Source: Thiorhodococcus fuscus (GTDB lineage Bacteria > Pseudomonadota > Gammaproteobacteria > Chromatiales > Chromatiaceae). From it: a stretch of DNA of 64,000 nucleotides. The notes under the pieces were generated by a model. The model was given only the letters and a program-made list of their open reading frames with translations. It did not search any database and had not been told where the DNA came from. This document shows positions 1-64,000 of the stretch, one piece after another. Within the stretch, counting starts at the first letter, position 1, and each line of letters begins with the position of its first letter. The position numbers were made by a program, and so were the translations under genes. The DNA is taken from NCBI RefSeq assembly GCF_042682685.1, contig NZ_JBHUHX010000009.1, positions 55,805 to 119,804 of the forward strand, written 5' to 3'.

Positions 1-495
1 GGCAGCGGCTGCGAGATCCAGCTCGCCCCGAGGGTCCTGCCGGAGGGGGCGTCACTGAACGAGGCGCAGGTCCAAGCGATCCAAGACGGCATCCAAGGCG
101 CGCTCGCATCGGGTCCGATCAATGGCACTCAGGTCATGGATGTGGCGATTCAGGTGACCGAGGTCGAACTCTTTGGACCCGGATCGACTCCCGAGGCCCT
201 CGTGGCCGCAACCTCGAAGGCCTTGCGCAAGGCCTTCGAGTCGGCGTCGCCAGCCCACATACATCCCATCATGCGTCTGGAGGCGGTGGTTCCGGCGACG
301 AGCCTCGGGACCGTGCTAGGTGACCTGCAGGCTCGCCACGCGCTCATCCAGGACACGGCGGCATTCGGCGATCAGGTGACCATCCAGGCCGAGGTCGCGC
401 TCGAACCGTTGCTCGGATACAGCACCCGCCTGCGCAGCATGACCCAGGGCCGGGGACAGTTCAGCATGCAGTTCGATCGCTTCGATCTCTGCTGA
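1..495 (+). CDS. Elongation factor G family GTPase, C-terminal fragment (5' end outside window)
   Basis: Frame 1 is open from nt 1 to the stop at 495. The C-terminal sequence ..AEVALEPLLGYSTRLRSMTQGRGQFSMQFDRF matches the EF-G domain IV/V signature (GY.T.LRS.TQGR..F.M.F..Y). Confidence 0.6.
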   Translation, partial: GSGCEIQLAPRVLPEGASLNEAQVQAIQDGIQGALASGPINGTQVMDVAIQVTEVELFGPGSTPEALVAATSKALRKAFESASPAHIHPIMRLEAVVPATSLGTVLGDLQARHALIQDTAAFGDQVTIQAEVALEPLLGYSTRLRSMTQGRGQFSMQFDRFDLC

Positions 496-516
496 GCCCG
501 TTCCACTCGGCGGAGA

Positions 517-1575
517 TCAACTCCCGCCCGGTGCCGGCGAACCCGCTCGGTCCTCGTTCACCACGACCCGGTTGCGCCCCAGGTCCTTGGCACGATAGAG
601 CGCCTGGTCCGCGCGCTCGATCAGACTCTCCACGCTCTCGCCCGACCAGGCCTGAACGACGCCGATCGAGACCGTGACGGCACTGATCACCTCCTGACTG
701 TTCTTGCGCCTGATGCGCACGCCTGCAGCTTTGTGCCGAATGTCTTCGGCGATCGCGCGGGCGGCGCTGATACCCTCGTTGACGATGACGACGAACTCCT
801 CGCCACCGTAGCGCGCGACAAACAGCGTATCGCTCTCGAACCCCTTGAGCAGACTGCCAAACATTTGGAGGATCCGATCGCCCATCGGATGACCATAGGT
901 ATCGTTGCAACGCTTGAAGTGATCCAGGTCCAGCAACAGCAGCGAGGTCGGTGCGCCAGGCAGGCTCAGCGACTGGAGTATGGCATCGTTGAAGGCGCGC
1001 CGATTGGCGATCTTGGTGAGCGGATCGACACGCGCGCTCTGCTGACTCTCCTCCAATTCGCTGCGGAGTCTCTCGACCTCAAGACTGGCCGATGCGAGCT
1101 GTTCCTGGAACGCCTTGTTGCGTTTCTCCAGCTCGACCGTCTCGGCGAGCAACCGACCGAGGACGTCCTGGATCTGTTCCTCGTCGATCGATAGGTCGAG
1201 GACCTCCATCGCATCCTTCAGCGTAGTGCCGTAGTCGCGCGCGCCTTCGGCGCTTTTCGAGACCGACTGCGCCAACTGCGCAAGCATACCGACGAGCAGA
1301 TGCTGGACGTCCGGACTGTTCGGCAGATAGTCCTTGATGATGTGCTCGAAAAAGAGCGACTCGCTTTTTTCTGGGTCGTAGCAGCCGGCACTCGGAAACT
1401 GTTCGAGCAACACCTTGCTCAGATCGGGGTTCGCGTTCTGGACATGCACATACCAGAGCGCATAGTTGTAGGGCGTCGGCGGAATCTGGCGCTGCACCAT
1501 CAAAGGGATGGCCATCCGCAGATAGTCCGAGGACGTGCGCAAATCCTCCCGAAACTCGATTCTCTTGCCAGCCAT
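517..1575 (-). CDS. GGDEF-domain diguanylate cyclase with N-terminal coiled-coil/sensor region
   Basis: 352 aa ORF. C-terminal GGDEF domain with RYGGEEF active-site motif and DLDHFKRCNDTYGH. Confidence 0.85.
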   Translation of the reverse strand: MAGKRIEFREDLRTSSDYLRMAIPLMVQRQIPPTPYNYALWYVHVQNANPDLSKVLLEQFPSAGCYDPEKSESLFFEHIIKDYLPNSPDVQHLLVGMLAQLAQSVSKSAEGARDYGTTLKDAMEVLDLSIDEEQIQDVLGRLLAETVELEKRNKAFQEQLASASLEVERLRSELEESQQSARVDPLTKIANRRAFNDAILQSLSLPGAPTSLLLLDLDHFKRCNDTYGHPMGDRILQMFGSLLKGFESDTLFVARYGGEEFVVIVNEGISAARAIAEDIRHKAAGVRIRRKNSQEVISAVTVSIGVVQAWSGESVESLIERADQALYRAKDLGRNRVVVNEDRAGSPAPGGS

Positions 1576-1907
1576 GAAAGGTCACTCTTGATCGCGCCCC
1601 GAAGCGGGACTCATCATCTAGTCGTCGGTCGATTCGTCGCCTCGGCGACCGCCATCATATTCCATGAACGAGCCGACGATACGGGTGTTTGGACACCATC
1701 ACGCCGGACCGAAGCTCCCAGCAGCCGTCGGGAACTGGCCGAGCGATTGCATCGTTCCTGGATCGGTCCCAATATGGAATCCGAGTCTAAACAGGCTTCA
1801 GCCGCCCAAGAATCCCGTATCCGCGCGTCTGTGGAAGCCCCTCCATTCGGGTATGCTTCCACCATCGACAATGTCACTCGCCCGCCCATCATCAGCAGTA
1901 CCGACCC

Positions 1908-2219
1908 ATGCCCCAGTCCGCCGAACTCATTCGATTGTCCGATCTTCCGCAAAGCACGCCGGCACGTCTGGCCGAAATCCAGGGCGGACGCCATCTGATG
2001 CGCCGCCTTCTATCACTGGGCCTGCGACAAGGCAGCCGGTTGAGCGTGGTACAGCGCCGCGGTCAAGGCCTGGTACTGGCGACCGGCGAGGTGCGCATCG
2101 CGGTCGGTTCCGGAATCGCCGACAAGCTCTGGGTCACCCTATGCGATCTCGCGGAGGAGGACCCAGGCCCGGATGCCGAAACGGCGACCGACCCCGCGCG
2201 GTCCAGCATGGGGCGGTGA
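1908..2219 (+). CDS. feoA: Ferrous iron transport protein FeoA
   Basis: 103 aa. SH3-like FeoA domain (LSDLP..G..ARLAEI.GG....RRLLSLGL..G..L.V) immediately upstream of feoB. Confidence 0.8.
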   Translation: MPQSAELIRLSDLPQSTPARLAEIQGGRHLMRRLLSLGLRQGSRLSVVQRRGQGLVLATGEVRIAVGSGIADKLWVTLCDLAEEDPGPDAETATDPARSSMGR

Positions 2220-2225
2220 GAAACG

Positions 2226-4571
2226 ATGACAGCGCCTAACAATCCACACACTGCCGCCGTCTCGGCACAGCCACCACGCCCACTGACCGTCGCACTGGCC
2301 GGCAATCCGAATTGCGGCAAATCCGCGCTCTTCAATGCCCTGACCGGCATCCGCCAGACCACCGGGAACTGGCCGGGCGTCACGGTCGAGCGCAAGGAAG
2401 GCGCCATGGAGCTGGATGGGCGCCGAATCAAGGTCATCGACCTGCCTGGCATCTATTCGCTCGATGCCAGCTCGCTCGACGAGGTGGTCACGCGGGATTA
2501 CCTCCTCAGCCGCGAGGCCGACCTCATCGTCAACGTCCTGGATGCGAACAACCTGGAGCGCAATCTCTACCTGTCCGTCCAACTGTTGGAGATGGGCGTT
2601 CCGGTCATCGTCGCCCTCAACATGATGGACGTCGCGCGTAAGCGCGGCGTGCGGATCGACATCGCTCAGCTCGCGCAGGCGATCGGCTGTCCCGTCGTCC
2701 CCGTGGTGGCGGTTGCCAAGGAGGGCCTGACCGAGCTCCAGGCACGTCTACTCGCCGTCGCCGAGGGGCGCGAACCGGCCGGACTGCCGCTGGGTCAGAG
2801 CGAATTCGTCGAGGAGGCGATCGCGGAGCTCGCACCGAGTCTGAGCGAGATCGCCGATCGGGCCAACAGCCGCTGGCTGGCGCTCAAGCTCCTCGAATCG
2901 GACCTTTCGGCCGAACAATCGGTCGCCCCCGAGATACTGGAACGCGCTGAGCAGTTGCGTCATCAGATCACCGTGCGCACTGGAGAGGACGCGGACCTCC
3001 ACATCGCCGATACCCGCTTCGGCCATGCACACGCTCTGGCGCAACGGGTCATGCGCGAGAGCCACCGGGTTGAGCGCACCCTATCGGACCGCATCGATCG
3101 GGTCGTTCTCAATCGCATCTTCGGCATCCCGCTGTTCCTGCTGATGATCTATCTCATGTTCATGTTCACCATGAACATCGGGGGCGCCTTCATCGACTTT
3201 TTCGATCTCGCCGGCCGGGCCCTGTTCGTCGACGGACTCGGAGCGCTGCTTGACGACCTGAACGCACCCGACTGGCTGTCCCTGGTGCTGGCCGAGGGCA
3301 TCGGCGGCGGTCTGCAGGTGGTCGGAACCTTCATCCCCATCATCGCCAGCCTCTACATCGTGCTCTCGATCCTGGAGGACTCGGGCTACATGGCGCGCGC
3401 GGCCTTCGTCATGGACCGCTTCATGCGCTCGATCGGGTTGCCGGGCAAGGCGTTCGTGCCCCTGATCGTGGGCTTCGGCTGCAACGTCCCGGCGGTAATG
3501 GCGACCCGCACGCTCGAAAGCGAACGCGAACGCAAGCTGACCATCCTCATGAATCCCTTCATGTCCTGCGGAGCCAGACTCCCGGTCTACGCACTGTTCG
3601 CGGCGGCCTTTTTCCCGCATTCGGGGCAGAATCTGGTCTTCGTGCTCTATCTGACCGGCATCGCCGTCGCCGTCCTGTCGGGACTGGCGATGAAGCACAC
3701 CCTGCTCAAGGGCGACAGCTCGGGCCTGCTGATGGAGCTGCCGCCCTATCACCTGCCGACCGTCAAGGGCGTGCTGCTGCGCACCTGGGACCGGGTCAGG
3801 CTCTTCCTGCGCGAAGCGGGCAAGGTCATCGTGGTGATGGTGCTCATCCTCAACGTGCTCGCCACCATCGGCAGCGACGGCACGATGGGCAACCATGAAA
3901 GCGACCAGTCCGTCCTGGCCGCCATCAGCCGCACCGCGACGCCGGTGTTCGCCCCCATGGGCATCCGCGAGGACAATTGGCCGGCCGTGCTTGGGATCTT
4001 CTCCGGCGTTCTCGCCAAGGAGGTCATCGTCGGAACATTGGATTCGCTCTACGGGCGCCTGGCCGAGGAAGAGCATCCGACCGAGACGCAGGAGCCATTC
4101 GATCTGTGGCGCGATCTGGGACGCGCGGCCTCCTCGATCCAAGAAAACCTCTCGGCGCTGGGCGCGCGCCTGCTCGACCCGCTCGGACTCGACGTCGGCG
4201 ATCTGAGCGATCAAGGACTGGCCGCAGAGGAACAGGGCGTCGGCAGCGAAACCTTCAACGCCATGACCGAACGCTTCGACGGACAGGCCGGCGCATTCGC
4301 CTATCTGCTGTTCGTGCTGCTCTACTTCCCCTGCGCGGCGACCATCGGGGCCATCGTCCGCGAGGCCGGCGTGCGCTGGGCGCTCTTCGTCGGGGCCTGG
4401 ACCACCGGGGTCGCCTTCCTCGCGGCCAGCATCTTCTACCAAACGGCGACCTTCGAGCGCGACCCGCTGGGCGCCGGACTCTGGATCGGAGGGGGACTGA
4501 CACTGCTGGTCGGGGTGCTCGTCGGGCTGCGGTTCTGGGCCATCGGCGCTCGCAAGGCCGACGCTGGCTGA
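2226..4571 (+). CDS. feoB: Ferrous iron transporter FeoB
   Basis: 781 aa. N-terminal G domain GNPNCGKSALFNALTG, DLPGIYSL, then a polytopic membrane domain with the gate motif region. Confidence 0.9.
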   Translation: MTAPNNPHTAAVSAQPPRPLTVALAGNPNCGKSALFNALTGIRQTTGNWPGVTVERKEGAMELDGRRIKVIDLPGIYSLDASSLDEVVTRDYLLSREADLIVNVLDANNLERNLYLSVQLLEMGVPVIVALNMMDVARKRGVRIDIAQLAQAIGCPVVPVVAVAKEGLTELQARLLAVAEGREPAGLPLGQSEFVEEAIAELAPSLSEIADRANSRWLALKLLESDLSAEQSVAPEILERAEQLRHQITVRTGEDADLHIADTRFGHAHALAQRVMRESHRVERTLSDRIDRVVLNRIFGIPLFLLMIYLMFMFTMNIGGAFIDFFDLAGRALFVDGLGALLDDLNAPDWLSLVLAEGIGGGLQVVGTFIPIIASLYIVLSILEDSGYMARAAFVMDRFMRSIGLPGKAFVPLIVGFGCNVPAVMATRTLESERERKLTILMNPFMSCGARLPVYALFAAAFFPHSGQNLVFVLYLTGIAVAVLSGLAMKHTLLKGDSSGLLMELPPYHLPTVKGVLLRTWDRVRLFLREAGKVIVVMVLILNVLATIGSDGTMGNHESDQSVLAAISRTATPVFAPMGIREDNWPAVLGIFSGVLAKEVIVGTLDSLYGRLAEEEHPTETQEPFDLWRDLGRAASSIQENLSALGARLLDPLGLDVGDLSDQGLAAEEQGVGSETFNAMTERFDGQAGAFAYLLFVLLYFPCAATIGAIVREAGVRWALFVGAWTTGVAFLAASIFYQTATFERDPLGAGLWIGGGLTLLVGVLVGLRFWAIGARKADAG

Positions 4572-4610
4572 AGGGCGATCGACGCCTGGAGAACGGAAAC
4601 CGGGGCGCCT

Positions 4611-5120
4611 CTAGAGGGCGCGCGGTCGAGTCAAGGACAAGAGCTGTGCACTCCCGGAATCGAGCTGCCCCCAATCGTCCGGCATTTCGAGCCGGGCGAC
4701 GGCGGCGGTGGGCAGGAGCTTGCCATCGTCTGGCGGCTCGTAATCGTCCGCGACGAGATGTCTCAGCAACGCTTCGAGTCCGGGGTTATGGCCGATCAGG
4801 AGCACGGTTGCGGCCTCGGGCGGAACCCGTGACAGCACCTCCAGCAGCTCGGGCAGTCCCGCCTCGTAGATGGCACTATCCCAAACGATGCGCTTCTTCT
4901 TGAAGTCCAGGCACTTGCATACCTTGGTCGCAGTCTGGCGGGCCCGCTCGGCCGGCGAGCTGACGACATGGTCGGGCACCAATCCCTCGCGATAGAGCCA
5001 GGCCCCCACCTTGGGTGCATCGTTCTTGCCGCGTTTGGCGAGCGGACGATCGAAATCGGTCGAGGCGCCAGAGTCCCAATCGGACTTGGCGTGACGGAGC
5101 AGCAGGAGTTCTCGAGACAT
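4611..5120 (-). CDS. sixA: Phosphohistidine phosphatase SixA-like (histidine phosphatase superfamily)
   Basis: LLLLRHAKS (RHG-type catalytic motif) and LLIGHNPGLE. Start taken at the internal MSRELLLL at 5120 rather than the ORF-track start at 5177. Confidence 0.65.
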   Translation of the reverse strand: MSRELLLLRHAKSDWDSGASTDFDRPLAKRGKNDAPKVGAWLYREGLVPDHVVSSPAERARQTATKVCKCLDFKKKRIVWDSAIYEAGLPELLEVLSRVPPEAATVLLIGHNPGLEALLRHLVADDYEPPDDGKLLPTAAVARLEMPDDWGQLDSGSAQLLSLTRPRAL

Positions 5121-5230
5121 GGAAAAGAAGGGATCGGCGTAGATCAATCTGGGTCGACAACCTGCCAATGACAACAATGGCGGTTTTTAACACATCCGTC
5201 ATTTTGGCGTAACCGCGCGACGCAATTCCC

Positions 5231-6106
5231 TTAGCGAATCTCGGCCAATAGGCGTGAAATCATCTGGCGCGACTGGCTGAGATAGCCGCCGCCAAAAAGA
5301 TTCAGGTGATTGAGGACGTGGTAGAGGTTGTAGAGCAGGCGGCGAACCCCATAGCCCGGGTCCAGTGGCCAGGCGGCACGGTAGGCCGCATAGAACTCCG
5401 AACCGAAGCCGCCGAACAGCTCGGTCATCGCCAGATCCGCCTCGCGATCTCCGTAATAAACGGCCGGATCGAAGATTACCGGCTGCCGGTCGGGGGTACT
5501 GCCGATGTTCCCGCCCCACAGGTCCCCGTGCAGCAGCGAGGGCACGGGATCGTGCCCGATCAGCAGGCCGAGATCCGCCATCAGGCGCTCGCCGTCGTGC
5601 TGCAAATCGCCGCCGTGTCCGTTGGCGGCGGCGAGTTTCAGCTGATGACCGAGACGCTGCTCGCGCCAGAAGGACACCCAGTCGCGCTCCCGGCGATTGG
5701 TCTGCGGGGTGGAGCCGATGGTGTTGTCCCGGTGCCAGCCGAAGGTCTCAGCGCTGGAGCGATGCATGGCCGCCAGCCGTTCGCCAGCGAGCGCGCCATC
5801 CAGCCTCCCGCCGAGATCCAACCGCTCCATGACCAGGAAGGACTGACCGTCGGCAACGCCGGTACAGATCGGACGGGGAACCCGAATGGCCTCGGCCGAG
5901 GCCAGCGCGGTCAACCCCTCGAATTCGGCCGCGAACATCTCGGCGCGGTCGGTCGAGTTCAGCTTGACGAAATAGCTGCGACGACCATCGCCGAGCACGG
6001 CCGCCCGATTGATGCAGCCGCCACCGACCGGTTGTTCGCGCTCGACCCGAAACGACTCGCCAGTCGCATCGCCGATCGCGTCGGCGATCCCACCCCATCG
6101 ACTCAT
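5231..6106 (-). CDS. Fructosamine/ketosamine-3-kinase family protein
   Basis: 291 aa. SLLHGDLWGGN catalytic loop and FDPAVYYGDRE..DLAM motifs typical of the fructosamine kinase family. Confidence 0.8.
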   Translation of the reverse strand: MSRWGGIADAIGDATGESFRVEREQPVGGGCINRAAVLGDGRRSYFVKLNSTDRAEMFAAEFEGLTALASAEAIRVPRPICTGVADGQSFLVMERLDLGGRLDGALAGERLAAMHRSSAETFGWHRDNTIGSTPQTNRRERDWVSFWREQRLGHQLKLAAANGHGGDLQHDGERLMADLGLLIGHDPVPSLLHGDLWGGNIGSTPDRQPVIFDPAVYYGDREADLAMTELFGGFGSEFYAAYRAAWPLDPGYGVRRLLYNLYHVLNHLNLFGGGYLSQSRQMISRLLAEIR

Positions 6107-6759
6107 GGATGAATCTCGCGTCCGAGCCGGCGCAACAGTGGGCTGTAGCGAGGAAAATGGGCACGCAGGAATTCCATCTGATCGGCCAGCACGTTGCGAC
6201 CCATCAGATAGACGTACTCGGCATGCGTCGGCGTGAAAGGAACCGCCAGCAACTCCATTCCAGCGTCCTCGGGAGAGCGGCCGGCCTTGTAGTTGTTACA
6301 GCGAATGCAGGCGGTGACCAGATTGTTCCAGTGATCCTCGCCCCCCTTGCTGGAGGGGCGGACATGATCGCGCGACAGCAGACGCGGCGAGAACCGCTGA
6401 CCGCAGTACATGCACATGTGATCGTCGCGCTGAAACAGGGTGCGATTGGAGAGCGGGGGGACATAGTCGTCGCTCTGCAGTTTATTCAGCGAGCGATGGA
6501 GGCCGACCGTGGCGATGATGGAGTGAATCCGAAGCCGGCTTTGCGTTTGGGTCGCGGCATTGATGCCGCCACGCAACAGAAATAGAGGGTCACCGCACGA
6601 GTAGGCGACCTGACCGAGAAAATAGAGTCGGGCGGCGGTCCGGTAGTCCACCCATTCGAGTGGCATACCGGCCAAATCCGTTCGCAGTACCTGTTGGTTC
6701 AATGGCAACATAGTCGGAAGCGGCTCGGAATTTGCGAGCATCATACACGCTTGCAGCAC
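6103..6759 (-). CDS. HNH endonuclease family protein
   Basis: 218 aa. CMYCGQ..DHVRPSSKGG..WNNLVTACIRCNNYK is an HNH motif with Zn-binding Cys pairs. 4-bp overlap with the preceding gene. Confidence 0.7.
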   Translation of the reverse strand: MLQACMMLANSEPLPTMLPLNQQVLRTDLAGMPLEWVDYRTAARLYFLGQVAYSCGDPLFLLRGGINAATQTQSRLRIHSIIATVGLHRSLNKLQSDDYVPPLSNRTLFQRDDHMCMYCGQRFSPRLLSRDHVRPSSKGGEDHWNNLVTACIRCNNYKAGRSPEDAGMELLAVPFTPTHAEYVYLMGRNVLADQMEFLRAHFPRYSPLLRRLGREIHP

Positions 6760-7184
6760 CTGCGCAAACGATGCTCGTTGGATGATCGGAAGAGGATCCT
6801 GCTCCTGGAAGCAGACCCAGAACCTCTGATGAGATCGAGAATCGAACAGCCTCTAAATGGGGTTAACCACTTGATCATTCACACCCTCTGAAGGGTCCCG
6901 GTTGAATTCCGAGCCTGTCAAGCCAGCCGCTCCACCCGAGCCGGGAATATCACGCAACCAATTGATTTTCAGTTACCAAACGGAAGCTGGTTAATCTTTT
7001 ACCAGAACCGCAGGAGCGCTTGACTGACGCCAACTTGGGAGCGCCCACGAAAGGCTATCCCCAGACTTATCCACAGGCATTGTGAACAAATGAAGATCCT
7101 TCTCGCTCGCCGGAACTGGCAGACGCCCCTCTCTGGCACCAACGGAGGACCAACACGGCCCTTGAATGGAGACACAGCGACGAC

Positions 7185-9422
7185 GTGAGCGTACACCTCG
7201 AACGCCCTTCCGATGACGCCACCACGGTCGTCTTGCGCGTCGCCATCGCGGCCCCTCTGCTCGGACTCTTCGACTATCTCCCCCCCTCGGATCCAACCGC
7301 CCGGCCGACCCCGGGACAACGACTCCTGGTGCCCTTCGGGCGGAGCCTGCGGGTCGGAATCCTGGTCGAGATCGTCGATGCGACCCAGGAGGACCCGGCA
7401 CGGCTCAAGCCGATCGAGAAAGCCCTGGATGCAGGACCCCTCTTCGGCGAAAAGGATCTCGCCCTCATCCAATGGGCGGCAGCCTACTATCAGCAGCCGC
7501 TCGGCACCGCACTCTTCACCGCCCTACCCGCCCGACTGCGCCAACCCAGCCCGATCTTGGAGGAAGCGGTCCCGGGGATCCGGGCGACAGCGCAAGGGCT
7601 GAGTCTAGACCTGACGACACTGGCCCGCGCACCCAAACAGCGTGTCTTATTGGAGACGGCCCGCGAGTGCCCCAACGGACTGCCACTGTCGGATCTCTCC
7701 GCTCGGCTCGGCGATTGCGCAGCCGCCATTCGCGCGCTCGAGCGCAAGGATCTGATCGAGCGCTGCCGACTGAAGGCGACGGCACCAGCCGCCGTGGATC
7801 TCAGCCCGGACGGTCCCGAGCTGAACGCGGATCAGCACAGGTCCGTCGAGACGATCGGCGAGGCGTTCGGCGCCTTCCGTCCCTTCCTGCTTCAAGGCGT
7901 CACCGGAAGCGGTAAGACCGAGGTCTATATCCGACTCATCCAGACCCTGGTCGCAACCGGACAGCAGGCGTTGGTGCTCGTGCCCGAGATCGGCCTGACG
8001 CCGCAGCTGCGCGACCGTTTCCGACAGCGCATTACCGGCCCCATCGCAGTGCTCCACTCCGCCCTGAACGCGAACGAGCGCGAGCTCAACTGGCACCGAG
8101 CCGCACGCGGAGAGGCGACTCTCATCCTCGGGACGCGCTCGGCGATCTTCGTGCCCATCCCGCGTTTGGGACTCATCCTAGTGGACGAGGAGCATGACGC
8201 CTCGCTGAAACAGCAGGACGGATTCCGTTACTCGGGCCGCGATCTGGCGGTGCGACGTGCCCAGCTGGTCGGCTGCCCGGTGGTGCTGGGTTCGGCCACG
8301 CCCTCATTGGAGAGCCTTCAGAACGCCACATCCGGACGCTATGGCTGGCTGAGACTGCCGCAGCGCGCAGGCGGCGCGCAGGCGCCGACGATCTCGCTGC
8401 TGGATATCCGCGCCCAGCCGCTCCAGGCCGGCCTCTCGCACGTGCTGCGCGCAGCCATGCAGTCGGAACTGGACGCCGGCAATCAGATCTTGCTGTTCCT
8501 CAATCGGCGCGGCTATGCACCGCTCTATACCTGCCACCAATGCGGCTGGGTCGGCGAATGCCCGCACTGCGACGCGCGCCTGACCCTGCATCTCGGTCAA
8601 CGGCGGCTCTGGTGCCATCATTGCGGCTGGTCGAACCGACTGCCGGAACGTTGCCCAAGCTGCAACGGCGAGGATCTGCGCATGATCGGACGCGGCACCG
8701 AACGGCTGGAGGATGAACTGCGTCCGCTCTTTCCCGAGGCTCGCATCGCCCGCATCGATCGCGACAGCACGCGGCGCCGGGGCGAGCTGGACCGCGTTCT
8801 GGAGTCGATCCGGCGCGGCGAGATCCAGATCCTGCTCGGGACCCAGATGCTCGCCAAGGGACACGATTTCCCACAGGTCACGCTCGTCGGCATCCTGGAT
8901 CTCGATCAGTCGCTCTATGCCAGCGACTTCCGCGCCCCCGAACGCACGGCGCAACTCATCGTTCAGGTCGCAGGCCGCGCCGGACGGGCCGAACGACCCG
9001 GTCGGGTGGTACTCCAGACGCGACACCCCGAGCACCCGCTGCTCCAGTCGCTGCTGCGCGACGGCTATTCCGGGTTCGCCGCCGCAGCCCTGGCCGAGCG
9101 GCAGGCCGCCGAACTCCCACCCTTCGCACACCTGGTTCTGATGCGCGCGGAATCCCCGCGCGCGGACCAGCCGACGGCCTTCCTGCGCGAGGCGCGCGCA
9201 CTGGCCGAAGGATTGGATCCGAGCGGGGTCCATCTGCTCGGTCCGGCACTCGCCCCGATGGAGCGCCGCGCCAACCGCTACCGCAGCCAGCTCATAGTGC
9301 TGTCGAGCGAGCGACCGGCGCTCCAACGTTTCCTCGCCCGCTGGAACCAGGCCCTGCATGCGCTCCGTCCTCCCAAGGGGCTACGTTGGTCGCTGGACGT
9401 GGACCCGCAGGACATGCTCTAG
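7185..9422 (+). CDS. priA: Primosomal protein N' (replication restart helicase PriA)
   Basis: 745 aa. Walker A LLQGVTGSGKTEVY, DEEH box, zinc-finger cluster CHQCGWVGECPHCDARLTLH..LWCHHCGW. GTG start. Confidence 0.9.
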   Translation: MSVHLERPSDDATTVVLRVAIAAPLLGLFDYLPPSDPTARPTPGQRLLVPFGRSLRVGILVEIVDATQEDPARLKPIEKALDAGPLFGEKDLALIQWAAAYYQQPLGTALFTALPARLRQPSPILEEAVPGIRATAQGLSLDLTTLARAPKQRVLLETARECPNGLPLSDLSARLGDCAAAIRALERKDLIERCRLKATAPAAVDLSPDGPELNADQHRSVETIGEAFGAFRPFLLQGVTGSGKTEVYIRLIQTLVATGQQALVLVPEIGLTPQLRDRFRQRITGPIAVLHSALNANERELNWHRAARGEATLILGTRSAIFVPIPRLGLILVDEEHDASLKQQDGFRYSGRDLAVRRAQLVGCPVVLGSATPSLESLQNATSGRYGWLRLPQRAGGAQAPTISLLDIRAQPLQAGLSHVLRAAMQSELDAGNQILLFLNRRGYAPLYTCHQCGWVGECPHCDARLTLHLGQRRLWCHHCGWSNRLPERCPSCNGEDLRMIGRGTERLEDELRPLFPEARIARIDRDSTRRRGELDRVLESIRRGEIQILLGTQMLAKGHDFPQVTLVGILDLDQSLYASDFRAPERTAQLIVQVAGRAGRAERPGRVVLQTRHPEHPLLQSLLRDGYSGFAAAALAERQAAELPPFAHLVLMRAESPRADQPTAFLREARALAEGLDPSGVHLLGPALAPMERRANRYRSQLIVLSSERPALQRFLARWNQALHALRPPKGLRWSLDVDPQDML

Positions 9423-9595
9423 TCGATGGATTCAGGTATTCTAATGGCCTGTGATCACAACCACTTCGGTCGCCGCGATCAGGTACCGAAGCATCCCGAT
9501 TCATCCCATTGCGGACCAGTTCTGGGCCCGACCCAGCCATCCAAGCGGCTGCGACGCGTGCTCGACCGTGTGCCAAGACCAAATCGTCAATCTGC

Positions 9596-11377
9596 ATGAA
9601 GCAAGACATCAAACATCTCATCGTCGCCGCGCTCCAGACCCTCGTCGACCAGGGTCAGCTCGATCTTCAAGAGTTGCCCGAGCCTCAGTTGGAACGCACC
9701 AAGGACGCCAGTCACGGCGATTTCGCCACCAATCTGGCGATGGTGCTCGCGAAGCTCGCCCGTACCAAGCCGCGCGATCTGGCGCAGCGACTGATCGAGG
9801 CATTGCCCGCCTCCCCGCTGATCGACAAGGTCGAAATCGCGGGCCCCGGATTCATCAACTTCTTCCTCGCCGAAGGCGCCTATCGCTCGGTCGTACCGCA
9901 GATCCTCACGACCGGACAGGCATACGGACTGAGCCAGGTCGGTGCCGGCAAGCGCGTGCAGGTGGAATTCGTCTCGGCCAATCCGACCGGTCCGCTGCAC
10001 GTCGGACACGGACGCGGCGCGGCCTACGGCGCGGTGGTGGCCGACCTGCTCGCTGCGGTCGGTTTCGACGTCCATCGCGAGTACTACGTCAACGACGCCG
10101 GCCGCCAGATGGATATCCTGGGCACCTCGGTCTGGTTGCGCTATCTGGAGCTGTGCGGCGAGGAGCTGCGCTTCCCGAGCAACGGCTACAAGGGCGACTA
10201 CGTCTGGGACATCGCCGCCACCCTGCACCGCGAGCACGGCGACGCCTACCGTGTGGACGCCGACCAGGTCTTCGCCGACCTCCCGGCCGACGCGCCGATC
10301 GACGGCGAACCGGAGAACGCGACCGGCGACAAGGAGGCCCATATCGACGGCCTCATCGCCGCTGCCAAGCGTCTGCTGGGCGACAACCGCTACCGCTATG
10401 TCTTCGAACTGGGGCTCAACACCATCCTCGACGACATCCGGGCCGACCTGTCGGAGTTCGGGGTCGACTATCAGGAATGGTATTCGGAGCGCTCGCTGAC
10501 CGAGAGCGGTGCGGTCAACCGGGCGATCGAGCGACTGCGCGCGAGCGATCACGTCTACGAACAGAATGGCGCGCTCTGGTTCCGCTCGACCGCGTTCGGC
10601 GACGAGAAGGACCGCGTGGTGGTGCGCGACAACGGCCAGACCACCTATTTCGCCTCCGACATCGCCTACCACATGGATAAGATGGAGCGTGGATTCGACC
10701 GCGTCATCGACATCTGGGGCGCCGACCATCACGGCTACATCCCGCGCGTGAAGGCCGCGCTGCAGGCGCTCGACAGCGACGCCGACCGGCTGGAGGTACT
10801 GCTGGTCCAGTTCGCCATCCTCTACCGTGGCGGCGAGAAGGCGCAGATGTCGACCCGCTCCGGCGAGTTCGTCACCCTGCGCGAGCTGCGCCAGGAGGTC
10901 GGACGCGACGCCGCTCGCTTCTTCTATGTGATGCGCCGCTGCGAGCAGCATCTGGACTTCGACCTCGACTTGGCCAAATCCGAGTCCTCGGACAACCCGG
11001 TCTATTACGTCCAGTACGCCCACGCGCGCGTCTGCAGCGTGCTGCGCCAGGCGGCCGAAAAGGGACTGGTGGTCGATCCGAGCCCAGGCACGACCAACCT
11101 GGAGCGACTGACCGAGGCGCACGAGGAGACCTTGCTGCGCACCCTCATCCGCTATCCGGAGGTCGTGGAGTCGGCCGCGCTCAAGGCCGAACCGCACCAG
11201 CTCACCCAGTATCTGCGCGAGTTGGCGAACGATTTCCACACCTATTACAACGCCCACCAGTTCCTGGTGGAAGACGGCGTCCTACGCGATGCCCGTATCA
11301 AGCTGATCCTGGCCGTGCGGCAGGTGTTGCGCAACGGCCTAGGGTTGATCGGCGTCTCGTCACCAGAGAGCATGTAA
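9596..11377 (+). CDS. argS: Arginine--tRNA ligase
   Basis: Class I HIGH motif [15 protein letters not shown] and the anticodon-binding C-terminal domain. Start taken at ATG 9596 (MKQDIKHL), internal to the ORF-track start. Confidence 0.9.
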
Positions 11378-11380
11378 CCT

Positions 11381-12010
11381 ATGCCCAGGGATTACCGGCA
11401 GAGCACTCCGATTCGAACGAGCCAGAAGCGCAAGCAAAACCGTTCCTGCGTCTGGTGGTTCCTGATGGGCACCGCGCTCGGTGTCCTGGCCACCAACATC
11501 CTGAGCTCGCGGCACAGCGACACCAGCGGCTCCCCCGAAACGGCCGCCAAGCCGGCGGCCGAGACGGAGAAGCCGCACGTCGCGCCGAACTTCAGGTTCC
11601 AGGAGATCCTGTCCGATACTCAGGTCGACATCGGCGACAACACACCACCTCCGCCACCCGCGCCACGCCCACAGCCGCGAGCGGAACCGGAGAAACCCGT
11701 CGAAAAGCCTGCGGCCAAGCCGCAAATGGCGGCCCCCACCCCCACACCGCCAGCCGAAACGGTGACACCACGCAGCGGAACCTATGTGGTCCAGATCGGT
11801 TCGTTCGGACGCCAGGCCGATGCCGAGCGACTCAAGGCCGAACTGGCGCTGCTGGGCATCTCCACCAACATCCAGACGGCGACCCTGTCGACAGGCCGGG
11901 TCACGCACCGCGTGCGCACCGGCGCCTACGCCAGCAAACAGGAAACCGAGAAGATCCGCGCCATCCTGAGAAAGCACGGCAAGGACAGCATGGTGTTCCC
12001 GATCAAATAG
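11381..12010 (+). CDS. SPOR-domain cell division/septal peptidoglycan-binding protein
   Basis: 209 aa. N-terminal TM segment, Pro/Ala-rich linker, C-terminal SPOR domain (YVVQIGSFGRQADAERLKAELALLGI...HRVRTGAY). Confidence 0.7.
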   Translation: MPRDYRQSTPIRTSQKRKQNRSCVWWFLMGTALGVLATNILSSRHSDTSGSPETAAKPAAETEKPHVAPNFRFQEILSDTQVDIGDNTPPPPPAPRPQPRAEPEKPVEKPAAKPQMAAPTPTPPAETVTPRSGTYVVQIGSFGRQADAERLKAELALLGISTNIQTATLSTGRVTHRVRTGAYASKQETEKIRAILRKHGKDSMVFPIK

Positions 12011-12059
12011 GGCACGCCGGACGGACGGGGCATCGCGCCGCGTCCGCGAAAAACCTGAT

Positions 12060-12095
12060 GGCCCAGCACAGCGGCTGGGCCATTCGTATTTTTGC
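12060..12095 (+). terminator. Putative rho-independent terminator downstream of the SPOR gene
   Basis: 8-bp GC stem ggcccagc/gctgggcc with a 6-nt loop, followed by cattcgtattttt. Confidence 0.4.
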
Positions 12096-12216
12096 GAACG
12101 ATTCATGGAGGAACCGACCGAAACGAAGCACGACGCGTCGCGACCGCATGATGCGCCGGAACAGGCCACTCGACTCGGCGGGTAATGACGAAGGACAGAC
12201 GAGAGGAGCAGACAGC

Positions 12217-13158
12217 ATGCTGTATCAACATACCATCGGAATCATTGGTGCCGGACAGGTGGGAATGGCGGCGGCCAACGCCCTCTTTCAGCAGCGCATC
12301 GCCAACGAGCTGATCCTCGTCGACCTGGATCGGAACCGGGCCGAGGGAGAGGCGATGGATCTGATGCACGCCCAGGGCTATGTCGGTCGGCGCCGGGTAC
12401 GAGCAGGAGATTACGCCGATCTGGCCCAGGCCCAGATCGTGATCGTCACGGCCGGCGTCGGACAACGGCCCGGCGAGGACCGACTCTCGCTGCTCAACCG
12501 CAACGCGGCGGTCTTCCGCCAGATCGCCGAACAGCTCGACCGTCACGCCCCCGAGGCCATCCTGATCATCGCCTCCAACCCGGTGGACGTGCTCACCTAT
12601 GTGATGCAGACGCTCTCCAAGCGCCCTCACGAACAGGTCATCGGCACAGGAACCATGCTCGACACCACCCGGTTGCGCACCCTATTGGCCGAGCACTACA
12701 TGGTGGATCCGCGCTCGGTCCATGCCCTCATCCTAGGCGAGCACGGGGATTCCGAGATCGCCGTCTGGAGCCATGCCAACATCGGCGGCACGCCGATCTG
12801 CGGCAACAGCATCCTCGGCAAGCCCTACGATCCGGCCCAGATGGACCAAATCCTGACCCAGGTGCGCCGCGCGGCCGAGGAAATCATCGCGCGCAAGGGC
12901 TACACCAACTGGGCCATCGGGCTGGTGCTCGCCCATCTGGTACGCACCATCCAGGAAGACCAGAACAGCGTGCTCCCCATCAGCGTACGGCTTGCCGGCG
13001 AATATGGTATCGAGGACGTCTGCCTGAGCATCCCGGTCGCCGTCGGACTCCGAGGCGCCGGGGGACGGGTCCCCATTCCGCTGAACGACACGGAGCGGCA
13101 AGCACTGACTGCATCGGCCGAGACCTTGAAACGCTGCCTGCACTCGCTCGATCTCTGA
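12217..13158 (+). CDS. L-lactate/malate dehydrogenase family (LDH-like) NAD-dependent dehydrogenase
   Basis: 313 aa. Rossmann motif IGIIGAGQVG and LDH/MDH catalytic-loop region ILGEHGDSE. Start at ATG 12217, embedded in a longer spurious ORF. Confidence 0.8.
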   Translation: MLYQHTIGIIGAGQVGMAAANALFQQRIANELILVDLDRNRAEGEAMDLMHAQGYVGRRRVRAGDYADLAQAQIVIVTAGVGQRPGEDRLSLLNRNAAVFRQIAEQLDRHAPEAILIIASNPVDVLTYVMQTLSKRPHEQVIGTGTMLDTTRLRTLLAEHYMVDPRSVHALILGEHGDSEIAVWSHANIGGTPICGNSILGKPYDPAQMDQILTQVRRAAEEIIARKGYTNWAIGLVLAHLVRTIQEDQNSVLPISVRLAGEYGIEDVCLSIPVAVGLRGAGGRVPIPLNDTERQALTASAETLKRCLHSLDL

Positions 13159-13201
13159 GCGCATACCGGAGCGCCTCCCCATCCGTCCAGCGGTTGAGGA
13201 C

Positions 13202-13240
13202 CTACCCCTTCACCGTCAAGACCTGCTTCCTTATGTGCAT
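13202..13240 (-). other. rtcB: Detached 3'-terminal fragment of rtcB (..MHIRKQVLTVKG*), split from the gene body by the inserted element
   Basis: The minus-strand translation ends RKQVLTVKG-stop. This is the canonical RtcB C-terminus that is missing from the rtcB body at 29.8 kb. Confidence 0.55.
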
Positions 13241-13281
13241 AATGGACCCCACTTCATCCAGCAATCCAAGTGGTGTCCTAA

Positions 13282-14832
13282 GTGCCGACCAAGACAGCAA
13301 GCGGCAGCCCTAAAGCCTTCTCATACCTTCGCTTCTCCACTCCTGAACAAGAGCGCGGCGACTCCTTCCGCCGTCAGACATCCCTAGCCCAAGCCTGGTG
13401 CATCCGTCGCGGGATCGACTTAGACGAGTCCAGCTACCAGGACTTGGGTGTCTCTGCCTACAGAGGAGCCAATGCCGAGACAGGCAAGCTCGGAGAGTTC
13501 ATGGACGCAGTGAAGGAGGGACTGATCCCTCGGGGGTCTTATCTGCTGATCGAGTCCTTGGACCGTCTGTCGCGCATGACTCCACGGCGAGCCCTTCGAG
13601 TGCTTACCGACATCTGCGATGAGGGAATCGTCGTGGTCACACTGTCAGACAACAGGGAATACACCTCAGAGACACTGGATGCTGATCCTCTGTCGTTCAT
13701 GGTGGCATTCCTGGTGACCATGAGAGCCAACGAGGAGTCGGCAGCCAAGGCTAGAAGGATCAAGGCCGTATGGGACAACAAGCGCAAGCAGGCACTGGAG
13801 CAAGGTAAGGCGCTGACCAGTGTGACGCCTGGATGGCTGCAGTTGGTAGATGGTCAGTACCGGCTGATCCCTGAGAGAGCGGCTGTGGTCAAGCAGATCT
13901 TCGCCTGGCTGGCTGAAGGCAGAGGCTTGGATCAGATCGTCAGGATGCTGAACACCCAAGAAATCCCCACCTTCGGGAAGTCCGAATACTGGAGCAAGGG
14001 TTACATCGCCAAGCTGAGAGACAACCCGGCAGTGGTTGGAACGCTGATCCCTCACGTTACGAGCTATGACAAAGGCAAACGGATCAGGACGCCTCAAGAT
14101 CCTGTCCCTGGCTATTTCCCGGCAGCCGTAGACCAAGACACCTTCAACACAGTGGCAGCAAGAGCGGCGACCAGACAGCCGAAGGTCAACCACGGAAGGT
14201 CTGTCTCATTCCTTCTGGCCAGCTTGGCGAAGTGTCCCGTCTGTGGTTCGAGCATGACACGGACCCAGAAAGGCAAAGGCATGGGACCAGGAGACTCAAG
14301 GCTTGTATGCACCAAGGGCAAGGCCGGCGCTGGGTGTTCTTATCGGTCTGTGGTGGTCCAGCGAACCGAAGATGCCTTGAGACAGCATGCTTCCTTCATC
14401 GTTGGGACTGCTCCATCAGGAGATGCCTTGGTCGATTCCGAGCTGACGGACGTTGAAGTCAAACTCACTGGTATCGAAGAAGTCATGGGCCACATCATGG
14501 AGGCAATCGAGCATGGAGGAGGCAGGGAAAGTGGATCGATGCCGCTGCTGTCCAGCAGGCTGGCAGCCTTGGAGGAGGAAAGAAGGGCATTGGAGCAGAC
14601 GAGACGAGAGCTGATGGAGAAGCTCTCGACAATGGACAGCACCATGGTCGACAAGAGACTTGCACGACTGGAGGATGTCTTGCTGTCTGGAGACATCCAC
14701 GCAGGCAACACTCTACTGAGAGAGCTGTTCACGAGTGTGGTGGTCGACTATGAGCGCGGGGAACTGAGGCTGCAGTGGATACATGGAGGAGAGACTTGCA
14801 TCCCCTACGCAATGCCGCTAAAGAGCGCATAG
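13282..14832 (+). CDS. Large serine recombinase (resolvase-type catalytic domain + recombinase domain + zinc ribbon)
   Basis: 516 aa. N-terminal YLRFSTPEQ..GDSFRRQ catalytic region, then LIESLDRLSR, and a later CPVCGS..C zinc ribbon. GTG start. An 11-bp imperfect inverted repeat (ggaccccactt/aagtggtgtcc) lies at 13244-13278, just upstream. Confidence 0.85.
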   Translation: MPTKTASGSPKAFSYLRFSTPEQERGDSFRRQTSLAQAWCIRRGIDLDESSYQDLGVSAYRGANAETGKLGEFMDAVKEGLIPRGSYLLIESLDRLSRMTPRRALRVLTDICDEGIVVVTLSDNREYTSETLDADPLSFMVAFLVTMRANEESAAKARRIKAVWDNKRKQALEQGKALTSVTPGWLQLVDGQYRLIPERAAVVKQIFAWLAEGRGLDQIVRMLNTQEIPTFGKSEYWSKGYIAKLRDNPAVVGTLIPHVTSYDKGKRIRTPQDPVPGYFPAAVDQDTFNTVAARAATRQPKVNHGRSVSFLLASLAKCPVCGSSMTRTQKGKGMGPGDSRLVCTKGKAGAGCSYRSVVVQRTEDALRQHASFIVGTAPSGDALVDSELTDVEVKLTGIEEVMGHIMEAIEHGGGRESGSMPLLSSRLAALEEERRALEQTRRELMEKLSTMDSTMVDKRLARLEDVLLSGDIHAGNTLLRELFTSVVVDYERGELRLQWIHGGETCIPYAMPLKSA

Positions 14833-14939
14833 GAAACCCTCAAAACGATCCTAGGCAAGACTGGTAGGCAGGCATCGCTGGTAGGCAGGCATCGTGCGAG
14901 GCATGCTCGCCCCAGTGAGGCTTAGGCGGCGTCTGAGAT

Positions 14940-15300
14940 GGCAGACAATTACTGCCACCCAGTAGAGGGAGGGAGCCGCCCGCTTCCCCTAGGTGATCCA
15001 GTCTCCAGAACACCCCGACCGACATCTACGCGAGAACCTCTGTAAGCCCTTGTTATGAAAGGCTCTCGCAAAAACCGGGTGATTAACACTCCCTAATAGA
15101 CCAGAGAAGCCGTCCGCTTCACCCAGGCGAGCCGCCCCCAGAACGCTCCAACCGACGCCCGCCTAGCCACGCTTGCAAGATTCTGTTCTAAAAATACTTT
15201 TCTTGAAACGGGTGATTAGGGCGGCCCTGTAGAGTAGAGAGCCGTCCTCTTCACTCAGGCGATCCAGCCTTCCAGCCATCCACCACGATGCCTCGTCCCT
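14940..15300. repeat. Three tandem degenerate ~110-120 bp direct repeats
   Basis: The unit ..cgggtgatta..tagag(g/t)agagagccg(c/t)ccgcttcac(c/t)caggcga(t/g)cc..cagaac..ccgac recurs three times between the integrase and the next gene. Confidence 0.5.
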
Positions 15301-15346
15301 GACGGACAACCATCACAGCCAACAACCTCAAGGAGGAGCCGACCCC

Positions 15347-15583
15347 ATGTCCACCCGCCGCCATGTGCAGGTCTCTCGGCACATCGAGCTGAGGACCGAG
15401 CTGGCATTCCTGCGTCTCCGCTTCTGCAAGCCCGTCTCGAAACTGGAGCTGTCCAGGATGACGGACGTTGAGCCTCAGACCATCCGCCGGATCGTGCGAA
15501 CGATGGAAGCCATCGAACAGGCTGGACAAGAACTGCCCGAGACCTGGAAGGACGCGAAAGCGTTGGCCAAGGTGCTCGGCTGA
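15347..15583 (+). CDS. Small HTH DNA-binding protein (possible excisionase/regulator)
   Basis: 78 aa. SKLELSRMTDVEPQTIRRIV looks like a helix-turn-helix. First gene after the recombinase. Confidence 0.4.
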   Translation: MSTRRHVQVSRHIELRTELAFLRLRFCKPVSKLELSRMTDVEPQTIRRIVRTMEAIEQAGQELPETWKDAKALAKVLG

Positions 15584-16276
15584 GAACGACGACACATCAC
15601 CCCGATAGGTCAGCCCAGGACGCTCTTGGTAGAGATTGAGAGTACCCGAGGCTGACTTGCCATTCAGCTGCTAATTCCCAATGCAGAAATTTGTGCATTG
15701 GAGACTGCCGGCAAGCGGGGCGGCAAACCCCGTAAGGATTACACCCTCAGCCGCAACCAGCAATCCAACAGGTTTTTCGCAGCTCAGAGAAAAACCCCTA
15801 GAGCGCACAGGCAAGGATGGTCGACTGGCTCAAGCTGGAGTCAGCCAAGGAATACCTGGCAGCCATGCGTCGTGCGCTCAAATGTGAGAAATCCTCACTT
15901 TTGACAACCACTCGGGGCAACGCTGGCCAGGGTCTCTTTTTGCTGGCTCGGCTAATGTCTATCGCCGATGTCGGTCCTTGGTTCCGATCACTCGGGACGC
16001 TTGTGCTACAGGCTCTTGAAGCTATCACCCTCTCAGCGGTGCCGTCCTTTCCCGGTCTAGCGACTCCTCGCACCTGCACTGCAGGAATGATCCATCCGGC
16101 AACACGCCAACTCTGATCATTCGATCAACAGCTCACACCAGGGCTACTCAGTCACACCAATCCATTCAGGTCAGCATCTACAGGCTTGCCAGCTAGCTTC
16201 CTTTTGTTCAGGGGAGTTGGTGGGCTAGCTGGATGGTGCTTGCCTGTGGGTGCTCACCTGAAAAGGAAACTGAACA

Positions 16277-17176
16277 ATGTCTATCACTGACAACATCAAC
16301 GAATACGAAGTCAAGAAGAACCGTAAGCGCCGCCGTGGTCCCAGCGATGGGAGAAGCCTCAAGGGAACCCACGACACAGCCACCGAGAAGCAGTACATGA
16401 TCGCAGGGTTCAGCGAGGAGTCGGCTAAGCGGATGATCAAACACCGTCACCGCTTCCCCTTCGAGCTGGACGGCACACAGCCAACGTATGACGCACGGAC
16501 GGTGTGGAGCTGGATCGGGAAGCCGCAAGGCAAATTTGCCAACTGGGTGAAGCGGGATCTCATGCCGACAACCAGTCACCTGATGTTTCAGTCACAGATT
16601 AGTGACCGAATCCTGACCCCCACAGGCAAACGAGGTGGGCAGCAGATTGACTACCTTCTGAGCCGCGATGTCGTGATGGATCTAGGCCAGCAAGCTAGAA
16701 CGCCTGAAGGGCAGGAGATCCGAGCCTACTTCCGTGACATGGAGAAGGCGGTCTACATCATGGGCTCGTTCCATCAATACCGAGTCTCTGACCTAGTGGA
16801 GCTGGACAAGACCCTGAAGCATTGGACACGCAAGACCTTCGGTTCTGCCGGTGCTAGCTGGGATGAGACGATCTTCAGTCTCGTTGCCCGTGCTGTCTCC
16901 GGCTATTCCGCTGGAGTGTGGAAGACTACATTCAATCGTCCAATCCGTGATGTCCTGAACATGAAAGACCTTGAGCGGTATGGGCGGTGCTTGGAGATGA
17001 TGATCACGCTATTGGATGCAGGGATCACCAACACCGACACGCTGTACGTCAAGGCTTCAGGCCGCTTCGGTGGAGATGTCGAGATTGGAGACTACATCAC
17101 TACAGTCGAGCAGACTGAACGCTTCCATCAAGCAACAGCCAAGAAGAAGGTCAAGGCACTGAAGGAGGTGGCGTGA
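16277..17176 (+). CDS. Phage antirepressor-like protein (ORF6N/ORF6C- or AntA-like)
   Basis: 299 aa. The central GQEIRAYFRDMEK resembles the KilA-C/ORF6C motif. Basic N-terminus. Confidence 0.4.
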   Translation: MSITDNINEYEVKKNRKRRRGPSDGRSLKGTHDTATEKQYMIAGFSEESAKRMIKHRHRFPFELDGTQPTYDARTVWSWIGKPQGKFANWVKRDLMPTTSHLMFQSQISDRILTPTGKRGGQQIDYLLSRDVVMDLGQQARTPEGQEIRAYFRDMEKAVYIMGSFHQYRVSDLVELDKTLKHWTRKTFGSAGASWDETIFSLVARAVSGYSAGVWKTTFNRPIRDVLNMKDLERYGRCLEMMITLLDAGITNTDTLYVKASGRFGGDVEIGDYITTVEQTERFHQATAKKKVKALKEVA

Positions 17177-17201
17177 CCATGACCCCCTGATAGAGGGGAC
17201 C

Positions 17202-17651
17202 ATGACGAGGGAGCGCTCTACAGACCATGAGCCCCCGGATAGGGAGACCATGGAGGCTGCCCTGGCTCCCGTCAGCCATGACCCCCCAGTCGAGGGGACC
17301 ATGGAACAACCGATCTCCGTCCCATCCGTCGAGGCACTGAGGCTCAATGCCCGTGGAACCAAGCGGTCCCTGGTCGACGCCTTTACCTGCCTGTTGAACC
17401 AGGGCATCTCCTTTCCCGAACACCTGGAGCCGTGGCACTGGGTCGAGGCTCTGGCTCCCAGGCTGAAGACCATGGCCAAGGAGCGCGGACTTCCATCCGC
17501 CCTGGAGCTGGCAAGCTTCTCGACACGCCATCGCAGCGCCTTTGCCGTCGACGAGATCGCCAGGGATTACCTGATCGACCTGAAGTCCTGGGCCAGACAC
17601 CCCAAGCGACACCATCCCCACCAACCACTGCAGGCCGTCCCTGCGTCCTGA
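17202..17651 (+). CDS. Hypothetical protein
   Basis: 149 aa ORF in the same orientation as the element's operon. No recognisable motif. Confidence 0.3.
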   Translation: MTRERSTDHEPPDRETMEAALAPVSHDPPVEGTMEQPISVPSVEALRLNARGTKRSLVDAFTCLLNQGISFPEHLEPWHWVEALAPRLKTMAKERGLPSALELASFSTRHRSAFAVDEIARDYLIDLKSWARHPKRHHPHQPLQAVPAS

Positions 17652-17665
17652 AGAGACAGAAACCC

Positions 17666-17860
17666 ATGAACGATCCAACCCATTCACCCGTCAACGGGAC
17701 CGACACACCACTCGGCTTGCCCGAGAGCTGCCCGTGGGCGGACCAGATCCTCCTCATGCTCGGTCGAATCGAAGGCAAGCTCGACGCCTTTCAGCGCCAC
17801 ATGGCCGTCATGGACCGGAAGCTGGAGAGCGTCTCGACTCAGCGCCAGCAGAAGCACTGA
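17666..17860 (+). CDS. Hypothetical small protein
   Basis: 64 aa. ATG at 17666. Confidence 0.25.
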   Translation: MNDPTHSPVNGTDTPLGLPESCPWADQILLMLGRIEGKLDAFQRHMAVMDRKLESVSTQRQQKH

Positions 17861-18001
17861 GAATGCCTCAGAGCCTCGCTGTACGTCGATCTCAGGGTCT
17901 CTTGTCCTTTCGGTATGACTCACATCACCGAGAGCGGCGGGAGGCTCAGAGAGCCGCACAGAGGGACTTAGGCAGAGACCCAGCAGAACAGGATAAACAC
18001 A

Positions 18002-18262
18002 GTGATCGAATCGACACCATACAAAGCATGTGCCACTGAGACCGGCGAGATGTCATTAGGCGGCATCCGAGTTGTCGTACCAGTGGCTGACCGATTAACG
18101 GACCCAGAGTACATCGTATTTCTTGAGACCCTCACCGTCGTGAGTGACGGACGGAAGATGGTGCGTCAAGTCCGTGAGACTGAGTACGGCGCACAGAATA
18201 TATTCATCGACGCAATGAACACGCTCGTACTGACATACCCAGAAGACGTGGTGACAGTATGA
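18002..18262 (+). CDS. Hypothetical protein
   Basis: 86 aa. Its stop overlaps the next gene's start (ATGA coupling). Confidence 0.3.
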   Translation: MIESTPYKACATETGEMSLGGIRVVVPVADRLTDPEYIVFLETLTVVSDGRKMVRQVRETEYGAQNIFIDAMNTLVLTYPEDVVTV

Positions 18263-18666
18263 GCAGGCAAGTCCACAGGATCGAACATCAAACCATCAGA
18301 GAGCTGGTAAGCGACGCTACAGAGTATAAGCGCCTGCTCAAGGTGTACCGTGCCTTCCGTGCGAAGAAACCAGAAATGCTGGAGACATGGCCCGCTCTAG
18401 TGGATTCGGTCGCCATGACTGTTCAGAGCGAAAAGCTGACAACGGAAGCAGTGGAGAAGTACATACACCACCTATGGCAAGGTGGACGTGCGCCTATCCT
18501 TCCTCACCTGGCCAAGGTATACGGGCTGAAGCGCGGCCAAGCCACACGCCTTGACAGCCTCAGATTCCATGTGGATCTGATGAAGCTGGAAAAGTGGACT
18601 GTCGACTACGAGAAGCTGCTCGAATACGACAGAGCCCTAGAGTACGTCCTGCCCGAATATGAGTAA
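18259..18666 (+). CDS. Hypothetical protein
   Basis: 135 aa. Translationally coupled to the preceding ORF. Confidence 0.35.
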   Translation: MSRQVHRIEHQTIRELVSDATEYKRLLKVYRAFRAKKPEMLETWPALVDSVAMTVQSEKLTTEAVEKYIHHLWQGGRAPILPHLAKVYGLKRGQATRLDSLRFHVDLMKLEKWTVDYEKLLEYDRALEYVLPEYE

Positions 18667-18827
18667 CACTGCCTGACCCCACAGGCCGCACTGCGCGGAT
18701 CCCCTCCGCGACCTCTGAATACTGTGCGTAATCAGCACAGAAACCCAATCGACACAACCCTTTCTCGTTGAGTCCTTCCGCATTGCCACAGGCACTGGCT
18801 TTCTCTTGAGCCGGTTGTGGGTGCTAT

Positions 18828-20846
18828 GTGGATGGGACTCTGCGGGAGGATTCAACAAGAATGAATCAAGAGACAATGACCCTCTACAAGCAACAACCTC
18901 ACGTCCTCCCTGAAGTCTTCGCCGCCACCATGCGCGAGCACTGGGAGACCTCCCTCGGCAACGTCCCAAGCCCAGCCCTGCAAGCCCTGTGGCGAACCAT
19001 GGCCAAGGCATTCAATGCGTCCATCAATGACGAGGAGCATCGCTGGACTGTGCTCCAACCGCCCACGGGCACCGGCAAGACTCAAGGTGCCTGCCTATTC
19101 TCGGCCATGACAGCCAAGAAGAACGAAGGTCTCTTCATGGACGAGCGTGTCGGAATCCTGATCGTGACCCGGCTCATCAGTCAGGCCAACGAGATCGTGG
19201 AAACCGTCAACCGCATGGCCGGCTTCGAGTGTGCCGCAGCCAAGCATTCCGAGTCCGACCTCACGGCGGAAGAGGCTCAAGCCTTCGATGTTCTGGTGGT
19301 CACTCATGCCGCCTATACCAACGCCCTGGAAGGGCTCTGCAAGGATGACAGGAGCCGCTGGGATGCCCTGGTCCGCTGGGAGCATGGCTACCGGAAGCTG
19401 ACCATCGTGGATGAGGCCATCGCCAACATCGTGGAGGAGTACAACGTCAAGGCGGACGATGTCCGACTGACCCTGGCCTTCATCACCCCGGACATCCGCC
19501 ACCGCTACCCGAATGAGGTCGCTGCCGTGGAGCTGGTCAGGGATCTGCTGGAGCGGATCGCCGAGATGCACAAGGATGCCGAGGGCGACGAGGACGACAC
19601 CACCTCCAGGTTCACCGAGTCCAAGGTGCTCTGGACACCCGAGCGCAAGGCTCAACTCCTCGGCTCTGATGCCTCCATCTCCCTCGACAACCTCCGTGCG
19701 GCCATGAAGGAGGTCCGCTATGACCTGATCGGCAGCAGACGGGAGTCCAAGGACGACCGCAAGCGTCAGGCTGAACGGTTCGACAAGATCCTCCGCAGCA
19801 TCGAGGCGATCATGAACAGGTTCATGTGGTACGCGAAGAAGGGCTTAGAGTACAGCTTCAACGGATCCGAGCTACTGATCCCGGATGACCTCCCGTCCCC
19901 CGTGGTCCTGGATGCGACGGCTCGACAGAACTTCCTCTGGACCCTCCTGGAGGACCGAGCGGTCATCCTTCCCGTGCCACCCAAGACTCGGAACTACCGC
20001 AACGTCACGCTCCATGTGGCTCGGGCGAGAGGGACCGGGAAGACGGCGATGAAGGAGAAGGGCAAGGATCGGATTCCCCGACTCATCCATCAGCTCCAGC
20101 AAGATCTGGATCCAGGCAGGAAGGTCTTCGTCGCTCTGCACAAGGACATCGAGCACCATGCCGTCAAGTACGACCCTGGCTTCTCTGAGTGGTCTGTCGG
20201 TCACTGGGGAGCCATCGACGGTCGGAACGATTGGATGACCTATGACACTGCCGTCATCTTCGGCCTTCCATACCGGGACACTATCTGGGCGACCAACGCC
20301 TTCTTCGCCACCCAAGGTGTCCAGAGCAACGAGTGGCTGAAGAACCCCGAGTGGAAGGGCTACAAGGATGTCCGGGAGGAGATGCAGATCAGACAGGTCT
20401 GTGTGTCCGTGGTCCAGGCCGTCAACCGAGTCCGCTGCCGGAAGGTGACCGATGCGGATGGAAGCTGCGATCAGTCGGATGTCTTCATCATCCTGCCGAC
20501 CGGGAAGATGGGAGAGCAGATGCTGAAGGCTCTGGTGGAGGAGATGCCAGGGATCCAGGTCAAGGGTTGGGACTTCGAGTTGGATGGAGCCAAGCCAAGG
20601 CAACGGATCAAGAAGGGCTCAAGTCATGAGGCGCTCCTGACTCTGATGCAGAACGCGCTGCCTGGAGATTACTCGGTGAGCCACTTGAACACCGAGCTGG
20701 GCCTAGCGCCCAAGGGGCTTGAGAAGATCAAGGCTGCCCTTCGCGATCCAAGCCACCCTCTGACCCGAGCCCTGCTGGAGGTCGGGGTCAAGGTTCAACA
20801 CTCTGGTGCCAAGCGAGGAGCAAGGACGACGCTCATCAAGACGTGA
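18828..20846 (+). CDS. SF2 (DEAD/DEAH-like) helicase-family protein, phage/island-encoded
   Basis: 672 aa (alternative start at 18861, MNQETM). Walker A LQPPTGTGKTQ, DEAH-like box LTIVDEA, a late QAVNRVRCRK resembling helicase motif VI (QxxGRxxR). Confidence 0.55.
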   Translation: MDGTLREDSTRMNQETMTLYKQQPHVLPEVFAATMREHWETSLGNVPSPALQALWRTMAKAFNASINDEEHRWTVLQPPTGTGKTQGACLFSAMTAKKNEGLFMDERVGILIVTRLISQANEIVETVNRMAGFECAAAKHSESDLTAEEAQAFDVLVVTHAAYTNALEGLCKDDRSRWDALVRWEHGYRKLTIVDEAIANIVEEYNVKADDVRLTLAFITPDIRHRYPNEVAAVELVRDLLERIAEMHKDAEGDEDDTTSRFTESKVLWTPERKAQLLGSDASISLDNLRAAMKEVRYDLIGSRRESKDDRKRQAERFDKILRSIEAIMNRFMWYAKKGLEYSFNGSELLIPDDLPSPVVLDATARQNFLWTLLEDRAVILPVPPKTRNYRNVTLHVARARGTGKTAMKEKGKDRIPRLIHQLQQDLDPGRKVFVALHKDIEHHAVKYDPGFSEWSVGHWGAIDGRNDWMTYDTAVIFGLPYRDTIWATNAFFATQGVQSNEWLKNPEWKGYKDVREEMQIRQVCVSVVQAVNRVRCRKVTDADGSCDQSDVFIILPTGKMGEQMLKALVEEMPGIQVKGWDFELDGAKPRQRIKKGSSHEALLTLMQNALPGDYSVSHLNTELGLAPKGLEKIKAALRDPSHPLTRALLEVGVKVQHSGAKRGARTTLIKT

Positions 20847-21556
20847 TCAGTTATCCCCCTGGAGACCCCTAAAGGAATACTTTAGAGATGTTGGGGGGGT
20901 ATTCGCATGGCCAAGGACGGCCAGGATCCACCTGATCCAAGCTTGACAAAGAGACTCCACTCCTTCGTCGCTACGTGCGTCGACCACCATCAGCCATCAC
21001 CCTGGACCACCTTCCTCCGGGCTTCGCCCTGATCGACATAACAGAGGATGGAAGGGAAGATCTTCATGGTCCCCTTCCACCTCAGCCGGCCTCAAGCTGC
21101 CTCAAGCCTCTCGGCTCGGAGTCCGATCAAGCTGCCTTCCTCGCTGATCGAGCCGGATCCCTTGGCTGTCCAGCTTTCTATGTCGATCAGTCGAGAGAAT
21201 CCGACTGAGCCAAGGAAGACCGTGGTCCCCTGATCTAGGGGGGCATGGCGCTGCTCTGGGCTTGTTGTCATCCGCTGCCGAGAGGCTTGAGCCCTCGCTG
21301 CGCCTAATCCTGCTGTCCTGGTGGTGCGAAGGTCGGCGGATCTTCTGGCTGTCTCTCTTCTTGTATCTGTGATTTTTCCAGAGGGACAGCTCTAGTCCCT
21401 CCATACCGCCTCCCTCTGCCTGCCTCTCTACCACCGAAGGTCTTCGTCTCCTTCGCTCTTGCACCCCACCCGCTGCCTGTCGGCCTTCGACAGTGACGCC
21501 CTTCGCCTCCCAGACAGCCGATCTGGTCTCCCTCATCCTCACTGGAGACAGACACC

Positions 21557-21751
21557 ATGAACGACATGACCTCTGCCCTTGGAGACGCCCTCGCCACTTG
21601 GGCGAGCGGTCGGCACATCAGCCGTGAGATCCGCAACAGCCTGCTTGAGTCCGGCTACAGCGCCGACGACATCGCAATGATGGAACTCCATCACTTCAAG
21701 CCCGCACACCTCCACCTTTCGCGTACCTCCCAGACTGGAGAGAACCAATGA
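21557..21751 (+). CDS. Hypothetical small protein
   Basis: 64 aa. 4-bp overlap with the downstream Bro-N gene. Confidence 0.3.
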   Translation: MNDMTSALGDALATWASGRHISREIRNSLLESGYSADDIAMMELHHFKPAHLHLSRTSQTGENQ

Positions 21752-22707
21752 CCGCACTGTCCACCTTCACCTTCCCCGTCACTGCAGCCCAGGTCCGTAC
21801 CGTCACTGACGAGAATGGCGATCCATGGTTCGTCGCCAAGGATGTGGCCGATGCCCTTGGGTATGAGAACACGATGGAAGCGGTGCGCTACCACTGCAAA
21901 CGCGCTAAGGCGTTGAATACATTGAAGCAGAGCAAAATGCTCTCCTTGCATCCGCACACGAAGCTCATCCCCGAGGCCGACATCTACCGTCTGGTGATGC
22001 GCTCCAAGCTCCCGTCCGCCGTTGAGTTCGAGGAATGGGTTGTCGAGGAAGTCCTGCCCTCCATCCGCAAGACTGGCAGCTACTCCATGCAGCCTGCTCT
22101 CCCTGACTTCACCGATCCGGCAGCCGCCGCTGAAGCATGGGCGAAGGAGTACCGGGACAAGATGGTCATGATCGACTTCGCCAAGAAGCAGGCAGCCCAG
22201 CTCACCGAGCAGGCCCCGCTGGTGGACTTCGCCGAGGCTGTCGTCGCCGACAGTGAGGACTGCTACATCCGCGATGCAGCCAAGACGGTCGATGTCGCCC
22301 CCTTCCGGCTCTACGAGATCCTCCGTCAGTACAAGTGGATCCCTGAGTCCGATGTCTACCGGATGGTGATGCGTTCCACCCTCTCGGCTGCCTCTCGATC
22401 ACTGAGCTGGTGGGCTCTCGTCACGACAAGGTCAAGCAAAGCATCGAGCGCCTCGCAAACCGTGGTGTTATCACTCAACCTCCAATGGAGGATGCGTCCT
22501 ACAAAGACGGACCCGGCAGCACCATCGTCACCTAGCTCTTCATCTTCTCCGGTGAGCAAGGCCGGCTGGACTCCTTCTCGGTGGTCGCCCAGCGGTTGCC
22601 CACACCGAGCGTCTCACCTGCATGCTGGATATAGACGAAGTTCAAAGCCACCGGTTTGGTGGGTTTGGACCTCGCGGGTCGATGCCGCCGAAGCACAAAA
22701 CCTATAA
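21748..22707 (+). CDS. Bro-N domain phage antirepressor, apparently frameshifted into a Rha-like segment
   Basis: N-terminal Bro-N signature: GDPWFVAKDVADALGY..EADIYRLVMRSKLP.A.EFE.WV...VLPSIRKTGSY. After ~aa 230 the frame becomes low-complexity, while another frame encodes SELVGSRHDKVKQSIERLANRGVI (Rha-family motif). Confidence 0.55.
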   Translation: MTALSTFTFPVTAAQVRTVTDENGDPWFVAKDVADALGYENTMEAVRYHCKRAKALNTLKQSKMLSLHPHTKLIPEADIYRLVMRSKLPSAVEFEEWVVEEVLPSIRKTGSYSMQPALPDFTDPAAAAEAWAKEYRDKMVMIDFAKKQAAQLTEQAPLVDFAEAVVADSEDCYIRDAAKTVDVAPFRLYEILRQYKWIPESDVYRMVMRSTLSAASRSLSWWALVTTRSSKASSASQTVVLSLNLQWRMRPTKTDPAAPSSPSSSSSPVSKAGWTPSRWSPSGCPHRASHLHAGYRRSSKPPVWWVWTSRVDAAEAQNL

Positions 22708-23640
22708 ATCGTCGGTTTTCGGACCTTGTGGCGTAAATTTAATAAACTAATCATAGGCTTACAATGAATCCCTCGGTGAAAGCGAGGCAGCAAATCACCT
22801 CAATGAGGACGAAGCACAAAACCTGCAAATCGCCGGTTCTGGAAATTGTGATGTGAATTTGATAAGTGAATCAGGGCTTTACGGGGCGATCCTTGGTAGC
22901 CACAAGGCGGAAGCCAACCGGGTTCAAGCGCTGTTCAGCAAGGATTTTCACGGCAACTCTCGCGAATCACGAGGGTCGCGGTTGCGTTCGGATACCAAGC
23001 TGAATCCCCGAGGCTGACATCTACCGTCTGGTGATGAAGTCCCGCTTCCCGTCCGCTACGCGGTTTTAGGAGTGGGGTGTCGATCCGTTCGACCCCCTTG
23101 GCGAGCGGGAAAGGGGCCGCATCCGTTGTGACCCCTGGCGCGTGGATAGGGTGGACGGCAAATTTCCTCCCCCTCTGAAAAGACCAAGCGGATAACCTCG
23201 ATTATGGTTCGCCTGACTGGAAGGGGGTTAATCCGATTAACACCCCTGGGGGAAATCAAGAGGTTACGGTGCTCACCGAGCAGGGTCTCTACTTCTTCGT
23301 CGCCCGCTCCGACAAGCCCTGCGCTCGGCCCTTCCAGAAGTGGAAGGGTACGAAACCGATTCGTACCCCTGGTGGAGCCCAGAAGGTGACCAAATCGTTG
23401 GTTCATGGACCCAAGGGTGGAAGGGGGCGAGCCTCGATTCCTGGCGTTGTATGTTGCACTGGTGCCGAGCCACTCCGATGCCCACAACATGACCACCAGG
23501 CTGGACACGGACGAAGTACAAAACCTGCAAATCCCAGGTTTGCTCACTCGCGGCGTGAATTTGATAAGCGAATCATGGCTTTACGAAGCGATCCTTGGTA
23601 GCCACAAGGCGGAAGCCAAGCGGTTCAAGCGCTGGGTCAA
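22690..23640. repeat. Array of degenerate direct repeats made of Bro-N antirepressor gene fragments
   Basis: Three copies of a 70-125 bp unit beginning gaag(c/t)acaaaacct(g/a)(c/t)aaatc.. at about 22690, 22811 and 23512. Copies 2 and 3 are ~90% identical over ~125 bp. Additional Bro-N-like peptides occur at 22990-23050 (ADIYRLVMKSRFPSA) and 23204-23350 (LTEQGLYFFVARSDKPCARPFQKW). Confidence 0.55.
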
Positions 23641-23995
23641 GCGTGAAGTCCTGCCCACCATCCGCAAGACCGGCAGCTATTCGCTCCAGCCTCAACCCCA
23701 GATCCCACAGTCCTTGCCCGAGGCACTCCGTCTCGCCGCCACGCTGGCCGAAGAGAAAGAGCGCCTCGCCCAGGAGAACGCGCAGCTCACCCACATCACG
23801 TCCGTCCAGAACGACATGCTTGAAGCCACTGCCCCCAAGGCTGCCCTTCTCGATCAAGCGTTCGAGGATGACCGCTGGGTTAACGTGACCGACTTCGCCA
23901 GCCGGCTGGAAGGCGTCAACCGCAACAGCCTGACTTCAGTGATCCGGGTTATAGGAGGCGCGGTTGCAGTTAGCTATCAAGCCACTCGTTTGTAA
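23405..23995 (+). pseudogene. Bro-N C-terminal half fused to a KilA-C-like tail (antirepressor remnant)
   Basis: ESWLYEAILGSHKAEAKRFKRWVKREVLPTIRKTGSYSLQ is the distal half of a Bro-N domain without its N-terminal half. Preceded by repeat debris. Confidence 0.45.
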
Positions 23996-25037
23996 CTTCA
24001 CGGTACTTGCCGATGAAGTCCTCACGACCACAAAGCCGAGGTTCTGTCAGCAAATGGTAGGCTCTATTTATGGCCTGCCCGATCTCTTCCCGAGTCAACT
24101 CTGCACAGAACACCGAGAAGAAATCAGATAGATCGACAACAGCAAGATCGAAGCTCAGGTGCTCGATGAAATCTATTAGTTTGGACGCGGGATATAGATC
24201 GCTATCACCCCGGACATCGGAAGCGAATATTACGTATTTTGGCAGATTGCCCCGAACCGCTTTCTTTTGAAAATCACTAAGTCGGTTCTTCCAATCATCC
24301 CTTACCGTTACCTCGAATGCCGCTATTAGCAAGTCCTCTCTGTATTCCTCAATATCTCCAGTTGCCCCATCGAATTTGTCAGATGCATGCGGGTGATGTG
24401 TAATAACTCGATGCCCATATCGCTTTCGATGGACTTCAATGAAGGCGGCAACCAAGAACTGCTGGATGTGACCCTCTGAGGGTACTTTCATCAGCCTTTC
24501 GCAGAGACGAAGACTTCTCGCATACGACAAATAACCCCTTGGTAAAACTGGCAGTGCTTGCGGAATCACCTTGGATTGTTCAAGTCTCCATACAATGTGA
24601 TTGACAAGCGCTTCCCTTTCTGCTGGCTGCAGGCATTCAAGGTTGCTCACGAATGATGCAAAGCGTATATCAGCCGAGAGATCAAACTGGCGCACCGCTC
24701 CCTTCCAGCCTAAATTTTCACCAAATGCCGTTATGCTGTTGTGAAGTGTGACATGCCGTTGAGTCAGCTCCCCTGCGAGTCTCTTATCACCATACTTACC
24801 TCGCGCCCCTACTGGGACGGTCTTAAAATCCCACTCTTCATCAATCAACGAATATGCTGCCAGGAAAGCACAAGCAAGTCTCACGCTTCCGCGCTGCGAT
24901 TCTATATGGCTATCAAATATCGCTTTGACATTTCTAGGCGCAGGCTCTCCAAGAACCTCTCCTTCTGATAGGCGATCAAGCCTATCAAGAATAATATCTA
25001 CAGCCTTCTCTACACTTTCATTTCGTCTTCGTTTCAT
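23970..25037 (-). CDS. Putative Type II restriction endonuclease (partner of the adjacent C5-MTase)
   Basis: 355 aa, markedly low-GC ORF. 4-bp overlap with the methyltransferase gene. No motif assignable by eye. Confidence 0.5.
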   Translation of the reverse strand: MKRRRNESVEKAVDIILDRLDRLSEGEVLGEPAPRNVKAIFDSHIESQRGSVRLACAFLAAYSLIDEEWDFKTVPVGARGKYGDKRLAGELTQRHVTLHNSITAFGENLGWKGAVRQFDLSADIRFASFVSNLECLQPAEREALVNHIVWRLEQSKVIPQALPVLPRGYLSYARSLRLCERLMKVPSEGHIQQFLVAAFIEVHRKRYGHRVITHHPHASDKFDGATGDIEEYREDLLIAAFEVTVRDDWKNRLSDFQKKAVRGNLPKYVIFASDVRGDSDLYPASKLIDFIEHLSFDLAVVDLSDFFSVFCAELTREEIGQAINRAYHLLTEPRLCGREDFIGKYREVTNEWLDS

Positions 25038-26083
25038 AGCGCCAATTCCATTTGATTGAAATCCTCATTTGCAGGCACAAGACCCGAAGGAGATTGAACT
25101 CCATTGGCCTGAGAATACAAAGCCGCGCCTATGGCAAATGCCAGATCAGGTGGAACTGCGTCTCCCACTTGCTTGTACTGAGACGAGCGTTTGCCAGAGA
25201 AAGCCATCTCGCTAGGAAAGGTCTGGATTATGGCGCACTCTTCCACGCTAAGGCGACGAGCACCAGGCACTATACCTTGCCACGGCTCTCCACCAGCGCG
25301 GAGATGAGAGTGGTACTTCGGGGCAATATTTTCCGTATCTATCCAGTGAGTCTTGTATCCGCCCGATGATGCCAGGATTGTGTGGCAGGGTCCGTTGGGA
25401 TCGATAGGGCGTCCACCTCCATTATAGACATGCCCAGCGTATGGACTCGGGCGTAAGTCTGGATACTTAGCGAAACGCACAGGGCAGTTCGGTGCTTCAC
25501 CGATAGGATCCGGGCCAAGCCTACTAGCCGCACTTACGTGCGGTAGCGATGTGTTTTCGCCATGGGTTGGCGTAGGTAGAAGTAAGCGATGTGAGCGGGA
25601 GCCGAGTATAAATAGTCGCCTTCTCTTCTGCGGCACGCCATAATCCGCAGAGTTAATTACAGACCAGTTAATGTGATATCCACATGCAGCCAGCCTTGAA
25701 AGGACTGACTCAAAATACGGGCGAGCCTTCTTGAGTGTAAGACCAGGAACATTTTCCATGAGGAAATACGCTGGCCGAACTTCGTTGAGACATCGGATGA
25801 ACTCTGGAATCATATCCCTTTCGTCCGCATGCCCTTTGCGCAACCCACCGATTGAAAAAGGTTGGCACGGAGGTCCGCCAACGACAATGTCAACTCGGCC
25901 TCGAAATGGCGAGAAGTCAATCTTGCGAACATCTTCGTTGAAGTGGTTTGAGCTGCCATGGTGCAAGGCGTATGTATCCATAGCATCTCGGTTGATCTCG
26001 ACATTTGCCACAATATCGAAACCAGCCCTCTGGATGCCTAAAGAAAGACCGCCTGGCCCTGAGAATAGGTCGATGCCTTTCAC
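25034..26083 (-). CDS. DNA (cytosine-5)-methyltransferase
   Basis: 349 aa. Motif I DLFSGPGG, motif IV GGPPCQPFS, motif VI ENV, motif VIII QKRRRLF. Confidence 0.9.
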   Translation of the reverse strand: MKGIDLFSGPGGLSLGIQRAGFDIVANVEINRDAMDTYALHHGSSNHFNEDVRKIDFSPFRGRVDIVVGGPPCQPFSIGGLRKGHADERDMIPEFIRCLNEVRPAYFLMENVPGLTLKKARPYFESVLSRLAACGYHINWSVINSADYGVPQKRRRLFILGSRSHRLLLPTPTHGENTSLPHVSAASRLGPDPIGEAPNCPVRFAKYPDLRPSPYAGHVYNGGGRPIDPNGPCHTILASSGGYKTHWIDTENIAPKYHSHLRAGGEPWQGIVPGARRLSVEECAIIQTFPSEMAFSGKRSSQYKQVGDAVPPDLAFAIGAALYSQANGVQSPSGLVPANEDFNQMELAL

Positions 26084-26496
26084 TGATATTGGTATCGCTT
26101 CTGGTCGGATAAGCCCCTGCTCTTGCTATCGGATGTGGGAGATCTTTCCGACAACGAGGCAGACAGGGCTAGTAGGGAACTTGCAGCAAAGAGGCTAGGC
26201 AAACCTAGCTTGCTTGACGTAGAGTAAAAGCCGTCCGCCGAGGTGCTGACAACACCCCGACGACAAAGCAAGGCCGCCACTAACGGCTTGCACCGGCTCG
26301 GACATGATACAGCCCCAGGGGTTGGTCTGTCCGCTCAAGGCCCAACTACGCTGATTCCTAGCCAAGTTGCGCCTGGAGTTCCCGTTCCTTCCTCCTGGGA
26401 GAGCCTCTGCCCCTGACGCTGCTGCCTCACCGACAGCGTCGGACTGCCTGTGTGAGCGGTCGATTTCTCAAATCCAACTCTTGGAGAGATCGACCC

Positions 26497-26793
26497 ATGA
26501 AATCCCATGAACAGCTCCTCGCCCCTGGCTCCACCGAGAAGACCGTCGCCACTGCCGACCTGAACATCCGCAGCACGATCAGTCTGGATGTTTACGCCGG
26601 AACCAGATCCTGGATGTGGAAGGTCTACCTCAACAAGGAGGAGCTGACGAGCCAGAGCGGCTACTCCACCCACGCCTTGGCCAGCCAGGCCGGATTGGCG
26701 GAATGGGACCGGATCGTCTCGGCGGTCACCGGCTCGAACATCAAGGCCATCGAAGCCAATGTCGCTGCCGCTGAGAAGGAGCCGTCCGCATGA
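26497..26793 (+). CDS. Hypothetical protein upstream of the replication ATPase
   Basis: 98 aa. ATG at 26497. Its stop overlaps the downstream start (ATGA). Confidence 0.35.
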   Translation: MKSHEQLLAPGSTEKTVATADLNIRSTISLDVYAGTRSWMWKVYLNKEELTSQSGYSTHALASQAGLAEWDRIVSAVTGSNIKAIEANVAAAEKEPSA

Positions 26794-28406
26794 ACCCAAG
26801 CCCCCTCCTTGCTGAGGGGGTGTCCAACACCTCCAGGCACACTTCCGTATCCAACGCTGTTGGAGCCTCAGCATCTAGCGCTGTTGAAGCCTCTGCGCCC
26901 AGCACAGCCGAAGCCCCCGACACTCCGCTGCCGGACTTCACCCCAGTCGCCACCATCCGCCGACCCGATGGTCAAGAGACCCAAGTCGTCCGTGACCGCT
27001 GGGGCAGCCATCTGCTGCACTCTCCCGACAACCCCGGATGGGTCCGGGTCCATCGAGACGGAGCGGGCAACTGGATCGAGCGCGAGACCGGGATCGTCCA
27101 TGCCACCGATGGCAGCGTGATCCACCCCAAAGACATCTTCGGCGCATCATCCGAGGGATTCATCGACGTGAACACCAAGGCAGCCTCGACCATCAAGCCC
27201 GACCCCGTGCGTTGGCTTTGGCCCGGATGGCTCGCGGCCGGGAAGGTCCACCTCCTGGCTGGAGCACCAGGCACAGGGAAGACCACCGTCAGCATGGCTC
27301 TGGCGGCGACGGTCTCGCTTGGAGGCAGATGGCCCGATGGAACCGAAGCCCTCCAAGGTGATGTCCTGATCTGGTCCGGGGAGGACGACATCAAGGACAC
27401 CCTGGTCCCGAGGCTCATGGCTGTGGGGGCTGATCTCAATCGCGTCCACTTCATCACGACCACCAACACCGAGGATGGCCTGAGAGCCTTCGATCCAGCC
27501 GTCGACATCGACCTCCTGGCCGACAAGATGGCCTGGATGGATCCTTGCCCTTCCTTGCTGATCGTCGATCCCATCGTGGCAGCGGTCTCTGGAGACAGTC
27601 ACCGCAACGCCGAGGTCCGGCGAGCCTTGCAGCCCTTGGTTGACCTGGCCGCTTCCCGTCACTGCGCTGTTCTGGGGATCTCCCACTTCAGCAAGGGCAG
27701 CTCGGGACGAGATCCGATTGACCGGGTGACCGGATCGCTGGCCTTCGGTGCCCTGGCGCGGGTGGTCATGGCAACCGCTCGGCTGCCGGACGACCACCCC
27801 AGTGGAGTGAGGCGGATCCTGGCCCGAGCCAAGAGCAACATCGGCGAGGATGGTCAGGGGTTCGGATACGACCTGGAGCTGGAGGAACCGGTCGAGGGAA
27901 TCGAGGCGACCCGAGTCCTCTGGGGCGAGATGCTCGAAGGCAGCGCCAGGGAACTCCTGAGCATGGCCGAGCCGGTCCCTGATGGCGAGGGTGAGAGCAA
28001 CGCCGATGTCGAGTCCTTCGTTCGCGGGCTCCTGGCCGATGGTCCAGTCTCCGCCAAGCAGATGAAGGCCGATGCCGATGGAGCCGGCTACTCCTGGGAT
28101 CGGGTGAAGCGAGCCGCCAGCCGGATCGGAGTGGAGCGGAGGAAGGAGGACTTCAGCAAGGGCTGGGTATGGTCGCTCTCCACGGACCATGACGGTCGAT
28201 CAAGAACGGTCGCTCTGGAGGAGCTGATCCGGGATGCCCTGGCACAGGGAGAACGCACGGCCCAGGAGATGAAGGTCATGATCGAGGAAGCCGGCTATTC
28301 CTGGGATCAAGGCAAGCGAACCGCCGCCAAGCTGGGCATCGAGCGCCAAAAGTCCGGTTACCAGGGACCGTGGACCTGGACGCTGGGAGAGGCTGCCGCC
28401 GCCTAG
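26790..28406 (+). CDS. RepA-like AAA_25/RecA-fold replication ATPase of integrative elements, with two tandem ~57-aa C-terminal repeats
   Basis: 538 aa. WLAAGKVHLLAGAPGTGKTTVSMALAATVSLGGRWPDG (Walker A in AAA_25 context), LLIVDPI (Walker B). The C-terminus has a duplicated module ..GAGYSWDRVKRAASRIGVERRK.. / ..EAGYSWDQGKRTAAKLGIERQK.. Confidence 0.75.
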   Translation: MNPSPLLAEGVSNTSRHTSVSNAVGASASSAVEASAPSTAEAPDTPLPDFTPVATIRRPDGQETQVVRDRWGSHLLHSPDNPGWVRVHRDGAGNWIERETGIVHATDGSVIHPKDIFGASSEGFIDVNTKAASTIKPDPVRWLWPGWLAAGKVHLLAGAPGTGKTTVSMALAATVSLGGRWPDGTEALQGDVLIWSGEDDIKDTLVPRLMAVGADLNRVHFITTTNTEDGLRAFDPAVDIDLLADKMAWMDPCPSLLIVDPIVAAVSGDSHRNAEVRRALQPLVDLAASRHCAVLGISHFSKGSSGRDPIDRVTGSLAFGALARVVMATARLPDDHPSGVRRILARAKSNIGEDGQGFGYDLELEEPVEGIEATRVLWGEMLEGSARELLSMAEPVPDGEGESNADVESFVRGLLADGPVSAKQMKADADGAGYSWDRVKRAASRIGVERRKEDFSKGWVWSLSTDHDGRSRTVALEELIRDALAQGERTAQEMKVMIEEAGYSWDQGKRTAAKLGIERQKSGYQGPWTWTLGEAAAA

Positions 28407-28419
28407 CGGTTAGCCGCCA

Positions 28420-28610
28420 AAGGGAGCGGAAGGGGGCGAAGAAGTGGACTCAAGTCTACGTGCTCCCTTCCGCGCTCTTTGCTCCCTTCTGCACTCTTTG
28501 GCTGCATTCTTCCGCATTCTTTGGCGCGACCACGGCTCAAAGGGAGCAGAAGAGTGCAAGGGAGCAGAAGGGAGCACTGGAATTTGAGTGCATCCTTCGC
28601 CTTCTTCGGT
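28420..28610. repeat. Iteron-like direct repeats inside a long imperfect palindrome (candidate origin/regulatory region downstream of repA)
   Basis: Direct repeats gcactctttgg / gcattctttgg / gcattcttcc, flanked by inverted arms gtgctcccttc..tgctcccttctgcact and agtgcaagggagcagaagggagcac. Confidence 0.35.
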
Positions 28611-29040
28611 GCTCCCTTCGCGTCGATTCATGCGCAGCCGAGGGACTGAGGCGCGTCCGCCGACTGTCCGCGCCGGTGAGAGTGAAGACCTTGGATGTTT
28701 TGCCATAAAAATCTGAAGTGGCACATCTAGAGCGCGGCTTCTGAATTCCCCCCCGTCCCGCCCCTGCATTCCGCCATTCGCCTTCTTTCGTCCCGCCTCT
28801 GGGGTATGCCCCAGTCTCCACCGCAAGCCAGCCGCCAAGCAGACAACCAAGCCTCTCCGGTCCACCGCTCCGGCCATCCACCGAGCCCTCCAAGCCTTGC
28901 CCTACCGGTGAAGCCCCGAGGCTCTGGCACCTTAGCGCTTCCGTCTTCGATGGAGCCTGATACATCGGCACTCTGTCGCCGCTCTTTCCGTTGCCGCAGC
29001 ACCAGCTCATCCGACTGCCAAGGGACGTGATGTGTCCCTT

Positions 29041-29190
29041 CGATGTCGTGTCCAGTGGGTACACCTTCTTGGACACTTCGGCCATGCCCATGGATCAGCG
29101 GGTTATCGTGTCCAACAAAGTTGATATTGCATTATCTTGACACTTGCAAAGATGAGCTTTAGGCTTTTTTGGACACTTCGAGACACGCCC
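29041..29190. promoter_or_regulatory. Candidate res-like site / resolvase operator
   Basis: Several TGTCCA/TGGACA half-site dyads (cgtgtccagtggg, ttggacacttcgg, cgtgtccaacaaa, ttgacacttgcaa, ttggacacttcga) and an AT-rich core directly upstream of the resolvase start. Confidence 0.4.
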
Positions 29191-29211
29191 ACATGAGAGG
29201 AGCGCACAGCC

Positions 29212-29769
29212 ATGTCAGGACAGCAGGTCGGATATATCCGGGTCTCTTCGGTCGATCAGAACAGCGACAGACAGTTGGTCGATGTCGAGCTGGACAAGAC
29301 CTTCACCGAGAAGGCATCGGGCAAGAACACCGCAGGTCGGCCAATCCTGGCTCAGTGCCTGGCATATGTGCGCGAAGGCGACACCATCCACGTCCACAGC
29401 ATCGACAGGCTGGCCCGGAACCTCGCCGAGCTGCAGTCCCTGGTGGACGATCTGGTGAGCTGTGGCGTGTCGGTCCAGTTCCACAAGGAGAACCTGACCT
29501 TCCAGGCTGGAGCGGGTGATCCGATGCAGCGGCTGATGCTGCAAATGATGGGAGCCTTCGCCGAGTTCGAGCGGTCGATGATCCGAGAGCGCCAGCGGGA
29601 AGGGATCGCGGAAGCGAAGCGCCAGGGCAAGCAGATCGGGAGAGCCAGGAAGCTGGACGATGATCAGATTGCAGCGGTCAGGGAACGCATCGCCAAGGGT
29701 GAGAACAAGAAGGCGATTGCTGCCGATCTGGGGATCTCAAGGCAGACGCTGTACAGCGCCTTGGGCTGA
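29212..29769 (+). CDS. Small serine recombinase (resolvase/invertase family) with C-terminal HTH
   Basis: 185 aa. GYIRVSSVDQNSDRQ catalytic serine region, DRLARN, C-terminal HTH ISRQTLYSAL. Confidence 0.9.
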   Translation: MSGQQVGYIRVSSVDQNSDRQLVDVELDKTFTEKASGKNTAGRPILAQCLAYVREGDTIHVHSIDRLARNLAELQSLVDDLVSCGVSVQFHKENLTFQAGAGDPMQRLMLQMMGAFAEFERSMIRERQREGIAEAKRQGKQIGRARKLDDDQIAAVRERIAKGENKKAIAADLGISRQTLYSALG

Positions 29770-30979
29770 ACACCCGAGAGACACTACGACCTAGATCAAT
29801 TATTTTGGGGTCTATTGTTAATGATGTGTTCAGCGTATGCACCACCTCGACCAGATCGCTCTGGTTCGCCATGACGGCGTCGATGTCCTTATAGGCGGCG
29901 GGGATCTCGTCGATGACCCCCTTGTCCTTGCGGCACTCGACGCCCTGGGTCTGGACCTCCAGATCCTTGCGGGTGAAGCGCCGGGTCGCCTCGCCACGAC
30001 TCATACGCCGACCCGCTCCGTGCGAACAGGAACAGAATGACATGGGGTTCCCCAGTCCGCGCACGATGTAGGACTTGGCGCCCATGCTCCCCGGGATGAT
30101 GCCCAGATCGCCCTCGCGCGCCCGGATGGCACCCTTGCGGGTCAGATAGACCTCCTTGCCGAAATGCTGCTCGCGCGTCACGTAGTTGTGGTGACAGTTG
30201 ATCGCCTCCGAGGTCGCCTCGAACGGCGGCAGCTGTCCGCGCAGCGCCTCGATGATGAGCCGCATCATCTGACGACGGTTCTCCATCGCATAGTCCTGGG
30301 CCCAGCCGACCGCCTCGACATAGTCGTCGAAGTGCTGGCTGCCCTCGGGCAGATAGGCCAGGTTGTGATCGGGAAGCTGGATCTTCCAGCGCTCCATCTC
30401 GCGCTTAGCCAGCTCGATGAAATGCATCCCGATCCGATTGCCGATCCCGCGCGATCCCGAGTGGAGCATGATCCAGACCTGCTGGGACTCGTCGAGACAG
30501 AGTTCGATGAAATGGTTTCCGCCACCCAGCGAGCCGAGCTGACTCTTCCAGCGCGCATTGACCTTGGGATGCTTGGCCAGGATCGGCTCGAGACCGGGCG
30601 CCACCCGGGCGAGCCCCTCCTCGCACCAGTGCTCCTGACCGTGTCCGTCCATCCCGACCGGCACCCTGGCCTCGATCGCCGAACGCACCCGGGCCAGCGA
30701 GTCCGGCAGCTGGTCCGCGCGCAGCGAGAGCCGCAGGGCGTTCATGCCGCAACCGATGTCGACGCCCACGGCTGCCGGGATGATGGCCCCGACTGTCGGG
30801 ATCACCGAGCCGATGGTCGCGCCCATCCCCCAGTGCACGTCCGGCATCGCCGCCACGTGCGAATGGATGAAGGGCAGATGGGAGACGTTTTCGAGCTGCT
30901 TCATGGCGTTCTCGGCCACGTCGTCCGTATAGATCTTGACCGGAACCCGGCCCTTGCTGATGACTCGCTTGATAGGCAT
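29678..30979 (-). CDS. rtcB: RNA-splicing ligase RtcB, native C-terminus replaced by the element junction
   Basis: Hallmark motifs GGGNHFIE, HSGSRG, CHHNY, SHGAGR. The native frame runs 30979 down to ~29834 (..DLVEVVHTL) and then reads 50 unrelated codons antisense to the resolvase gene instead of the canonical ..KQVLTVKG end. Confidence 0.85.
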   Translation of the reverse strand: MPIKRVISKGRVPVKIYTDDVAENAMKQLENVSHLPFIHSHVAAMPDVHWGMGATIGSVIPTVGAIIPAAVGVDIGCGMNALRLSLRADQLPDSLARVRSAIEARVPVGMDGHGQEHWCEEGLARVAPGLEPILAKHPKVNARWKSQLGSLGGGNHFIELCLDESQQVWIMLHSGSRGIGNRIGMHFIELAKREMERWKIQLPDHNLAYLPEGSQHFDDYVEAVGWAQDYAMENRRQMMRLIIEALRGQLPPFEATSEAINCHHNYVTREQHFGKEVYLTRKGAIRAREGDLGIIPGSMGAKSYIVRGLGNPMSFCSCSHGAGRRMSRGEATRRFTRKDLEVQTQGVECRKDKGVIDEIPAAYKDIDAVMANQSDLVEVVHTLNTSLTIDPKIIDLGRSVSRVFSPRRCTASALRSPDRQQSPSCSHPWRCVP

Positions 30980-31004
30980 GGTCTTCTCCGTCGATGAAGC
31001 TGGG

Positions 31005-31095
31005 TTCACCGAATCGAACCGCAAAAGCGCAAAGGGCGCGAAGCCGGAATATCAAAGCTCTTTGCGTTCTTCGCGCCTTTGCGGTTCAAACTGTC
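31005..31095. repeat. MITE/REP-like hairpin element, copy 1 (in the rtcB upstream region)
   Basis: Inverted arms gaaccgcaaaagcgcaaagggcgcgaag / cttcgcgcctttgcggttc. Related to the copy at 33661-33795. Confidence 0.5.
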
Positions 31096-31391
31096 TTATC
31101 CGTATTCCCGCGACCTCGCACTCGGTCCGATTCGACCGGATCGCGTCCGTGGAAGGCGTCGATGCCGTCCTCGATGGCCTGGCGATGGCCGGCGCGGATG
31201 CTGGAGGCGGATCGCACGTGCGGACCGCCCTTGCGCAACAGTGGCGATCGGGCCACCGGGTTTCTCCGTTTGTTCATCTCGATTCGTCCTTTCATGAAGG
31301 GCCGCCGTCCATGGCGGCATTCCGTTTCATCCTGACCAGCGCGACCTATCCCGCATTCGCTGGAAGCTGACCGCTGGAGGCTGGCCGCTCA

Positions 31392-32609
31392 TCACCCCTT
31401 GGGCGCCTCGATCCGGACCAGTCCCTGCAGCAGCGATTCCATGCCGCCGAAGACGGTCAGGCTGCCGACCCGCTCGGTGACGCGTTCGAGCGCCTCCAGT
31501 TCCTTGAGCCGCAGCAGCACCGGGTTCTGGTCCATCAGCTTGGCGGTGTTGAGCAGCGACCGGGTCGCGGCCGTCTCCTCGCGCCGACGGATGAGGTTGG
31601 CCTGAGCCGCCTTCTCCGCCTCCACCACCTGGTTGAGGATCTGCTTCATGTCGCCCGGCAGGATGACGTCCTTGATCCCCAATGATTCGATCGTGATCCC
31701 ATGCGGGTCGGCCCGCTCGCGAATGGCGACCAGCACCTCCTGTTCGGTCGTGCCCTTCCGCTCCAGGAGTTCATCCAGGGTCCGGTCTGAGATGGCCCGG
31801 CGCAGTCCGAACTGAAGCTCCCGGTACAGGAAGTCCTTGTGCTTGGGCAACCCGGCCCGAAGCCGGACCGGATCCATGACCCGATACTGGGCGCTCAGGT
31901 TGATCCGCAGACTTACCTTGTCGCGGGTCAGAATCTCCTGGCCCTGGACCTCGATCTCCTGCAGACGCAGATCCGTCAGCTCCACCTGAACATTGCGATC
32001 GAAGTTCCAGAAGGCGTGCACACCCGGCTCTAGGATCCCGACCAGCCGGCCATCGAGCAACAACAGACCCGTCTCATGGTCGGCGATCTCCTCCTCGATG
32101 ATGTCGTCCAGGAACTCGGCACCCGGCAGCTTGCTGCCGGCCGACCGTGCCTTGGCCCGATACTCGGCCGGGGCCCTGGTCCAGCCATCCCGATGACGCA
32201 TCCGGCGGATGCGATCCATCACCTCGGGCCCCACGGCGACACCCTCTGTCAGATCGATTCGCTCGACCCGCACCTCGACCGGCCCCTTCCAGTAGAAGCG
32301 ACGGCTCATGGGCGGAATCAGGCGGGTCAGCTGTCCGTCCAGATAGACGAGCCCGGCCTCATGCTCGCCGGTCTCGACCGTTTCGACCCACAGATTCCAG
32401 AGCGTTGAGGACTCCTTGCGGAACACCTCGGCATGCGGATGGGCCAGTTCCGGATCGGTCAGATCGAAGGTCTCGAACTCCAGCGATCCGACGATATCCA
32501 GCCAGCGATAGACGCCAGGTCCGAGCACCTGCTCCAGCACTCCATTCTTCAGTACCAGCACACGCTCGTGCTGGGCGACGACCTGTCGCTTGTATCCCAT
32601 GATGTTCAT
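31392..32609 (-). CDS. SPFH/band-7 (slipin-like) family protein
   Basis: 405 aa. The C-terminal half carries the SPFH signature (ITIESLGIKDVILPGDMKQILNQVVEAEKAAQANLIRRREETAA). Co-oriented immediately upstream of rtcB. Confidence 0.75.
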   Translation of the reverse strand: MNIMGYKRQVVAQHERVLVLKNGVLEQVLGPGVYRWLDIVGSLEFETFDLTDPELAHPHAEVFRKESSTLWNLWVETVETGEHEAGLVYLDGQLTRLIPPMSRRFYWKGPVEVRVERIDLTEGVAVGPEVMDRIRRMRHRDGWTRAPAEYRAKARSAGSKLPGAEFLDDIIEEEIADHETGLLLLDGRLVGILEPGVHAFWNFDRNVQVELTDLRLQEIEVQGQEILTRDKVSLRINLSAQYRVMDPVRLRAGLPKHKDFLYRELQFGLRRAISDRTLDELLERKGTTEQEVLVAIRERADPHGITIESLGIKDVILPGDMKQILNQVVEAEKAAQANLIRRREETAATRSLLNTAKLMDQNPVLLRLKELEALERVTERVGSLTVFGGMESLLQGLVRIEAPKG

Positions 32610-33137
32610 CTTCCCGCTCTCCTCTGTGCCGTCGCTGTCGGCGGCATGACCAGCCGTTTCGGCCTGCCCGCCGCCCCGATCAAGAATCCGGCATTGCTGT
32701 ATGTCCCGTTGTCGTTGGTCGGTTGGTGGAGCCGGAGTCGGGTCGCCAACGTTCGGCCCGATCCCGGCGTTCTATCGATTCGGTGTCCGGCTCGGACCGG
32801 ACATCGTTCGGAGCCGGCCGCTCGAAACCGCCGGCTGAAAGAAGGAAAGGCTCGCCCCGCGTCGCGCCGATGGGCCAGGACAGCTGCATGGCCGGAATCG
32901 TTCAGCTCGATCGATCCGCATCCCTGCGGCACCGCCCGCCATCCGGCGAGATCGCCCGAAACCGCACGATGTCTATCCATGCGTCGTATCCTGGCTCGAG
33001 ATCGCCACGACGCCCCCGATCCGGCCTCCCTGCCGGCCCGCCATTCGGCGCGCATATCCATCTGATCGGGCCGGGGCTCACCCTGTGGTCTTGATTGGAC
33101 AGGTCATCCAATCGAGTGCGACGGTCAGTCGCCAAAG

Positions 33138-33210
33138 AGACAGCGGCGGGATTCGAACCCGCGCCGGACTGGTTATCGGCCAGTTGCTCTACCCACTGAG
33201 CTACGTTGTC
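33138..33210 (-). tRNA. tRNA-like element, Ile(GAU)-like anticodon, noncanonical (C at position 33, A-C mismatch at 5:68). Possible pseudo-tRNA or tRNA-mimic ncRNA.
   Basis: Folds into a 73-nt cloverleaf: acceptor GACAACG/CGCUGUC, D-arm GCUC-AGUGGGUA-GAGC, anticodon arm ACUGG-CCGAUAA-CCAGU, T-arm GCGGG-UUCGAAU-CCCGC with GGTTCGAATCC. No CCA encoded. Confidence 0.5.
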
Positions 33211-33357
33211 GCCTCACGGCCGCCAGGCAATGGGTACGGACCGAGGGAACGCACTGGGCGCCCTGGCCCGCCACCGGGGCATACCGAACCCCAGGCGCTG
33301 ATCGCTCGACGATCGCCGCAAGATGGTGATGCCTGAAATCCTCGATCTTCAGGCATG

Positions 33358-33391
33358 AAAAAACCCCGACCAGTGCTCCCGGTCGGGGTTT
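33358..33391 (-). terminator. Rho-independent terminator (strong on the minus strand, weak on plus)
   Basis: Stem ccccgacc/ggtcgggg with a 9-nt loop. The minus-strand transcript is followed by UUUUUU, the plus-strand one only by UUU. Confidence 0.5.
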
Positions 33392-33660
33392 CGTATCCCA
33401 CCGGAAGGCCCTCCAATCGAGCCTTCCGAGATTGCAATCGCGAAATGACTCAGCGCAGAGACAGGGTACTCAGCGTCCGCCCCAGCAAGGAGCCGTGCTT
33501 CCCTCGTTGATCCATGTCGTCTCTGAATGTCATCTGAACTCTATTCCTCGCGATTCATTGATGCGTTGATTCGATGGGCGGTTAGTCTAGCCAGAAATTC
33601 AAGCAAGTCAACGAAAATATCAAGATTCTTGTAAAATCCATGTAAAGCGCCCATCAGACC

Positions 33661-33795
33661 GAAGCAATCGAACCGCAAAGGCGCAAAGATCACGAAGAAA
33701 AACAATCGGCTCTGCATATGTCGCGTTTCTCTCGATCCGAATGCATCGAACATATCGCATAGAGGTTCTTTGCGTCCTTTGCGTCTTTGCGGTTC
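33661..33795. repeat. MITE/REP-like hairpin element, copy 2 (upstream of the XRE regulator gene)
   Basis: gaaccgcaaaggcgcaaagatcacgaag ... ttctttgcgtcctttgcgtctttgcggttcc. Shares terminal sequences with the copy at 31005-31095. Confidence 0.5.
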
Positions 33796-33834
33796 CAAAT
33801 TCCCGTATCAGGAACAGGATCCAAACCACCCACC

Positions 33835-34425
33835 ATGCAATCAGCCAACATCCCTGGCCGTATCAAGCTCGCCCGCAAGATGGCGGGGTTTCGCACCCAG
33901 GCCAGTCTTCTCGCCCGGATATCTGGATGGAAATCCTCTCGTCTCGGCAACTACGAGGCCGGCATCTCCACGCCCAGCGCGGACGACATGCTGCTGATCG
34001 CCGAGGCGACCGGCGTATCGGCCTGCTGGCTGATGTTCGGACAGGGACCCATCCGGCCCAATGAGCGCGACCTGCAGGCGGTTCGTCATCAGAACCTGGC
34101 GCACGTACTGGATGGAATCGAAGGGGATCGGGAGCGTCTCGAGGAGACGGTGAAAGGGCTGCGGATCTCGCGCAAGCGGCTCAGGGAACATCTGGACAAT
34201 CCCTTCCTGCCGATCACGGACGAGTTGGCGCGACGTCTGGAACGTCTGCTCGGCACTCAGCCGGGCTGGGTCGACGAGCAGCATGTGGAGCGCGACCCGC
34301 TGTTCCTCTCGTTTCCCGAGGAGATGCGGGAACTGATGATGATCTATTCGGAGCTGCCGGCCGCCCAGCGGCCGGTGCTGATGGCGACGGTCCGAGCCTT
34401 GAGGGATTCGCTTCAGACCGTCTGA
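33835..34425 (+). CDS. XRE-family (Cro/C1-type HTH) transcriptional regulator with C-terminal domain
   Basis: N-terminal HTH IKLARKMAGFRTQASLLARISGWKSSRLGNYEAG. Start taken at the internal ATG 33835 (MQSANIPG). Confidence 0.6.
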   Translation: MQSANIPGRIKLARKMAGFRTQASLLARISGWKSSRLGNYEAGISTPSADDMLLIAEATGVSACWLMFGQGPIRPNERDLQAVRHQNLAHVLDGIEGDRERLEETVKGLRISRKRLREHLDNPFLPITDELARRLERLLGTQPGWVDEQHVERDPLFLSFPEEMRELMMIYSELPAAQRPVLMATVRALRDSLQTV

Positions 34426-34478
34426 GGGAATACCGATCGACGCACTGGCATGGATCGGCTCAGAAGAAGGCGCGTGCC

Positions 34479-35144
34479 TCAATCCAAATCCGGCGTATAC
34501 CCCGAGGCGACATAGATGGCGCGCTCCGCGACGTTGGTCGCACGATCCGCGACGCGCTCGTAGTTGTGCACGATCCACAGCAGATAGGTGCCGGTGGTTG
34601 CGAACGAGGCATCGGAGCGCATTCGGCTCAGCATCTGCTCGATGAAGGCGTCTTCCTCCCGGTCGACCTGCTCCTCCATGGAGACGGCCTCGCGAATGGC
34701 CGCCTCGTTCTCGTTGGAGGTAAAGGCGGACAAGGTGCCGGCCAGCATGCCGATCGCGTCGCTCGCGAGCTGGACAATGGCGGCCACGGGCTCGGGTGGA
34801 AGCGGGGTCTTTCCGTTTTTCAGGATGATGCGTGCCACGTCAGCCGCATAGTCGCCGATACGCTCCAGCTCCGAAACCAGCTCCATGCAGGCGCCGACGG
34901 CGCGGAGGTCTTCGCCGGCGGGCTTATAGGCGGCGAGCGTCACCAGACAGTCCTGCTCCAACATACGACGGTGCCGATTGATGGCGGCATCCTCGGCGAC
35001 GATGCGCTCGGCGAGTTCGAGGTCCTGGCGCTTGATGCAATCGACCGAGCGGTTCAGGGCCTCGATAACCAGAGCACCCAGCTCCCCTACCGCAGACTGC
35101 AAATGCTGGCGCCTCTTCTGCACAAGACTCAGGTTATCGGTCAT
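34479..35144 (-). CDS. PhoU-family protein (stand-alone, not in a pst operon)
   Basis: Two PhoU repeats (..ERIGDYAADVARII.. and ..YERVADRATNVAERAIYV..). Start possibly at the upstream ATG 35183. Confidence 0.7.
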   Translation of the reverse strand: MTDNLSLVQKRRQHLQSAVGELGALVIEALNRSVDCIKRQDLELAERIVAEDAAINRHRRMLEQDCLVTLAAYKPAGEDLRAVGACMELVSELERIGDYAADVARIILKNGKTPLPPEPVAAIVQLASDAIGMLAGTLSAFTSNENEAAIREAVSMEEQVDREEDAFIEQMLSRMRSDASFATTGTYLLWIVHNYERVADRATNVAERAIYVASGYTPDLD

Positions 35145-35459
35145 CGCTGCATCCTCGTCGATTATTCTGTCTGACTCGCTCAATAGGCCGCGCGGTGTTC
35201 GGCGCAGCGCGGGGGCGACATCTTAGTCTTCTAAGAACGCACGCGCATGAATAGTGTCTCCAGCGCCCCATGAGGCCAGCCGAAAACCGCGTTCCATCAT
35301 AGATAGTGTCTCGGTAGACCGCCGAACAGAGGAAGCAGTCGAAGGCCGTCGAAAGGTGCGTCCGGCACAGAAGCGCAACGTGGCGAACGAGGATGTCCAA
35401 CGAAAAACCGCCCCGAAGGGCGGTTCGCGAGAGAATGCAGCGTGACGGTCGCCTGGAAT

Positions 35460-35813
35460 CTAACGGAAACCCCAACGCAGCGCCGCGGCACCGTGCCCGA
35501 TGCTCTGGGCCGCTTGGCCGATCGAATTGAAGCCATTGGCCACATTGGAGGTGTTGGTGCCGAAGACCTCGGTGTTCTCGGTCCGATTCTTGACCCGAAC
35601 GCGGTTGTCCATATAGTCGGCACGGCTGTTGGTCAGGCGCGCGTTGGCGCGGGATTCTCGATCGATCGCACCTGCAGTCGCGTAGTTGACATCGGCCTGA
35701 CTGCGCAGGACTTCGTTACGGGCGCTGCGGTTGTAGACGTCGAAGCTGTCAGCAAAGACAGCCGTCGATGCCAGCAAGGCACTCACGGCGGCCAGGATCA
35801 TTCTTGCCTTCAT
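35460..35813 (-). CDS. Hypothetical secreted protein (signal peptide)
   Basis: 117 aa. N-terminal MKARMILAAVSALLASTAVFA signal-peptide-like segment. Confidence 0.4.
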   Translation of the reverse strand: MKARMILAAVSALLASTAVFADSFDVYNRSARNEVLRSQADVNYATAGAIDRESRANARLTNSRADYMDNRVRVKNRTENTEVFGTNTSNVANGFNSIGQAAQSIGHGAAALRWGFR

Positions 35814-35893
35814 CGCTCAGTCCTCAGGATGCGTGTAGTCACTAAAACATTCGCGGAACGCCAAACGGCTTCACGAATATCCTAGTCAGAGCA

Positions 35894-36175
35894 TCAGTCT
35901 TCATCAAGTTCCCCGCCCCGGTCACGGCGCTCCACCGTCTCGGGATCGGCGATGATGGGACGGTAGATCTCCACCCGGTTGCCGTCGACGAGCTTGGCAT
36001 CGAGCTTGGAGATCTTGCCGAAGATGCCGACCTTGTTGACTTCGAGATCGATCTCCGGGAACTGGTTCAGCAGCCCGGAGCGCTCGATGGCATCGCGGAT
36101 GGTGCTGCCCTCAGGCACATCCAGCTTCAGCCAGGTCTGCTTGAATTTGTCTGCGTAGGCGACGCCAACGAGCAT
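35894..36175 (-). CDS. rnfH: RnfH family protein
   Basis: 93 aa. VGVAYA..G.TIRDAIERSGL...FPEIDL..NKVGIFGK....D..L.DGNRVEIYRPIIADP is a ubiquitin-like RnfH signature. Last gene of the rnf cluster. Confidence 0.7.
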   Translation of the reverse strand: MLVGVAYADKFKQTWLKLDVPEGSTIRDAIERSGLLNQFPEIDLEVNKVGIFGKISKLDAKLVDGNRVEIYRPIIADPETVERRDRGGELDED

Positions 36176-36237
36176 CGGGGTCTACTCCGTATCGAATCGA
36201 AAATGTAGCCGGGGCACGTCGGCGGCGCCCCTGCCGA

Positions 36238-36945
36238 TCATGACGCCAGCGCCTGGGCGCCCCCGTCCTGACGTTTCCTGGCCTCGGCGACGCGGGTATC
36301 GATCAGACGCTTTCCGGCCAGCATGAAGCCCAAGGCGATGAAGCCGCCCGGCGGCAGGATCGCCAGCAGGAATCCGCGATAGTCCGGGATCAGCGTCACC
36401 TCCAGGAAGGACATGCCCTGTCCCAGCAGCAGCGAGGCGTTTGCAAACAGGGTGCCGCTGCCGATGATCTCGCGGACCCCGCCGAGCGCCACCAGAGCGA
36501 AGGTGAAACCCAACCCCATCATGAGACCGTCGAAGGCCGATGCCCCGAGCGGATTGCGCGAGGCGAAGGACTCGGCACGTCCCAGGATGGCGCAGTTGGT
36601 GACGATCAGGGGAATGAAGAGCCCAAGGATCTTGTGCAGGTCGTGCAGCCAAGCGTTCATCGCCAGATCGACCAGGGTCACCAGCACCGCGATGACCAGG
36701 ACGAAGATGGGGATGCGCACCTCGGGGGTCACCAGATTGCGGATCAGCGCGATCAGCAGGCCGGAGGCCACCATGACTGCGGTGGTCGCCAGCCCCATCC
36801 CGAGCCCGTTGGTCGCGGTCCCCGTGACCGCCAGCAGCGGACAAAGCGCCAGCAACTGGGCGAAGACGACGTTATTGCCCCAGATGCCATCCGAAGCGAT
36901 CTTGCCCCAGTTGGCCTTGGGCGTGGTCTCTGTGTCGTTGCTCAT
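36238..36945 (-). CDS. rnfE: Rnf electron transport complex subunit E
   Basis: Start at MSNDTE (36945). Polytopic membrane protein homologous to RnfA/NqrD-type subunits ([21 protein letters not shown]). Confidence 0.85.
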   Translation of the reverse strand: MSNDTETTPKANWGKIASDGIWGNNVVFAQLLALCPLLAVTGTATNGLGMGLATTAVMVASGLLIALIRNLVTPEVRIPIFVLVIAVLVTLVDLAMNAWLHDLHKILGLFIPLIVTNCAILGRAESFASRNPLGASAFDGLMMGLGFTFALVALGGVREIIGSGTLFANASLLLGQGMSFLEVTLIPDYRGFLLAILPPGGFIALGFMLAGKRLIDTRVAEARKRQDGGAQALAS

Positions 36946-37610
36946 GGCTGGCTCCGAGTCGGTTGATCCGTATCGGTTGTGGCGACCTCGGCTGGGGCCG
37001 TCAGCGCATCGCGATGCTCGGCGAAGAACTGCAGCCCCTCGCGGATGGAGCGCACCACGCCGCGCGGCGTGATGGTGGCCCCGCTGAACTGGTCGAAATC
37101 GCCGCCGTCCTTTTTGACGCCCCAACGGTCAAGCGGAGGATCGCCAATCGCGCGTCCGTCGAAGCCGAGGATCCAGTCGTCCTTGGCCAATTCGATCTTA
37201 TCGCCCAACCCAGGCGTCTCGGCATGGGCGAGGACGCGCACGCCGATGATGCGTCCCTGGGCGTCGAGCCCCAGGATGGAGTCGATCTCGCCGGCATAGC
37301 CGAAGCCGACGATGCGGTAGGCGACACCGGTGACATCGAGTCCCTTGAGCGCGCGATAGACCACCACGTCCTGCCCGTCGTCGCCCTTGACGACCAGGGG
37401 GTTCGCAAGCAGGTCGTTGTCGTGGATCTCGGGCGGAATGACCTGGGTCAGCGACGCCTTGAGATCCTCGGCATGACGCTGCTCGATGGCCCCTTCGGTC
37501 GCGAGATCTCCGATCACCAGGAGCGCGGCGGCCAGGAGGGTGAATCCGCCGAGCAATCCGGCCTGATAGCCGACGCTCTGACGATCGAGGGACTTTGCGG
37601 CAAAGTTCAT
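36942..37610 (-). CDS. rnfG: Rnf complex subunit G (FMN-binding)
   Basis: 222 aa starting MNFAAKSL. Covalent FMN attachment motif SGATITPRG. ATGA overlaps with rnfD and rnfE. Confidence 0.8.
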   Translation of the reverse strand: MNFAAKSLDRQSVGYQAGLLGGFTLLAAALLVIGDLATEGAIEQRHAEDLKASLTQVIPPEIHDNDLLANPLVVKGDDGQDVVVYRALKGLDVTGVAYRIVGFGYAGEIDSILGLDAQGRIIGVRVLAHAETPGLGDKIELAKDDWILGFDGRAIGDPPLDRWGVKKDGGDFDQFSGATITPRGVVRSIREGLQFFAEHRDALTAPAEVATTDTDQPTRSQP

Positions 37611-38698
37611 GGCTTCACCTCCACGTCGTTGGCGTACTCGATCGGCTGACCGCGACGATCGCGGCCGTAGACGCGCGGTTTGACATAGTGGTCGATCAAG
37701 GGTGTGCAGGCGTTCATCAGCAGCACCGCGAAGGCCACGCCCTCGGGATAGCCGGCCCAGGTGCGAATGACATAGATCAGCAGACCGCAGCCGGCGGCGA
37801 AGATGATCTGACCACGCCGGGTGACCGGTGAGGTGACCAGATCGGTCGCGATGAAGAAGGCGCCGAGCAGGGTCGCGCCGGAGACCAGATGATAGTAGGG
37901 GCCGGTGTAGTGCTCGGGGTCGATGAGGTGCATGACCGTCGCCAGGATGGCGATGGTGGCCATCATGGTCACCGGGATGTGCCAGCTGATGATCCGCTTG
38001 TAGATGAGGAAGACCCCGCCGCCGAGCAGCAGCAACGCGGAGGTCTCGCCCATGCTGCCGGCCACCGTGCCGATGGCGCCCGAGAAGGGACCGAAGACCT
38101 CGGGCAGGATTGTCGAAAGACCATGCCCTTGCCCCAATTCGGTGCGGACATGCCCGAGCACCGTGGCACCGCTGAATGCATCGAAACCCTGGCCGCCGAA
38201 GGTGATCGCTAGGCTCTCGAGCAGGCCGGGCGCATGCGAGGATAACAGCGGGGCCGGAACGACGAAGCTGGTCATCTCCAGCGGGAAGGTGATGAGCAGG
38301 GCCACGCGCGCGATCATGGCCGGATTGAAGAGGTTCTGGCCGATGCCGCCGAAGACCTGCTTGGCGACGACGATGGCCAGCACGCTGCCGACGACCCCGA
38401 TCCACCAGGGCGCCCAGGGCGGCAGAGTCATGGCGAGCAGCCAGCCGGTGAGGATCGCCGAGCCGTCCATCAGATAGGGACGCACCGGCTTTCCGGCCAC
38501 GCGCAGCGAGGCGGCCTCGGCCAGCACCGCCGCGAGGATGGTGACGACGAACAGATAGAGCGCGGGCCAGCCGAACTGGACGATGCCGAACAGGGTGGCC
38601 GGCAACAGGGCCAGCATGACCAGCCCCATGGTCCGGGAAATGCTGACCGGCTCGTGCGCGAATGGACCGGCCTTGGCCGCCGGTGTTTCGATACTCAT
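37607..38698 (-). CDS. rnfD: Rnf complex subunit D
   Basis: Start at MSIETP (38698). NqrB/RnfD-family membrane protein (..FSGATVLG.., ..GGGVFLIY..). Confidence 0.85.
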   Translation of the reverse strand: MSIETPAAKAGPFAHEPVSISRTMGLVMLALLPATLFGIVQFGWPALYLFVVTILAAVLAEAASLRVAGKPVRPYLMDGSAILTGWLLAMTLPPWAPWWIGVVGSVLAIVVAKQVFGGIGQNLFNPAMIARVALLITFPLEMTSFVVPAPLLSSHAPGLLESLAITFGGQGFDAFSGATVLGHVRTELGQGHGLSTILPEVFGPFSGAIGTVAGSMGETSALLLLGGGVFLIYKRIISWHIPVTMMATIAILATVMHLIDPEHYTGPYYHLVSGATLLGAFFIATDLVTSPVTRRGQIIFAAGCGLLIYVIRTWAGYPEGVAFAVLLMNACTPLIDHYVKPRVYGRDRRGQPIEYANDVEVKP

Positions 38699-38699
38699 C

Positions 38700-40241
38700 T
38701 CATGCCTCCGTCTCGGCTGCGGACCGAACCGGTCGATCCGTCTGGCCCTCTTGAGCCGCCTGAGCCTCGGCGGCGGCCTTCTTCTCGGCCTCCGCCTTCT
38801 TCTTCGCCGCCATCTCGCGCTTGCGCTTCGCCATGGCCTCGCGCTTGGCCTGCTTGATCGCCTCCATGCGCGCGGTGCGCTGCTCGGCGAGACGCTTGGT
38901 CTCGGCCTGCTTCTGCTTGGCCCGTCCGCGCGCCGCCATCTCGCCCTTGGCATAGTTGAAGAACTGGACCAGCGGGATATGCCCCGGACAGACATAGGCG
39001 CATGAACCGCAGCCGATGCAGTCCATCAGCCCCAGCTCGACCGCGCCCTCGAGATCCCCGATCCGGGTATGGGACGCCATCTCCAGCGGGACCAGACCGC
39101 AGGGACAGGCCTGGACGCAGCTTCCGCAGCGGATGCAGGGCATGGGCTCGCGCGCGTTGGTCTCCTCGGCCGTGAGGGCGAGGACGCCGTTGCTGCCCTT
39201 GACCATGGGGACACGGGTACTCGGCAGCGGCTGTCCCATCATGGGGCCGCCGCTGATGAGTCGCGTTGGATCGACCTTGAAGCCACCGCAGTGGTCCAGC
39301 AGATCCTGGACCTTGGTGCCCAGCGGAACGCGCAGATTGCGCGGCTGGGCGATGGCGCCGCCGGTGACGGTGACCACGCGCGAGACCAGCGGATACCCGA
39401 AACGCAGCGCCTCGTGCACGGCGAAGGCGGTGGCCGGGTTGTGCACCACGACACCGATCTCGGCGGTCAGGGCGCGGGCCGGGGTCTCGCGCCCGGTCAG
39501 GGTCTGCACCAGATGCTTCTCCGACCCCATCGGATAGCGGGTCGGCAAACGGGCGATGCGGATATCGGGATAGGCCGAGGCGGCAACGGCCATGGCGGCC
39601 TGAGCCTCGGGCTTGTTGTTCTCGATCGCGACGATGATCTGCTTCACGCCCAGGGCGTGGGCCATGATGCGGATGCCGTCGATCACCGCGTTCGCGCACT
39701 CGCGCATCAGACGATCGTCGCAGGTCAGATAGGGCTCGCACTCGGCGCCGTTGATGACCAGGGTGTGGACCTGGAATCGCTTGCGCAGGTTCAGCTTGAC
39801 CGCCGCCGGGAAGGTCGCCCCGCCCAGACCCACGATCCCGGCCTTGGCCACACGTTCGGCCACCGCCTCGGGTTCGAGCGCAAAGGGATCCTCGACGCCC
39901 TGGATATGGTCCGCCCAGCGATCCTCGCCGTCTGGCTTCAGGGTGATGGTCGGCACCGAAAGACCGGAGGCATGGTGGGCCGGATAGCTGCCGACGCCCA
40001 TGATGCGCCCGGAGGTCGGCGCATGCACCGGGGCCGAGATCACGCCCTGGCCCTGGGCCAGCAGATCGCCCTTGGCGACCATCTGACCGCGTCGCACCGC
40101 CGGACTGGCGGGCGCGCCGATGTGCTGCTGCAACGGGATATGCAGCAGGGCCGGCATCGGCAGCGACTCGATCGACTGCCCGGCGGCCAACTGCTTGCGG
40201 TCGTCCGGGTGGACACCGCCTCGAATCTTGAAGAGTTTCAT
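38700..40241 (-). CDS. rnfC: Rnf complex subunit C (NADH-binding, 2x[4Fe-4S])
   Basis: 513 aa. CIRCGSCVQACP and CIGCGSCAYVCP ferredoxin motifs. Lys/Ala/Glu-rich C-terminal tail. Confidence 0.85.
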   Translation of the reverse strand: MKLFKIRGGVHPDDRKQLAAGQSIESLPMPALLHIPLQQHIGAPASPAVRRGQMVAKGDLLAQGQGVISAPVHAPTSGRIMGVGSYPAHHASGLSVPTITLKPDGEDRWADHIQGVEDPFALEPEAVAERVAKAGIVGLGGATFPAAVKLNLRKRFQVHTLVINGAECEPYLTCDDRLMRECANAVIDGIRIMAHALGVKQIIVAIENNKPEAQAAMAVAASAYPDIRIARLPTRYPMGSEKHLVQTLTGRETPARALTAEIGVVVHNPATAFAVHEALRFGYPLVSRVVTVTGGAIAQPRNLRVPLGTKVQDLLDHCGGFKVDPTRLISGGPMMGQPLPSTRVPMVKGSNGVLALTAEETNAREPMPCIRCGSCVQACPCGLVPLEMASHTRIGDLEGAVELGLMDCIGCGSCAYVCPGHIPLVQFFNYAKGEMAARGRAKQKQAETKRLAEQRTARMEAIKQAKREAMAKRKREMAAKKKAEAEKKAAAEAQAAQEGQTDRPVRSAAETEA

Positions 40242-40284
40242 GACCGTGCGCCCCCTGTGGTCCGAAGAAGAGCCCCGATACCGT

Positions 40285-40818
40285 TCATGCCGCCACCGCC
40301 GCCGGCTTGGGCCAATGCCAGGTCTGCAGGGTCGGCGTCAATGGACGCATCTCGATGCATTCGGTGGGACAGACGTCGAAGCAGAGTTCGCAGCCGATAC
40401 AGGCATCGGCGAAGACGCTGTGGATCATGTTGTTCGCCCCCATGATGGCGTCGGTCGGGCAGCGCTTGAAGCACTTGGTGCAACCGATGCAGATGTTCTC
40501 GTGGATGTGGGCGATCATCGGCGGCTTGTCCTCGACGCCGGACAGATCGGCCGTCACCCCGAGCAGACTTGCCAGTTCCTCGGCCAAGACGCGGCCGCCA
40601 GGCGGGCAGATGGTGACGGGCGCAGCACCCGAGGCGATGGCCTCGGCGGCGGGACCGCAGCCGGGGTAGCCACACTGTCCGCACTGAGAGCCGGGCAGGA
40701 GGGCCGCCACCTGCTCGGTCGCGGCGCTGGACTCCACCTTGAGATAGCGCGAGGCGATACCGAGGAGCAAGCCCAAGGCGAGACCTAGCGTGGTGAGACT
40801 GGCGATCGCGGCAAGCAT
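40285..40818 (-). CDS. rnfB: Rnf complex subunit B (polyferredoxin)
   Basis: 177 aa. N-terminal CGQCGYPGC, then CIGCTKCFKRCP and CIGCELCFDVCP. Confidence 0.85.
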   Translation of the reverse strand: MLAAIASLTTLGLALGLLLGIASRYLKVESSAATEQVAALLPGSQCGQCGYPGCGPAAEAIASGAAPVTICPPGGRVLAEELASLLGVTADLSGVEDKPPMIAHIHENICIGCTKCFKRCPTDAIMGANNMIHSVFADACIGCELCFDVCPTECIEMRPLTPTLQTWHWPKPAAVAA

Positions 40819-40906
40819 GTCTGACAGATCTCCGTTTGGATGACGTGGAGTTCGATGGTTTCGCTGGTCGAGACGGACACGCCCACCAAGACGTATCCGG
40901 CAGGCA

Positions 40907-41482
40907 CTAGGTCAACCCGGCGAAGCCCATGAAGGCGAGCGAGAGCAGCCCCGCCGCAACGAAGGCGATGGGAGCGCCGGCGAAGGCGGCGGGCACCTGG
41001 GCGAGCGCGAGCCGCTCGCGCATCCCGGCGAACAGCACCATCACCAGGGTGAAGCCGAGCGCCGAACCGAATCCGTAGAGCACGCTCTCCAGGAAGCCGT
41101 GATCCTCCTGGACGTTCAGCAGGGCGACGCCGAGCACGGCGCAGTTGGTGGTGATGAGCGGCAGATAGATGCCCAGCACCTGATAGAGAGAGGGCGAGAT
41201 CTTGCGCACCGCCATCTCGGTGAACTGCACGACGGCCGCGATCACCAGAATGAAGGTGAGGATGCGCAGGAAGCCGATGTCCAGCGGCTGCAGCACGAAA
41301 TGCTCCAGCAGCCAACCGGCGACTGCGGCCAGGGTCAGCACAAAGGTGGTCGCAAGCCCCATACCAAGCGCCGAATCGAGTTTGTTCGACACCCCCATGA
41401 AGGGGCAAAGACCGAGAAATTTGACCAGCACCACATTGTTAACCAGTGCGGTGCCGAGGATCAGCATGAGATACTCGCCCAT
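40907..41482 (-). CDS. rnfA: Rnf complex subunit A
   Basis: Start at MGEYLM (41482). [21 protein letters not shown] is the RnfA/NqrE signature. Confidence 0.85.
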
Positions 41483-41525
41483 CGGTAACGAAACCTTTCG
41501 CATTCGGCCAGGATGACGTCACGCA

Positions 41526-41541
41526 TGCAAACGGGGTGCCA
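41526..41541 (-). promoter_or_regulatory. Sigma-54 (-24/-12) promoter of the rnf operon
   Basis: The minus strand reads TGGCAC-cccgt-TTGCA (perfect GG/GC spacing), ~45 bp upstream of the rnfA start. Confidence 0.6.
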
Positions 41542-41696
41542 TCTTGATCCTGCCTCCCACCGTCTCCATCTGTTCGGGCCTTGCGCGCATACTCCCCGGC
41601 GAGATCGGGAGCACCGAAACAGCCACTTGGCGGGTTCGTCACACGACTGGACGACGCATCCGAGCACCAAGCGCAACACCCGACAAAAACAGCGAC

Positions 41697-41712
41697 TGTC
41701 GTGCTGACAACA
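41697..41712. promoter_or_regulatory. NifA upstream activator sequence (TGT-N10-ACA) in the rnf/nifL intergenic region
   Basis: TGTcgtgctgacaACA. A second TGTtggaaaactgACA lies at 41740-41755. Confidence 0.5.
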
Positions 41713-41864
41713 GAATTCTTGTTGCGGCGCGGCTAGAAATGTTGGAAAACTGACAAGGGATTTCGCTCGGGCCGGCGCCCGAGACACTGCCGAAACGGAA
41801 GAAATCTGGTCTATTTTGTGCTTGACACTCGCATCAAGCCCGCTGAACTTCTCAGGAGAATGCC

Positions 41865-43505
41865 GTGCCGGTTCGACAAGCCCCGGAACCCGCCCAGCAA
41901 GCCGTCATCAATGCGCTGGGCGAATTTCTCGCCTCGCCTCCGGTCGGAACGCCACCGGAAGTGGTGGAAGCGCTGGCCTTGATGGGGGGCGACCCAAGCG
42001 ATCCCCTGCCACCGCGACTGTTCTTCGAGGCCGTTGAGCAATCGCCCATCGCCATCTCGATCACCGACGCCAAGGCGACCATCCTCTACGCCAACCATGC
42101 CTTCGAGACGCTCACCGGCTACAGCCGCGAAGAGGTACGGGGACAGAACGAGGCGATCCTGTCCAACAACGCCACCCCGGACAGCGTCTATCAGCACCTG
42201 TGGCGCACCATCCAGCATAAACAGACCTGGACCGGCACCCTAGTGAACCGCACCAAGCAAGGCGGCGACTACCTGGCCGAGTTGACCATCTCGCCGGTGC
42301 TGGACGGCGACGGCGACCTCAAATACTTCCTCGGCATGCATCGCGACGTCACCAAGATGCACGAGCTCGAGGGGGCGTTGCGCCAGCAGAAGACCCGCAT
42401 CGAGACGGTACTCGATGCCGCGCCGGTGATCGTGGTGCTGCTCGACAGCGAGGGACGGGTCATCCTCGACAACCAGGAATACAAAAAGCTGCTCGACGAC
42501 CTCCAGGGCAAGGAGCCGGTCGAGGTCTTGCGCAAGGCGGTCGGCGAGCAGCTCGGACTCGATGCCTTCGCCGCCTGTCTGGACGGACATGGATTCAAGA
42601 ACGTCGAGGTCAGCATCGACATCCGAGGCAATCAGGGACCGCGCTGGTTCTCCTGCTCCGGAACCCCGGTCGACGAGGCGGACCCAACGGCACGCAGCTT
42701 TTTCGGTCAGCAGGCGCCGAGCGATCGCCGACTGCTGCTGCTCGCGAACGACATCACCGGACGCCGACGCGAGATCGAGCGCGCCCACCTTGAGCATCTG
42801 CGCGCCCGGCTCGCCGAACAGCAGATGATGCACGGCATGCGCGAGGCGCTCGCCGCCGCCATCTACCAGATCCAGGTGCCGCTCAACGTCATCAACGCCG
42901 CCTCTGGCATGCTGCGCAGCGGCGCCGGCAACGTCGACACGCTGATCGGCATGCTCGACCAGATCAGCGACTCGGGCGCCAAGGCCCTGGCCACGCTCAA
43001 CGCCGCCCTACCCGAGGGGCCGCGCGAGTCCGGGGTGCGGGTCAACGTCAACGCCCTGCTGCGCCAGGTCCTGGAGCTGGAGACCGCACGACTGCTGGCG
43101 ACCGGCATCGTGGTCGACTGGCGGCCGGCGACCGTGCTGCCCGAGCTGAACGGCCACAAAAACCAGCTGCGCTCCATGTTCAAGCACCTGATCGACAACG
43201 CCATCCTGGCACTGCGCGAATGCAAGGCCCCGCAGCCCGAGCTCCGCATCACGACGCGCAGCCTGGACAAAGGGGTCGAGGTCGAGATCCAGGACAACGG
43301 ATCCGGCATCGCCCCGGAAGACCGCTACAGGGTCTTCGAGCCCTTCTATATCGGCTGGCGCAACCGCCAAGGGCGCGCCGGCATGGGGCTCGCCCTGTCG
43401 CAAGAGATCGTCAATGCCCATGGCGGATCGATCGAGATCGATCCCGACTGCAGCGATGGCTGTCTGATCCGCCTGTCCTTGAACGCCGTACTACCGGACG
43501 ACTGA
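41865..43505 (+). CDS. nifL: Nitrogen fixation regulatory protein NifL (PAS-PAS-GHKL)
   Basis: 546 aa. FFEAVEQSPIAISITDAKATILYANHAFETLTGYSREEVRGQNEAILSN..LWRTIQHKQTWTGTLVNRTKQG matches the NifL N-terminal PAS domain. C-terminal HATPase-like domain (..QDNGSGI..GMGLAL). Confidence 0.85.
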   Translation: MPVRQAPEPAQQAVINALGEFLASPPVGTPPEVVEALALMGGDPSDPLPPRLFFEAVEQSPIAISITDAKATILYANHAFETLTGYSREEVRGQNEAILSNNATPDSVYQHLWRTIQHKQTWTGTLVNRTKQGGDYLAELTISPVLDGDGDLKYFLGMHRDVTKMHELEGALRQQKTRIETVLDAAPVIVVLLDSEGRVILDNQEYKKLLDDLQGKEPVEVLRKAVGEQLGLDAFAACLDGHGFKNVEVSIDIRGNQGPRWFSCSGTPVDEADPTARSFFGQQAPSDRRLLLLANDITGRRREIERAHLEHLRARLAEQQMMHGMREALAAAIYQIQVPLNVINAASGMLRSGAGNVDTLIGMLDQISDSGAKALATLNAALPEGPRESGVRVNVNALLRQVLELETARLLATGIVVDWRPATVLPELNGHKNQLRSMFKHLIDNAILALRECKAPQPELRITTRSLDKGVEVEIQDNGSGIAPEDRYRVFEPFYIGWRNRQGRAGMGLALSQEIVNAHGGSIEIDPDCSDGCLIRLSLNAVLPDD

Positions 43506-43522
43506 CCTTGCCAGATCGATCA

Positions 43523-45118
43523 ATGAGTCCAAATTCTTCCGCCTTCGCCAGCGCCGAAGAGGCCAGCCGGCTCGCACTCCTCGAATCCCAACTGGCGGCA
43601 CTCTTCGAGGTGAGCAGCGTTCTCAGCCGATCGTTGAACCTGCGCCAGACCCTGCGCGAGGTGCTCAGCGTCCTGAGCGAGCGCGGACGCATGCACCATG
43701 GCCTGGTGTGCCTGCTCGACGAGGACCGCGGCGAGCTGATGATCAGCGCGCTGCACGACAAGGATGCCGAACCCTTCGAAAAGGTCACCTACCAGCCCGG
43801 CGAAGGTGTGATCGGACACATCCTCTCGTCGAACGAACCCTGGATCCTGCCCCGGATCGGCGACGAGCCGCGCTTCCTCGACCGTCTGAATCTCTACAAT
43901 CCGGATCTCCCCTTCATCGGGGTCCCCATCCGCGTCGGCGAGGAACACCCGATCGGCGTTCTCGCCGCCCAGCCACCACCGGGCGACGCGCTGCTCGGTC
44001 ACCAGGCACGCTTTCTGGAAATGGTCGCCAACCTCACCGGGCAGGCGGTCCGTCTCGCGCGCACGGTCGAGGCCGAGCAACAGGCGCTGCGCGAGGAGCG
44101 CGACAAGCTGCGCCGCGAGGTCAAGGGAACGCACGGCTTCGACAGCATCATCGGCCGCGCCGATTCCATGCGGCTGGTGTTCGAGCAGGTACGCCAGGTC
44201 GCCAAATGGAACACGACGGTACTGATTCGCGGCGAATCCGGTACCGGCAAGGAGCTGATCGCCAACGCCATCCACTACAACTCGCCGCGCGCGCGCGCGC
44301 CCTTCGTCAAGCTCAACTGCGCGGCGCTCCCGGACAACCTGCTCGAATCCGAGCTGTTCGGTCATGAGAAGGGCGCCTTCACCGGCGCCATCAACCAGCG
44401 CAAGGGACGTTTCGAACAGGCCGATGGCGGCACCCTCTTCCTCGACGAGATCGGCGAGATCACGCCGGCCTTCCAGGCCAAGCTCCTGCGGGTCTTGCAG
44501 GAGGGCGAGTTCGAGCGCGTCGGCGGCGGACGCACGCACAAGGTGGACGTCCGCGTCATCGCCGCCACCAATCGCGATCTGGAAGCCGAGGTACAAAGCG
44601 GGGAGTTCCGCGAGGATCTCTATTACCGGCTGAACGTCATGCCGATCCGCATGCCGGCCCTGCGCGAACGCATGGAGGACATCCCCGACCTGGCCCGCTT
44701 CCTGGTGAACAAGCTTTCCCGCACACAGGGACGCGATCTCCAAATCACCGACAGCGCGTTGCGCGTCCTGATGCGCTACGACTGGCCGGGCAACGTGCGC
44801 GAACTGGAGAACTGCATGGAGCGCGCCGCCGTCATGTGCGAAAACGGCCTCATCGACCGCGACGTCATCAACCTGACCGGACTGGATCTGAGCACGTCCA
44901 GCGCCGACCTGTCGCCGCCGGCCGCCGGCAGCAACGGTGGCAACGGCGCCCAACCGGTCGACCTCAACGACCCCAACCTGGATGAACGCGAACGCGTCAT
45001 CGCCGCGCTGGAAGAGGCCGGCTGGGTTCAGGCCAAGGCCGCCCGACTGCTCAACATGACGCCGCGCCAGATCGCTTACCGGATCCAGACGCTCAACATC
45101 AAGATGCGGCAGTTCTGA
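43523..45118 (+). CDS. nifA: Nif-specific sigma-54-dependent activator NifA (GAF-AAA+-HTH)
   Basis: GAF domain, AAA+ core with GESGTGKE and the GAFTGA sigma54-contact motif (HEKGAFTGA), ESELFGHEKGAFTGA, C-terminal HTH ..QAKAARLLNMTPRQIAYRI. Start 18 bp after the nifL stop. Confidence 0.9.
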   Translation: MSPNSSAFASAEEASRLALLESQLAALFEVSSVLSRSLNLRQTLREVLSVLSERGRMHHGLVCLLDEDRGELMISALHDKDAEPFEKVTYQPGEGVIGHILSSNEPWILPRIGDEPRFLDRLNLYNPDLPFIGVPIRVGEEHPIGVLAAQPPPGDALLGHQARFLEMVANLTGQAVRLARTVEAEQQALREERDKLRREVKGTHGFDSIIGRADSMRLVFEQVRQVAKWNTTVLIRGESGTGKELIANAIHYNSPRARAPFVKLNCAALPDNLLESELFGHEKGAFTGAINQRKGRFEQADGGTLFLDEIGEITPAFQAKLLRVLQEGEFERVGGGRTHKVDVRVIAATNRDLEAEVQSGEFREDLYYRLNVMPIRMPALRERMEDIPDLARFLVNKLSRTQGRDLQITDSALRVLMRYDWPGNVRELENCMERAAVMCENGLIDRDVINLTGLDLSTSSADLSPPAAGSNGGNGAQPVDLNDPNLDERERVIAALEEAGWVQAKAARLLNMTPRQIAYRIQTLNIKMRQF

Positions 45119-45227
45119 CCGCCCTGGGGTCGTGGGCGGCCAGACCGACCCACGGCCCGAATCGAATCCGCCCCGAACCGAGACAGGAAGTCAGAACGCC
45201 GGGGCCGCATTGACCGAGGTCTCGATC

Positions 45228-45887
45228 ATGACAGGGCTCGCGATCCTCATCGGCTCGATTGTGCTGTTTCTGCTCTCGAAGGTCTGGTCGAACCGACGAC
45301 GGAAGAAACGGGCGGACTTCATTCGCTCCCACCCCTTCCCGAACGGCCTGCTCGACCGGCTCGCGGCCAGACACCCGTCACTCTCGACGCACGATCGGCA
45401 CCTGGTCTCGCGCGCGCTGCGCCAGTTTTTTCTCGTCTATCTGGCCAGCGGACGCCGATTCGTCTCCATGCCGTCGCGGGTCGCGGACGATCTCTGGCAC
45501 GAGTTCATCCTCTATACCCGCCACTACGACGCCTTCTGCCGACGCGCCTTCGGACGTTTCCTGCACCACACCCCAGCCGTGGTCATGGGATCGGATCGAA
45601 TCGGTAACGCCGGTCTGCGGCGCGCCTGGTGGTTCGCCTGCCGCGAGGAACGCCTGGATCCGAAAAAACCGGCCCGGCTGCCGCTCCTCTTCGCGCTGGA
45701 CGCGCAGCTCGGGATCGAGGACGGGTTCCGCTACGCGCTCGATTGCCACCCGCAGCGGGGAAGCGACACGGACGAGCCGATCCATTGCATCGCCGATCTG
45801 GCCAGCGGCGACTCAAGCGACGGATGCGGCGGCTCCTGGTTCGGATGCGATGGCGGAGGCGATGGCGGAGGATGCGGCGGGGATTGA
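45228..45887 (+). CDS. Hypothetical membrane-anchored protein with Gly/Asp/Cys-rich C-terminal tail
   Basis: N-terminal TM helix (LAILIGSIVLFLL), conserved-looking DLWHEFILYTRHYDAFC..FGRFLHHTP block, C-terminal ..DGCGGSWFGCDGGGDGGGCGGD. Confidence 0.4.
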   Translation: MTGLAILIGSIVLFLLSKVWSNRRRKKRADFIRSHPFPNGLLDRLAARHPSLSTHDRHLVSRALRQFFLVYLASGRRFVSMPSRVADDLWHEFILYTRHYDAFCRRAFGRFLHHTPAVVMGSDRIGNAGLRRAWWFACREERLDPKKPARLPLLFALDAQLGIEDGFRYALDCHPQRGSDTDEPIHCIADLASGDSSDGCGGSWFGCDGGGDGGGCGGD

Positions 45888-46019
45888 TCGCCGCCTGCCC
45901 GGCGAATAATCCGCCTCAAAGGTTGCACGCTCGGCCCAAGGAAACCAAGATTCGCCCACTCCGGCCGCACCTGGCCTCAGCCGTGCCATCGACACGCCAC
46001 CGAGGAGAGTCAAGACCGA

Positions 46020-47465
46020 ATGCATTGGCGCGCCATCATTCGACTGTTCGGCATCCTGCTGATGCTCTACAGCCTGAGTTTCCTGCCCTCGATCGTCGTC
46101 GCGCTCATCTACAACGACGGCGAATGGCTGGTGTTCGGGGTCTCCCTGGTCATCACGGCGAGTATCGGCGTCTTCCTCTGGCTGCCCAACATTCGGGAGC
46201 AGACCGAGCTCTCGGTGCGCGACGGCTTTCTCATCGTCACCCTGTTCTGGGCGTTGCTCGGCATGGTCGGCGCCCTGCCCTTCATCCTGGGCCTGCACCT
46301 GAACGTCACCGACGCGGTGTTCGAGTCCATCTCCGGGTTCACCACCACCGGGGCCACCGTCATCGAGGGACTGGATCGGCTGCCGCCCTCCGTTCTCTAC
46401 CATCGCCAGCAGATCCACTGGCTCGGCGGAATGGGCGTCATCGTGCTCGCGGTCGCCATCCTGCCGCTACTCGGCGTCGGAGGCATGCAGCTCTACCGCG
46501 CCGAGACCTCCGGGGTCGCCAAGCACGAGAAGCCCACCCCGCGCATCGCCGAGACCGCGCGCGTTCTCTGGGCCATCTATTTCGCCCTCACCGCCGCCTG
46601 CGCGCTCGCCTTCTGGCTCGCCGGAATGAATACCTTCGACGCCATCGGTCATGCCTTCGCGACCGTCTCGACCGGCGGCTTCTCCACCCACGACGCCAGC
46701 ATCGGCTATTTCGACAGCCCGCTCATCGAGGCCATCGCCACCTTCTTCATGCTCGCTGGCGGTATCAACTTCACGATCCATTTTCTCGCTTGGCGCAAAC
46801 GCGACCCCGGTGCCTACCTGATCGATCCCGAGGTCCGTGCCTTCGGACTCATCTTTCTCGGCGGATCCCTGTTCGTAGCGGCCAGCCTCTACTGGGCAAA
46901 CGCCTATCCCGAAGGCTTGACCTGTCTGCGCTACGCCTCCTTTCAGGTCGCCTCCATCCTCACCAGCACCGGCTTCGGCACCGCCACCTACGCACTCTGG
47001 CCGCTACACGTCCCACTGGTGCTCGTGATCCTTTCATTCACCGGCGGCTGTGGCGGGTCGACGGCTGGTGGAATCAAGGTGCTGCGGGTGATACTGCTGG
47101 TCAAACTGGGCTTCCGCCAGCTCTTCCAGCTCGCACACCCGCAGGCGCTCGCCGTGGTGAAGGTGGGCAACCGCTCGGTGACCGAAGACATCCTGTTCTC
47201 GGTCTGGGGCTTCTCCGTCCTCTATGTGGTGACCTGCGTACTCCTGACCGTCGCCATGATGGCAGCCGGACTCGATCTGGAATCCGCATTCGGCGCAGTG
47301 GTCGCCACCGTCAACCTGCTCGGCCCCGGACTCGGCAAGGTCGCCACCAACTTCGCCACGGTCGACCCGGTCGTCAAATGGCTAGGCGTCTTCGGCATGC
47401 TCGCCGGACGCCTTGAGATCTTCACACTCTTCATCCTCTTCCTCCCGGACTACTGGCGGAACTGA
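46020..47465 (+). CDS. trkH: TrkH/KtrB-family K+ uptake transporter membrane subunit
   Basis: 481 aa. Repeated M-P-M motifs with selectivity-filter-like glycines ([31 protein letters not shown]). Confidence 0.85.
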
Positions 47466-47496
47466 TCCAGCAGGGTCAACCGGCTGATCCGCACCA

Positions 47497-47780
47497 GTGG
47501 CTCTTCGTCTCGGCTTCAAACATGCCATCGAGCATCGCCTGACCAAACCCAGAACCCCGCAGACCAATGGCATGGTCGAACGCTTCAATGGGCGCATCGC
47601 CAAGGTACTGGCCAACACGCTTCGACTCGTCGCAGAGTTTGGAGCAAACCATCACCCGCTACGTCCAGGTATACAACCAGCATATTCCGCAAAAAGCACT
47701 CAGGCACATGGCCCCGATTCAAGCCGTCAAGGATTGGGCTGAGAAACGCCCCGAACTATTCAAAAAGCAGGTATATAATT
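47497..47780 (+). pseudogene. IS481-family transposase, 3'-terminal remnant (5'-truncated, internal frameshift)
   Basis: ..TKPRTPQTNGMVERFNGRIAKVLANT then, after a -1/+1 shift, ..RFDSSQSLEQTITRYVQVYNQHIPQKALRHMAPIQAVKDWAEKRPELFKK is the rve-domain C-terminus typical of IS481-family transposases. It abuts the trkH stop. Confidence 0.6.
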
Positions 47781-47797
47781 TTCGGGGATTTTACACC

Positions 47798-47849
47798 GGC
47801 TTCATACTGCGTCCTTCGCTCTCGCTCAGGCCGCAGTATGAAGCCGGCT
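47798..47849. repeat. Perfect 15-bp inverted repeat hairpin between the IS remnant and the TIR gene
   Basis: ccggcttcatactgcg-N20-cgcagtatgaagccgg. Confidence 0.5.
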
Positions 47850-47880
47850 GTGCAAAGCTTTGGATGCTTGGAGAGAAGTA

Positions 47881-48702
47881 ATGGTCGATAAAAACGAGAA
47901 GTCGCTTGAAGAGCAGATAGTCGAGCGTTACCGAGCAGTTGTGGCCCAGCACTACCCCGAGCAGTTATCTGCGTGGCCCGTGCTGTCCGGCTATGACTCA
48001 AAAATCGGGAGTTACCAGGGTTGGCTCGTTGTCATCCTCAATCACACTGGCAATCCTGTGATGAGATCGTTCAGCGGGATCGGCGATCTTCCGCAGAATC
48101 TTTTGGGAGTCGCGCAGCTTGATGTAGCAAGCAAAGAGAAAGCTCGCTCAAGGCTTAACCGTCATTTCAATCTTCGCCCAACAGACGCAATAGTATTCAT
48201 AGATCCCGCTGGAAGCATCAATGACGAGCTTGGTCACATGCTCAAGAAGCACGAATTCGCCATGGGCCTAACACCGATGAAGATATTCCTCAGCCATAAA
48301 GGTGCCGACAAACCGCTAATTAGGGAATACAAGAAGACTTTGGAAATCATTGGATTTGATCCGTGGCTGGACGAAGATGCAATGCACGCAGGATTGGAGT
48401 TAGAGAGAGAACTCTTGAAGGGCTTCGCAGACTCATGCGCAGCCGTCTTCTTTGTAACCACCAACTACAAGGATGAAAACTTTCTAGCCTCTGAAGTTGA
48501 CTATGCAATTCAAGAGAAGCGCAAAAAGGGAGATAAGTTTTCCATCATTACTCTGGTCTTTCACGAACCAAGCGAGAAGGCGAAGGTGCCAGACCTCCTG
48601 ACACGCTATGTCTGGAAAGAACCATCTGGGCAGCTTGAAGGGCTTCGGGAAATTTTAAAGGCACTTCCCGTACAAACTGGTCAAGTCTATTGGCGTCCGT
48701 GA
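47881..48702 (+). CDS. TIR-domain protein with ~135-aa N-terminal domain of unknown function
   Basis: 273 aa on a low-GC patch. The C-terminal ~135 aa (MKIFLSHKGADKPLIREYKKTLEIIGFDPWLDEDAMHAGLELERELLKGFADSCAAVFFVTTNYKDENFLASEVDYAI) fits the bacterial TIR fold pattern (hFlSH...D, W.D, conserved Glu). Good RBS (ggagagaag) before ATG 47881. Confidence 0.65.
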   Translation: MVDKNEKSLEEQIVERYRAVVAQHYPEQLSAWPVLSGYDSKIGSYQGWLVVILNHTGNPVMRSFSGIGDLPQNLLGVAQLDVASKEKARSRLNRHFNLRPTDAIVFIDPAGSINDELGHMLKKHEFAMGLTPMKIFLSHKGADKPLIREYKKTLEIIGFDPWLDEDAMHAGLELERELLKGFADSCAAVFFVTTNYKDENFLASEVDYAIQEKRKKGDKFSIITLVFHEPSEKAKVPDLLTRYVWKEPSGQLEGLREILKALPVQTGQVYWRP

Positions 48703-48800
48703 ACGTCGCATCCAAACAGGTTCTAGCCGATGTCCCTGCCTCCGCTTCGCTCCGGCAGGGCCGCGCCTGAACCTGAGCGTTGGACGGATCCTGATCGCAC

Positions 48801-49982
48801 TTACGCGAGCTCGCTGTCCTGTTCCCGAGCGTTTACCGACTGGACCGATGCATGTCCCGGCGTTCCGGCTTGGTAGAGGAAGGCCGCGACCAGCGCGGTG
48901 AAGGGGGCCACGGTGATGAGTCCGAAGCTGCCGACCAGGATGTTGACCACCTCGGCGGCGACGAAGGGGGCGTTGAGGATGTTCGCGGCCGGGAGCCCCT
49001 TGGCCATGAACAGCAGGAACATGGCGATGTGGCTGCTCGAATAGGCGAGCAGCAGCGTGGTGGTCATGGTCCCGATCACCGCCCTTCCGACCCTCAGCCC
49101 CGAGGTCAGGTGCTCGAACAGCCCGATGCCCGGATGATTGCGCTGGATCTCGTCCATGCTGGCGGCGATGTCCATCGCCAGATCCATGACTGCGCCCGAT
49201 GAGGCGATGAAGATGCTGGCGATGAAGATATCGGTCAGACGCAGGTCGTAGTAGCCCGCATAGAGCAGCGTCTCGGCGAATGGCCTCACCGCGCCGTGCA
49301 GATGGAAGGCGTTGACGGACCAGAGCGCCAGGGCGCAGGTCAGGGAGACCCCGAGCATGGAGCCGGCGAAGGTCGCGATGCCGCGCCGGCTGAGTCCTCC
49401 AACCGAGAAGGTGATGACCCCGGTCAGCAGCGCAACCAGCGCCAGCCCGGACGGGATTGGCGAATAGCCGAGCAGTACCAGTGGAAAGAAGACCTTCCAC
49501 AGCACCAGGGCGGCGAAGACGAACGACAGCGCCGCCTTGAGCCCGGTGACTCCGGCGACCGCGATCAGCAGTACCACGAAGACACCGATCAGCATCAGCT
49601 CCAAGCCCAGCCGGTAATAGCCGCGCGCCATTCCATTGGCCGGCTTGCCGTTCTTGACCCCGTACTCGACCAGGATGACCTGGCCCTCCTCGTAGAACTC
49701 GTCGAGTTCCATCTTGCCGGTCAGGATGTTGGTGACCGCCAATTCCTGACCTTTGTATGGACCGTCGAGCAGACGCACGATGAGGAATTGATCCTCGGTC
49801 TTGACGATGAGATTGACCCGCACCTGACTGTTGTCGACCTGGGTAACCAGGGCGCGCGCGTGCAGACCCGTCTCGGCGGAGGGCACGGGCGACAGATCGA
49901 TCAAGGCGAGCAGACCGCAGATGAGCGCGATGACCAGGGCGAACAGCCAGTCTCGGCTCAAAACAAATCGAAAGGGTTTCAT
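48801..49982 (-). CDS. YibE/F-family membrane protein
   Basis: 393 aa. N-terminal periplasmic segment plus a multi-TM YibE/F-like core. Confidence 0.65.
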   Translation of the reverse strand: MKPFRFVLSRDWLFALVIALICGLLALIDLSPVPSAETGLHARALVTQVDNSQVRVNLIVKTEDQFLIVRLLDGPYKGQELAVTNILTGKMELDEFYEEGQVILVEYGVKNGKPANGMARGYYRLGLELMLIGVFVVLLIAVAGVTGLKAALSFVFAALVLWKVFFPLVLLGYSPIPSGLALVALLTGVITFSVGGLSRRGIATFAGSMLGVSLTCALALWSVNAFHLHGAVRPFAETLLYAGYYDLRLTDIFIASIFIASSGAVMDLAMDIAASMDEIQRNHPGIGLFEHLTSGLRVGRAVIGTMTTTLLLAYSSSHIAMFLLFMAKGLPAANILNAPFVAAEVVNILVGSFGLITVAPFTALVAAFLYQAGTPGHASVQSVNAREQDSELA

Positions 49983-50099
49983 CGAGGCTCCATGGCCGAA
50001 CCGCCGTCTCTCGCGCGACGCCGTGGCGGTCCGGTAAACAGGAACGGCGCCGTCGCGAGAACGGCGCCGTATGGCGGGAAACGGAGACGGCGGGAGGTC

Positions 50100-51620
50100 T
50101 TATTTGACGACCGGAAGGGTCTCCCGGAAGCCCATTGCCTTGGACAGATTCTTGGCGATGTCCGTGTTGTCGTAGAAGCCGGCAAAGAGATCTGCCTGAC
50201 CTCCTTGCGCGAAGACGGGTACCGGAACGCCAGTGTGGGAGTAGGACGTCCAGCCGATGCTGGCGACCTCGTTCAGGATGTGGGTAATGGTGACGACGAT
50301 CGGCTCGTAGCTGCCGTACAACAGCGTGTTCTCGGCACCGCTGTTGTCGTTCTCGCCGATCATGGACATGTCGTAGGCGTCTTCCAGCTTCTCCTTCTGG
50401 TAGTCGTTCAGGTCGTCCCAGACGAGTCCGAAGTCATCCTTCAGCAGGGCGACCATCTCGGCGTTGGAGGAGAGATTGTCGTCGGCCGTCCAGTCGTAGC
50501 CGCTCTCGTATTTCGCCTTGTGGGCCTCCCATTGATTGGCGGCGAAATACTCGAAGCTGTTCGACTGACCGAAGAGCTTGTCGTAATGGGCGCTATAGCC
50601 CGTGGTCGCGTGACCGATGGTCATGCCGCCGGTTTCGTGGTCGCCGGTTACGACGATCAGGGTGTCGTTCGGGTGCTTGGCGTAGAAGGCCAGCGCCTTG
50701 GCGATGGCCGCGTCGAAGTCGAGCACGTCATTGATCGCGGCGACCGCGTCGTTGGCGTGGCAGGCCCAGTCGACCTTGCCGCCCTCGACCATGATGAAGA
50801 AGCCGCGATTGTTCTTCGCGTAGAGGTTTTCGATCGCGACCTCGGTCATTTCGGCCAGCGAGAGATTGGTCGCCGGACGATCGATCGCGTAGGGCATGGC
50901 GGAGGAGTTGTCCAGGGTCTCGTTGATGGCGACGACCTTCTCCGGGGCACCACGACCCTTCAGCGCCAGGATGGACTCGCGATCGTTGACCACGGTGTAG
51001 CCGTTGGCGGTCAGCAGATCCCAGATGTTGTTCTCGGAGTCTCCGCTTCGAGCGGCACCGGTCGGGGCGACAAGGCCGCCGCCACCGAAGAAGTCGTAAC
51101 CGGACTCGGCGAGCTGGGTCTCGATCTGGTTCATGTAGCCACGGCTAGTCACGCTCGCGTAGTAGGCGGCCGGGGTGGCGTGATCCAGCGAGACGCTGGT
51201 GAGGATACCGACATTGCGGCCATGCTCGTGGGCGAGCTGGGCGACGCTCTTGTAGCTGGTGGTCAGGGTCTCGTCCATGCCGAGGACACCACTCTTGGTC
51301 TTGATACCGGTCGCGAAGGCGGTACCGGCCGAGGCCGAGTCGGTCATGAGCGCACCGGCGTCATAGGTAGTCTGCATGCCCTGGACGGGCAGCTTGGTCA
51401 TGTTCAGGCGATTGTCGGGGTTGAGCAGATCGACCGCCTTGGTCGCCGAACCGCCGTTCTTGGTGGTCAGATAGGCCTCGGTCGCCTGGATCTGGCCGCT
51501 CGCCATGCCGTCGCCAAGGAAAAAGAAAACATACTTCGCCAATGGTGCAGCGTCGGCCAAGCTGGCGGAGCAAAGCGCCGCCACGGCCAATAGCCGGGAA
51601 ATCGAATGTGTCGGGGTCAT
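50100..51620 (-). CDS. Alkaline phosphatase (PhoA family)
   Basis: 506 aa. Signal peptide, FLGDGM, active-site DSASAGTA (nucleophilic Ser), VVTGDHETGG, SYSHTG metal ligands. Confidence 0.85.
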   Translation of the reverse strand: MTPTHSISRLLAVAALCSASLADAAPLAKYVFFFLGDGMASGQIQATEAYLTTKNGGSATKAVDLLNPDNRLNMTKLPVQGMQTTYDAGALMTDSASAGTAFATGIKTKSGVLGMDETLTTSYKSVAQLAHEHGRNVGILTSVSLDHATPAAYYASVTSRGYMNQIETQLAESGYDFFGGGGLVAPTGAARSGDSENNIWDLLTANGYTVVNDRESILALKGRGAPEKVVAINETLDNSSAMPYAIDRPATNLSLAEMTEVAIENLYAKNNRGFFIMVEGGKVDWACHANDAVAAINDVLDFDAAIAKALAFYAKHPNDTLIVVTGDHETGGMTIGHATTGYSAHYDKLFGQSNSFEYFAANQWEAHKAKYESGYDWTADDNLSSNAEMVALLKDDFGLVWDDLNDYQKEKLEDAYDMSMIGENDNSGAENTLLYGSYEPIVVTITHILNEVASIGWTSYSHTGVPVPVFAQGGQADLFAGFYDNTDIAKNLSKAMGFRETLPVVK

Positions 51621-51852
51621 TTGCTCAACTCCTGCAAATAGAGATGGGCACCGCCCCGAAAACCGGGGCGGCGAAAAAATCGAGGGGAAATCCCAAGCGG
51701 TCCCCCTTGGTTTGACGCAGGAAATCTAACGAATAACCATTTCGACAGTGTGACAATTGGATGAAGCTGTTGCCCAACCGCCGTCACTGACGGCACGGCC
51801 TCACCGACCGAAAGCGCCCGCCGACCACCCGTTCGACAGGGATGTCGTCAGC

Positions 51853-51902
51853 TGTTCCGATTCTCACAAGCGCTCGCCCAGAGACCTGTCGTAATCCTCA
51901 CA
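51853..51902 (+). promoter_or_regulatory. Two NifA UAS elements (TGT-N10-ACA) upstream of nifB
   Basis: TGTtccgattctcACA at 51853-51868 and TGTcgtaatcctcACA at 51887-51902, followed by an AT-rich IHF-like stretch (aaatcaatctcataataaa) at ~51925-51960. Confidence 0.55.
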
Positions 51903-51964
51903 ACGTGGAAAAACGGCACAGAATAAATTTATTAAAATCAATCTCATAATAAATTTCATCACGC

Positions 51965-51980
51965 AGGCATGACAATTGCT
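51965..51980 (+). promoter_or_regulatory. Sigma-54 (-24/-12) promoter of nifB
   Basis: aGGCATgacaaTTGCT with canonical GG-N10-GC spacing, ~65 bp upstream of the nifB ATG. Confidence 0.6.
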
Positions 51981-52044
51981 TTCACCTGGATCAGATTCTT
52001 CGATCCACTGGGGCGGGCGCCCCCGATTCTCTGGAGGCAGCGTG

Positions 52045-53538
52045 ATGGAGTTGAAGGTAAAGAGCCAGGGCGGTTGCGCATCGAGCGGCTGCGGCAGCAG
52101 CACGGACCGACTCGCCCATCTGCCGGAGGCGATCCGCGCAAAGGTCAACAACCATCCCTGTTTCTCCGAGGATGCGCACCATCACTATGCGCGGATGCAC
52201 GTCGCCGTGGCGCCGGCCTGCAATATCCAGTGCCACTACTGCAACCGTAAGTACGACTGCTCCAACGAATCCCGCCCCGGCGTGGTCTCCGAGGTCTTGA
52301 GCCCGGACCAGGCAGTGAAGAAGGTGCTGGCTGTCGCGGCCAACATTCCACAGATGACGGTGCTCGGCATCGCCGGCCCCGGCGATCCGCTGGCCAACCC
52401 GGAGCGCACACTGGAGACCTTCCGCCAGCTCTCCGAGAAGGCCCCGGACATCCGTCTCTGCGTCTCGACCAACGGCCTGGCCCTGCCCGAGTTGGTCGAC
52501 GAGATCTGCAAGCACAACATCGAACACGTCACCATCACCATCAACTGCGTGGACCCGGACGTCGGGGCCAAGATCTATCCCTGGATCTTCTGGAACAACC
52601 GCCGCATCAAGGGCCGGAAGGCCGCCGAGATCCTGATCGCACAGCAGCAGAAGGGTCTGGAGATGCTGGTCGAGCGCGGCGTGCTGGTGAAGGTCAACTC
52701 GGTGCTCATCCCCGGCGTGAACGACGCGCATCTCAAGGAGGTCAGCCGCGTCGTCAAGGCGAAGGGCGCCTTCCTGCACAACGTGATGCCCCTGATCGCC
52801 GAGCCCGAGCACGGCACCTTCTACGGCCTCATGGGCCAGCGCGGCCCGACCAACGAGGAGCTTCAGACCCTACAGGACGCCTGCGCCGGCGATATGGCCA
52901 TGATGCGCCACTGCCGCCAATGTCGCGCCGATGCGGTCGGCATGCTCGGCGAGGATCGGGGACACGAGTTCACCCTCGACAAGATCGAAACCATGGAGAT
53001 CGACTACGCCGCAGCCATGACCCGCCGCGCCCAGGTCCATGCCGAGATCGAGGCCAATCGGGCGGCCCAACGCCAGCAGAGCGGCGAGGTCTTCGTCTCG
53101 CTCGCCTCGCTCAAGCGACCGGCCCCCAAGAAGACCGAAACGCGTCCGGTGCTGATGGCGGTCGCCACCACCGGCGGCGGTGTCGTCAATCAGCATTTCG
53201 GCCATGCCCGCGAGTTCCTCGTCTACGAGGCATCGAGCACGGACGTGCGTTTCATCGGGGTCCGTAAGGTCGATCTCTACTGCTCCGGCGGCGATACCTG
53301 CGGGGACGCGGAGACCACGCTGCAAAAAACCATTCGCACGCTGTCGGGCTGCGAGGTCGTGCTCTGTTCCAAGATCGGCTATGAGCCCTGGGGCATGCTG
53401 GAGGCCGCAGGCATCACCCCGAACGGCGAGCACGCGATCGAGCCGATCGAAGAGGCCGTCGCCACGGTCTATCGCGAGATGCTCGAATCGGGCCGCCTCG
53501 ACAGCGCGCCCGCCCCCGAACAACGCATGTCGGCCTGA
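52045..53538 (+). CDS. nifB: FeMo cofactor biosynthesis radical-SAM protein NifB (with C-terminal NifX-like domain)
   Basis: Radical SAM CNIQCHYCNRKYDC and the NifB signature around HPCFSEDAHHHYARMHVAVAPACN. C-terminal NifX/NafY-like domain. Confidence 0.9.
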   Translation: MELKVKSQGGCASSGCGSSTDRLAHLPEAIRAKVNNHPCFSEDAHHHYARMHVAVAPACNIQCHYCNRKYDCSNESRPGVVSEVLSPDQAVKKVLAVAANIPQMTVLGIAGPGDPLANPERTLETFRQLSEKAPDIRLCVSTNGLALPELVDEICKHNIEHVTITINCVDPDVGAKIYPWIFWNNRRIKGRKAAEILIAQQQKGLEMLVERGVLVKVNSVLIPGVNDAHLKEVSRVVKAKGAFLHNVMPLIAEPEHGTFYGLMGQRGPTNEELQTLQDACAGDMAMMRHCRQCRADAVGMLGEDRGHEFTLDKIETMEIDYAAAMTRRAQVHAEIEANRAAQRQQSGEVFVSLASLKRPAPKKTETRPVLMAVATTGGGVVNQHFGHAREFLVYEASSTDVRFIGVRKVDLYCSGGDTCGDAETTLQKTIRTLSGCEVVLCSKIGYEPWGMLEAAGITPNGEHAIEPIEEAVATVYREMLESGRLDSAPAPEQRMSA

Positions 53539-53552
53539 GAGGAAACGCGACA

Positions 53553-53831
53553 ATGGCACTGACAATCATCGAAAGCTGCGTCAATTGCTGGGCCTGCGAG
53601 CCCCTGTGTCCGAGCAAGGCTATCGTCGCGGCCAAACCGCACTTCCTGATCGACGCCAAGAAGTGCAGCGAATGCGACGGCGATTTCGCCGAGCCTCAAT
53701 GCGCAAGCATCTGTCCGATCGAGGGGGCGATTCTCGACGCGGCTGGACGCGCGGTAAATCCGCCAGGCTCCTTGACCGGAATCCCACCCGAACGCCTGGC
53801 GGCGACCCAGGCCGAAATCCGCGCCCGCTGA
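53553..53831 (+). CDS. fdxN: 2x[4Fe-4S] ferredoxin (FdxN-like) downstream of nifB
   Basis: 92 aa. CVNCWACEPLCP and CSECDGDFAEPQCASICP cluster motifs. Confidence 0.8.
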   Translation: MALTIIESCVNCWACEPLCPSKAIVAAKPHFLIDAKKCSECDGDFAEPQCASICPIEGAILDAAGRAVNPPGSLTGIPPERLAATQAEIRAR

Positions 53832-54031
53832 TCCAGGGCGCGAACTCGAAACACCATCGATTGCGTAGCGGGATTGCGTTGAACGCCACACAGAATCGCG
53901 TTGTGTCGCATTCAGGTCGAACGGACGACCGGCATCGGACGGCCGAACTCGGCGATCCGAATCATGACGAGCGCCGCGCCGCATCCAGGTGGAGGGCTCA
54001 TCGAACAGACTGACAAGAGGAGAAGGGCAAC

Positions 54032-54475
54032 GTGAGCAGGTCCGTGATCTTCTACGAGAAGCCGGGATGCATCTCCAACGCCAAGCAGAAATCACTGCTG
54101 AAGTCGCTCGGCCACCGCCTGAGCGTGCGCAATCTGCTGACCGAGTCCTGGACGGCGGAGCGGCTGCGTCCCTTTTTCGGCGAGCGTCCGGTACGCGACT
54201 GGTTCAATCCGACCGCGCCCCGCATCAAGGCGGGCGAGGTCGAGCCGGGTGCGCTCGATGCGGCGACCGCCCTATCCCTGATGATTGCCGATCCGCTACT
54301 GATCCGCCGTCCCCTGATCGAGTGCGACCTCGGGGTAAGCTGCGGTTTCGACGCGGATCCCCTGCTCGATGCCTTGGGCGTGCAACTGACCGAGGGCCAG
54401 GACCTGCAGTCCTGCTCGCAGACGGGGCCGGATCCCCATTGCGATCTGCCGAGCGCCGAGGCGGATCTACGATGA
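54032..54475 (+). CDS. nifO: ArsC/Spx-family nitrogenase-associated protein (NifO-like)
   Basis: 147 aa. IFYEKPGCISNAKQKSLL is the ArsC-family redox-active CxxN/S region. GTG start. Position matches nifB-fdxN-nifO-nifQ synteny. Confidence 0.65.
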   Translation: MSRSVIFYEKPGCISNAKQKSLLKSLGHRLSVRNLLTESWTAERLRPFFGERPVRDWFNPTAPRIKAGEVEPGALDAATALSLMIADPLLIRRPLIECDLGVSCGFDADPLLDALGVQLTEGQDLQSCSQTGPDPHCDLPSAEADLR

Positions 54476-55767
54476 CGCACCTTCCGCCGACTTCCCGAAA
54501 CGGCATGGCCGAGGCGACCGAGGCGGTCGAGATCCGGCCCGGTCTGCATTGGATCGGTGCGCTCGATCCGGGACTGCGCACCTTCGACATCATCCTGCGC
54601 ACGGCCAACGGTACCACCTACAACGCCTATCTGGTGCGCGGGAGCGATGGGGTCGCCGTCATCGATACCGTCAAGGCGGAGTTCGCCGACGACTTCTTCG
54701 CCCGGCTGGAATCGGTCGCCCGTTACGACGAGATCAAGGTCATCGTGCTCAATCATCTTGAGCCGGACCACACGGGCGCGCTGCCCGAACTCATGCGTCG
54801 CGCACCCCAGGCGCGGCTCCATATCTCGGTCCGCGCGCCGGCCATGCTCAAGGCGCTGCTCAAGCCGAGCGAGGAGCATCCGCTCGAATACCAGACCGTC
54901 GACACCGGAGACGAGGTCTCGCTCGGCGACCGCACGCTGCGCTTCCTGCATACGCCCTTTCTGCATTGGCCGGATACCCAATGCACCTATCTGGTCGAGG
55001 AAGCGACGCTCTTCTCCGGGGACATTTTCGGCTGTCATCACTGCGACAGCCGCATGTTCAACGAGCAGTGCGGGGACTTCCGTTTCTCGTTCGATTACTA
55101 CTACGCGCACATCATGCGACCGTTCAAGACGCACGTGATGGACGCCCTCAAGCTGATCGAACCACTGCCGCTCAAGATCATCGCGCCGACCCACGGCCCC
55201 ATTCTGCGCGACCGGCCCAGACGCTATCTGACCCGGTATCGCGAACTCTCGACATCGACCTTCGCCGAGCGGATCGGCAACGAGGACCCGACGCTGGTCG
55301 TCTTCTATATGAGCTCCTACGGCAACACCGCGCGGATGGCCGAGGCCGTTCGCACCGGTGCCGAGGAGGCCGGGGCGCGCGTCTCGCTCTACGACCTGGA
55401 AGGCGGCGAGATCCAGCCCTTCGTGGACCTGGTCGAATCGGCCGACGCGCTGGCCTTCGGATCGCCAACCATCAATGGGGACGCGGTAAAGCCGATCTGG
55501 GACCTGCTTTCCTCGCTCGCCGTGATCGAGCTCAAGGGCAAGCTCGGTGCCGCCTTCGGTTCCTACGGCTGGACCGGCGAGGCGGTACGCATGATCGAGG
55601 ACCGCATGCGCGGATTGAAGATGCGTGTTCCGGTGGCGGGGCTGCGCATCAAACTCATCCCGACCGATGAGGAACTGGCCGAGTGCCGCGACTTCGGACG
55701 TGCGCTGGCCGGTGCCATCGTGAGTGGAGAGAAGGGTCGAGTCATCGATTTCGCCGACTTGGGCTGA
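54472..55767 (+). CDS. Flavodiiron protein (metallo-beta-lactamase-like diiron domain + flavodoxin domain)
   Basis: NHLEPDHTGA (H-x-E-x-D-H diiron site), C-terminal flavodoxin-like MSSYGNTARMAEAV. ATGA-coupled to the preceding gene. Confidence 0.8.
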   Translation: MTHLPPTSRNGMAEATEAVEIRPGLHWIGALDPGLRTFDIILRTANGTTYNAYLVRGSDGVAVIDTVKAEFADDFFARLESVARYDEIKVIVLNHLEPDHTGALPELMRRAPQARLHISVRAPAMLKALLKPSEEHPLEYQTVDTGDEVSLGDRTLRFLHTPFLHWPDTQCTYLVEEATLFSGDIFGCHHCDSRMFNEQCGDFRFSFDYYYAHIMRPFKTHVMDALKLIEPLPLKIIAPTHGPILRDRPRRYLTRYRELSTSTFAERIGNEDPTLVVFYMSSYGNTARMAEAVRTGAEEAGARVSLYDLEGGEIQPFVDLVESADALAFGSPTINGDAVKPIWDLLSSLAVIELKGKLGAAFGSYGWTGEAVRMIEDRMRGLKMRVPVAGLRIKLIPTDEELAECRDFGRALAGAIVSGEKGRVIDFADLG

Positions 55768-55994
55768 ACAGGTCCGGGACCTTGACTCGACCTGCGGAGC
55801 CTATGCGATTGGCTAGGCTGTGCACCCTCTCCCACGGTCATTCTCCCGTCCGAGGGAGAGGAGAACCTGTCCGGCGCCCCTCGGGGATTCGGGTCCGGGA
55901 GAGCGGGAAATGGACCGAAAAGCGACGCCCCCTGGTTGTCCCGGGACGGCCCGCCGATCGCCAGCCATTGACCAAATCAACCATCGAAACATAG

Positions 55995-56291
<297 letters not shown>

Positions 56292-56308
56292 TACAGGGGA
56301 GAAGTATC

Positions 56309-56659
56309 GTGCCACTCGTAACCTTTTCGAACCCCGAGTACAAGGACAAGACCGTTTATGCCGTGGCGGGAAGCCACACCGAAACGCTGCTCAAGCTGGC
56401 CAAGGAGCACAAGATCCCGGTCCATCACGACTGCCAGGACGGCGAGTGCGGCAATTGCGTCGTGCGCGTGTCCAGCGTCGACAACAAGCAACAGCGGATG
56501 GGATATCATCTGACCGACAAGGAGCAGACCGTTCTGCGCCACCTAGGCAAACTGACCAAGGAAGACATCGAACGCCTGGCGCTCGATGACATGCCCAGCG
56601 AATGGCGTCTGGCCTGCCAGATGATCGTTCGCGACGAAGACATCCTCGTGGAGTACTGA
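56309..56659 (+). CDS. 2Fe-2S ferredoxin-like protein
   Basis: 116 aa. CQDGECGNC...C. GTG start with ggggagaag RBS. Confidence 0.6.
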   Translation: MPLVTFSNPEYKDKTVYAVAGSHTETLLKLAKEHKIPVHHDCQDGECGNCVVRVSSVDNKQQRMGYHLTDKEQTVLRHLGKLTKEDIERLALDDMPSEWRLACQMIVRDEDILVEY

Positions 56660-56661
56660 TC

Positions 56662-57243
56662 ATGTCGACCCTGGCCTACGACCTGACGCGGGAAGCCGAT
56701 CGCGTCTTCGCCCGATTGATGGTGCGTGCGGCCGGGGACGGCAATGATCGAGCCTTCGCGGCGATGATCGCAACGCGCGCCGCCGGTGGCGGTGCGCTCC
56801 CCGCCTGGCTGGGGCTGGATCTGGGCGATTTTCGCAATCTCATGGCCCATCATTTCCCGGGCGTCTCGCCCGACGTGCTCAGCGCCATCGACTCGGGCCA
56901 ACCTCTGACCGACGCGCGCCAGGACGAGCGCGATGAACTGATCGAACTCATGCTGACGCATCGCGCCAACCGCACCCTCTCCGAGGTCTGGATGGCCAGC
57001 GTCGTCGCCGCCGGCTGCATGGCCAGCGACCATCTGTGGCAGGATCTCGGGCTCTGGGAACGTCCCGAGCTGACCGCCCTGATGAACAGAAACTTCCCGA
57101 CCCTGGCCGAGCGCAACACCAAGGACATGAAGTGGAAGCGCTTCCTCTACAAGCAGTTGTGCGAGGCCGAGGGCATCTATGTCTGCCGCTCCCCGTCCTG
57201 CGAGGTCTGCGTCGACTACCATGTTTGTTTCGAATCCGACTGA
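56662..57243 (+). CDS. nifQ: NifQ (molybdenum donor for FeMo-co synthesis)
   Basis: C-terminal CRSPSCEVCVDYHVC (Cx4Cx2Cx5C) and overall NifQ-like sequence. Immediately follows the ferredoxin gene. Confidence 0.75.
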   Translation: MSTLAYDLTREADRVFARLMVRAAGDGNDRAFAAMIATRAAGGGALPAWLGLDLGDFRNLMAHHFPGVSPDVLSAIDSGQPLTDARQDERDELIELMLTHRANRTLSEVWMASVVAAGCMASDHLWQDLGLWERPELTALMNRNFPTLAERNTKDMKWKRFLYKQLCEAEGIYVCRSPSCEVCVDYHVCFESD

Positions 57244-58216
57244 CTCTTCGCCCATCCAAGGCCAAAGCGACCGGCTACAGCAACGCGCCATCGGCGCCTA
57301 TCTGGGCATGGCCGTCGGCGACGCCCTGGGCGCGACCGTCGAATTCCTCACCCCGCGCGAGATCCGGGATCAGTACGGCGAGCACCGCGACATCATCGGC
57401 GGCGGCTGGCTGCGTCTGCGCAAGGGACGGGTAACGGACGACACCGAGATGAACCTGGCGCTGGGCCGAAGCCTGCTCGCCGCAGGCGGCCTGGATGCCG
57501 TCGCCATCGCCGAGTCCTTCAGCGACTGGATGCGCACCAAACCGGTCGACATCGGACACACGGTCCGGCGCGGCATCAGTCTCTATCGGCGCACCGGACA
57601 GACCCAAGTCCCGGAGAACGAGTACGACGCCGGCAATGGCGCCTGCATGCGCGCCCTGCCGATCGCGCTCTACACCCTGGGCGCGACGCCCGACGAGGTC
57701 GACACGGCCAACCGCCTCCAGGCCCACATCACCCATCACAACGCCTTGTCCGATCTCGGTACGTTCGCCGTGATCCGCATGGTCCAGACCGCCCTGCTGG
57801 GCGGAACCGTCATCGATCTGGCGACGCTCGCCAAACAACTCGTCGACGCCGACGCCCATTTCCGCTACGACCGCAAACGCACCGAGAATCCCGGCGGCTA
57901 TATCGTCGAAACCCTTCAAGCCGTCATCCAGTCGCTGTTGCAGACCGACTCATTCGAATCGGCGCTGGTGGATGTGGTCAATCGAGGAGGCGACGCAGAC
58001 ACCACGGGGGCGATCCTGGGCATGATCGCGGGCGCGCTCTACGGTCCCGAGGCAATCCCCAAGCGCTGGATGAACACGCTGGACAAGGAGACGGCCAAGG
58101 CCTGCCGAGCGCAGGCTCTGGCCCTGGTGCGGGCATCCCCGCACCAGGGCGGGAATCTGAGGCTGAGCCTCAAGCCTGGCGAGCGGACGAGCACTCAGCA
58201 AGCCGCCCCTTCCTGA
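57221..58216 (+). CDS. draG: ADP-ribosyl-[dinitrogen reductase] glycohydrolase DraG
   Basis: AIGAYLGMAVGDALGATVEFLTPREIRDQYG..GGGWLRLRKGRVTDDTEMNLALGRSL..GGDADTTGAILG closely matches the DraG/ADP-ribosylglycohydrolase family. Overlaps the nifQ 3' end in another frame. Confidence 0.8.
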   Translation: MFVSNPTDSSPIQGQSDRLQQRAIGAYLGMAVGDALGATVEFLTPREIRDQYGEHRDIIGGGWLRLRKGRVTDDTEMNLALGRSLLAAGGLDAVAIAESFSDWMRTKPVDIGHTVRRGISLYRRTGQTQVPENEYDAGNGACMRALPIALYTLGATPDEVDTANRLQAHITHHNALSDLGTFAVIRMVQTALLGGTVIDLATLAKQLVDADAHFRYDRKRTENPGGYIVETLQAVIQSLLQTDSFESALVDVVNRGGDADTTGAILGMIAGALYGPEAIPKRWMNTLDKETAKACRAQALALVRASPHQGGNLRLSLKPGERTSTQQAAPS

Positions 58217-58607
58217 GCGCATCACGCCACAGATGGGCCGCCAGGGCGCTGTCCATCGTAAGTGCGTGCTGGGCGAACCAGTCCGGCATCTGCTCGATCA
58301 CATAGGCACGCGCCATGGCGACCTGCCCGCGCCGCACCTGCCGTGCGAACCGCTCCAGGTCGCCGAGGACGCGTTGATGATCGGCGCGATGCTCGGCGAT
58401 CGGGCCGAAGGCCGTCTCGCGCATCATCGCCTCCTCCGCTGCGAAGTGGGCGTGGGTGTGAAGCACCATCTCACCGAAGAGATCGGCGAAGCTCGCGTTC
58501 GACGCACCGTCCATGCGGTTGAGAAGATCGACGAACTCACGGTGGTTCCGGTCCATGGCGGGCATGCCCAACAGAAAGCGTGCCTCGAAATCCTCGATCA
58601 GGGCCAT
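58170..58607 (-). CDS. Hemerythrin-like (HHE cation-binding) domain protein
   Basis: 145 aa. H..F..L, HTHAHFAAEE, AEHRADHQR His/Glu ligand spacing of bacteriohemerythrins. The 3' end overlaps draG by ~47 bp, so the true stop may be earlier. Confidence 0.55.
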   Translation of the reverse strand: MALIEDFEARFLLGMPAMDRNHREFVDLLNRMDGASNASFADLFGEMVLHTHAHFAAEEAMMRETAFGPIAEHRADHQRVLGDLERFARQVRRGQVAMARAYVIEQMPDWFAQHALTMDSALAAHLWRDALRKGRLAECSSARQA

Positions 58608-58712
58608 GAATCCTCCTTGGCCAAATCGACGAGCCTGGGTATCGGTCCGAGGTCCGAATCGGCCCGCCGATGATTCGTCCCTCCGCTATGTCATCCGGTC
58701 ACCGGACACGGA

Positions 58713-59600
58713 TCAGCAGCCGCTCTCATGCGCGACAGGAATCAGCTCGCCCATCGGGTCCAGCGTTCCGGCCGCCGCCAGGAAATCCGGGATATCGGCC
58801 TCGATGATCTCCACATCCTTGGTCGCACAGAAACGGCGTTCCTTGTCGGTAGGATTGGGAATCAAGGCCCAGCCCGCCGGTGAGCCGGCCGCATAGATCA
58901 TATCCGACATCACCATCCGCTCGGTGTCGCGGTTGAGGCTCAGCCCGAGGAAGAGATAGCGCTTACCCGGCCGATAGGCCTTGATGAAGGATGGAATGGC
59001 AAAGCCGCCCATCAGTTCGGTGATGTAATCCACATAGTCGGCGTCGGACGCGATGTAAGTGGAGTCCGGGCGCGGACTGCCCATCGGCTTGAACAGGATC
59101 GGCAGACTCGGGTCAACCGCTTCCTGCGCCACCTCGCGGTAAACCGTCCCGTCGTAGGCATGGATTCGGAACCGATAGTCCGTGCCGCCGGTTCGGGCGA
59201 TCCCCCTAACCAGGGTGTGCGGCACGTCGGAATAGGAATCCTGCAGCTGCAGGTCGCGGTTGATGTCGATCAGATAGCGAGGGCGAATCGACCGCAACCA
59301 ATCGTGCAGGGGCGCACGCGTCCAGGAACGCGTCGCATAGGTCGCTTCGAGAAAACGGTGGACGGCACCACGCCCACGCTTGAGTTCGACATCCATGGCC
59401 GCGCGCGAGAACTCCCACATGAGACGGGGGGACATGGGTCGACCGTTGTTCATGGCCAGAATCAGACTGTCGCTATCGGCCGGAATGGGCTCGCCCGTGG
59501 ACGTATCCACGGAGCCGGTCAGAGCGCCGGCCCCCAGATAGGGAACCAGTTCGCCGCGAGCCACCTCGTTCGCGAGAGATTCAAGTCGTGCAGACACCAT
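58713..59600 (-). CDS. SIR2-like (SIR2_2 family) domain protein, solitary
   Basis: 295 aa. LVPYLGAGALTGS (GAGxS NAD-binding loop), YLIDINRDLQLQ (TTNYD-like), FRIHAYDG (His), YLFLGLSLNRDTE (lFlGySl.D). Confidence 0.5.
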   Translation of the reverse strand: MVSARLESLANEVARGELVPYLGAGALTGSVDTSTGEPIPADSDSLILAMNNGRPMSPRLMWEFSRAAMDVELKRGRGAVHRFLEATYATRSWTRAPLHDWLRSIRPRYLIDINRDLQLQDSYSDVPHTLVRGIARTGGTDYRFRIHAYDGTVYREVAQEAVDPSLPILFKPMGSPRPDSTYIASDADYVDYITELMGGFAIPSFIKAYRPGKRYLFLGLSLNRDTERMVMSDMIYAAGSPAGWALIPNPTDKERRFCATKDVEIIEADIPDFLAAAGTLDPMGELIPVAHESGC

Positions 59601-59855
59601 CGGTTTACCCCTGAGCAGCTTAACGAATCACTGAAGCTCAGCAAGAAATCTGCCATCAAACGAAGAACGAGGTGTGTTCGGGCGTTTATCGTGCCGATTC
59701 AATCGGCTGCGGGCTTCCGCCGATGCCGATCCAATGCCTGGATCGAAACGCATCGCGCGGGAGACCACGCATTTCGTGCAAAGGGGTACGCACTGTCGCA
59801 AAGACGACAGAGCCGTCGCCTTCCAGACCGCACGCACCCCTCGGGTCAGCCAAGC

Positions 59856-61763
59856 TCAATCGCGCGGTTTGCGGCCGCCCGGTCCGTGATCGCCACGGAA
59901 ACCCTTGGAGTCCTTGCTACCAAAGGATTTACGCGGCCCAGCGCCCTCGGCTTGACGACGGACATTGCCCGACTGCCGGAAGGTCTTCGGCTTGCCCTGA
60001 CCCGGGCCGCCCTTGAAGCGCGACGCGCCCGCGTCCTGACGGGGCTCCCAGGTGCGCCGCGCTGGGGAATCCTCGCTCGTGGCTCCAGCGGCCGAGATGC
60101 GCAACGCCTGACCGCAGACGAAGACGCGCTTGAGATGACTGAAGACCTCGCGCGGCATCCCGTCCGGGAGATCGACGATCGAATGGTCGTTCTGGATGTT
60201 GATGCGACCGATGAAGCGGCCTTCCAGACCCGACTCGTTGGCAATGGCGCCGACGATCTCGCGCGGCGTCGCCCCATGCTGATGTCCGACCTCGATGCGG
60301 TAGCTGACCAGGTTCTCGTTGTCGCGCCGCCCCGGGCCACGCTCCGGACGCGGCGAACGACCCTCGCGCGACTGATTGCGACCCTCGCCGCGACGCGGAC
60401 GCTCGTCCGACCACTCTCGACGCTGGGGCCGAGGCAGATCTTCCTTGACGTCCAGCGGACGCTCGCGCTGATAGAGATAGGCCAGGGAGGCGGCCACATC
60501 GATCATCTCGATTTCCTGCTCCTGACCGATACGGGAGAGCAATCGATAGAAGAAATCGAGGTCCTGCTCGTTCATCGTCTTGCGCACGTCGGCGATGAAG
60601 CGATCGATGCGCGACTCGCTGAGCGCCTCGGCGGACGGCGGATCCATCGGCGGCACACTGCGCCGGATGGTACGCTCGATCGCCTTGAGCAAACCGCGCT
60701 CGCGCGGCTCGACCAGCAGGATGGCGCGCCCCGAGCGCCCGGCACGCCCGGTGCGACCGATGCGATGCACATAGGCCGCCGGATCGGTGGGGATGTCGTA
60801 ATTGACCACGTGACTGATGCGATCCACGTCCAGACCGCGCGCGGCGACATCGGTCGCGACCAGGATGTCGAGCTGCCCCTGCTTGAGCCGCTCGACCGTG
60901 CGCTCGCGCATCTCCTGGTTCATGTCGCCATTGAGCGGCTCGGCCGCGAAGCCCTGCGCCTTGAGCTTATCCGAAAGCTCCGTGGTCGCATTCTTGGTGC
61001 GCACGAAGATCAGCATGCCGTCGAAGGGCTCGAGCTCCAGGATGCGCGTCAGGATGTCGAGCTTGTGAAAGCGGGTGACGATGCAGTGATGCTGATCGAT
61101 GGTATCGACCGTCTCGGAGTTGGCTGCGATCCGCACCTCGACGGGGTCGACGAGCCGTTCCTGCGCCACCTTGCGGATCGCCGGCGGCATGGTCGCCGAG
61201 AAGAGCGCAACCTGGCGCTTTGCGGGCGCCTGGTCGAAGATCCAATCGATGTCCTCGGCGAAACCCATGTTGAGCATCTCGTCGGCCTCGTCCAGCACCA
61301 GTGTGCGGATGCCGTCCATCGAGAGGGTTCCGCGCCGAATGTGGTCCATGACACGACCCGGCGTACCCACGATCACCTGCGGGTTGCGCTTGAGATGACT
61401 CAGCTGCAAGCCATAGCCTTGACCACCATAGATCGGCAGGACGTTGAAGCCCCGCAGGTGAGTGGCATATTGCTGGAAGGCCTCGGCGACCTGGAGCGCC
61501 AGCTCGCGGGTCGGAGCCAACACCAGCACCTGGGGCTGTTTGAGCGAGGGGTCGACCCGGCTGAGCAAGGGCAGCGCGAAGGCCGCCGTCTTGCCGGTGC
61601 CCGTCTGGGCCTGACCGAGCAGATCGCGCCCGGCAAGCAGATGGGGAATGCACTGACTCTGAATGGCGGTCGGGGATTCGTAACCGAGATCTTTTACGGC
61701 TTGTTCAACGCCGGGCGCAAGACCGAGTTCGCCGAAGCTGATGCTCGTGTCGGGGGTATCCAT
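59856..61763 (-). CDS. deaD: DEAD-box ATP-dependent RNA helicase DeaD/CsdA
   Basis: Q-motif FGELGL, AQTGTGKTAAF, DEAD, SAT, HRIGRTGRAGRSG, and a long Arg/Gly-rich C-terminal tail. Confidence 0.9.
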   Translation of the reverse strand: MDTPDTSISFGELGLAPGVEQAVKDLGYESPTAIQSQCIPHLLAGRDLLGQAQTGTGKTAAFALPLLSRVDPSLKQPQVLVLAPTRELALQVAEAFQQYATHLRGFNVLPIYGGQGYGLQLSHLKRNPQVIVGTPGRVMDHIRRGTLSMDGIRTLVLDEADEMLNMGFAEDIDWIFDQAPAKRQVALFSATMPPAIRKVAQERLVDPVEVRIAANSETVDTIDQHHCIVTRFHKLDILTRILELEPFDGMLIFVRTKNATTELSDKLKAQGFAAEPLNGDMNQEMRERTVERLKQGQLDILVATDVAARGLDVDRISHVVNYDIPTDPAAYVHRIGRTGRAGRSGRAILLVEPRERGLLKAIERTIRRSVPPMDPPSAEALSESRIDRFIADVRKTMNEQDLDFFYRLLSRIGQEQEIEMIDVAASLAYLYQRERPLDVKEDLPRPQRREWSDERPRRGEGRNQSREGRSPRPERGPGRRDNENLVSYRIEVGHQHGATPREIVGAIANESGLEGRFIGRINIQNDHSIVDLPDGMPREVFSHLKRVFVCGQALRISAAGATSEDSPARRTWEPRQDAGASRFKGGPGQGKPKTFRQSGNVRRQAEGAGPRKSFGSKDSKGFRGDHGPGGRKPRD

Positions 61764-62069
61764 GGTGGGCCTCGAAGGGAAGGGAGCGTCCTCGAGGCCG
61801 ACCTAATGCAACCTTTGGGACGACATGCAGAAGAACAGGGTATTATCCGCGCAAAAACGCACTCTGGCAACCCGGTTCTCGCAACAAGCACGACTTCGCA
61901 CCCTGTCGCGAAGACTCCCGGATCAGGCGATCGTTCTATCCCGGCGGCGACACACCGAACCACGGGGAGTGGTCGAAACGGGAACCGCCGCTTGACCGAG
62001 GGGTCTATCGGCAGCAGACCCGTGGCTCTCGGCAGCCGCACAGCACTCGCATCCTCAGGAAGTCATCCC

Positions 62070-63398
62070 ATGTCCGAATCGTCCGGCCCCCGTGGAACCG
62101 CCGTTCCCAGCAAACGACTGAGCCGACTCTGGCACCTGGGTCGCGCGACCGGCGATCTGGCCGCCGGCATCGGCGTCAAGGGGCTCGTCGACCTGGCCCG
62201 TAGCCGCAACAGCGACCAGCCGGCGCGCATCCAGCTCTCGCCCGATCGCACCCGCCGCTTCACCGACCGGCTCGCCCGCATGCGCGGCGCCGTGATGAAG
62301 ATGGGTCAGCTCATGTCGATGGACGGCTCCGACGTCTTCACCGCCGAGACGGCAGAGATCATGAGCGCACTGCGCGACAGCGCCGAGCCCATGCCGATGA
62401 GCCAACTCGTACAGGTTCTGGAGGGCGAGTACGGCCACGATTGGAACCGCCGCTTCAAACGCTTCGAGTTCACCCCCATCGCCGCCGCCTCCATCGGTCA
62501 GGTGCACCGGGCGGAGACGCAGGACGGCCGGCATCTGGCGCTCAAGATCCAGTTTCCGGGCGTGCGCGAGAGCATCGACAGCGACATCGACAACCTGGCC
62601 TTCCTCGGCCGCTCGCTCGGAATGGCGCCCAAAGGCGTCGATATCGCCCCCTTTCTCGACGAGGCCCGCCGCCAACTGCACCGCGAGGCCGACTACGCCG
62701 CCGAAGCCGAGGCGCTGGAGCGCTACCGGACACTGATCGGCGACGATCCGGATCTCGTCATCCCGAGCGTGCACCAGGACCTCACCACCCACAACATCCT
62801 TGCCATGGACTTCGCCGAAGGCGTCTCGATCGACCGTCTCTCCGGCCCGGACTACCGCCGCGCCGAGCGCGATCACGCCGCCGAGTCGCTGATGCGGCTC
62901 ACCCTGCGCGAGCTGTTCGAGTTCGGCCTGGTCCAGACCGATCCCAACTTCGGCAACTATCTCTACGACGCGTCGAGCGGGCGCATCACGCTACTGGATT
63001 TCGGCGCTACCAAACCGGTCTCGCCCGAGCTGGTCGAACGTTTCCGCAACCTGGCCCGCTCCACCATCGACGGCGACCGCGAGGGGATGCGCGCCGCCTG
63101 CGTGGCGATCGGCTATGTCGGCGAGGACGATCCGCGCGAGCATGTCGACACCATGCTCGATCTGTTGCAGATGGCCGCCGAACCGCTGCGCCATCCTGGA
63201 CAATACGACTTCGCCACCTCAGACCTGTTCGAGCGGGTCTATCGAAACGGCCGAGCCATGTTCCATTCGGGCGTCTTCAGCACCGCACCCGCGCCGGAAA
63301 CGCTCTTCCTGCACCGCAAGTTCATGGGCTCGTTCATGCTCTCGCGCCGTCTGCGCGCACGGGTCAATCTCGCTGAGATGGCCGAAACATTCATCTGA
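62070..63398 (+). CDS. ABC1/UbiB-family atypical protein kinase
   Basis: 442 aa, ATG at 62070. F.PIAAASIGQVHRA, ALKIQFPG, HGDLHPGN-like TDPNFGNYLY and LLDFG motifs. Embedded in a 1412-aa spurious ORF in the track. Confidence 0.75.
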   Translation: MSESSGPRGTAVPSKRLSRLWHLGRATGDLAAGIGVKGLVDLARSRNSDQPARIQLSPDRTRRFTDRLARMRGAVMKMGQLMSMDGSDVFTAETAEIMSALRDSAEPMPMSQLVQVLEGEYGHDWNRRFKRFEFTPIAAASIGQVHRAETQDGRHLALKIQFPGVRESIDSDIDNLAFLGRSLGMAPKGVDIAPFLDEARRQLHREADYAAEAEALERYRTLIGDDPDLVIPSVHQDLTTHNILAMDFAEGVSIDRLSGPDYRRAERDHAAESLMRLTLRELFEFGLVQTDPNFGNYLYDASSGRITLLDFGATKPVSPELVERFRNLARSTIDGDREGMRAACVAIGYVGEDDPREHVDTMLDLLQMAAEPLRHPGQYDFATSDLFERVYRNGRAMFHSGVFSTAPAPETLFLHRKFMGSFMLSRRLRARVNLAEMAETFI

Positions 63399-63596
63399 GC
63401 GCGGCCGGACTCGCCCCGCGCGGATGTTCGGTCAGAGGCAGGGCGTGGGACGGGCGTCGAGCGGATTCGGCGGCAACGCATGTACGCCATCTCGATCCTC
63501 CGCCCGAGACGCAGGATTCACCCAATATAATAGGGGTATCTCGCCCGATCCGATGCACAACCCCTCGGCCGGCATTCTTGCAATAGAGTAGCGACC

Positions 63597-64000
63597 ATGG
63601 AACTCAGCAGCTTCGTCTTCTCGGCCATCGTGCTCCTCTCGGCAGCCGCCATCTCGGTCGCACTCTTCAAACATCTCGGGCTGGGGTCGATCCTCGGGCT
63701 ACTGGTGGCCGGCATCGTCGTTGGTCCGCACTCGCCCGGCCCCTACGTCACGGCGCACGTCGACGACGTGCGCAACTTCACCGAACTCGGCGTGGTCCTC
63801 CTGCTCTTCATGATCGGACTGGAGATGCAACCCAAGCGACTCTGGGCGCTGCGCCGCGAGGTGTTCGGGCTGGGGACCATTCAGATCCTGCTGAGCGGCC
63901 TGGCGATCTCGGCCTACGTCTCCATCTACGAACCATCCTGGCGGGTCGCGCTTCTGATCGGGCTGACCCTGGCGCTCTCATCTACGGCGTTGGTGATGCA
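63597..64000 (+). CDS. CPA2 monovalent cation:proton antiporter (KefB/KefC-like), 5' portion; continues beyond the window
   Basis: N-terminus LGSILGLLVAGIVVGPH..FTELGVVLLLFMIGLEMQP is the Na_H exchanger/Kef signature. Confidence 0.7.
   Translation, partial: MELSSFVFSAIVLLSAAAISVALFKHLGLGSILGLLVAGIVVGPHSPGPYVTAHVDDVRNFTELGVVLLLFMIGLEMQPKRLWALRREVFGLGTIQILLSGLAISAYVSIYEPSWRVALLIGLTLALSSTALVM

Follow-up and report, generated by a model that had tools for sequence, protein, structure and literature searches.

How did the rtcB gene of Thiorhodococcus fuscus come to be divided, and what is the DNA that divides it? In the window, the 64-kb stretch of DNA analysed here (Table 1), a 16.6-kb mobile DNA island sits within the last eight codons of rtcB. 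An undivided locus is found in a close relative, whose contig L177 (Band_7 - rtcB - LDH - SPOR - ArgRS - PriA) is colinear with the window to the left and to the right of the insert. L177 5997-7158 aligns to window 30990-29829 with 93.3% nucleotide identity and L177 7156-17183 to window 13229-3194 with about 93% identity. Since the two alignments share exactly 3 nt (GAA), the window equals the L177 locus plus an insert of 16,602 bp, about 13229-29830. The GAA is common to attL (13229-13227) and attR (29831-29829), and joining the flanks at it in silico yields an RtcB of 391 aa ending in VVHTLKQVLTVKG and stop, whose last 13 residues recur without a difference in the closest orthologues (L001, P0121-P0125); the 5' part has 96% amino acid identity with P0121. 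A terminal KG followed by the stop lies at the same RtcB position in 23 of 23 loci with translated gene ends and in all ten orthologue proteins fetched, contradicting the idea that relatives natively carry a long extension.

The first-pass annotation had proposed an integrative element of ~16.6 kb splitting rtcB just before its stop and cleanly rejoinable, and had named an intact reading frame of ~400 aa and an uninterrupted rtcB in related genomes as checks; the L177 comparison bears the proposal out, but several details needed correction. The rtcB body had been recognised properly but ended at 29834, whereas it runs on the - strand from Met at 30979 to the last host codon, Leu383, at 29833-29831, and from there, as described, into unrelated sequence (50 codons, NTSLTIDPK...). 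Of the tail annotated as RKQVLTVKG at 13240->13202, the host part is KQVLTVKG plus stop (13228->13202, - strand), and everything up to and including the R belongs to the element. Lower GC holds for most of the element (0.55-0.61 against 0.64-0.67 in the flanks; 0.48-0.52 in the restriction-modification (R-M) cassette) but not for the RepA region (about 0.64), and the genes do mostly share one orientation, except for the R-M pair on the opposite strand.

Table 1. Coordinates of the island, its junctions and the two parts of rtcB in the window
Feature	Position	Strand	Evidence or content
rtcB 3' tail, Lys384-Gly391 + TAG stop (host)	13202..13228	-	runs on into L177 7156 onward
attL	13205..13252	-	P arm (GTGGGGTCCATTATGCACATAAGG), crossover AA (13228-13227), B' arm (GCAGGTCTTGACGGTGAAGGGG)
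Large serine recombinase (integrase), 516 aa	13282..14832	+	Resolvase + Recombinase + Zn_ribbon_recom domains
Left module	14833..18716	+	small ORFs; no Pfam or NCBIfam matches
Weakly Ant-like protein, 299 aa (left module)	16277-17176	+	PHROG 5817, 1e-05
Three 28-nt palindromes (left module)	17177-17303		repeat analysis
135-aa ORF (left module)	18259-18666	+	
SF2 (DEAD-like) helicase-family protein, 672 aa	18828..20846	+	PF00270, 2.6e-06, just above cut-off
Bro-N/KilAC antirepressor gene-copy array	21748..23995	+	Bro-N 9.9e-30 + partial ANT domain
Type II R-M cassette (cargo slot)	23970..26083	-	REase 23970-25037, C5 methyltransferase 25034-26083
Replication module	26452..28406	+	113-aa ORF (26452-26793) + RepA/DnaB-like AAA_25 helicase (26790-28406)
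Iteron-like cluster, direct + inverted AAGGGAGCAGAAG repeats, putative origin of replication	28418..28651		repeats D9, D13, I1, I17, I19; TRF arrays
Small serine recombinase (resolvase/invertase type), 185 aa	29212..29769	+	Resolvase 2e-36 + HTH_7 1.7e-08
Element-encoded 50-codon extension fused to rtcB (NTSLTIDPK...CVP) + stop	29678..29830	-	ORF translation
attR	29805..29852	-	B arm (..GTGGTGCATACGCTG), crossover AA (29830-29829), P' arm (CACATCATTAACAATAGACCCCAA); breakpoint vs L177
rtcB 5' part, Met1-Leu383 (host)	29831..30979	-	Pfam RtcB E=1.4e-130

How did the island enter the gene? A position matrix for the P arm, to which 57 independent related recombinase loci contributed their element-side att arms, was scored over about 128,000 window positions. 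The attR arm gave the top score of the whole window (20.1 bits, 29805-29828, + strand, then TT) and the attL arm the second (12.5 bits, 13252-13229, - strand, then AA), the latter barely above the best chance match of 12.3 bits; as both junction arms outscore every other position under a matrix taken from relatives, they are not due to chance. Both arms face the same AA/TT dinucleotide at a spacing of 16 nt, and the attP rebuilt from them, roughly 50 bp long, reads TGGGGTC-N16-AA-N16-GACCCCA, a 7-bp inverted repeat (TGGGGTC/GACCCCA) with its halves 16+2+16 nt apart. Sequence comparison shows the integration route: the island's own large serine recombinase joined attP to a target within the final eight rtcB codons, with strand exchange at the AA. 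This is the crossover dinucleotide for which a comparison of attL and attR had been proposed; it lies within the common GAA and falls inside the Lys384 codon. The empty site in the close relative and the recombinase-family att arms at both ends together prove that an integrative element of 16.6 kb, with the large serine recombinase at its left and the small resolvase at its right end, has split rtcB.

The recombinase gene begins 53 nt inward of the left crossover, at the junction where it had been annotated but not at the distance of 40 bp given there. The protein (PHROG 95 integrase, 2e-71) has intact recombinase domains with the catalytic YLRFST motif and matches the NCBI T. fuscus protein P0001 at 100% identity; its next relative has 49% identity. 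Related recombinase loci lie in comM/yifB in 72 of 84 cases and in rtcB in none, and in a neighbour-joining tree the T. fuscus recombinase nests among the comM-clade relatives. We thus show it to be one lineage of a large, old and diverse proteobacterial clade that normally integrates in the middle of comM/yifB; the T. fuscus copy probably uses either a new, retargeted site or an off-target one. No second relative inserted in rtcB was found, leaving a single occurrence. Mageeney et al. (2020, PMC7192596) list serine-integrase islands that target comM/yifB (S-Int IGEs) among new candidates for regulated gene integrity; phage WO sr1WO integrates in the Mg-chelatase gene (PMC9203015). With these systems the T. 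fuscus island shares a homologous recombinase (38-49% identity, nested in the clade), the attP design (GGGTC, 16-17 nt, 2-nt crossover, mirrored arm), insertion within a protein-coding gene and a recombinase gene abutting one junction, often along with a small resolvase-like gene; in 19 related loci such a gene follows that of the recombinase on its downstream side. It differs in its target, the last eight codons of rtcB instead of mid-comM, in its size (16.6 kb as compared to 2.6-10.3 kb in relatives with both ends seen) and in its unrelated replicative backbone.

What does the island carry? The gene set named by the first-pass annotation (antirepressors, helicase, type II R-M, RepA-like ATPase, no structural genes) agrees with the Pfam, PHROG and PADLOC results, as does the resolvase at the right junction (PHROG 125, 1.4e-58), whose gene stops 60 nt short of the right crossover. 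The backbone consists of the SF2 helicase, the antirepressor array, a cargo slot, the RepA-type helicase and the iteron origin, which lies after repA. The SF2 helicase-family protein had no PHROG match and no tblastn match in phage records. The antirepressor array (PHROG 130, 5e-55 and 7e-34; direct repeats D1-D3 and D5, unit 702 nt) comprises a first copy frame-broken after about residue 200, a middle copy with a stop and a last one that ends at the R-M cassette (PADLOC REase_II 6.1e-99, MTase_II 5.2e-94; PF00145 9.9e-69); its partial pseudogenisation suggests some decay of the element. The RepA/DnaB-like helicase (AAA_25 1.4e-36; PHROG primase/helicase families; two C-terminal repeats) has homologues that are often fused to primase domains and found in int-alpA-rep islands bearing defence cargo, one of these with helicase-type cargo, while on another contig the same family lies beside type I restriction and Mrr-type nuclease genes.

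This backbone is 88-94% identical in nucleotides to an element (L180) that adjoins tRNA-Asn in a sister strain with intact rtcB, a chromosomal site other than that in T. fuscus. Homology begins at window 18717; the SF2 helicase region is the first shared backbone gene (93.7% identity to L180 287-2465), the replication module is 87.7% identical, and the iteron cluster is conserved after the L180 RepA gene. The cargo slot holds the type II R-M system in T. fuscus versus an HSP70-like gene pair in L180. The left module was not seen beside the sister backbone, within the only 286 nt readable upstream. A related recombinase is probably missing from the sister element too, judged from the database search and not from its left-end sequence: none above 49% identity was found in the searched collection, which includes proteins from the sister strain's metagenome. 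The island is a mosaic, in which the recombinase and the left genes of unrecognised function, with the small resolvase on the right, form an integration module enclosing a separately occurring backbone.

Taken together, we consider it very probable that about 13229-29830 is an integrated mobile island, brought into rtcB by its own recombinase, mosaic and most likely non-autonomous. The last point follows from a replication module, of the kind found in int-alpA-rep islands, in the company of no virion, lysis or conjugation genes: no capsid or other structural, packaging, lysis or conjugation gene was detected, and none of the tested ORFs had a structural match in Pfam or PHROGs. As about 5 kb of the element are devoid of recognisable function, hidden structural or transfer genes are possible. 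Excision would probably be carried out by the recombinase with a putative directionality factor, the excised island may replicate from its iterons, and transfer would depend on a helper phage or another element, making the island satellite-like; no attP junction or excised circle was found in viral contigs. The earlier label of a satellite/PICI-like element or defective prophage appears reasonable.

Proteobacterial PICIs and P4-like satellites are arranged as int - alpA - pri/rep - ori - packaging genes and have hotspots for defence systems. The T. fuscus island resembles them in size class, in an integrase at one end, in a RepA/primase-helicase-family replication protein followed by iterons, in a swappable cargo slot (here R-M) and in the lack of virion genes. 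It differs in having a serine instead of a tyrosine integrase; moreover, no alpA or Stl-type regulator, primase domain, terS, capsid-size-redirection or capsid gene was found in it, and neither a directionality factor, a repressor nor a packaging gene was identified. PLE, a phage satellite of Vibrio cholerae, spans about 17-18 kb, integrates by a large serine recombinase, has a replication initiator and an origin of its own and lacks virion genes. By this description the two are alike in size, recombinase type, own replication genes and lack of virion genes; however, PLE integrates into Vibrio cholerae repeats and not into a coding gene, its host belongs to another clade and no sequence relationship was detected.

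What becomes of RtcB? The fused reading frame, whose stop is at 29680-29678, loses KQVLTVKG, with the invariant Q385, K390 and G391 among the lost residues, and gains 50 foreign ones from an extension into whose coding sequence the oppositely oriented resolvase gene reaches with its 3' end. In a structure model of the fused protein residues 393-433 are predicted to be disordered but 384-389 are kept in the terminal strand, and the first six foreign residues (NTSLTI) are predicted to mimic the lost beta-strand in part. Since the element end encodes a partial look-alike of this strand, inactivation is not certain, and loss of ligase activity is predicted as likely.

Could the island be explained differently? 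That a chimeric contig joins unrelated DNA within rtcB has a negligible probability: the genome is a draft (130.9-kb contig), with nothing specific in favour, whereas recombinase-family att arms lie at both junctions in the right orientation and with the same dinucleotide, host sequence resumes exactly 3 nt back and the distance of the recombinase gene from the junction is as in relatives. A prophage that decayed, lost its structural genes and stayed behind as an immobile remnant would account for their absence, for the phage-type antirepressors and for the frame-broken gene copies. Yet gene set and gene order recur in the sister element, which is also devoid of structural genes in the part seen, so that the layout is native and not a deletion product; the recombinase, both att arms, helicases, RepA, resolvase and R-M system are all intact, and hosts that differ by only 7% carry the backbone at different places in their chromosomes, so that it has moved recently. 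We regard such a remnant as improbable.

Even less credence is due to the idea that the island is a reversible or developmental switch that keeps rtcB off until excision, as in skin/sigK, SPbeta/spsM and phi10403S/comK. Switches of this sort are usually worked by large serine recombinases, and the candidates put forward for them include the sister comM/yifB insertions (PMC7192596); the displaced tail is intact and identical to orthologue tails, so that excision would restore a perfect gene, and invariant residues are lost. However, there is one occurrence only, the published criterion being multiple independent events, the extreme 3' end of a gene is where 'harmless' insertions usually go, a partial surrogate strand (LT[IV]) is provided by the element, a recent insertion explains the intact tail equally well, and there is no sign of excision or of a regulatory tie to the Rtc stress response. 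With B. subtilis skin/SpoIVCA and SPbeta/SprA and Anabaena fdxN/XisF the island does share an edge recombinase, with weak NCBIfam similarity to XisF, and a split coding gene rejoinable in frame, but the split is at the very C-terminus, with no developmental context and no recurrence. A comM-specific element may also have landed once, by accident, in a pseudo-attB of rtcB, a dead end with no evolved site preference. The singleton in an overwhelmingly comM-specific clade would fit, as would the rank of the rtcB site in its AA register by a comM attB matrix (514 of 94,728 host positions, top 0.5%, far above neighbouring registers) and the suggestion that the high rate of gene-disrupting insertions by serine integrases may reflect off-target events (PMC7192596). 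We consider this possible but doubtful, as the likeness to comM attB is weak, with 513 better-scoring host positions in only 47 kb, as the central dinucleotide of attP (AA, in this orientation) fits rtcB and not the usual CT/TT of comM, and as, with no recombinase known closer than 49% identity, site preference could have diverged. The insertion into rtcB is ordinary in kind and noteworthy mainly since the relatives of its recombinase almost always choose comM.

The rtcB gene on the minus strand (Pfam RtcB, E=1.4e-130) reads normally through ..SDLVEVVHTL and then continues into 50 unrelated codons, and its tail, KQVLTVKG*, follows on the same strand only after some 16.6 kb. The only sequence common to both junctions is GAA, and rejoining the gene there gives a 391-aa RtcB ending in HTLKQVLTVKG*, which is exactly the C-terminus of the closest RtcB orthologues. 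The joined query was matched to its last residue by all 80 RtcB loci fetched from reference genomes, and [KR]Q[VI]x[CT][VI]KG followed immediately by a stop ends 23 of 23 translated loci as well as 10 of 10 further orthologue proteins, so that a native long extension, which the first-pass annotation had allowed for, occurs at none of the 33 ends inspected. An empty site is provided by L177, a 75-kb metagenome contig of a close relative whose uninterrupted rtcB encodes a protein 96% identical to that of the window. L177 aligns with both flanks at about 93% identity, the two alignments share exactly 3 nt, GAA, in L177, and its gene order is that of the flanks (Band_7/SPFH, rtcB, convergent lactate dehydrogenase, SPOR, ArgRS, PriA). 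Since L177 is colinear on both sides with this 3-nt overlap, the window equals that locus plus an insert of 16,602 bp, and the earlier claim of an element of about 16.6 kb splitting rtcB near its stop codon is confirmed by the empty site and by the orthologue-type tail recovered on rejoining. A TGCA shared by both junctions had been considered as the core. Joining there gave ..VVHIRKQVLTVKG (..HIRKQ..), which the orthologue tails and L177 rule out; the true core lies 7 nt beyond TGCA, which is a half-site motif found at equal distance in the B (host-side) and P (element-side) arms.

Coordinates of the insertion, of the parts of the island and of neighbouring features (window positions unless a relative's contig is named)
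Feature	Position	Strand	Remark
rtcB start	30979	-	
Leu383 codon	29833-29831	-	
Stop codon of the rtcB extension	29680-29678	-	
rtcB tail	13228-13202	-	AAG CAG GTC TTG ACG GTG AAG GGG TAG
GAA core	29831-29829; 13229-13227	-	
Shared TGCA	29841-29838; 13239-13236		rejected as core
P arm, matrix rank 1	29805-29828	+	followed by TT
P arm, matrix rank 2	13252-13229	-	followed by AA
rtcB-side flank aligned with L177	30990-29829		L177 5997-7158
Opposite flank aligned with L177	13229-3194		L177 7156-17183
Integration module	13229-18716; 28652-29830		
Backbone	18717-28651		
17-nt tandem duplication	14861-14894		
28-nt palindromes	17177-17303; 21220-21247		
Helicase region shared with L180	18717-20899		
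Antirepressor array	21748-23995		
Cargo slot, window	23970-26083		type II R-M
Cargo slot, L180	L180 7099-9400		HSP70-family pair
RepA region shared with L180	26213-28177		
Iteron cluster	28418-28651		putative origin
Iteron region, L180	L180 2841-2962; 11416-11537		inverted copies
SPFH/Band_7 gene	31392-32609	-	
tRNA-Ile(GAT)	33137-33210	-	
Lower-GC stretch beside tRNA-Ile	33200-34500		GC about 0.57
XRE-type HTH gene	33787-34425		
Tyrosine integrase fragments	L177 1704-2418		
TIR_2 gene	47860-48702	+	
Lower-GC stretch around the TIR_2 gene	46-52 kb		GC 0.58-0.61

The rebuilt attP is a 48-bp imperfect palindrome, TGGGGTC-N16-AA-N16-GACCCCA, reading ..GCACATAAGG-AA-CACATCATTAAC.. across the crossover, and the rebuilt attB reads ..CATACGCTG-AA-GCAGGTCTTG... 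The att sites are short, with imperfect dyad symmetry around a non-palindromic 2-bp crossover and without long attP/attB identity, in keeping with the sites of about 40-50 bp that are characteristic of large serine recombinases. A matrix derived from the recombinase-proximal P arms of 57 relatives, none of them from the window, was run over both window strands (~128,000 positions), and its two best matches (20.1 and 12.5 bits) are the insert's two inward ends, both facing one dinucleotide. As the best chance match reaches 12.3 bits, narrowly below the second rank, what counts in this evidence is that position, orientation and dinucleotide coincide. Both element ends have P arms of the family type, GGGTC plus 16-17 nt. 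Sequence comparison of attL and attR, suggested in the first-pass annotation as a way to find the crossover dinucleotide, places it at AA, with which the Lys384 codon begins, because the P arms at both ends face AA/TT and the alternatives fail: AG is impossible, being absent from attR, and both the 16-nt arm spacing and the two matrices argue against GA. The attP junction sequence found no match in viral contigs.

The enzyme responsible is encoded by a gene starting 53 nt inside the crossover. Its 516-aa product (PHROG 'integrase', 2e-71) has the domain set of large serine recombinase integrases, Resolvase, Recombinase and zinc ribbon (PF00239 9.5e-16, PF07508 8.3e-15, PF13408 4.1e-07), together with a catalytic YLRFST motif, and is 100% identical to an NCBI Thiorhodococcus fuscus protein, all others in the protein collection being at most 49% identical. 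A perfect 17-nt tandem duplication (CTGGTAGGCAGGCATCG x2) begins 29 nt past its stop codon. DNA was fetched around 84 relatives of 38-49% identity (4 loci by look-up, 80 from metagenomes), and in 72 of them the recombinase gene has a fragment of comM/yifB, which codes for a Mg-chelatase-like AAA+ protein, directly beside it or close by; rtcB adjoins it in none of the 84. The relatives split comM in either orientation at a conserved GGHxLL|MxGPPG site, which is not the site used here, the target being codon 384 of rtcB. Where both comM halves are visible the islands measure 2.6-10.3 kb, and some, L143, L111 and L131 among them, are tiny, with about 2.6-4.8 kb between the halves, scarcely more than the recombinase gene. 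The two orientations of the comM islands go with complementary central dinucleotides (CT/TT vs AG/AA). In a neighbour-joining tree, star-like and weakly resolved, the window recombinase appears nested among comM-inserted relatives: the three closest to it (L091, L087 and L088) directly adjoin comM sequence, and its mean distance to the others, 0.58, equals that among the others (0.58), making it one more long branch. On the sequence evidence, a recombinase that belongs to the comM-targeting clade thus inserted the island into rtcB at the AA of codon 384. This clade is counted as already known because the text of PMC7192596 names yifB as a new 'regulated gene integrity' target for elements with serine integrases and because sr1WO of phage WO integrates in the Wolbachia Mg-chelatase gene (PMC9203015). 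As an attachment site, rtcB was found neither in the literature searched nor in the text of PMC7192596 or its text-form TIGER supplementary tables, two of which were truncated.

How did a recombinase of this clade come to use rtcB? Scored with a two-arm comM attB matrix, the rtcB site in the AA register ranks 514 of 94,728 host positions and the adjacent registers rank 68,894 and 39,788, the in-register likeness being roughly GxxGxGCAxAxxCTG-NN-GxxGGTCxxGxCG. The resemblance to comM attB is thus real but weak, and at such a rank there is little to support a strong comM look-alike or obvious pseudo-site; moreover, the central AA of rtcB differs from the usual CT/TT of comM. The enzyme may have evolved a new specificity for rtcB, or it may have gone off target in a one-off event. 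The fuller scenario, in which a comM-specific lineage would have been functionally retargeted in nature to a different 40-bp site in rtcB, its integration module having captured a satellite-like replicon otherwise found beside tRNA-Asn, is put forward tentatively and seems rather doubtful.

The gene set named in the first-pass annotation, antirepressors, a helicase, a restriction-modification (R-M) system and a RepA-like ATPase with no structural genes, was recovered, and the island ORFs scanned gave no match to capsid, tail, terminase, lysis, relaxase or secretion families. After the recombinase gene, roughly 3.9 kb is taken up by ORFs that are small or unknown, one of them coding a 299-aa protein with weak Ant likeness, and by a 28-nt palindrome in three copies; a 672-aa SF2 helicase-family protein comes after this stretch. 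In all, the palindrome (CCATGACCCC..GGGGACCATG) occurs in four copies, 71-100% identical, three of them about 50 nt apart at the start of a 149-aa ORF and the fourth after the helicase gene; they could be operators or other protein-binding sites, and given their position the 149-aa ORF may not be a real gene. Next comes a Bro-N/KilAC antirepressor array, whose first copy is frame-broken, whose middle copy contains a stop and whose last copy ends at the next module. The region is a decayed tandem array of three Bro-N cores with a 702-nt repeat unit, one frame break and one in-frame stop, its last copy stopping where the low-GC R-M cassette starts, as though the KilAC half of that copy had given way to the cassette. 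The cassette, on the opposite strand, comprises a type II restriction enzyme (PADLOC 6e-99) and a C5 methyltransferase and has the lowest GC of the region (0.48-0.52). It is followed by a 113-aa ORF and a 538-aa RepA/DnaB-like helicase (AAA_25, 1.4e-36) with two C-terminal repeats, 12 nt downstream of which AAGGGAGCAGAAG repeats, both direct and inverted, cluster in what resembles an iteron origin. The right crossover lies 60 nt from a serine recombinase of resolvase/invertase type (185 aa), and 19 related loci likewise have a small resolvase-like gene downstream of their recombinase gene. The idea of cargo shared with comM islands was rejected, as recombinase and resolvase alone match. Searches of the small and unknown ORFs (Pfam, PHROGs, NCBIfam, PADLOC) returned no repressor, excisionase or directionality factor, primase, packaging or transfer function; the whole element matched no phage or plasmid record by megablast, the 672-aa helicase matched no phage by tblastn and had no relatives in viral contigs, and promoter and terminator scans stayed at or below shuffle expectation.

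A sister element is carried by L180, a contig from the same metagenome as the empty rtcB site. Its RepA homologue is 89% identical, and at the nucleotide level L180 matches the helicase at 93.7% and the RepA region at 87.7%, with further matches in the iteron region and in parts of the antirepressor array; the homology begins abruptly at window position 18717. The iteron region occurs twice in L180, inverted, after the helicase gene and after RepA. Between antirepressors and replication module L180 carries HSP70-like genes (an HSP70-family gene of 679 aa and one of 85 aa) in place of the R-M system, and this cargo slot may be an exchangeable defence hotspot. To the right of the L180 element lie tRNA-Asn(GTT) and host genes, with neither a resolvase nor an att arm, and no recombinase more than 49% identical was found in a collection that includes proteins from its sample. 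From this comparison, backbone and integration module have separate histories. The backbone, to judge from the two contexts, sits at different chromosomal sites in hosts about 7% apart and has moved recently.

To which class does the island belong? More distant RepA relatives (68-71%) include one from a tyrosine integrase - AlpA - RepA island with a large helicase-type cargo gene and one adjoining type I restriction and Mrr-type nuclease genes, which is how proteobacterial satellite-like and defence islands are built. Since the RepA relatives sit in such islands, the analogy supports a satellite-type replicative mode of working. As in PICI and P4-like satellites, a rep helicase adjoins a putative iteron origin, although no primase domain is present. 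Whereas those satellites have alpA or an Stl-like regulator and a tyrosine integrase, the island has a serine integrase and no AlpA or repressor match (Pfam, PHROGs, NCBIfam), and the ORFs tested gave no match to packaging or capsid-redirection genes (terS, ppi, cpm, sid/psu, capsid), about 5 kb of ORFs being without assignment. Judged by these genes, assignment to PICI or P4 fails on regulator, integrase type and packaging. Relaxase, T4CP and T4SS families, the marks of integrative mobilizable or conjugative elements, were not matched among the island ORFs scanned. Regulated-gene-integrity elements are recognised by repeated disruption of one site, in multiple independent lineages, through integrases of a tight clade, whereas here there is a single rtcB case, with no second rtcB insertion among the 84 related recombinase loci and no truncated RtcB match among 200 retrieved RtcB hits. 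The sequence thus describes a mosaic replicative island with R-M cargo, which we infer to be still mobile and dependent on a helper; the first-pass interpretation of an insertion by a serine recombinase into a rejoinable rtcB is supported.

The consequence for RtcB can be judged from the residues lost. Q385, K390 and G391 do not vary across 32 orthologues (70-95% identity), and conservation exceeds 90% at K384 and V389; in the AlphaFold model of an intact orthologue residues 377-390 form one terminal beta-strand (mean pLDDT ~91 for 381-390). The 8 residues removed thus include the three invariant ones and half of a confidently predicted strand. In the fusion KQVLTVKG is replaced by NTSLTIDP plus 42 more residues, giving a product of 433 aa; its model keeps a strand at 377-389 and leaves 393-433 disordered, with a confidence that stems largely from the aligned orthologues and so is no argument for function. 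The extension's L-T-[IV] match is no greater than chance could produce from the similarity of the arms. The collection has no entry identical to the fused ORF, although it includes the recombinase and RepA of the same NCBI record, consistent with annotation as a pseudogene. A search of solved-structure sequences with the last 60 RtcB residues found no match, and full-length alignments stop before the C-terminus. The insertion probably inactivates RtcB. The SPFH/Band_7 gene lies directly upstream of rtcB in the window and in L177, with a matching stretch upstream of rtcB in L002. As neither rtcA nor rtcR turned up when the genes nearby were examined in the window and L177, this RtcB, of the short form, would seem to stand outside any classical rtcBA operon.

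Two further observations concern the flanks. A stand-alone tRNA-Ile(GAT) lies beside a lower-GC stretch coding an XRE-type HTH protein, and this region is suggested to be a remnant of another island because its L177 counterpart is flanked by tyrosine integrase fragments. Between the TrkH and YibE/F genes, also in a lower-GC stretch, lies a gene for a 280-aa protein whose C-terminal domain is TIR_2 (2.9e-13); it may be a defence gene or an NADase gene that stands alone.

Taken as a genome feature, it is an ordinary case of an integrative island lying in a coding gene. Its main value lies in a natural target change within a well-sampled recombinase clade together with a clean attP/attB pair, which, being exactly mapped for a recombinase inside the comM-targeting clade, is useful for studying and engineering the target specificity of large serine recombinases. 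The sister-strain comparison indicates that integration module and replicative, defence-carrying backbone recombine as separate units within about 7% host divergence. If the RtcB fusion is inactive, the strain is a natural RNA-repair mutant that would revert by excision. If retargeting is the true reading, this enzyme and its rtcB attB, set against the comM-specific cousins, would be a ready-made natural experiment on DNA-specificity change, and reversible insertion could additionally gate the host RNA-repair ligase.

Follow-up and report, generated by a model that had tools for sequence, protein, structure and literature searches.

The 2.2-kb stretch at 21748-23995 of the window (the whole 64,000-nucleotide stretch of DNA analysed here) contains one half-intact antirepressor gene followed by at least 10 fragments, broken and reshuffled, of similar genes. 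The DNA comes from a 130,944-bp draft contig of Thiorhodococcus fuscus, a purple sulfur bacterium. We consider it probable that this region is the Bro zone of an integrative island, in which a gene was broken, foreign pieces were joined to it, amplified and left to decay, and an R-M cassette finally capped the series. The broken pieces would then be ordinary recombination debris, of a kind already known from the domain-swapping Bro zone of satellites.

Fragments of Bro-N, KilAC (ANT) and Rha domains were detected on the plus strand only and, within the 64 kb, were confined to this stretch (Table 1). Chance resemblance is excluded, because a six-frame search of the 64 kb with a profile of 119 homologues returned no matches other than these pieces. 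When 83 Bro-N loci were compared in total, including the window and an island of Imhoffiella purpurea, one match was found in 72, two in 8 and three in 3; four or more matches at a locus occurred in the window alone, which is extreme against the 82 other Bro-N loci. The alignment to Pfam models proposed in the first-pass annotation gave three pieces above the Bro-N gathering cut-off (PF02498, 25.6 bits), namely F1 (103.5), F7 (39.2) and u1/F6 (27.8 bits), partial matches to ANT/KilAC (PF03374, cut-off 25.3 bits, a 108-position domain), and a Rha-like piece below the cut-off for Phage_pRha (PF09669).

Table 1. Features of the Bro zone and of the island around it (positions in the window).
Feature	Position	Strand	Remarks
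Recombinase (large serine type)	13282-14832		
Bro-network genes	16277-17176 and 21748-23995		
28-nt repeat, copy 4 (CCATGACCCCCTGATAGAGGGGACCATG family, D3)	21220..21247	.	Upstream of the antirepressor operon
Small ORF, 64 aa	21557..21751	+	Stop overlaps the Bro-N gene start (ATGA)
F1: complete Bro-N, linker, N-terminal half of KilAC (ANT)	21748..22341	+	Pfam
F2: Bro-N scrap IPESDVYRMVMRSTLSAA	22339..22392	+	Joined to the broken KilAC at the ATC microhomology
Rha-like N-terminal fragment SITELVGSRHDKVKQSIERLANRGVI...	22393..22610	+	Other frame; in-frame stop 22533-22535
F3a (partial)	22618-22680	+	
F3b	22683-22803	+	
F4	22804-22940	+	
F5: F1/L001-type Bro-N scrap (LRSDTKL / IPEADIYRLVMKSRFPSATRF*EW)	22982..23083	+	
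u(-1)	23073-~23110	+	Weak; position, motif and palindrome only
u0	~23098-23220	+	Weak; position, KG/TPG motif and palindrome only
u1 (F6)	23221-23343	+	Pfam Bro-N 27.8 bits, E 4e-6; PHROG E 2e-9
u2	23344-~23404	+	E 0.002 against P0003
u palindromes	23073-23096, 23112-23136, 23222-23247, 23346-23368		One at the start of each u unit
F7 (ORF 23405-23995): P0122-type Bro-N, coiled coil, first ~45 KilAC residues	23405..23959	+	
Two-gene low-GC (46-52%) cassette	23970..26083	-	Truncates F7
AAA_25 primase/helicase-like gene	26790-28406		
Resolvase/invertase-type gene	29212-29769		

Of all the fragments, only F1 has kept its 5′ end and start codon intact. Its Bro-N domain (aa 15-104) matches Pfam at E 1e-29 and its AlphaFold model has a pLDDT of 83; its ANT/KilAC match (28.6 bits) covers only profile positions 2-53 of 108 and represents a truncated domain. 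The first-pass annotation had described a Bro-N gene drifting out of frame into a Rha-like segment, and this was borne out. In ORF 21748-22707, which has 319 aa and is annotated as a ‘BRO family protein’ in T. fuscus (P0001), the sequence jumps at 22341 from KilAC into the Bro-N scrap IPESDVYRMVMRS, and the remainder is an out-of-frame read-through over the Rha-like piece of another frame. The breakpoint alignment shows that the join at 22341 uses a 3-nt microhomology, ATC; judged from the sequence, it is an illegitimate recombination between antirepressor paralogues. The joined piece, F2, is 78% identical to positions 21967-22020 of F1 (HMM E 4.5e-8). We call the next fragment Rha-like because it matches PHROG 15709 (E 3.4e-12) and PHROG 63, ‘anti-repressor Ant’ (E 4.5e-3), and is 40% identical over 30 aa to the Rha part of the I. 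purpurea gene; its Phage_pRha score is 13.7 bits (E 0.094) against a cut-off of 29.9.

Two of the fragment sets form short head-to-tail arrays with periods of 121 and 123 nt, an organisation that had escaped the first-pass annotation. The first array, 22618..22940, comprises F3a, F3b and F4, is interrupted by frameshifts and stops, and has a unit of ~121 nt (autocorrelation peak at 120 nt, z 4.0) that encodes LDxDEvQNLQIxGxxxRGVNLISESGLYxAILGSHKAEA of a P0122-type Bro-N. F4 is 65% identical to P0122 over 52 aa (E 5e-15), scores 19.0 bits against Pfam Bro-N, below the cut-off, and matches several anti-repressor PHROGs (E 1.5e-5); F3 gave no Pfam Bro-N or PHROG match. Three copies of a repeat, two of them ~90% identical, had been reported as encoding the distal half of Bro-N. 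The family is real and Bro-N coding, but the closest pair, 22807-22933 and 23509-23634, is 85% identical over 127 nt, a fourth, partial copy lies at 22621-22680, and the part encoded is rather the middle of the domain (profile ~33-89). Positions 22689-22760 are 76-78% identical to both members of the pair.

The second array, 23073..23404, consists of u units carrying a ‘KG-x5-TPGG...FQKW’ Bro-N segment, with u1 and u2 spaced by 123 nt and autocorrelation at 123 nt (z 3.2) and 244 nt (z 2.65). Tandem Repeats Finder reported no repeats, the copies being too diverged. F5, of another Bro-N type, is 75% identical to F1 and 84% to positions 9827-9894 of the I. purpurea island; it is decayed, with a +1 frameshift and a TAG stop at 23067-23069, and scores 19.5 bits against Pfam Bro-N (below the cut-off) while matching several anti-repressor PHROGs (E 2.8e-5). 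The Bro-N peptides previously read in other frames, ADIYRLVMKSRFPSA (23004-23083, PHROG E 2.8e-5) and LTEQGLYFFVARSDKPCARPFQKW (Pfam 27.8 bits, E 4e-6), are indeed present; the repeat seen as a ‘mini-duplication’ within the latter also exists, but it is where the following head-to-tail unit begins, 123 nt further along.

The array ends, as had been described, in a Bro-N half with a KilA-C-like tail. F7 lacks the first Bro-N strands, and conserved residues are altered (GEPWF to GEPRF); it is 47% identical to P0122 and matches PHROG 130 at E 7e-34. Its ANT/KilAC match (12.6 bits, E 0.17, profile 4-45) is truncated and is supported by the P0122 alignment. The last 12 codons of the ORF run into foreign DNA, where a low-GC R-M cassette, not noted previously, cuts the ORF off. 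One gene of this cassette is a 355-aa ORF with no family match, presumed to be the restriction enzyme, and the other encodes a C5 cytosine methyltransferase (Pfam DNA_methylase E 1e-68, TIGR00675); a six-frame profile search found no KilAC remainder downstream of the cassette. Repeats that match IS or transposon terminal repeats had been named as the finding that would overturn the antirepressor reading. An IS, transposon or MITE origin was rejected: 20.8-24.0 kb holds no transposase ORF, no IS-like terminal repeat is involved, and the repeats lie in direct orientation and show homology to Bro-N coding sequence. They had no match above 80% in phage or plasmid collections.

What might the region have looked like before it was broken? 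The T. fuscus island measures ~16.5 kb, from ~13.2 to 29.8 kb of the window, between a malate dehydrogenase gene and an rtcB gene, and it carries, in order, a serine recombinase, an Ant-like gene, a helicase-like gene, the Bro zone, the R-M cassette, a primase/helicase-like gene and a resolvase. A sister island in I. purpurea (L001) has no fragment array; its corresponding slot holds a small conserved ORF followed by one unbroken Bro-N + Rha + full KilAC reading frame (full KilAC domain at 10271-10702). F1 DNA is 80% identical to this gene over Bro-N (9601-9916) and 95% over the N-terminal half of KilAC (10271-10513). The small ORF and the 299-aa Ant-like gene (82-91% nucleotide identity) are syntenic in the two islands. 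The small ORF is 31% identical to its counterpart (E 4e-10) and has no Pfam or PHROG match; as a conserved partner, it sits upstream of the antirepressor gene. In L001, a 10-nt direct repeat, CCTCAGCTCC, of which the window has one copy, bounds the Rha module, and gain or loss of modules at short repeats therefore recurs in this slot, a variability that is read from two genomes, with a single sister island whose sequence ends 0.9 kb past the gene. No further sister island was found in genome, metagenome or viral contigs when the helicase-like and 299-aa proteins were used as queries. The unbroken L001 gene and the ATC breakpoint together support the earlier proposal of repeated recombination among antirepressor paralogues. 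Upstream, the 28-nt repeat is probably an operator shared with 17177-17303, and a similar sequence lies at the equivalent place in L001 (~8914-8942); a promoter scan of 20.8-24.2 kb found no sigma-70-like promoter.

On this basis we infer the following order of events. At the outset, as in I. purpurea, a small ORF would have preceded a single antirepressor gene (Bro-N, linker, KilAC). First, this gene would have been broken in the middle of KilAC by illegitimate recombination with another Bro-N sequence at 3 nt of microhomology. Second, further joins would have imported pieces of at least three other Bro-network lineages, namely a Rha N-domain, a P0122-type Bro-N and a ‘KG..TPGG’-type Bro-N. 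Third, two of the imported pieces would have been amplified locally into the 121- and 123-nt arrays, with replication slippage or unequal crossing-over as the probable mechanism. Without selection on the protein, every copy would then have decayed, and last, the R-M cassette would have replaced the 3′ end of the final copy. Only F1 (Bro-N, the half KilAC and a junk tail) could still yield a protein, as perhaps could F7, the rest being apparently non-coding debris. The differences between copies are spread over the codon positions as 26/31/34 (91 differences in four pairs, and thus small counts), and this even spread, without the strong third-position excess of protein selection, fits neutral decay after loss of function. 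Two observations count against reading the region as debris. First, the NCBI annotation treats F1 and F7 as ordinary genes. Second, palindromes survive in F3a, u0 and u(-1), where the protein signal is otherwise gone, a survival that plain neutral decay does not predict.

The palindromes are an observation in their own right. About 145 unrelated Bro-N genes from across phyla share a co-varying DNA palindrome, always at the same position, with arms of 8-14 bp and a centre of 3-9 nt. Its place is 19-21 codons upstream of the IPExDxYRL motif, where the gene encodes a disordered surface loop. Rfam has no entry for it, and we did not find it described in the literature searched. An RNA-level structure was considered and rejected: a count of 73 G-T against 19 A-C pairs was biased by the choice of hairpins by the RNA folder, and unbiased tests showed no strand asymmetry and no RNA-type G-U bias. 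The phage protein HK022 Roi reportedly binds a site in its own gene, but it was dropped as a precedent, as a profile search finds no Bro-N domain in Roi. Another hairpin, CCTTG-7-CAAGG of F4 and F7 with one paired change in F3b, is not conserved in the relatives L002/L003 and was likewise set aside.

We tentatively entertain, as less probable than its contrary, the idea that the palindrome is a functional DNA element throughout the family (a site of cognate binding or self-recognition, a fragile site, or the two combined) and that the array in the window consists of palindrome-centred fragments, produced by it or retained for it. Applied to the fragments themselves, the idea becomes that they were kept or generated for the palindrome, either as putative Bro-N binding or titration sites (a decoy or self-immunity, by analogy with the aba element of BstA) or as the footprint of palindrome-started recombination, and this we regard as improbable. 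Several features favour it in addition to the reality of the palindrome in the ~145 genes. Nine of the ~12 pieces in the window span its position (F1, F3a, F3b, F4, u(-1), u0, u1, u2 and F7), and F3a and u(-1) contain scarcely more than the palindrome. The 123-nt unit begins 0-2 nt from the palindrome foot, where TGG is joined to AAGGG, and a perfect 8-bp palindrome crosses the u1-u2 junction. The four u palindromes share the centre TCCG(A/T)T (ACCGAT in u2), with arms that have changed in pairs, and perfect hairpins occur at 23329-23348 and 23346-23368. There is also a precedent for a cognate DNA element within a gene of a related family (10.1101/2020.07.13.199331). However, the u0-u1, u1-u2 and F5-u(-1) junctions are copies of one type, so that their coinciding with the palindrome amounts to roughly a single event, with p about 0.03-0.05. 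Furthermore, F3b, F4 and F7 have weak palindromes (-6 to -8 kcal/mol), paired changes in the arms can arise without selection through template switching in quasi-palindromes, and the copies in the window go undetected by R1, a covariance model derived from phage copies. The palindrome may also bear on the readiness with which Bro-network genes recombine and exchange modules. It is a concrete object with which to probe how Bro-network proteins recognise DNA, and it gives a way to ask why their genes are prone to recombination, a question left open in the satellite literature (PMC10111431).

It is very unlikely that the fragments are silent cassettes for programmed antirepressor variation, whether by gene conversion of the pilS/vls kind, an inversion shufflon or a diversity-generating retroelement. 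The partial, promoterless copies of one domain do adjoin a presumably expressed copy, and the island has a resolvase/invertase-type gene. However, all copies are in direct orientation, which excludes inversion: the minus strand carries no Bro-N, ANT or Rha signal, and inverted repeats are short and weak. The island encodes no reverse transcriptase, and the mismatches among copies show no adenine specificity; a template/variable repeat (TR/VR) reading of 22807-22933 and 23509-23634 failed on differences in all bases and on indels. Different Bro-N lineages are represented among the copies, which stand at a distance of 40-60% from F1, too far for conversion. The copies also carry stops and indels, and the sister island lacks such an array. 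An artefact of assembly or sequencing is an equally unlikely source of the frameshifts and joins: the contig is a draft and repeats of 75-88% identity can confuse assemblers, but long neighbouring genes are intact (e.g., 672, 538 and 781 aa), the fragments differ by rearrangement and 15-25% substitution rather than homopolymer indels, and repeats of such short length and high divergence would not cause mis-joins.

The recombination debris that we favour can be compared with several known systems. [quoted passage not shown] Unlike that RNA, the palindrome shows no G-U bias, and Rfam gave no C4/isrK match, or match to any other known RNA family, across 20800-24200 at E <= 1; in 20 phage Bro-N loci scanned at E <= 5, there was likewise no C4/isrK match, nor any match at the palindrome. 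A perfect 15-nt complementary pair at 21101-21115 and 21277-21291, with a partial third copy at 22375-22391, invited a P4-like seqA/CI/seqC reading, which was not supported, as conservation of the pair does not extend to the sister island. BstA is a KilA-N-type defence protein whose cognate aba DNA element overlaps its own gene (10.1101/2020.07.13.199331). Like aba, which acts as DNA, the palindrome is a short element inside a Bro-network-type gene that varies in sequence between homologues; unlike the mid-domain palindrome, a putative element, aba lies at the gene start, has terminal direct repeats and has a tested function.

Head-to-tail duplication of Bro-N coding segments also occurs in P0003, L009 and L022. 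In P0003, the duplication is in frame and yields a two-domain protein; L009 has three separate Bro-N matches and L022 three near-complete copies, in different frames in both, whereas the units in the window are decayed, internal segments of 121-123 nt. The baculovirus repeated ORFs (bro family; PMC3230853) share the N-terminal domain family, and their copy number shifts by duplication, loss and recombination. However, they are dispersed and mostly intact paralogues in large eukaryotic virus genomes, whereas here a compact 2.2-kb run of fragments lies in a bacterial island.

There is also a likeness to the PICIs of Gram-negative bacteria, which have a four-zone layout (integration, Bro, replication, late) with a ‘dynamic’ Bro zone of domain-swapping proteins, and to P4-like satellites (PMC10111431). 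The T. fuscus island follows the same order, from the recombinase through genes of the Bro network (which comprises Bro-N, ANT/KilAC, Phage_pRha and KilA-N) to a replication module with the AAA_25 gene, and the Bro zone probably belongs to a satellite-like island. It differs in having a large serine recombinase instead of a tyrosine integrase with AlpA, although the sister island has a tyrosine integrase; neither AlpA nor captured late genes were found in the T. fuscus island, and C4/isrK-type immunity RNA was not detected in its zone. The hosts differ as well, an enterobacterium for the PICI and a purple sulfur bacterium here, and the T. fuscus zone is mostly pseudogenised, with head-to-tail fragment arrays. 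In both, domains are swapped between relatives: Bro-N + KilAC here, and Bro-N + Rha + KilAC followed by KilA-N in the sister island. Annotators should be wary of the two ORFs that public records list as normal BRO proteins, one being a fusion with out-of-frame junk and the other truncated at both ends. We regard the array as a clear and unsurprising case of the turnover of antirepressor (“Bro”) zones in satellites and prophages, one with breakpoints that can be dated, with microhomologies, and with a sister gene that is intact and can be compared.

What processes have shaped the stretch 21748-23995? The first-pass annotation had read it as a hotspot of decayed and duplicated antirepressor modules, and this was confirmed: pieces of Bro-N, Rha and KilAC domains follow one another, all on the + strand. 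Two ORFs of the region, of 319 and 196 aa, are identical to proteins of T. fuscus (Chromatiaceae) annotated as 'BRO family protein' and 'Bro-N domain-containing protein'. Three head-to-tail copies (F3a, F3b and F4) are of a P0122-type Bro-N, and a fourth copy lies within F7; F4 and F7 are 85% identical over 127 nt, and F3b is 76-78% identical to each of them. Units u1 and u2 are spaced 123 nt apart; decay has gone far in u0 and u(-1). Tandem Repeats Finder reported no repeats in the fragment region, where autocorrelation peaks occur at 120 nt (z 4.0), 123 nt (z 3.2) and 702 nt (z 7.7). F7 stops after ~45 KilAC residues, where the G+C content falls and the R-M cassette starts, and a six-frame profile search of the 64 kb found no remainder of KilAC downstream. 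Differences within four copy pairs number 26, 31 and 34 at codon positions 1, 2 and 3; a strong third-position excess is lacking, as expected when one or both members of every pair drift free of selection at the protein level. Pseudogene decay is supported by this even spread and also by the stops, the frameshifts and the loss of invariant residues. Within the array, no sigma-70-like promoter was predicted.

Features of the window and of the sister-island contig L001 (Imhoffiella purpurea)
Sequence	Feature	Position	Strand	Description
Window	Large serine recombinase	13282-14832		island gene 1
Window	299-aa protein	16277-17176		island gene 2; matches anti-repressor PHROGs
Window	Small ORFs			island, between 299-aa and 672-aa genes
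Window	672-aa DEAD-like protein	18828-20846		weak DEAD match is sole family assignment
Window	Fragment region	21748-23995	+	between DEAD-like gene and low-GC pair
Window	F1	21748-22341	+	full Bro-N (103.5 bits), linker, KilAC profile positions 2-53
Window	F2	22339-22392	+	Bro-N scrap; switch into F2 at 22341
Window	Rha-like N-terminal piece	22393-22610	+	other frame; stop 22533-22535
Window	F3a	22618-22680	+	partial copy of ~121-nt unit, P0122-type Bro-N
Window	F3b	22683-22803	+	~121-nt unit, P0122-type Bro-N
Window	F4	22804-22940	+	~121-nt unit, P0122-type Bro-N
Window	F5	22982-23083	+	F1/L001-type scrap; frameshift and TAG stop
Window	u(-1), u0, u1, u2	23073-~23404	+	third Bro-N type, KG-x5-TPGG...FQKW
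Window	F7	23405-23959	+	without first Bro-N strands; invariant residues changed
Window	Palindromes	23073-23096, 23112-23136, 23222-23247 (u1), 23346-23368 (u2), 22640-22670, 23521-23541
Window	Low-GC pair	23970-26083	-	355-aa ORF and C5 cytosine methyltransferase
Window	AAA_25 primase/helicase-like protein	26790-28406		island
Window	Small resolvase	29212-29769		island
L001	Tyrosine integrase
L001	300-aa Ant-like gene			82-91% nt identity to window 16275-17169
L001	708-aa helicase-like gene	6101-8227
L001	Small ORF			homologue of window 21557-21751
L001	Uninterrupted 370-aa frame	9593-10705		Bro-N, Rha and complete KilAC
L001	KilA-N ORF			after the 9593-10705 frame

A sister island on contig 16 of Imhoffiella purpurea AK35 (L001) carries the antirepressor gene as an intact frame; its database protein, P0005, comprises only the 234-aa Rha+KilAC part. 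Up to 22341 the window follows this gene (Bro-N 80% identical, linker and N-terminal half of KilAC 95%), past which L001 reads 'YKWINESNEPYQ...' and the window 'YKWIPESDVYRM...', the crossover falling within an ATC common to both. The L001 Rha module is bounded by a 10-nt direct repeat, CCTCAGCTCC, of which the window has one copy; therefore, the slot changes through joins at very short homologies. The crossover, the intact frame and the repeat support the earlier proposal of recombination among antirepressor paralogues, and the IS termini that would have pointed to a transposon instead were looked for at the fragment region and not found.

Units u1 and u2 open with hairpin-forming palindromes of different arms, and the equivalent position in unrelated metagenomic Bro-N genes is also palindromic, with other arms and other amino acids. 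For 33-nt windows in 74 distinct viral Bro-N genes, folding energy averages -10.4 kcal/mol at 19-21 codons before the IPExDxYRL motif and about -3 to -6 elsewhere in the gene; the dip recurs in 66 metagenomic genes taken as an independent set (G+C 30-68%; -8.6, overall mean -4.7). Synonymous-codon shuffling raises the energy of the site from -13.9 to -9.4 kcal/mol, so the palindrome exceeds what the protein sequence requires; for 29 of the 79 genes, none of the 40 shuffles matched the real sequence. When 41 distinct 33-nt segments were aligned by protein anchors, without reference to folding, register i+j=34 contained 67.3% pairs (58.0±1.1% in shuffles) and 64 double-change cells (30.6±4.4); register i+j=36 was raised too, and the remaining registers stayed at shuffle level, which serves as a control for relatedness. 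In 26 fold-centred sequences, an alignment biased towards structure, 12 of 13 pairs had changes on both sides (score 0.527 versus 0.215, reached by 0 of 500 shuffles). Strand asymmetry was absent (sense -12.2, antisense -12.7) and G-T (85) did not exceed A-C (106) in the strand-symmetric count; an mRNA hairpin is therefore no likelier than dyad symmetry at the DNA level. An AlphaFold model of F1 (pLDDT 83) places the segment in a loop, modelled with low confidence, that connects helix 42-49 to strand 72-75, and such a disordered loop would leave room for nucleotide-level constraint. In all, the conserved, co-varying palindrome was seen at a fixed site in ~145 phage and metagenome Bro-N genes (L004-L083, L084-L163). 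As far as we checked it has not been catalogued before: Rfam has no family for it, and full-text literature searches found no description.

Within the array, 9 of about 12 pieces contain the palindrome position, and two of them, F3a (-18 kcal/mol) and u(-1), consist of scarcely anything else. At the equivalent place, the P0122-type relatives L002 and L003 carry palindromes of 12 and 14 bp. Each u-unit begins at a TGG|AAGGG junction that is 0-2 nt away from the foot of the palindrome, and the u1|u2 junction is itself crossed by a perfect 8-bp palindrome. Because these junctions repeat a single type, this coincidence is suggestive only. Quasi-palindrome correction without selection could account for the paired changes among the four u-palindromes. 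We consider it possible, if rather unlikely, that the palindrome promotes template switching and thereby makes this gene family break here, or that fragments persist because it is a functional site; the palindrome raises the interest of the region moderately.

We infer that other Bro-network sequences recombined illegitimately, and repeatedly, with what had been an intact antirepressor gene, that local amplification of two internal segments followed, through slippage or unequal exchange, and that the end of the array was replaced by the R-M cassette. Programmed variation of the antirepressor is contradicted by copies that are in direct orientation only and too divergent, and no RT is present in the island. 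Against assembly error stand the neighbouring genes, which are intact, and the kind of differences seen between copies. A profile built from 119 homologues and run in six frames over the 64 kb matched only pieces of 21748-23995. Over 82 other Bro-N loci and the window, it gave one match at 72 loci, two at 8 and three at 3; the fragment region gave four at the same threshold, with further weaker ones besides. No close DNA match was found in phage or plasmid collections. Elsewhere, a 3.1-kb metagenomic contig (L022, 45-968) holds three near-complete Bro-N copies in different frames, another locus (L009, 1879-4726) three separate matches, and the protein P0003 two Bro-N domains.

Non-coding elements lie upstream. 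A 28-nt repeat of the CCATGACCCCCTGATAGAGGGGACCATG family, probably a shared operator, occurs at 17177-17204, 17225-17252 and 17276-17303 (spacing 48-51 nt) around the start of ORF 17202-17651, and again at 21220-21247 upstream of the antirepressor operon; L001 has a similar sequence in the same relative place (~8914-8942). On either side of the latter window copy, in a 700-nt non-coding stretch that precedes the operon, lies a perfect 15-nt complementary pair (21101-21115/21277-21291; 161 nt apart, chance expectation ~2e-4) that is not conserved in L001. A conserved motif, TATCTGTGnnTTTTCnAGnGGACA...GTCCCTCC, with a small GGGAC/GTCCC hairpin, precedes the small ORF once in the window (21365-21405) and twice in L001 (9066-9105, 9163-9200).

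The window is chromosomal (feoB, priA, argS, mdh, rtcB, rnf and pst-type genes), and the lower-G+C island lies between mdh, ending at 13158, and rtcB. The 672-aa and 708-aa DEAD/helicase-like genes occupy the same island position and are ~30% similar in patches; the L001 product likewise has only a weak DEAD match, and no close relative of either turned up in peptide-pattern scans of the genome, metagenome and viral collections. Beyond L001, searches with the helicase-like and 299-aa proteins revealed no additional relatives of the island. The two genes of the 23970-26083 cassette (G+C 46-52%) overlap by 4 nt, and the 355-aa ORF has no match in Pfam, PHROGs or NCBIfam; presumably this is a recently acquired type II R-M system with an uncharacterised putative nuclease. 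Directly after the AAA_25 gene, a 35-nt imperfect inverted repeat accompanies direct repeats of the AAGGGAGCAGAAG type (28420-28600), and this stretch may be the replication origin of the island. The region is a Bro zone in decay within a satellite-like island, and such zones are already known. In the published zone layout of Gram-negative PICI, the Bro zone is termed dynamic and domain-swapping (PMC10111431). The T. fuscus island has no AlpA, and no late genes were seen in it. It matches the PICI order of integration, Bro-network and replication genes, and is a candidate member of this group.

Follow-up and report, generated by a model that had tools for sequence, protein, structure and literature searches.

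Why should RtcB of Thiorhodococcus fuscus end in 50 residues that have no place in the known architecture of its C-terminus? The question was approached in a 64,000-nucleotide stretch of the genome (hereafter the window), in which the rtcB frame and its convergent neighbour are laid out as follows:

29678..31024, minus strand: RtcB open reading frame (Pfam PF01139, E = 1.2e-130)
29831..30979, minus strand: rtcB codons 1-383, of chromosomal origin, up to ...VVHTL (Pfam RtcB, E = 1.2e-130)
29678..29830, minus strand: rtcB tail, made of codon 384 (AAC), a run of 49 codons contributed by the element (TSLTIDPK...WRCVP) and the stop codon at 29680-29678
29212..29769, plus strand: small serine recombinase of the resolvase/invertase type, convergent with rtcB; its 185 aa match Pfam Resolvase (E = 2e-36) and also HTH_7

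Translation from the orthologue-consistent start (MPIKRV at 30979) gives a fused protein of 433 aa, as compared with 391 aa for the restored version. Past H381-T382-L383 the frame reads NTSLTIDPKIIDLGRSV... and meets its first stop, at 29680-29678, only after 50 codons; its final 92 nt (29678-29769) overlap the 3' end of the small resolvase gene in antisense. The description given in the earlier note, of a C-terminus replaced by a 50-aa antisense-of-resolvase extension, is thereby borne out. The conserved ending ...L(K/R)Q..(V/I)KG is missing, and NTSLTIDP plus 42 more residues stand in its place. Considering that the native end (HxL(K/R)Q..(V/I)KG) is shared by all but one of the 120 RtcB proteins that rank best in the database (119 of 120), and that the extension is absent from uninterrupted orthologues, it is not ancestral.

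The odd tail exists because a 16.6-kb element, equipped with its own large serine integrase, is inserted within the last eight codons of rtcB. The features on which this statement stands are:

13229..29828: integrated element of ~16.6 kb (G+C 57.8% versus 64% in both flanks), absent from the syntenic locus L001
13202..13228, minus strand: detached 3' end of rtcB, AAG CAG GTC TTG ACG GTG AAG GGG TAG, encoding KQVLTVKG and the stop
13282..14832, plus strand: large serine recombinase of 516 aa, the presumed integrase, starting 53 bp inside the far end of the element

Both rtcB pieces lie on the same strand within the window (30979-29831 and 13228-13202), and the protein sequence of the shorter one is identical to orthologue C-termini. 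The empty site is directly visible in L001, which encodes a 96%-identical RtcB with a normal end (the chromosomal part of rtcB shows the same 96% identity to the intact orthologue P0001), shares with the window the gene order Band_7 - rtcB - ldh - SPOR - argS - priA, and has an rtcB-ldh spacing of 43 bp. The DNA of rtcB is collinear with this locus as far as CTGAA, and the empty site there reads CATACGCTGAAGCAGGTC. The sole sequence common to both junctions is GAA, which fits the 2-bp crossover of a serine recombinase and not a long direct repeat. Hence, the mobile element that the earlier note had suspected behind the changed C-terminus is recovered with both its boundaries, and the junction falls at gtgttcag, as had been proposed, with the core GAA/TTC inside the right arm (29826-29834) of an inverted repeat to which we return below. 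The probability that we are looking at an assembly chimera instead of a true genomic arrangement is negligible: the window does stem from a draft assembly (with the recombinase on a 130,944-bp contig), yet the junctions are reciprocal and base-exact, share the same 3-bp core and sit 16.6 kb apart on one contig, and a misassembly would not yield an integrase gene at the boundary together with symmetric element arms.

The element very probably entered the 3' end of rtcB by conservative site-specific recombination, driven by its own large serine recombinase. Following this scenario, attP would have recombined with the chromosomal attB, with the crossover at the first two bases of rtcB codon 384; the gene would have been split in such a way that codons 1-383 remained with the promoter and the last 8 codons plus the stop were displaced by 16.6 kb, and the promoter-proximal piece would now be translated into the P' arm and further, in antisense, into the small resolvase gene, giving rise to the 50 foreign residues.

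The recombinase gene itself is intact. The 516-aa open reading frame holds, in order, the domains PF00239 Resolvase (E = 9.5e-16), PF07508 Recombinase (E = 8.3e-15) and PF13408 Zn_ribbon_recom (E = 4.1e-07), matches PHROG 95 'integrase' (E = 2e-71), and keeps all 71 columns that are invariant in 31 homologues, including the R17-F18-S19 motif. The residues R17, F18, S19, R95, S97, R98, C318, C321, C343 and C352 are all present (invariant or nearly so among the 31 homologues), and S19 would be the nucleophile, judging by its position in the YxRxS motif. The small resolvase next to rtcB was rejected as the integrating enzyme, since this role is filled by the 516-aa recombinase at the opposite end: the resolvase is a 185-aa resolvase/HTH_7 protein with res-like repeats of its own, and both the boundary geometry and the arm symmetry fit the large recombinase.

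29029..29180, upstream of the resolvase gene: res-like site, where GTGTCCA / TGGACAC motifs are clustered in either orientation (families D1 and D4; inverted pairs I2-I5)

Relatives of the integrase proved to be distant, as a search of 5.8 billion proteins returned none above 49% identity except for the T. fuscus protein itself, and none were found in viral contigs. A tblastn search with RtcB placed rtcB within 6 kb of the relatives (37-47% identical) at 0 of 80 fetched loci, and the notion of a conserved rtcB-targeting recombinase clade was dropped on this account. With all relatives at or below 49% identity and lacking rtcB within 6 kb, the comparative data give no corroboration of a target preference. 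None of the small ORFs that were scanned matched a Pfam family, and nothing was recognised as a recombination directionality factor, a kind of protein that homology does not reveal.

Comparison of the two junctions with the L001 empty site allowed us to delimit the attachment sites:

29803..29856, minus strand: rtcB-side hybrid att site, of the form B arm - AA - P' arm, delimited against the L001 empty site and the other junction
13201..13254, minus strand: far-side hybrid att site, of the form P arm - AA - B' arm, with the core GAA at 13227-13229

On the rtcB side, we infer that the crossover dinucleotide is AA (TT on the plus strand) at 29829-29830, within the core GAA at 29829-29831, so that it forms the first two bases of codon 384 (AAC). 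The element half of this site, CACATCATTAACAATAGACCCC, mirrors the half found at the opposite element end, 16.6 kb off. From the two ends attP was reconstructed as ...TGGGGTCCATTATGCACATAAGG-AA-CACATCATTAACAATAGACCCCA..., and attB, which covers rtcB codons 376-391, reads ...GGTGCATACGCTG-AA-GCAGGTCTTGACGGTGAAGGGG...; excision would be expected to leave the junctions CATACGCTGAAGCAGGTC (attB) and CACATAAGGAACACATCATT (attP). The reconstructed attP is pseudo-palindromic (TGGGGTC.ATT.T..A is common to its arms, 13/26 positions), in a register that holds only with the AA crossover, and pseudo-palindromic 25-bp half-sites are the described att architecture of large serine recombinases (PMC3783163). 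By eye, GAGGTC/GAGGTG lies ~4 bp further inward on the left attB arm, the right arm having no clear counterpart; in the model of the Listeria integrase the outer (zinc-ribbon) motif of attB would sit ~5 bp closer to the centre than its attP counterpart. Neither the reconstructed attP nor the P' arm had an exact match in viral or metagenome contigs. As no excised circle, free attP or second element copy was found in the collections searched (viral, phage, plasmid and metagenome), attP is known as a reconstruction only.

A recombination site is thus present at the rtcB junction, as the earlier note had supposed, in the form of the hybrid att site centred on AA/TT at 29829-29830. It had been sought in an inverted repeat at the junction, described as 8 bp long and flanking an AT-rich spacer of 53 bp. 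The repeat exists, with arms of 9 bp and a spacer measured at 52 bp, which holds the P' half of the hybrid att site; ctgaacac, put at 29765-72, actually occupies 29766-29773.

29765..29773: left arm of the inverted repeat, GCTGAACAC, overlapping the resolvase stop codon
29826..29834: right arm of the inverted repeat, GTGTTCAGC, consisting of GTG from the element, the TTC core and AGC from the chromosome

It is highly improbable that this repeat is functional, be it as the place where the end of the element is recognised or recombined, or as a terminator hairpin that insulates rtcB from the resolvase transcript. It does bracket the last 52 bp of the element, and the RNA 29845-29755 folds with the arms paired (-26 kcal/mol, z = -2.2, 5 of 200 shuffles being as good); against this, such repeats are common, with 187 perfect 8-bp cases (spacers of 3-60 bp) in the window versus ~93 after composition-matched shuffling, one occurs in 33% of all 223-bp segments, and the 9-bp repeat does not exceed what chance would give. 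The right arm, moreover, is a composite to which element, crossover core and chromosome contribute 3 nt each, meaning that integration itself created the repeat, of which only GAACAC/GTGTTC (6 bp) would exist in a free attP. The dyad symmetry that matters is the one between the two element ends, not the one inside a single end, and the small resolvase has its separate repeat cluster upstream. As for termination, the loop would span 52 nt, no U-run (T-run in the DNA) follows, and terminator-like sites number 0 in 29000-31200 on either strand.

The suspicion that the ligase is altered proved right, in the sense that the mobile element supplies its new C-terminus. Three residues invariant in 58 orthologues are lost (Q385, K390 and G391, now T, D and P), and all other invariant residues are kept, including D74, C77, H156, H173, H263, H264 and H320. 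In the AlphaFold2 model of the fused protein the terminal beta-strand spans residues 377-389, with the element-derived NTSLTI included (mean pLDDT of 92 for 381-390), and residues 393-433 fall below a pLDDT of 50; the terminal strand of an intact orthologue spans 377-390. The fused model was matched by Foldseek to solved RtcB structures, with TM scores of 0.73-0.78 for human and P. horikoshii chains. Going by these models, the RtcB core fold may survive, at the price of three invariant C-terminal residues and with a disordered tail of ~41 residues.

Whether such a protein would still ligate is a matter on which the evidence pulls in both directions. The C-terminal swap could be functionally neutral, the element supplying a surrogate last strand to an active ligase, much as rlmH is preserved by SCC elements, with no physiological consequence, and we consider this possible, though somewhat doubtful. 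NTSLTI keeps L-T-(V/I) in register with KQVLTV and is held with high confidence in the terminal strand of a model that retains the RtcB fold, and every invariant residue upstream of 384 is in place. However, the placing of NTSLTI is biased, because every other row of the alignment has the native strand; the three lost residues are invariant throughout the 58 orthologues, the terminal VKG is still found in an RtcB as distant as that of T. thermophilus (2EPG), and the native protein ends at G391, beyond which the fusion adds the ~41 disordered residues, rich in Arg, Ser and Pro. Furthermore, the fused protein is missing from the protein collection in which the neighbouring recombinase of the same genome is present, which suggests that annotators called rtcB a pseudogene. 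The T. fuscus strain may lack normal RtcB activity, a prospect relevant only to studies of RNA repair or stress recovery in purple sulfur bacteria.

The remaining content of the element includes:

26790..28406, plus strand: AAA_25 replication protein, primase/helicase-like (Pfam AAA_25, E = 1.4e-36; PHROG DNA polymerase/primase and primase/helicase families)
28413..28625, directly after the replication gene: putative origin of replication, in which AAGGGAGCA / TGCTCCCTT recur as an iteron-like cluster
23970..26083, minus strand: type II restriction-modification pair, with the REase at 23970-25037 and the C5-cytosine methyltransferase at 25034-26083

The restriction-modification pair was recognised by PADLOC (REase_II, E = 6e-99; MTase_II, E = 5e-94), with Pfam DNA_methylase also matched. 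Virion structural or packaging genes were not detected among the ten largest ORFs of the element, whose PHROG matches were limited to integrase, anti-repressor and primase/helicase. Megablast gave no match of the element DNA to 50,697 phage records and none of the whole element to plasmids. The REP-like palindrome of the host, which inside the element would be a sign of long residence, was found only outside it. The Bro-N/Ant region of the element looks decayed into fragments.

With an intact recombinase gene, and with an attL x attR recombination that would rebuild the exact rtcB reading frame, the insertion could in principle act as a reversible genetic switch ('active lysogeny'), from which precise excision under some condition restores rtcB; a precedent is offered by SPbeta/SprA, in which a serine integrase restores spsM by excision (PMC5499854). 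We regard this as unlikely for the present element: no directionality factor was recognised, the Bro-N/Ant region has its decayed look, and the element was seen once in all the collections searched, which gives no sign of conservation or domestication. Less likely still is that the choice of rtcB is not accidental, so that the element would disable or reversibly gate the 3'-phosphate/5'-OH RNA repair ligase of the host and its precise excision would re-enable repair. If this were true, the response of the cell to RNA-cleaving toxins, anticodon nucleases and phage attack would be altered, and the locus would constitute an RNA-repair switch, analogous to the control of comK or spsM by prophages.

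Seen as a straightforward integration event, the element resembles several known systems without coinciding with any. Serine-integrase elements that split host genes include skin/SpoIVCA in sigK and the A118-like phages in comK. With gene-splitting elements of the SPbeta/SprA type it shares a large serine recombinase at its edge, integration inside a coding sequence, minimal crossover identity, a pseudo-palindromic attP and the prospect that precise excision would rebuild the gene (PMC5499854, PMC3783163). Unlike them, it targets rtcB, which is tail-swapped and not bisected (only the last 8 codons being removed), the ORFs scanned include no phage structural genes, no candidate directionality factor emerged, and excision is here a prediction read from the DNA. 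In staphylococci, SCC elements integrate through the CcrAB large serine recombinases at the 3' end of rlmH/orfX, with the rlmH reading frame and stop preserved. The T. fuscus element is likewise a non-phage cargo island that relies on a large serine recombinase and sits at the very end of a housekeeping gene, one that is conserved and RNA-related, within its last codons; it differs in that rtcB has lost its stop and gained 50 residues, in having one recombinase instead of a CcrA/CcrB pair, in its cargo (restriction-modification, a replication module and a resolvase) and in residing in an unrelated host phylum. Integrative islands able to replicate and satellite-like elements, whether PICI-like or integrative plasmid-like, offer a third comparison: the points in common are small size (16.6 kb here), the integrase at one end, iteron-like repeats placed after a primase/helicase-like protein (here AAA_25), regulators of the Ant/Bro kind and a cargo for defence. 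In contrast to PICI-like islands, no packaging or capsid-redirecting genes were recognised here, we know of no helper phage for the T. fuscus element, and a serine integrase takes the place of the usual tyrosine one; its own resolvase and res-like module make it more plasmid-like than these islands.

The event itself is ordinary and leaves current understanding unchallenged, and no earlier report of rtcB as a target gene was found: the literature searched yielded nothing relevant on rtcB as an insertion site of serine recombinases, prophages or genomic islands. In terms of annotation, the odd 433-aa RtcB is a gene interrupted by a mobile element, whose sites and boundaries are now base-exact. 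For work on recombinases, a large serine integrase that was previously unpaired now has its attB/attP pair defined, the gene concerned being highly conserved, and pairs of this kind are what integrase-discovery efforts seek.

The RtcB of another organism (P0055, locus L002), in which the break lies two codons earlier (HT, then STLR and a stop), was set aside, because the L002 contig stops 9 bp beyond this new stop codon, ~24 bp after the point of divergence.

The altered 3' end of rtcB results from a site-specific integration of an ordinary kind, in which a new element, so far a singleton, most likely entered the gene by means of its own large serine recombinase. The junction proposed within this gene by the earlier note was confirmed, as the detached rtcB end lies 16.6 kb away and the empty site was recovered in a metagenomic contig (L001), which encodes an RtcB 96% identical and with a normal C-terminus. 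The gene order of this contig is that of the window flanks (Band_7, small ORF, rtcB, ldh, SPOR, argS, priA), while its rtcB-ldh gap measures 43 bp, as against 16.6 kb of intervening DNA in the window (57.8% G+C vs 64% on either side). GAA is the sole sequence common to the empty site and the two junctions.

Features of the fused gene, the insertion site and the recombinases
29678..31024, minus strand: rtcB ORF, RtcB RNA ligase (Pfam PF01139, E = 1.2e-130, profile positions 1-424 of 426)
13228-13202, minus strand: detached rtcB 3' end, AAG CAG GTC TTG ACG GTG AAG GGG TAG (KQVLTVKG*), read in the window sequence
29212..29769, opposite to rtcB: small resolvase gene, 185 aa, resolvase/HTH_7 (domain matches)
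13282-14832, starting 53 bp inside the far junction: large serine recombinase, 516 aa (Resolvase, Recombinase and Zn_ribbon_recom domains)
Empty site (L001), rtcB orientation: ...GTGCATACGCTGAAGCAGGTCTTGACGG...
rtcB-side junction, rtcB orientation: ...GTGCATACGCTGAACACATCATTAACAATAGACCCC...
Far junction, rtcB orientation: ...GGGGTCCATTATGCACATAAGGAAGCAGGTCTTGACGG...

The RtcB start (MPIKRV, at 30979) agrees with the orthologues, and downstream of ...DLVEVVHTL (L383) the frame reads NTSLTIDPKIIDLGRSVSRVFSPRRCTASALRSPDRQQSPSCSHPWRCVP up to a stop at 29680-29678. The 50 extra codons noticed earlier after HTL are thus real (no earlier in-frame stop is present), and the final 92 nt of the ORF are antisense to the small resolvase gene. 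The fused protein was searched against 5.8 billion proteins, and the C-termini of the best 120 matches were inspected: only one of them departs from the ending HxL(K/R)Q..(V/I)KG (HTLKQVLTVKG in the closest matches), so the extension is not ancestral, nor is it a trait of uninterrupted orthologues, which the earlier note had named as a refuting finding.

The 516-aa recombinase matches PHROG integrase family 95 (E = 2e-71), keeps every residue invariant across 31 aligned homologues (the zinc-ribbon cysteines and the R-F-S19 motif among them) and passes the family tests for large serine recombinases; the att sites likewise pass those for serine-integrase att-site architecture. The attP rebuilt from the two element-side arms reads AAGTGGGGTCCATTATGCACATAAGG-AA-CACATCATTAACAATAGACCCCAAAA, and its 26-bp halves have TGGGGTC.ATT.T..A in common (13/26 positions), in register only with a non-palindromic AA crossover and with 22 bp from the GGGG block to the centre on each side. 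This resembles the pseudo-palindromic serine-integrase sites, with half-sites of ~25 bp and a central dinucleotide (PMC3783163). For these enzymes the outer motif is expected to sit further inward in attB, a shift that could not be demonstrated in the half-site sequences. The most likely recombination point is 29829-29830. Since the rebuilt attP fits the AA-centred architecture, the P' half of the hybrid site lies in the junction-proximal part of what had been described as an AT-rich spacer. The ldh gene (12220-13158) is read in the same direction as the integrase gene, which begins 124 bp downstream of its end, and read-through could therefore express the integrase when the element is integrated; in an excised circle the resolvase gene (29212-29769), attP and the integrase gene would share one strand within ~180 bp.

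The inverted repeat that the earlier note took for a recombination site or a terminator does exist, at slightly different coordinates and with 9-bp arms (GCTGAACAC at 29765-73 and GTGTTCAGC at 29826-34, 52 bp between them), and the recombination point falls inside its right arm. As this arm is composed of GTG from the element, TTC from the core and AGC from the chromosome, the 9-bp complementarity was made by integration; a free attP would have only 6 bp of it. Perfect 8-bp inverted repeats (spacers 3-60 bp) number 187 in the window, against ~93 in composition-matched shuffles, and one third of 223-bp windows contain one. Terminator-like sites were absent from both strands in 29000-31200, and the RNA fold in which both arms pair encloses 52 nt, lacks a U-run and reaches a z-score of just -2.2. 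From the composite arm, the frequency of such repeats, the lack of a terminator-like site and the weak fold we conclude that the repeat is incidental, and neither proposed role is upheld. Six GTGTCCA / TGGACAC (or TTGACAC) motifs, in both orientations, lie at 29029-29180, directly upstream of the small resolvase gene; their layout resembles a res-like, multi-subsite arrangement or autoregulatory operators, which would make them a candidate site of the resolvase itself.

The ligase is altered insofar as its native C-terminus was swapped for 50 element-side codons; judged from sequence and models, its activity is somewhat more likely than not to be lost or strongly reduced. Three positions invariant across 58 orthologues speak against function: Q385, K390 and G391 (the terminal VKG is kept even in the distant T. 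thermophilus structure 2EPG) are T, D and P in the fusion, which also gains ~41 Arg/Ser/Pro-rich residues. In favour of function, no invariant residue before position 384 is lost (the conserved Asp, Cys and His are among those kept), and the element-derived NTSLTI holds L-T-(V/I) in register with KQVLTV. AlphaFold2 gives the fusion a terminal strand at 377-389 (mean pLDDT 92 for 381-390, a prediction biased by the alignment; 377-390 in an intact orthologue) and disorder at 393-433, and solved RtcB structures of human and archaeal origin still superpose on the model (TM 0.73-0.78). A further point against function is that the fused 433-aa protein (29681-30979) is missing from the 5.8-billion-protein collection, although this does contain the genome's integrase under an NCBI name, which suggests that rtcB counts as a pseudogene in the public annotation. 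Another organism's RtcB (71% identical; Logan ERR10899993 contig, 1960-1996) also lacks the normal end, with the break (…VVHT|STLR*) shifted by two codons towards the N-terminus; its contig, 1996 bp long, runs out 9 bp beyond the new stop codon, ~24 bp after the divergence point, and the case could be a second, different element in the same rtcB region or an assembly break.

Further content of the element
Within the element: Ant-like ORF
Within the element: 672-aa helicase-like protein, otherwise unknown
Between 21.7 and 24.0 kb: several Bro-N/Ant fragments
Within the element: type II restriction enzyme (PADLOC E = 6e-99)
Within the element: C5-cytosine methyltransferase (PADLOC E = 5e-94)
Upstream of the repeat cluster: AAA_25 primase/helicase-like protein
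28413-28625, right after the AAA_25 replication gene: iteron-like cluster of dense direct and inverted AAGGGAGCA / TGCTCCCTT repeats

With these and the small resolvase, the element is best described, on its predicted gene content, as an integrative island that is equipped to replicate and carries defence cargo, for which the repeat cluster is a plausible iteron-type origin after excision. A prophage identity was rejected: the element fails the prophage test, since none of its ORFs that were scanned could be recognised as a virion gene. At least four Bro-N/Ant-type fragments lie in different frames at 21748-23995, with a full N-terminal half at 21748 (continuing into a low-complexity out-of-frame tail) and further pieces at about 22330, 22853, 23269 and 23405; they look like decay products or the outcome of recombination among anti-repressor genes.

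The element appears unique so far in the collections searched. The one 100% match to its recombinase is the T. fuscus protein (next relatives <= 49%), megablast against phage and plasmid collections returned no match, attP and the P' arm were absent from the viral and metagenome contigs searched, and rtcB was found near none of the recombinase relatives (37-47% identical) in 80 genomic loci. Its mechanism is like that of skin in sigK, the A118-like phages in comK and the SCC elements at the 3' end of rlmH. It likewise resembles SPbeta/SprA in spsM, a serine-integrase element inserting within a coding sequence (PMC5499854). Literature searches did not find rtcB as an integration target, and it is apparently one without earlier report; the interest would be higher if excision were a regulated switch for RNA repair.

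A REP-like palindrome (…CGCAAAAGCGCAAAGGGCGCGAAG…CTTCGCGCCTTTGCG…) lies at 31010-31090, just upstream of rtcB, with related copies near the tRNA-Ile/HTH region (33674-33791) and none inside the element. At 47860-48702, an ORF of 280 aa with a TIR_2 domain (E = 2.9e-13) lies in a local low-G+C patch (48-53% at 47-49 kb), which may be a small defence-related insertion.
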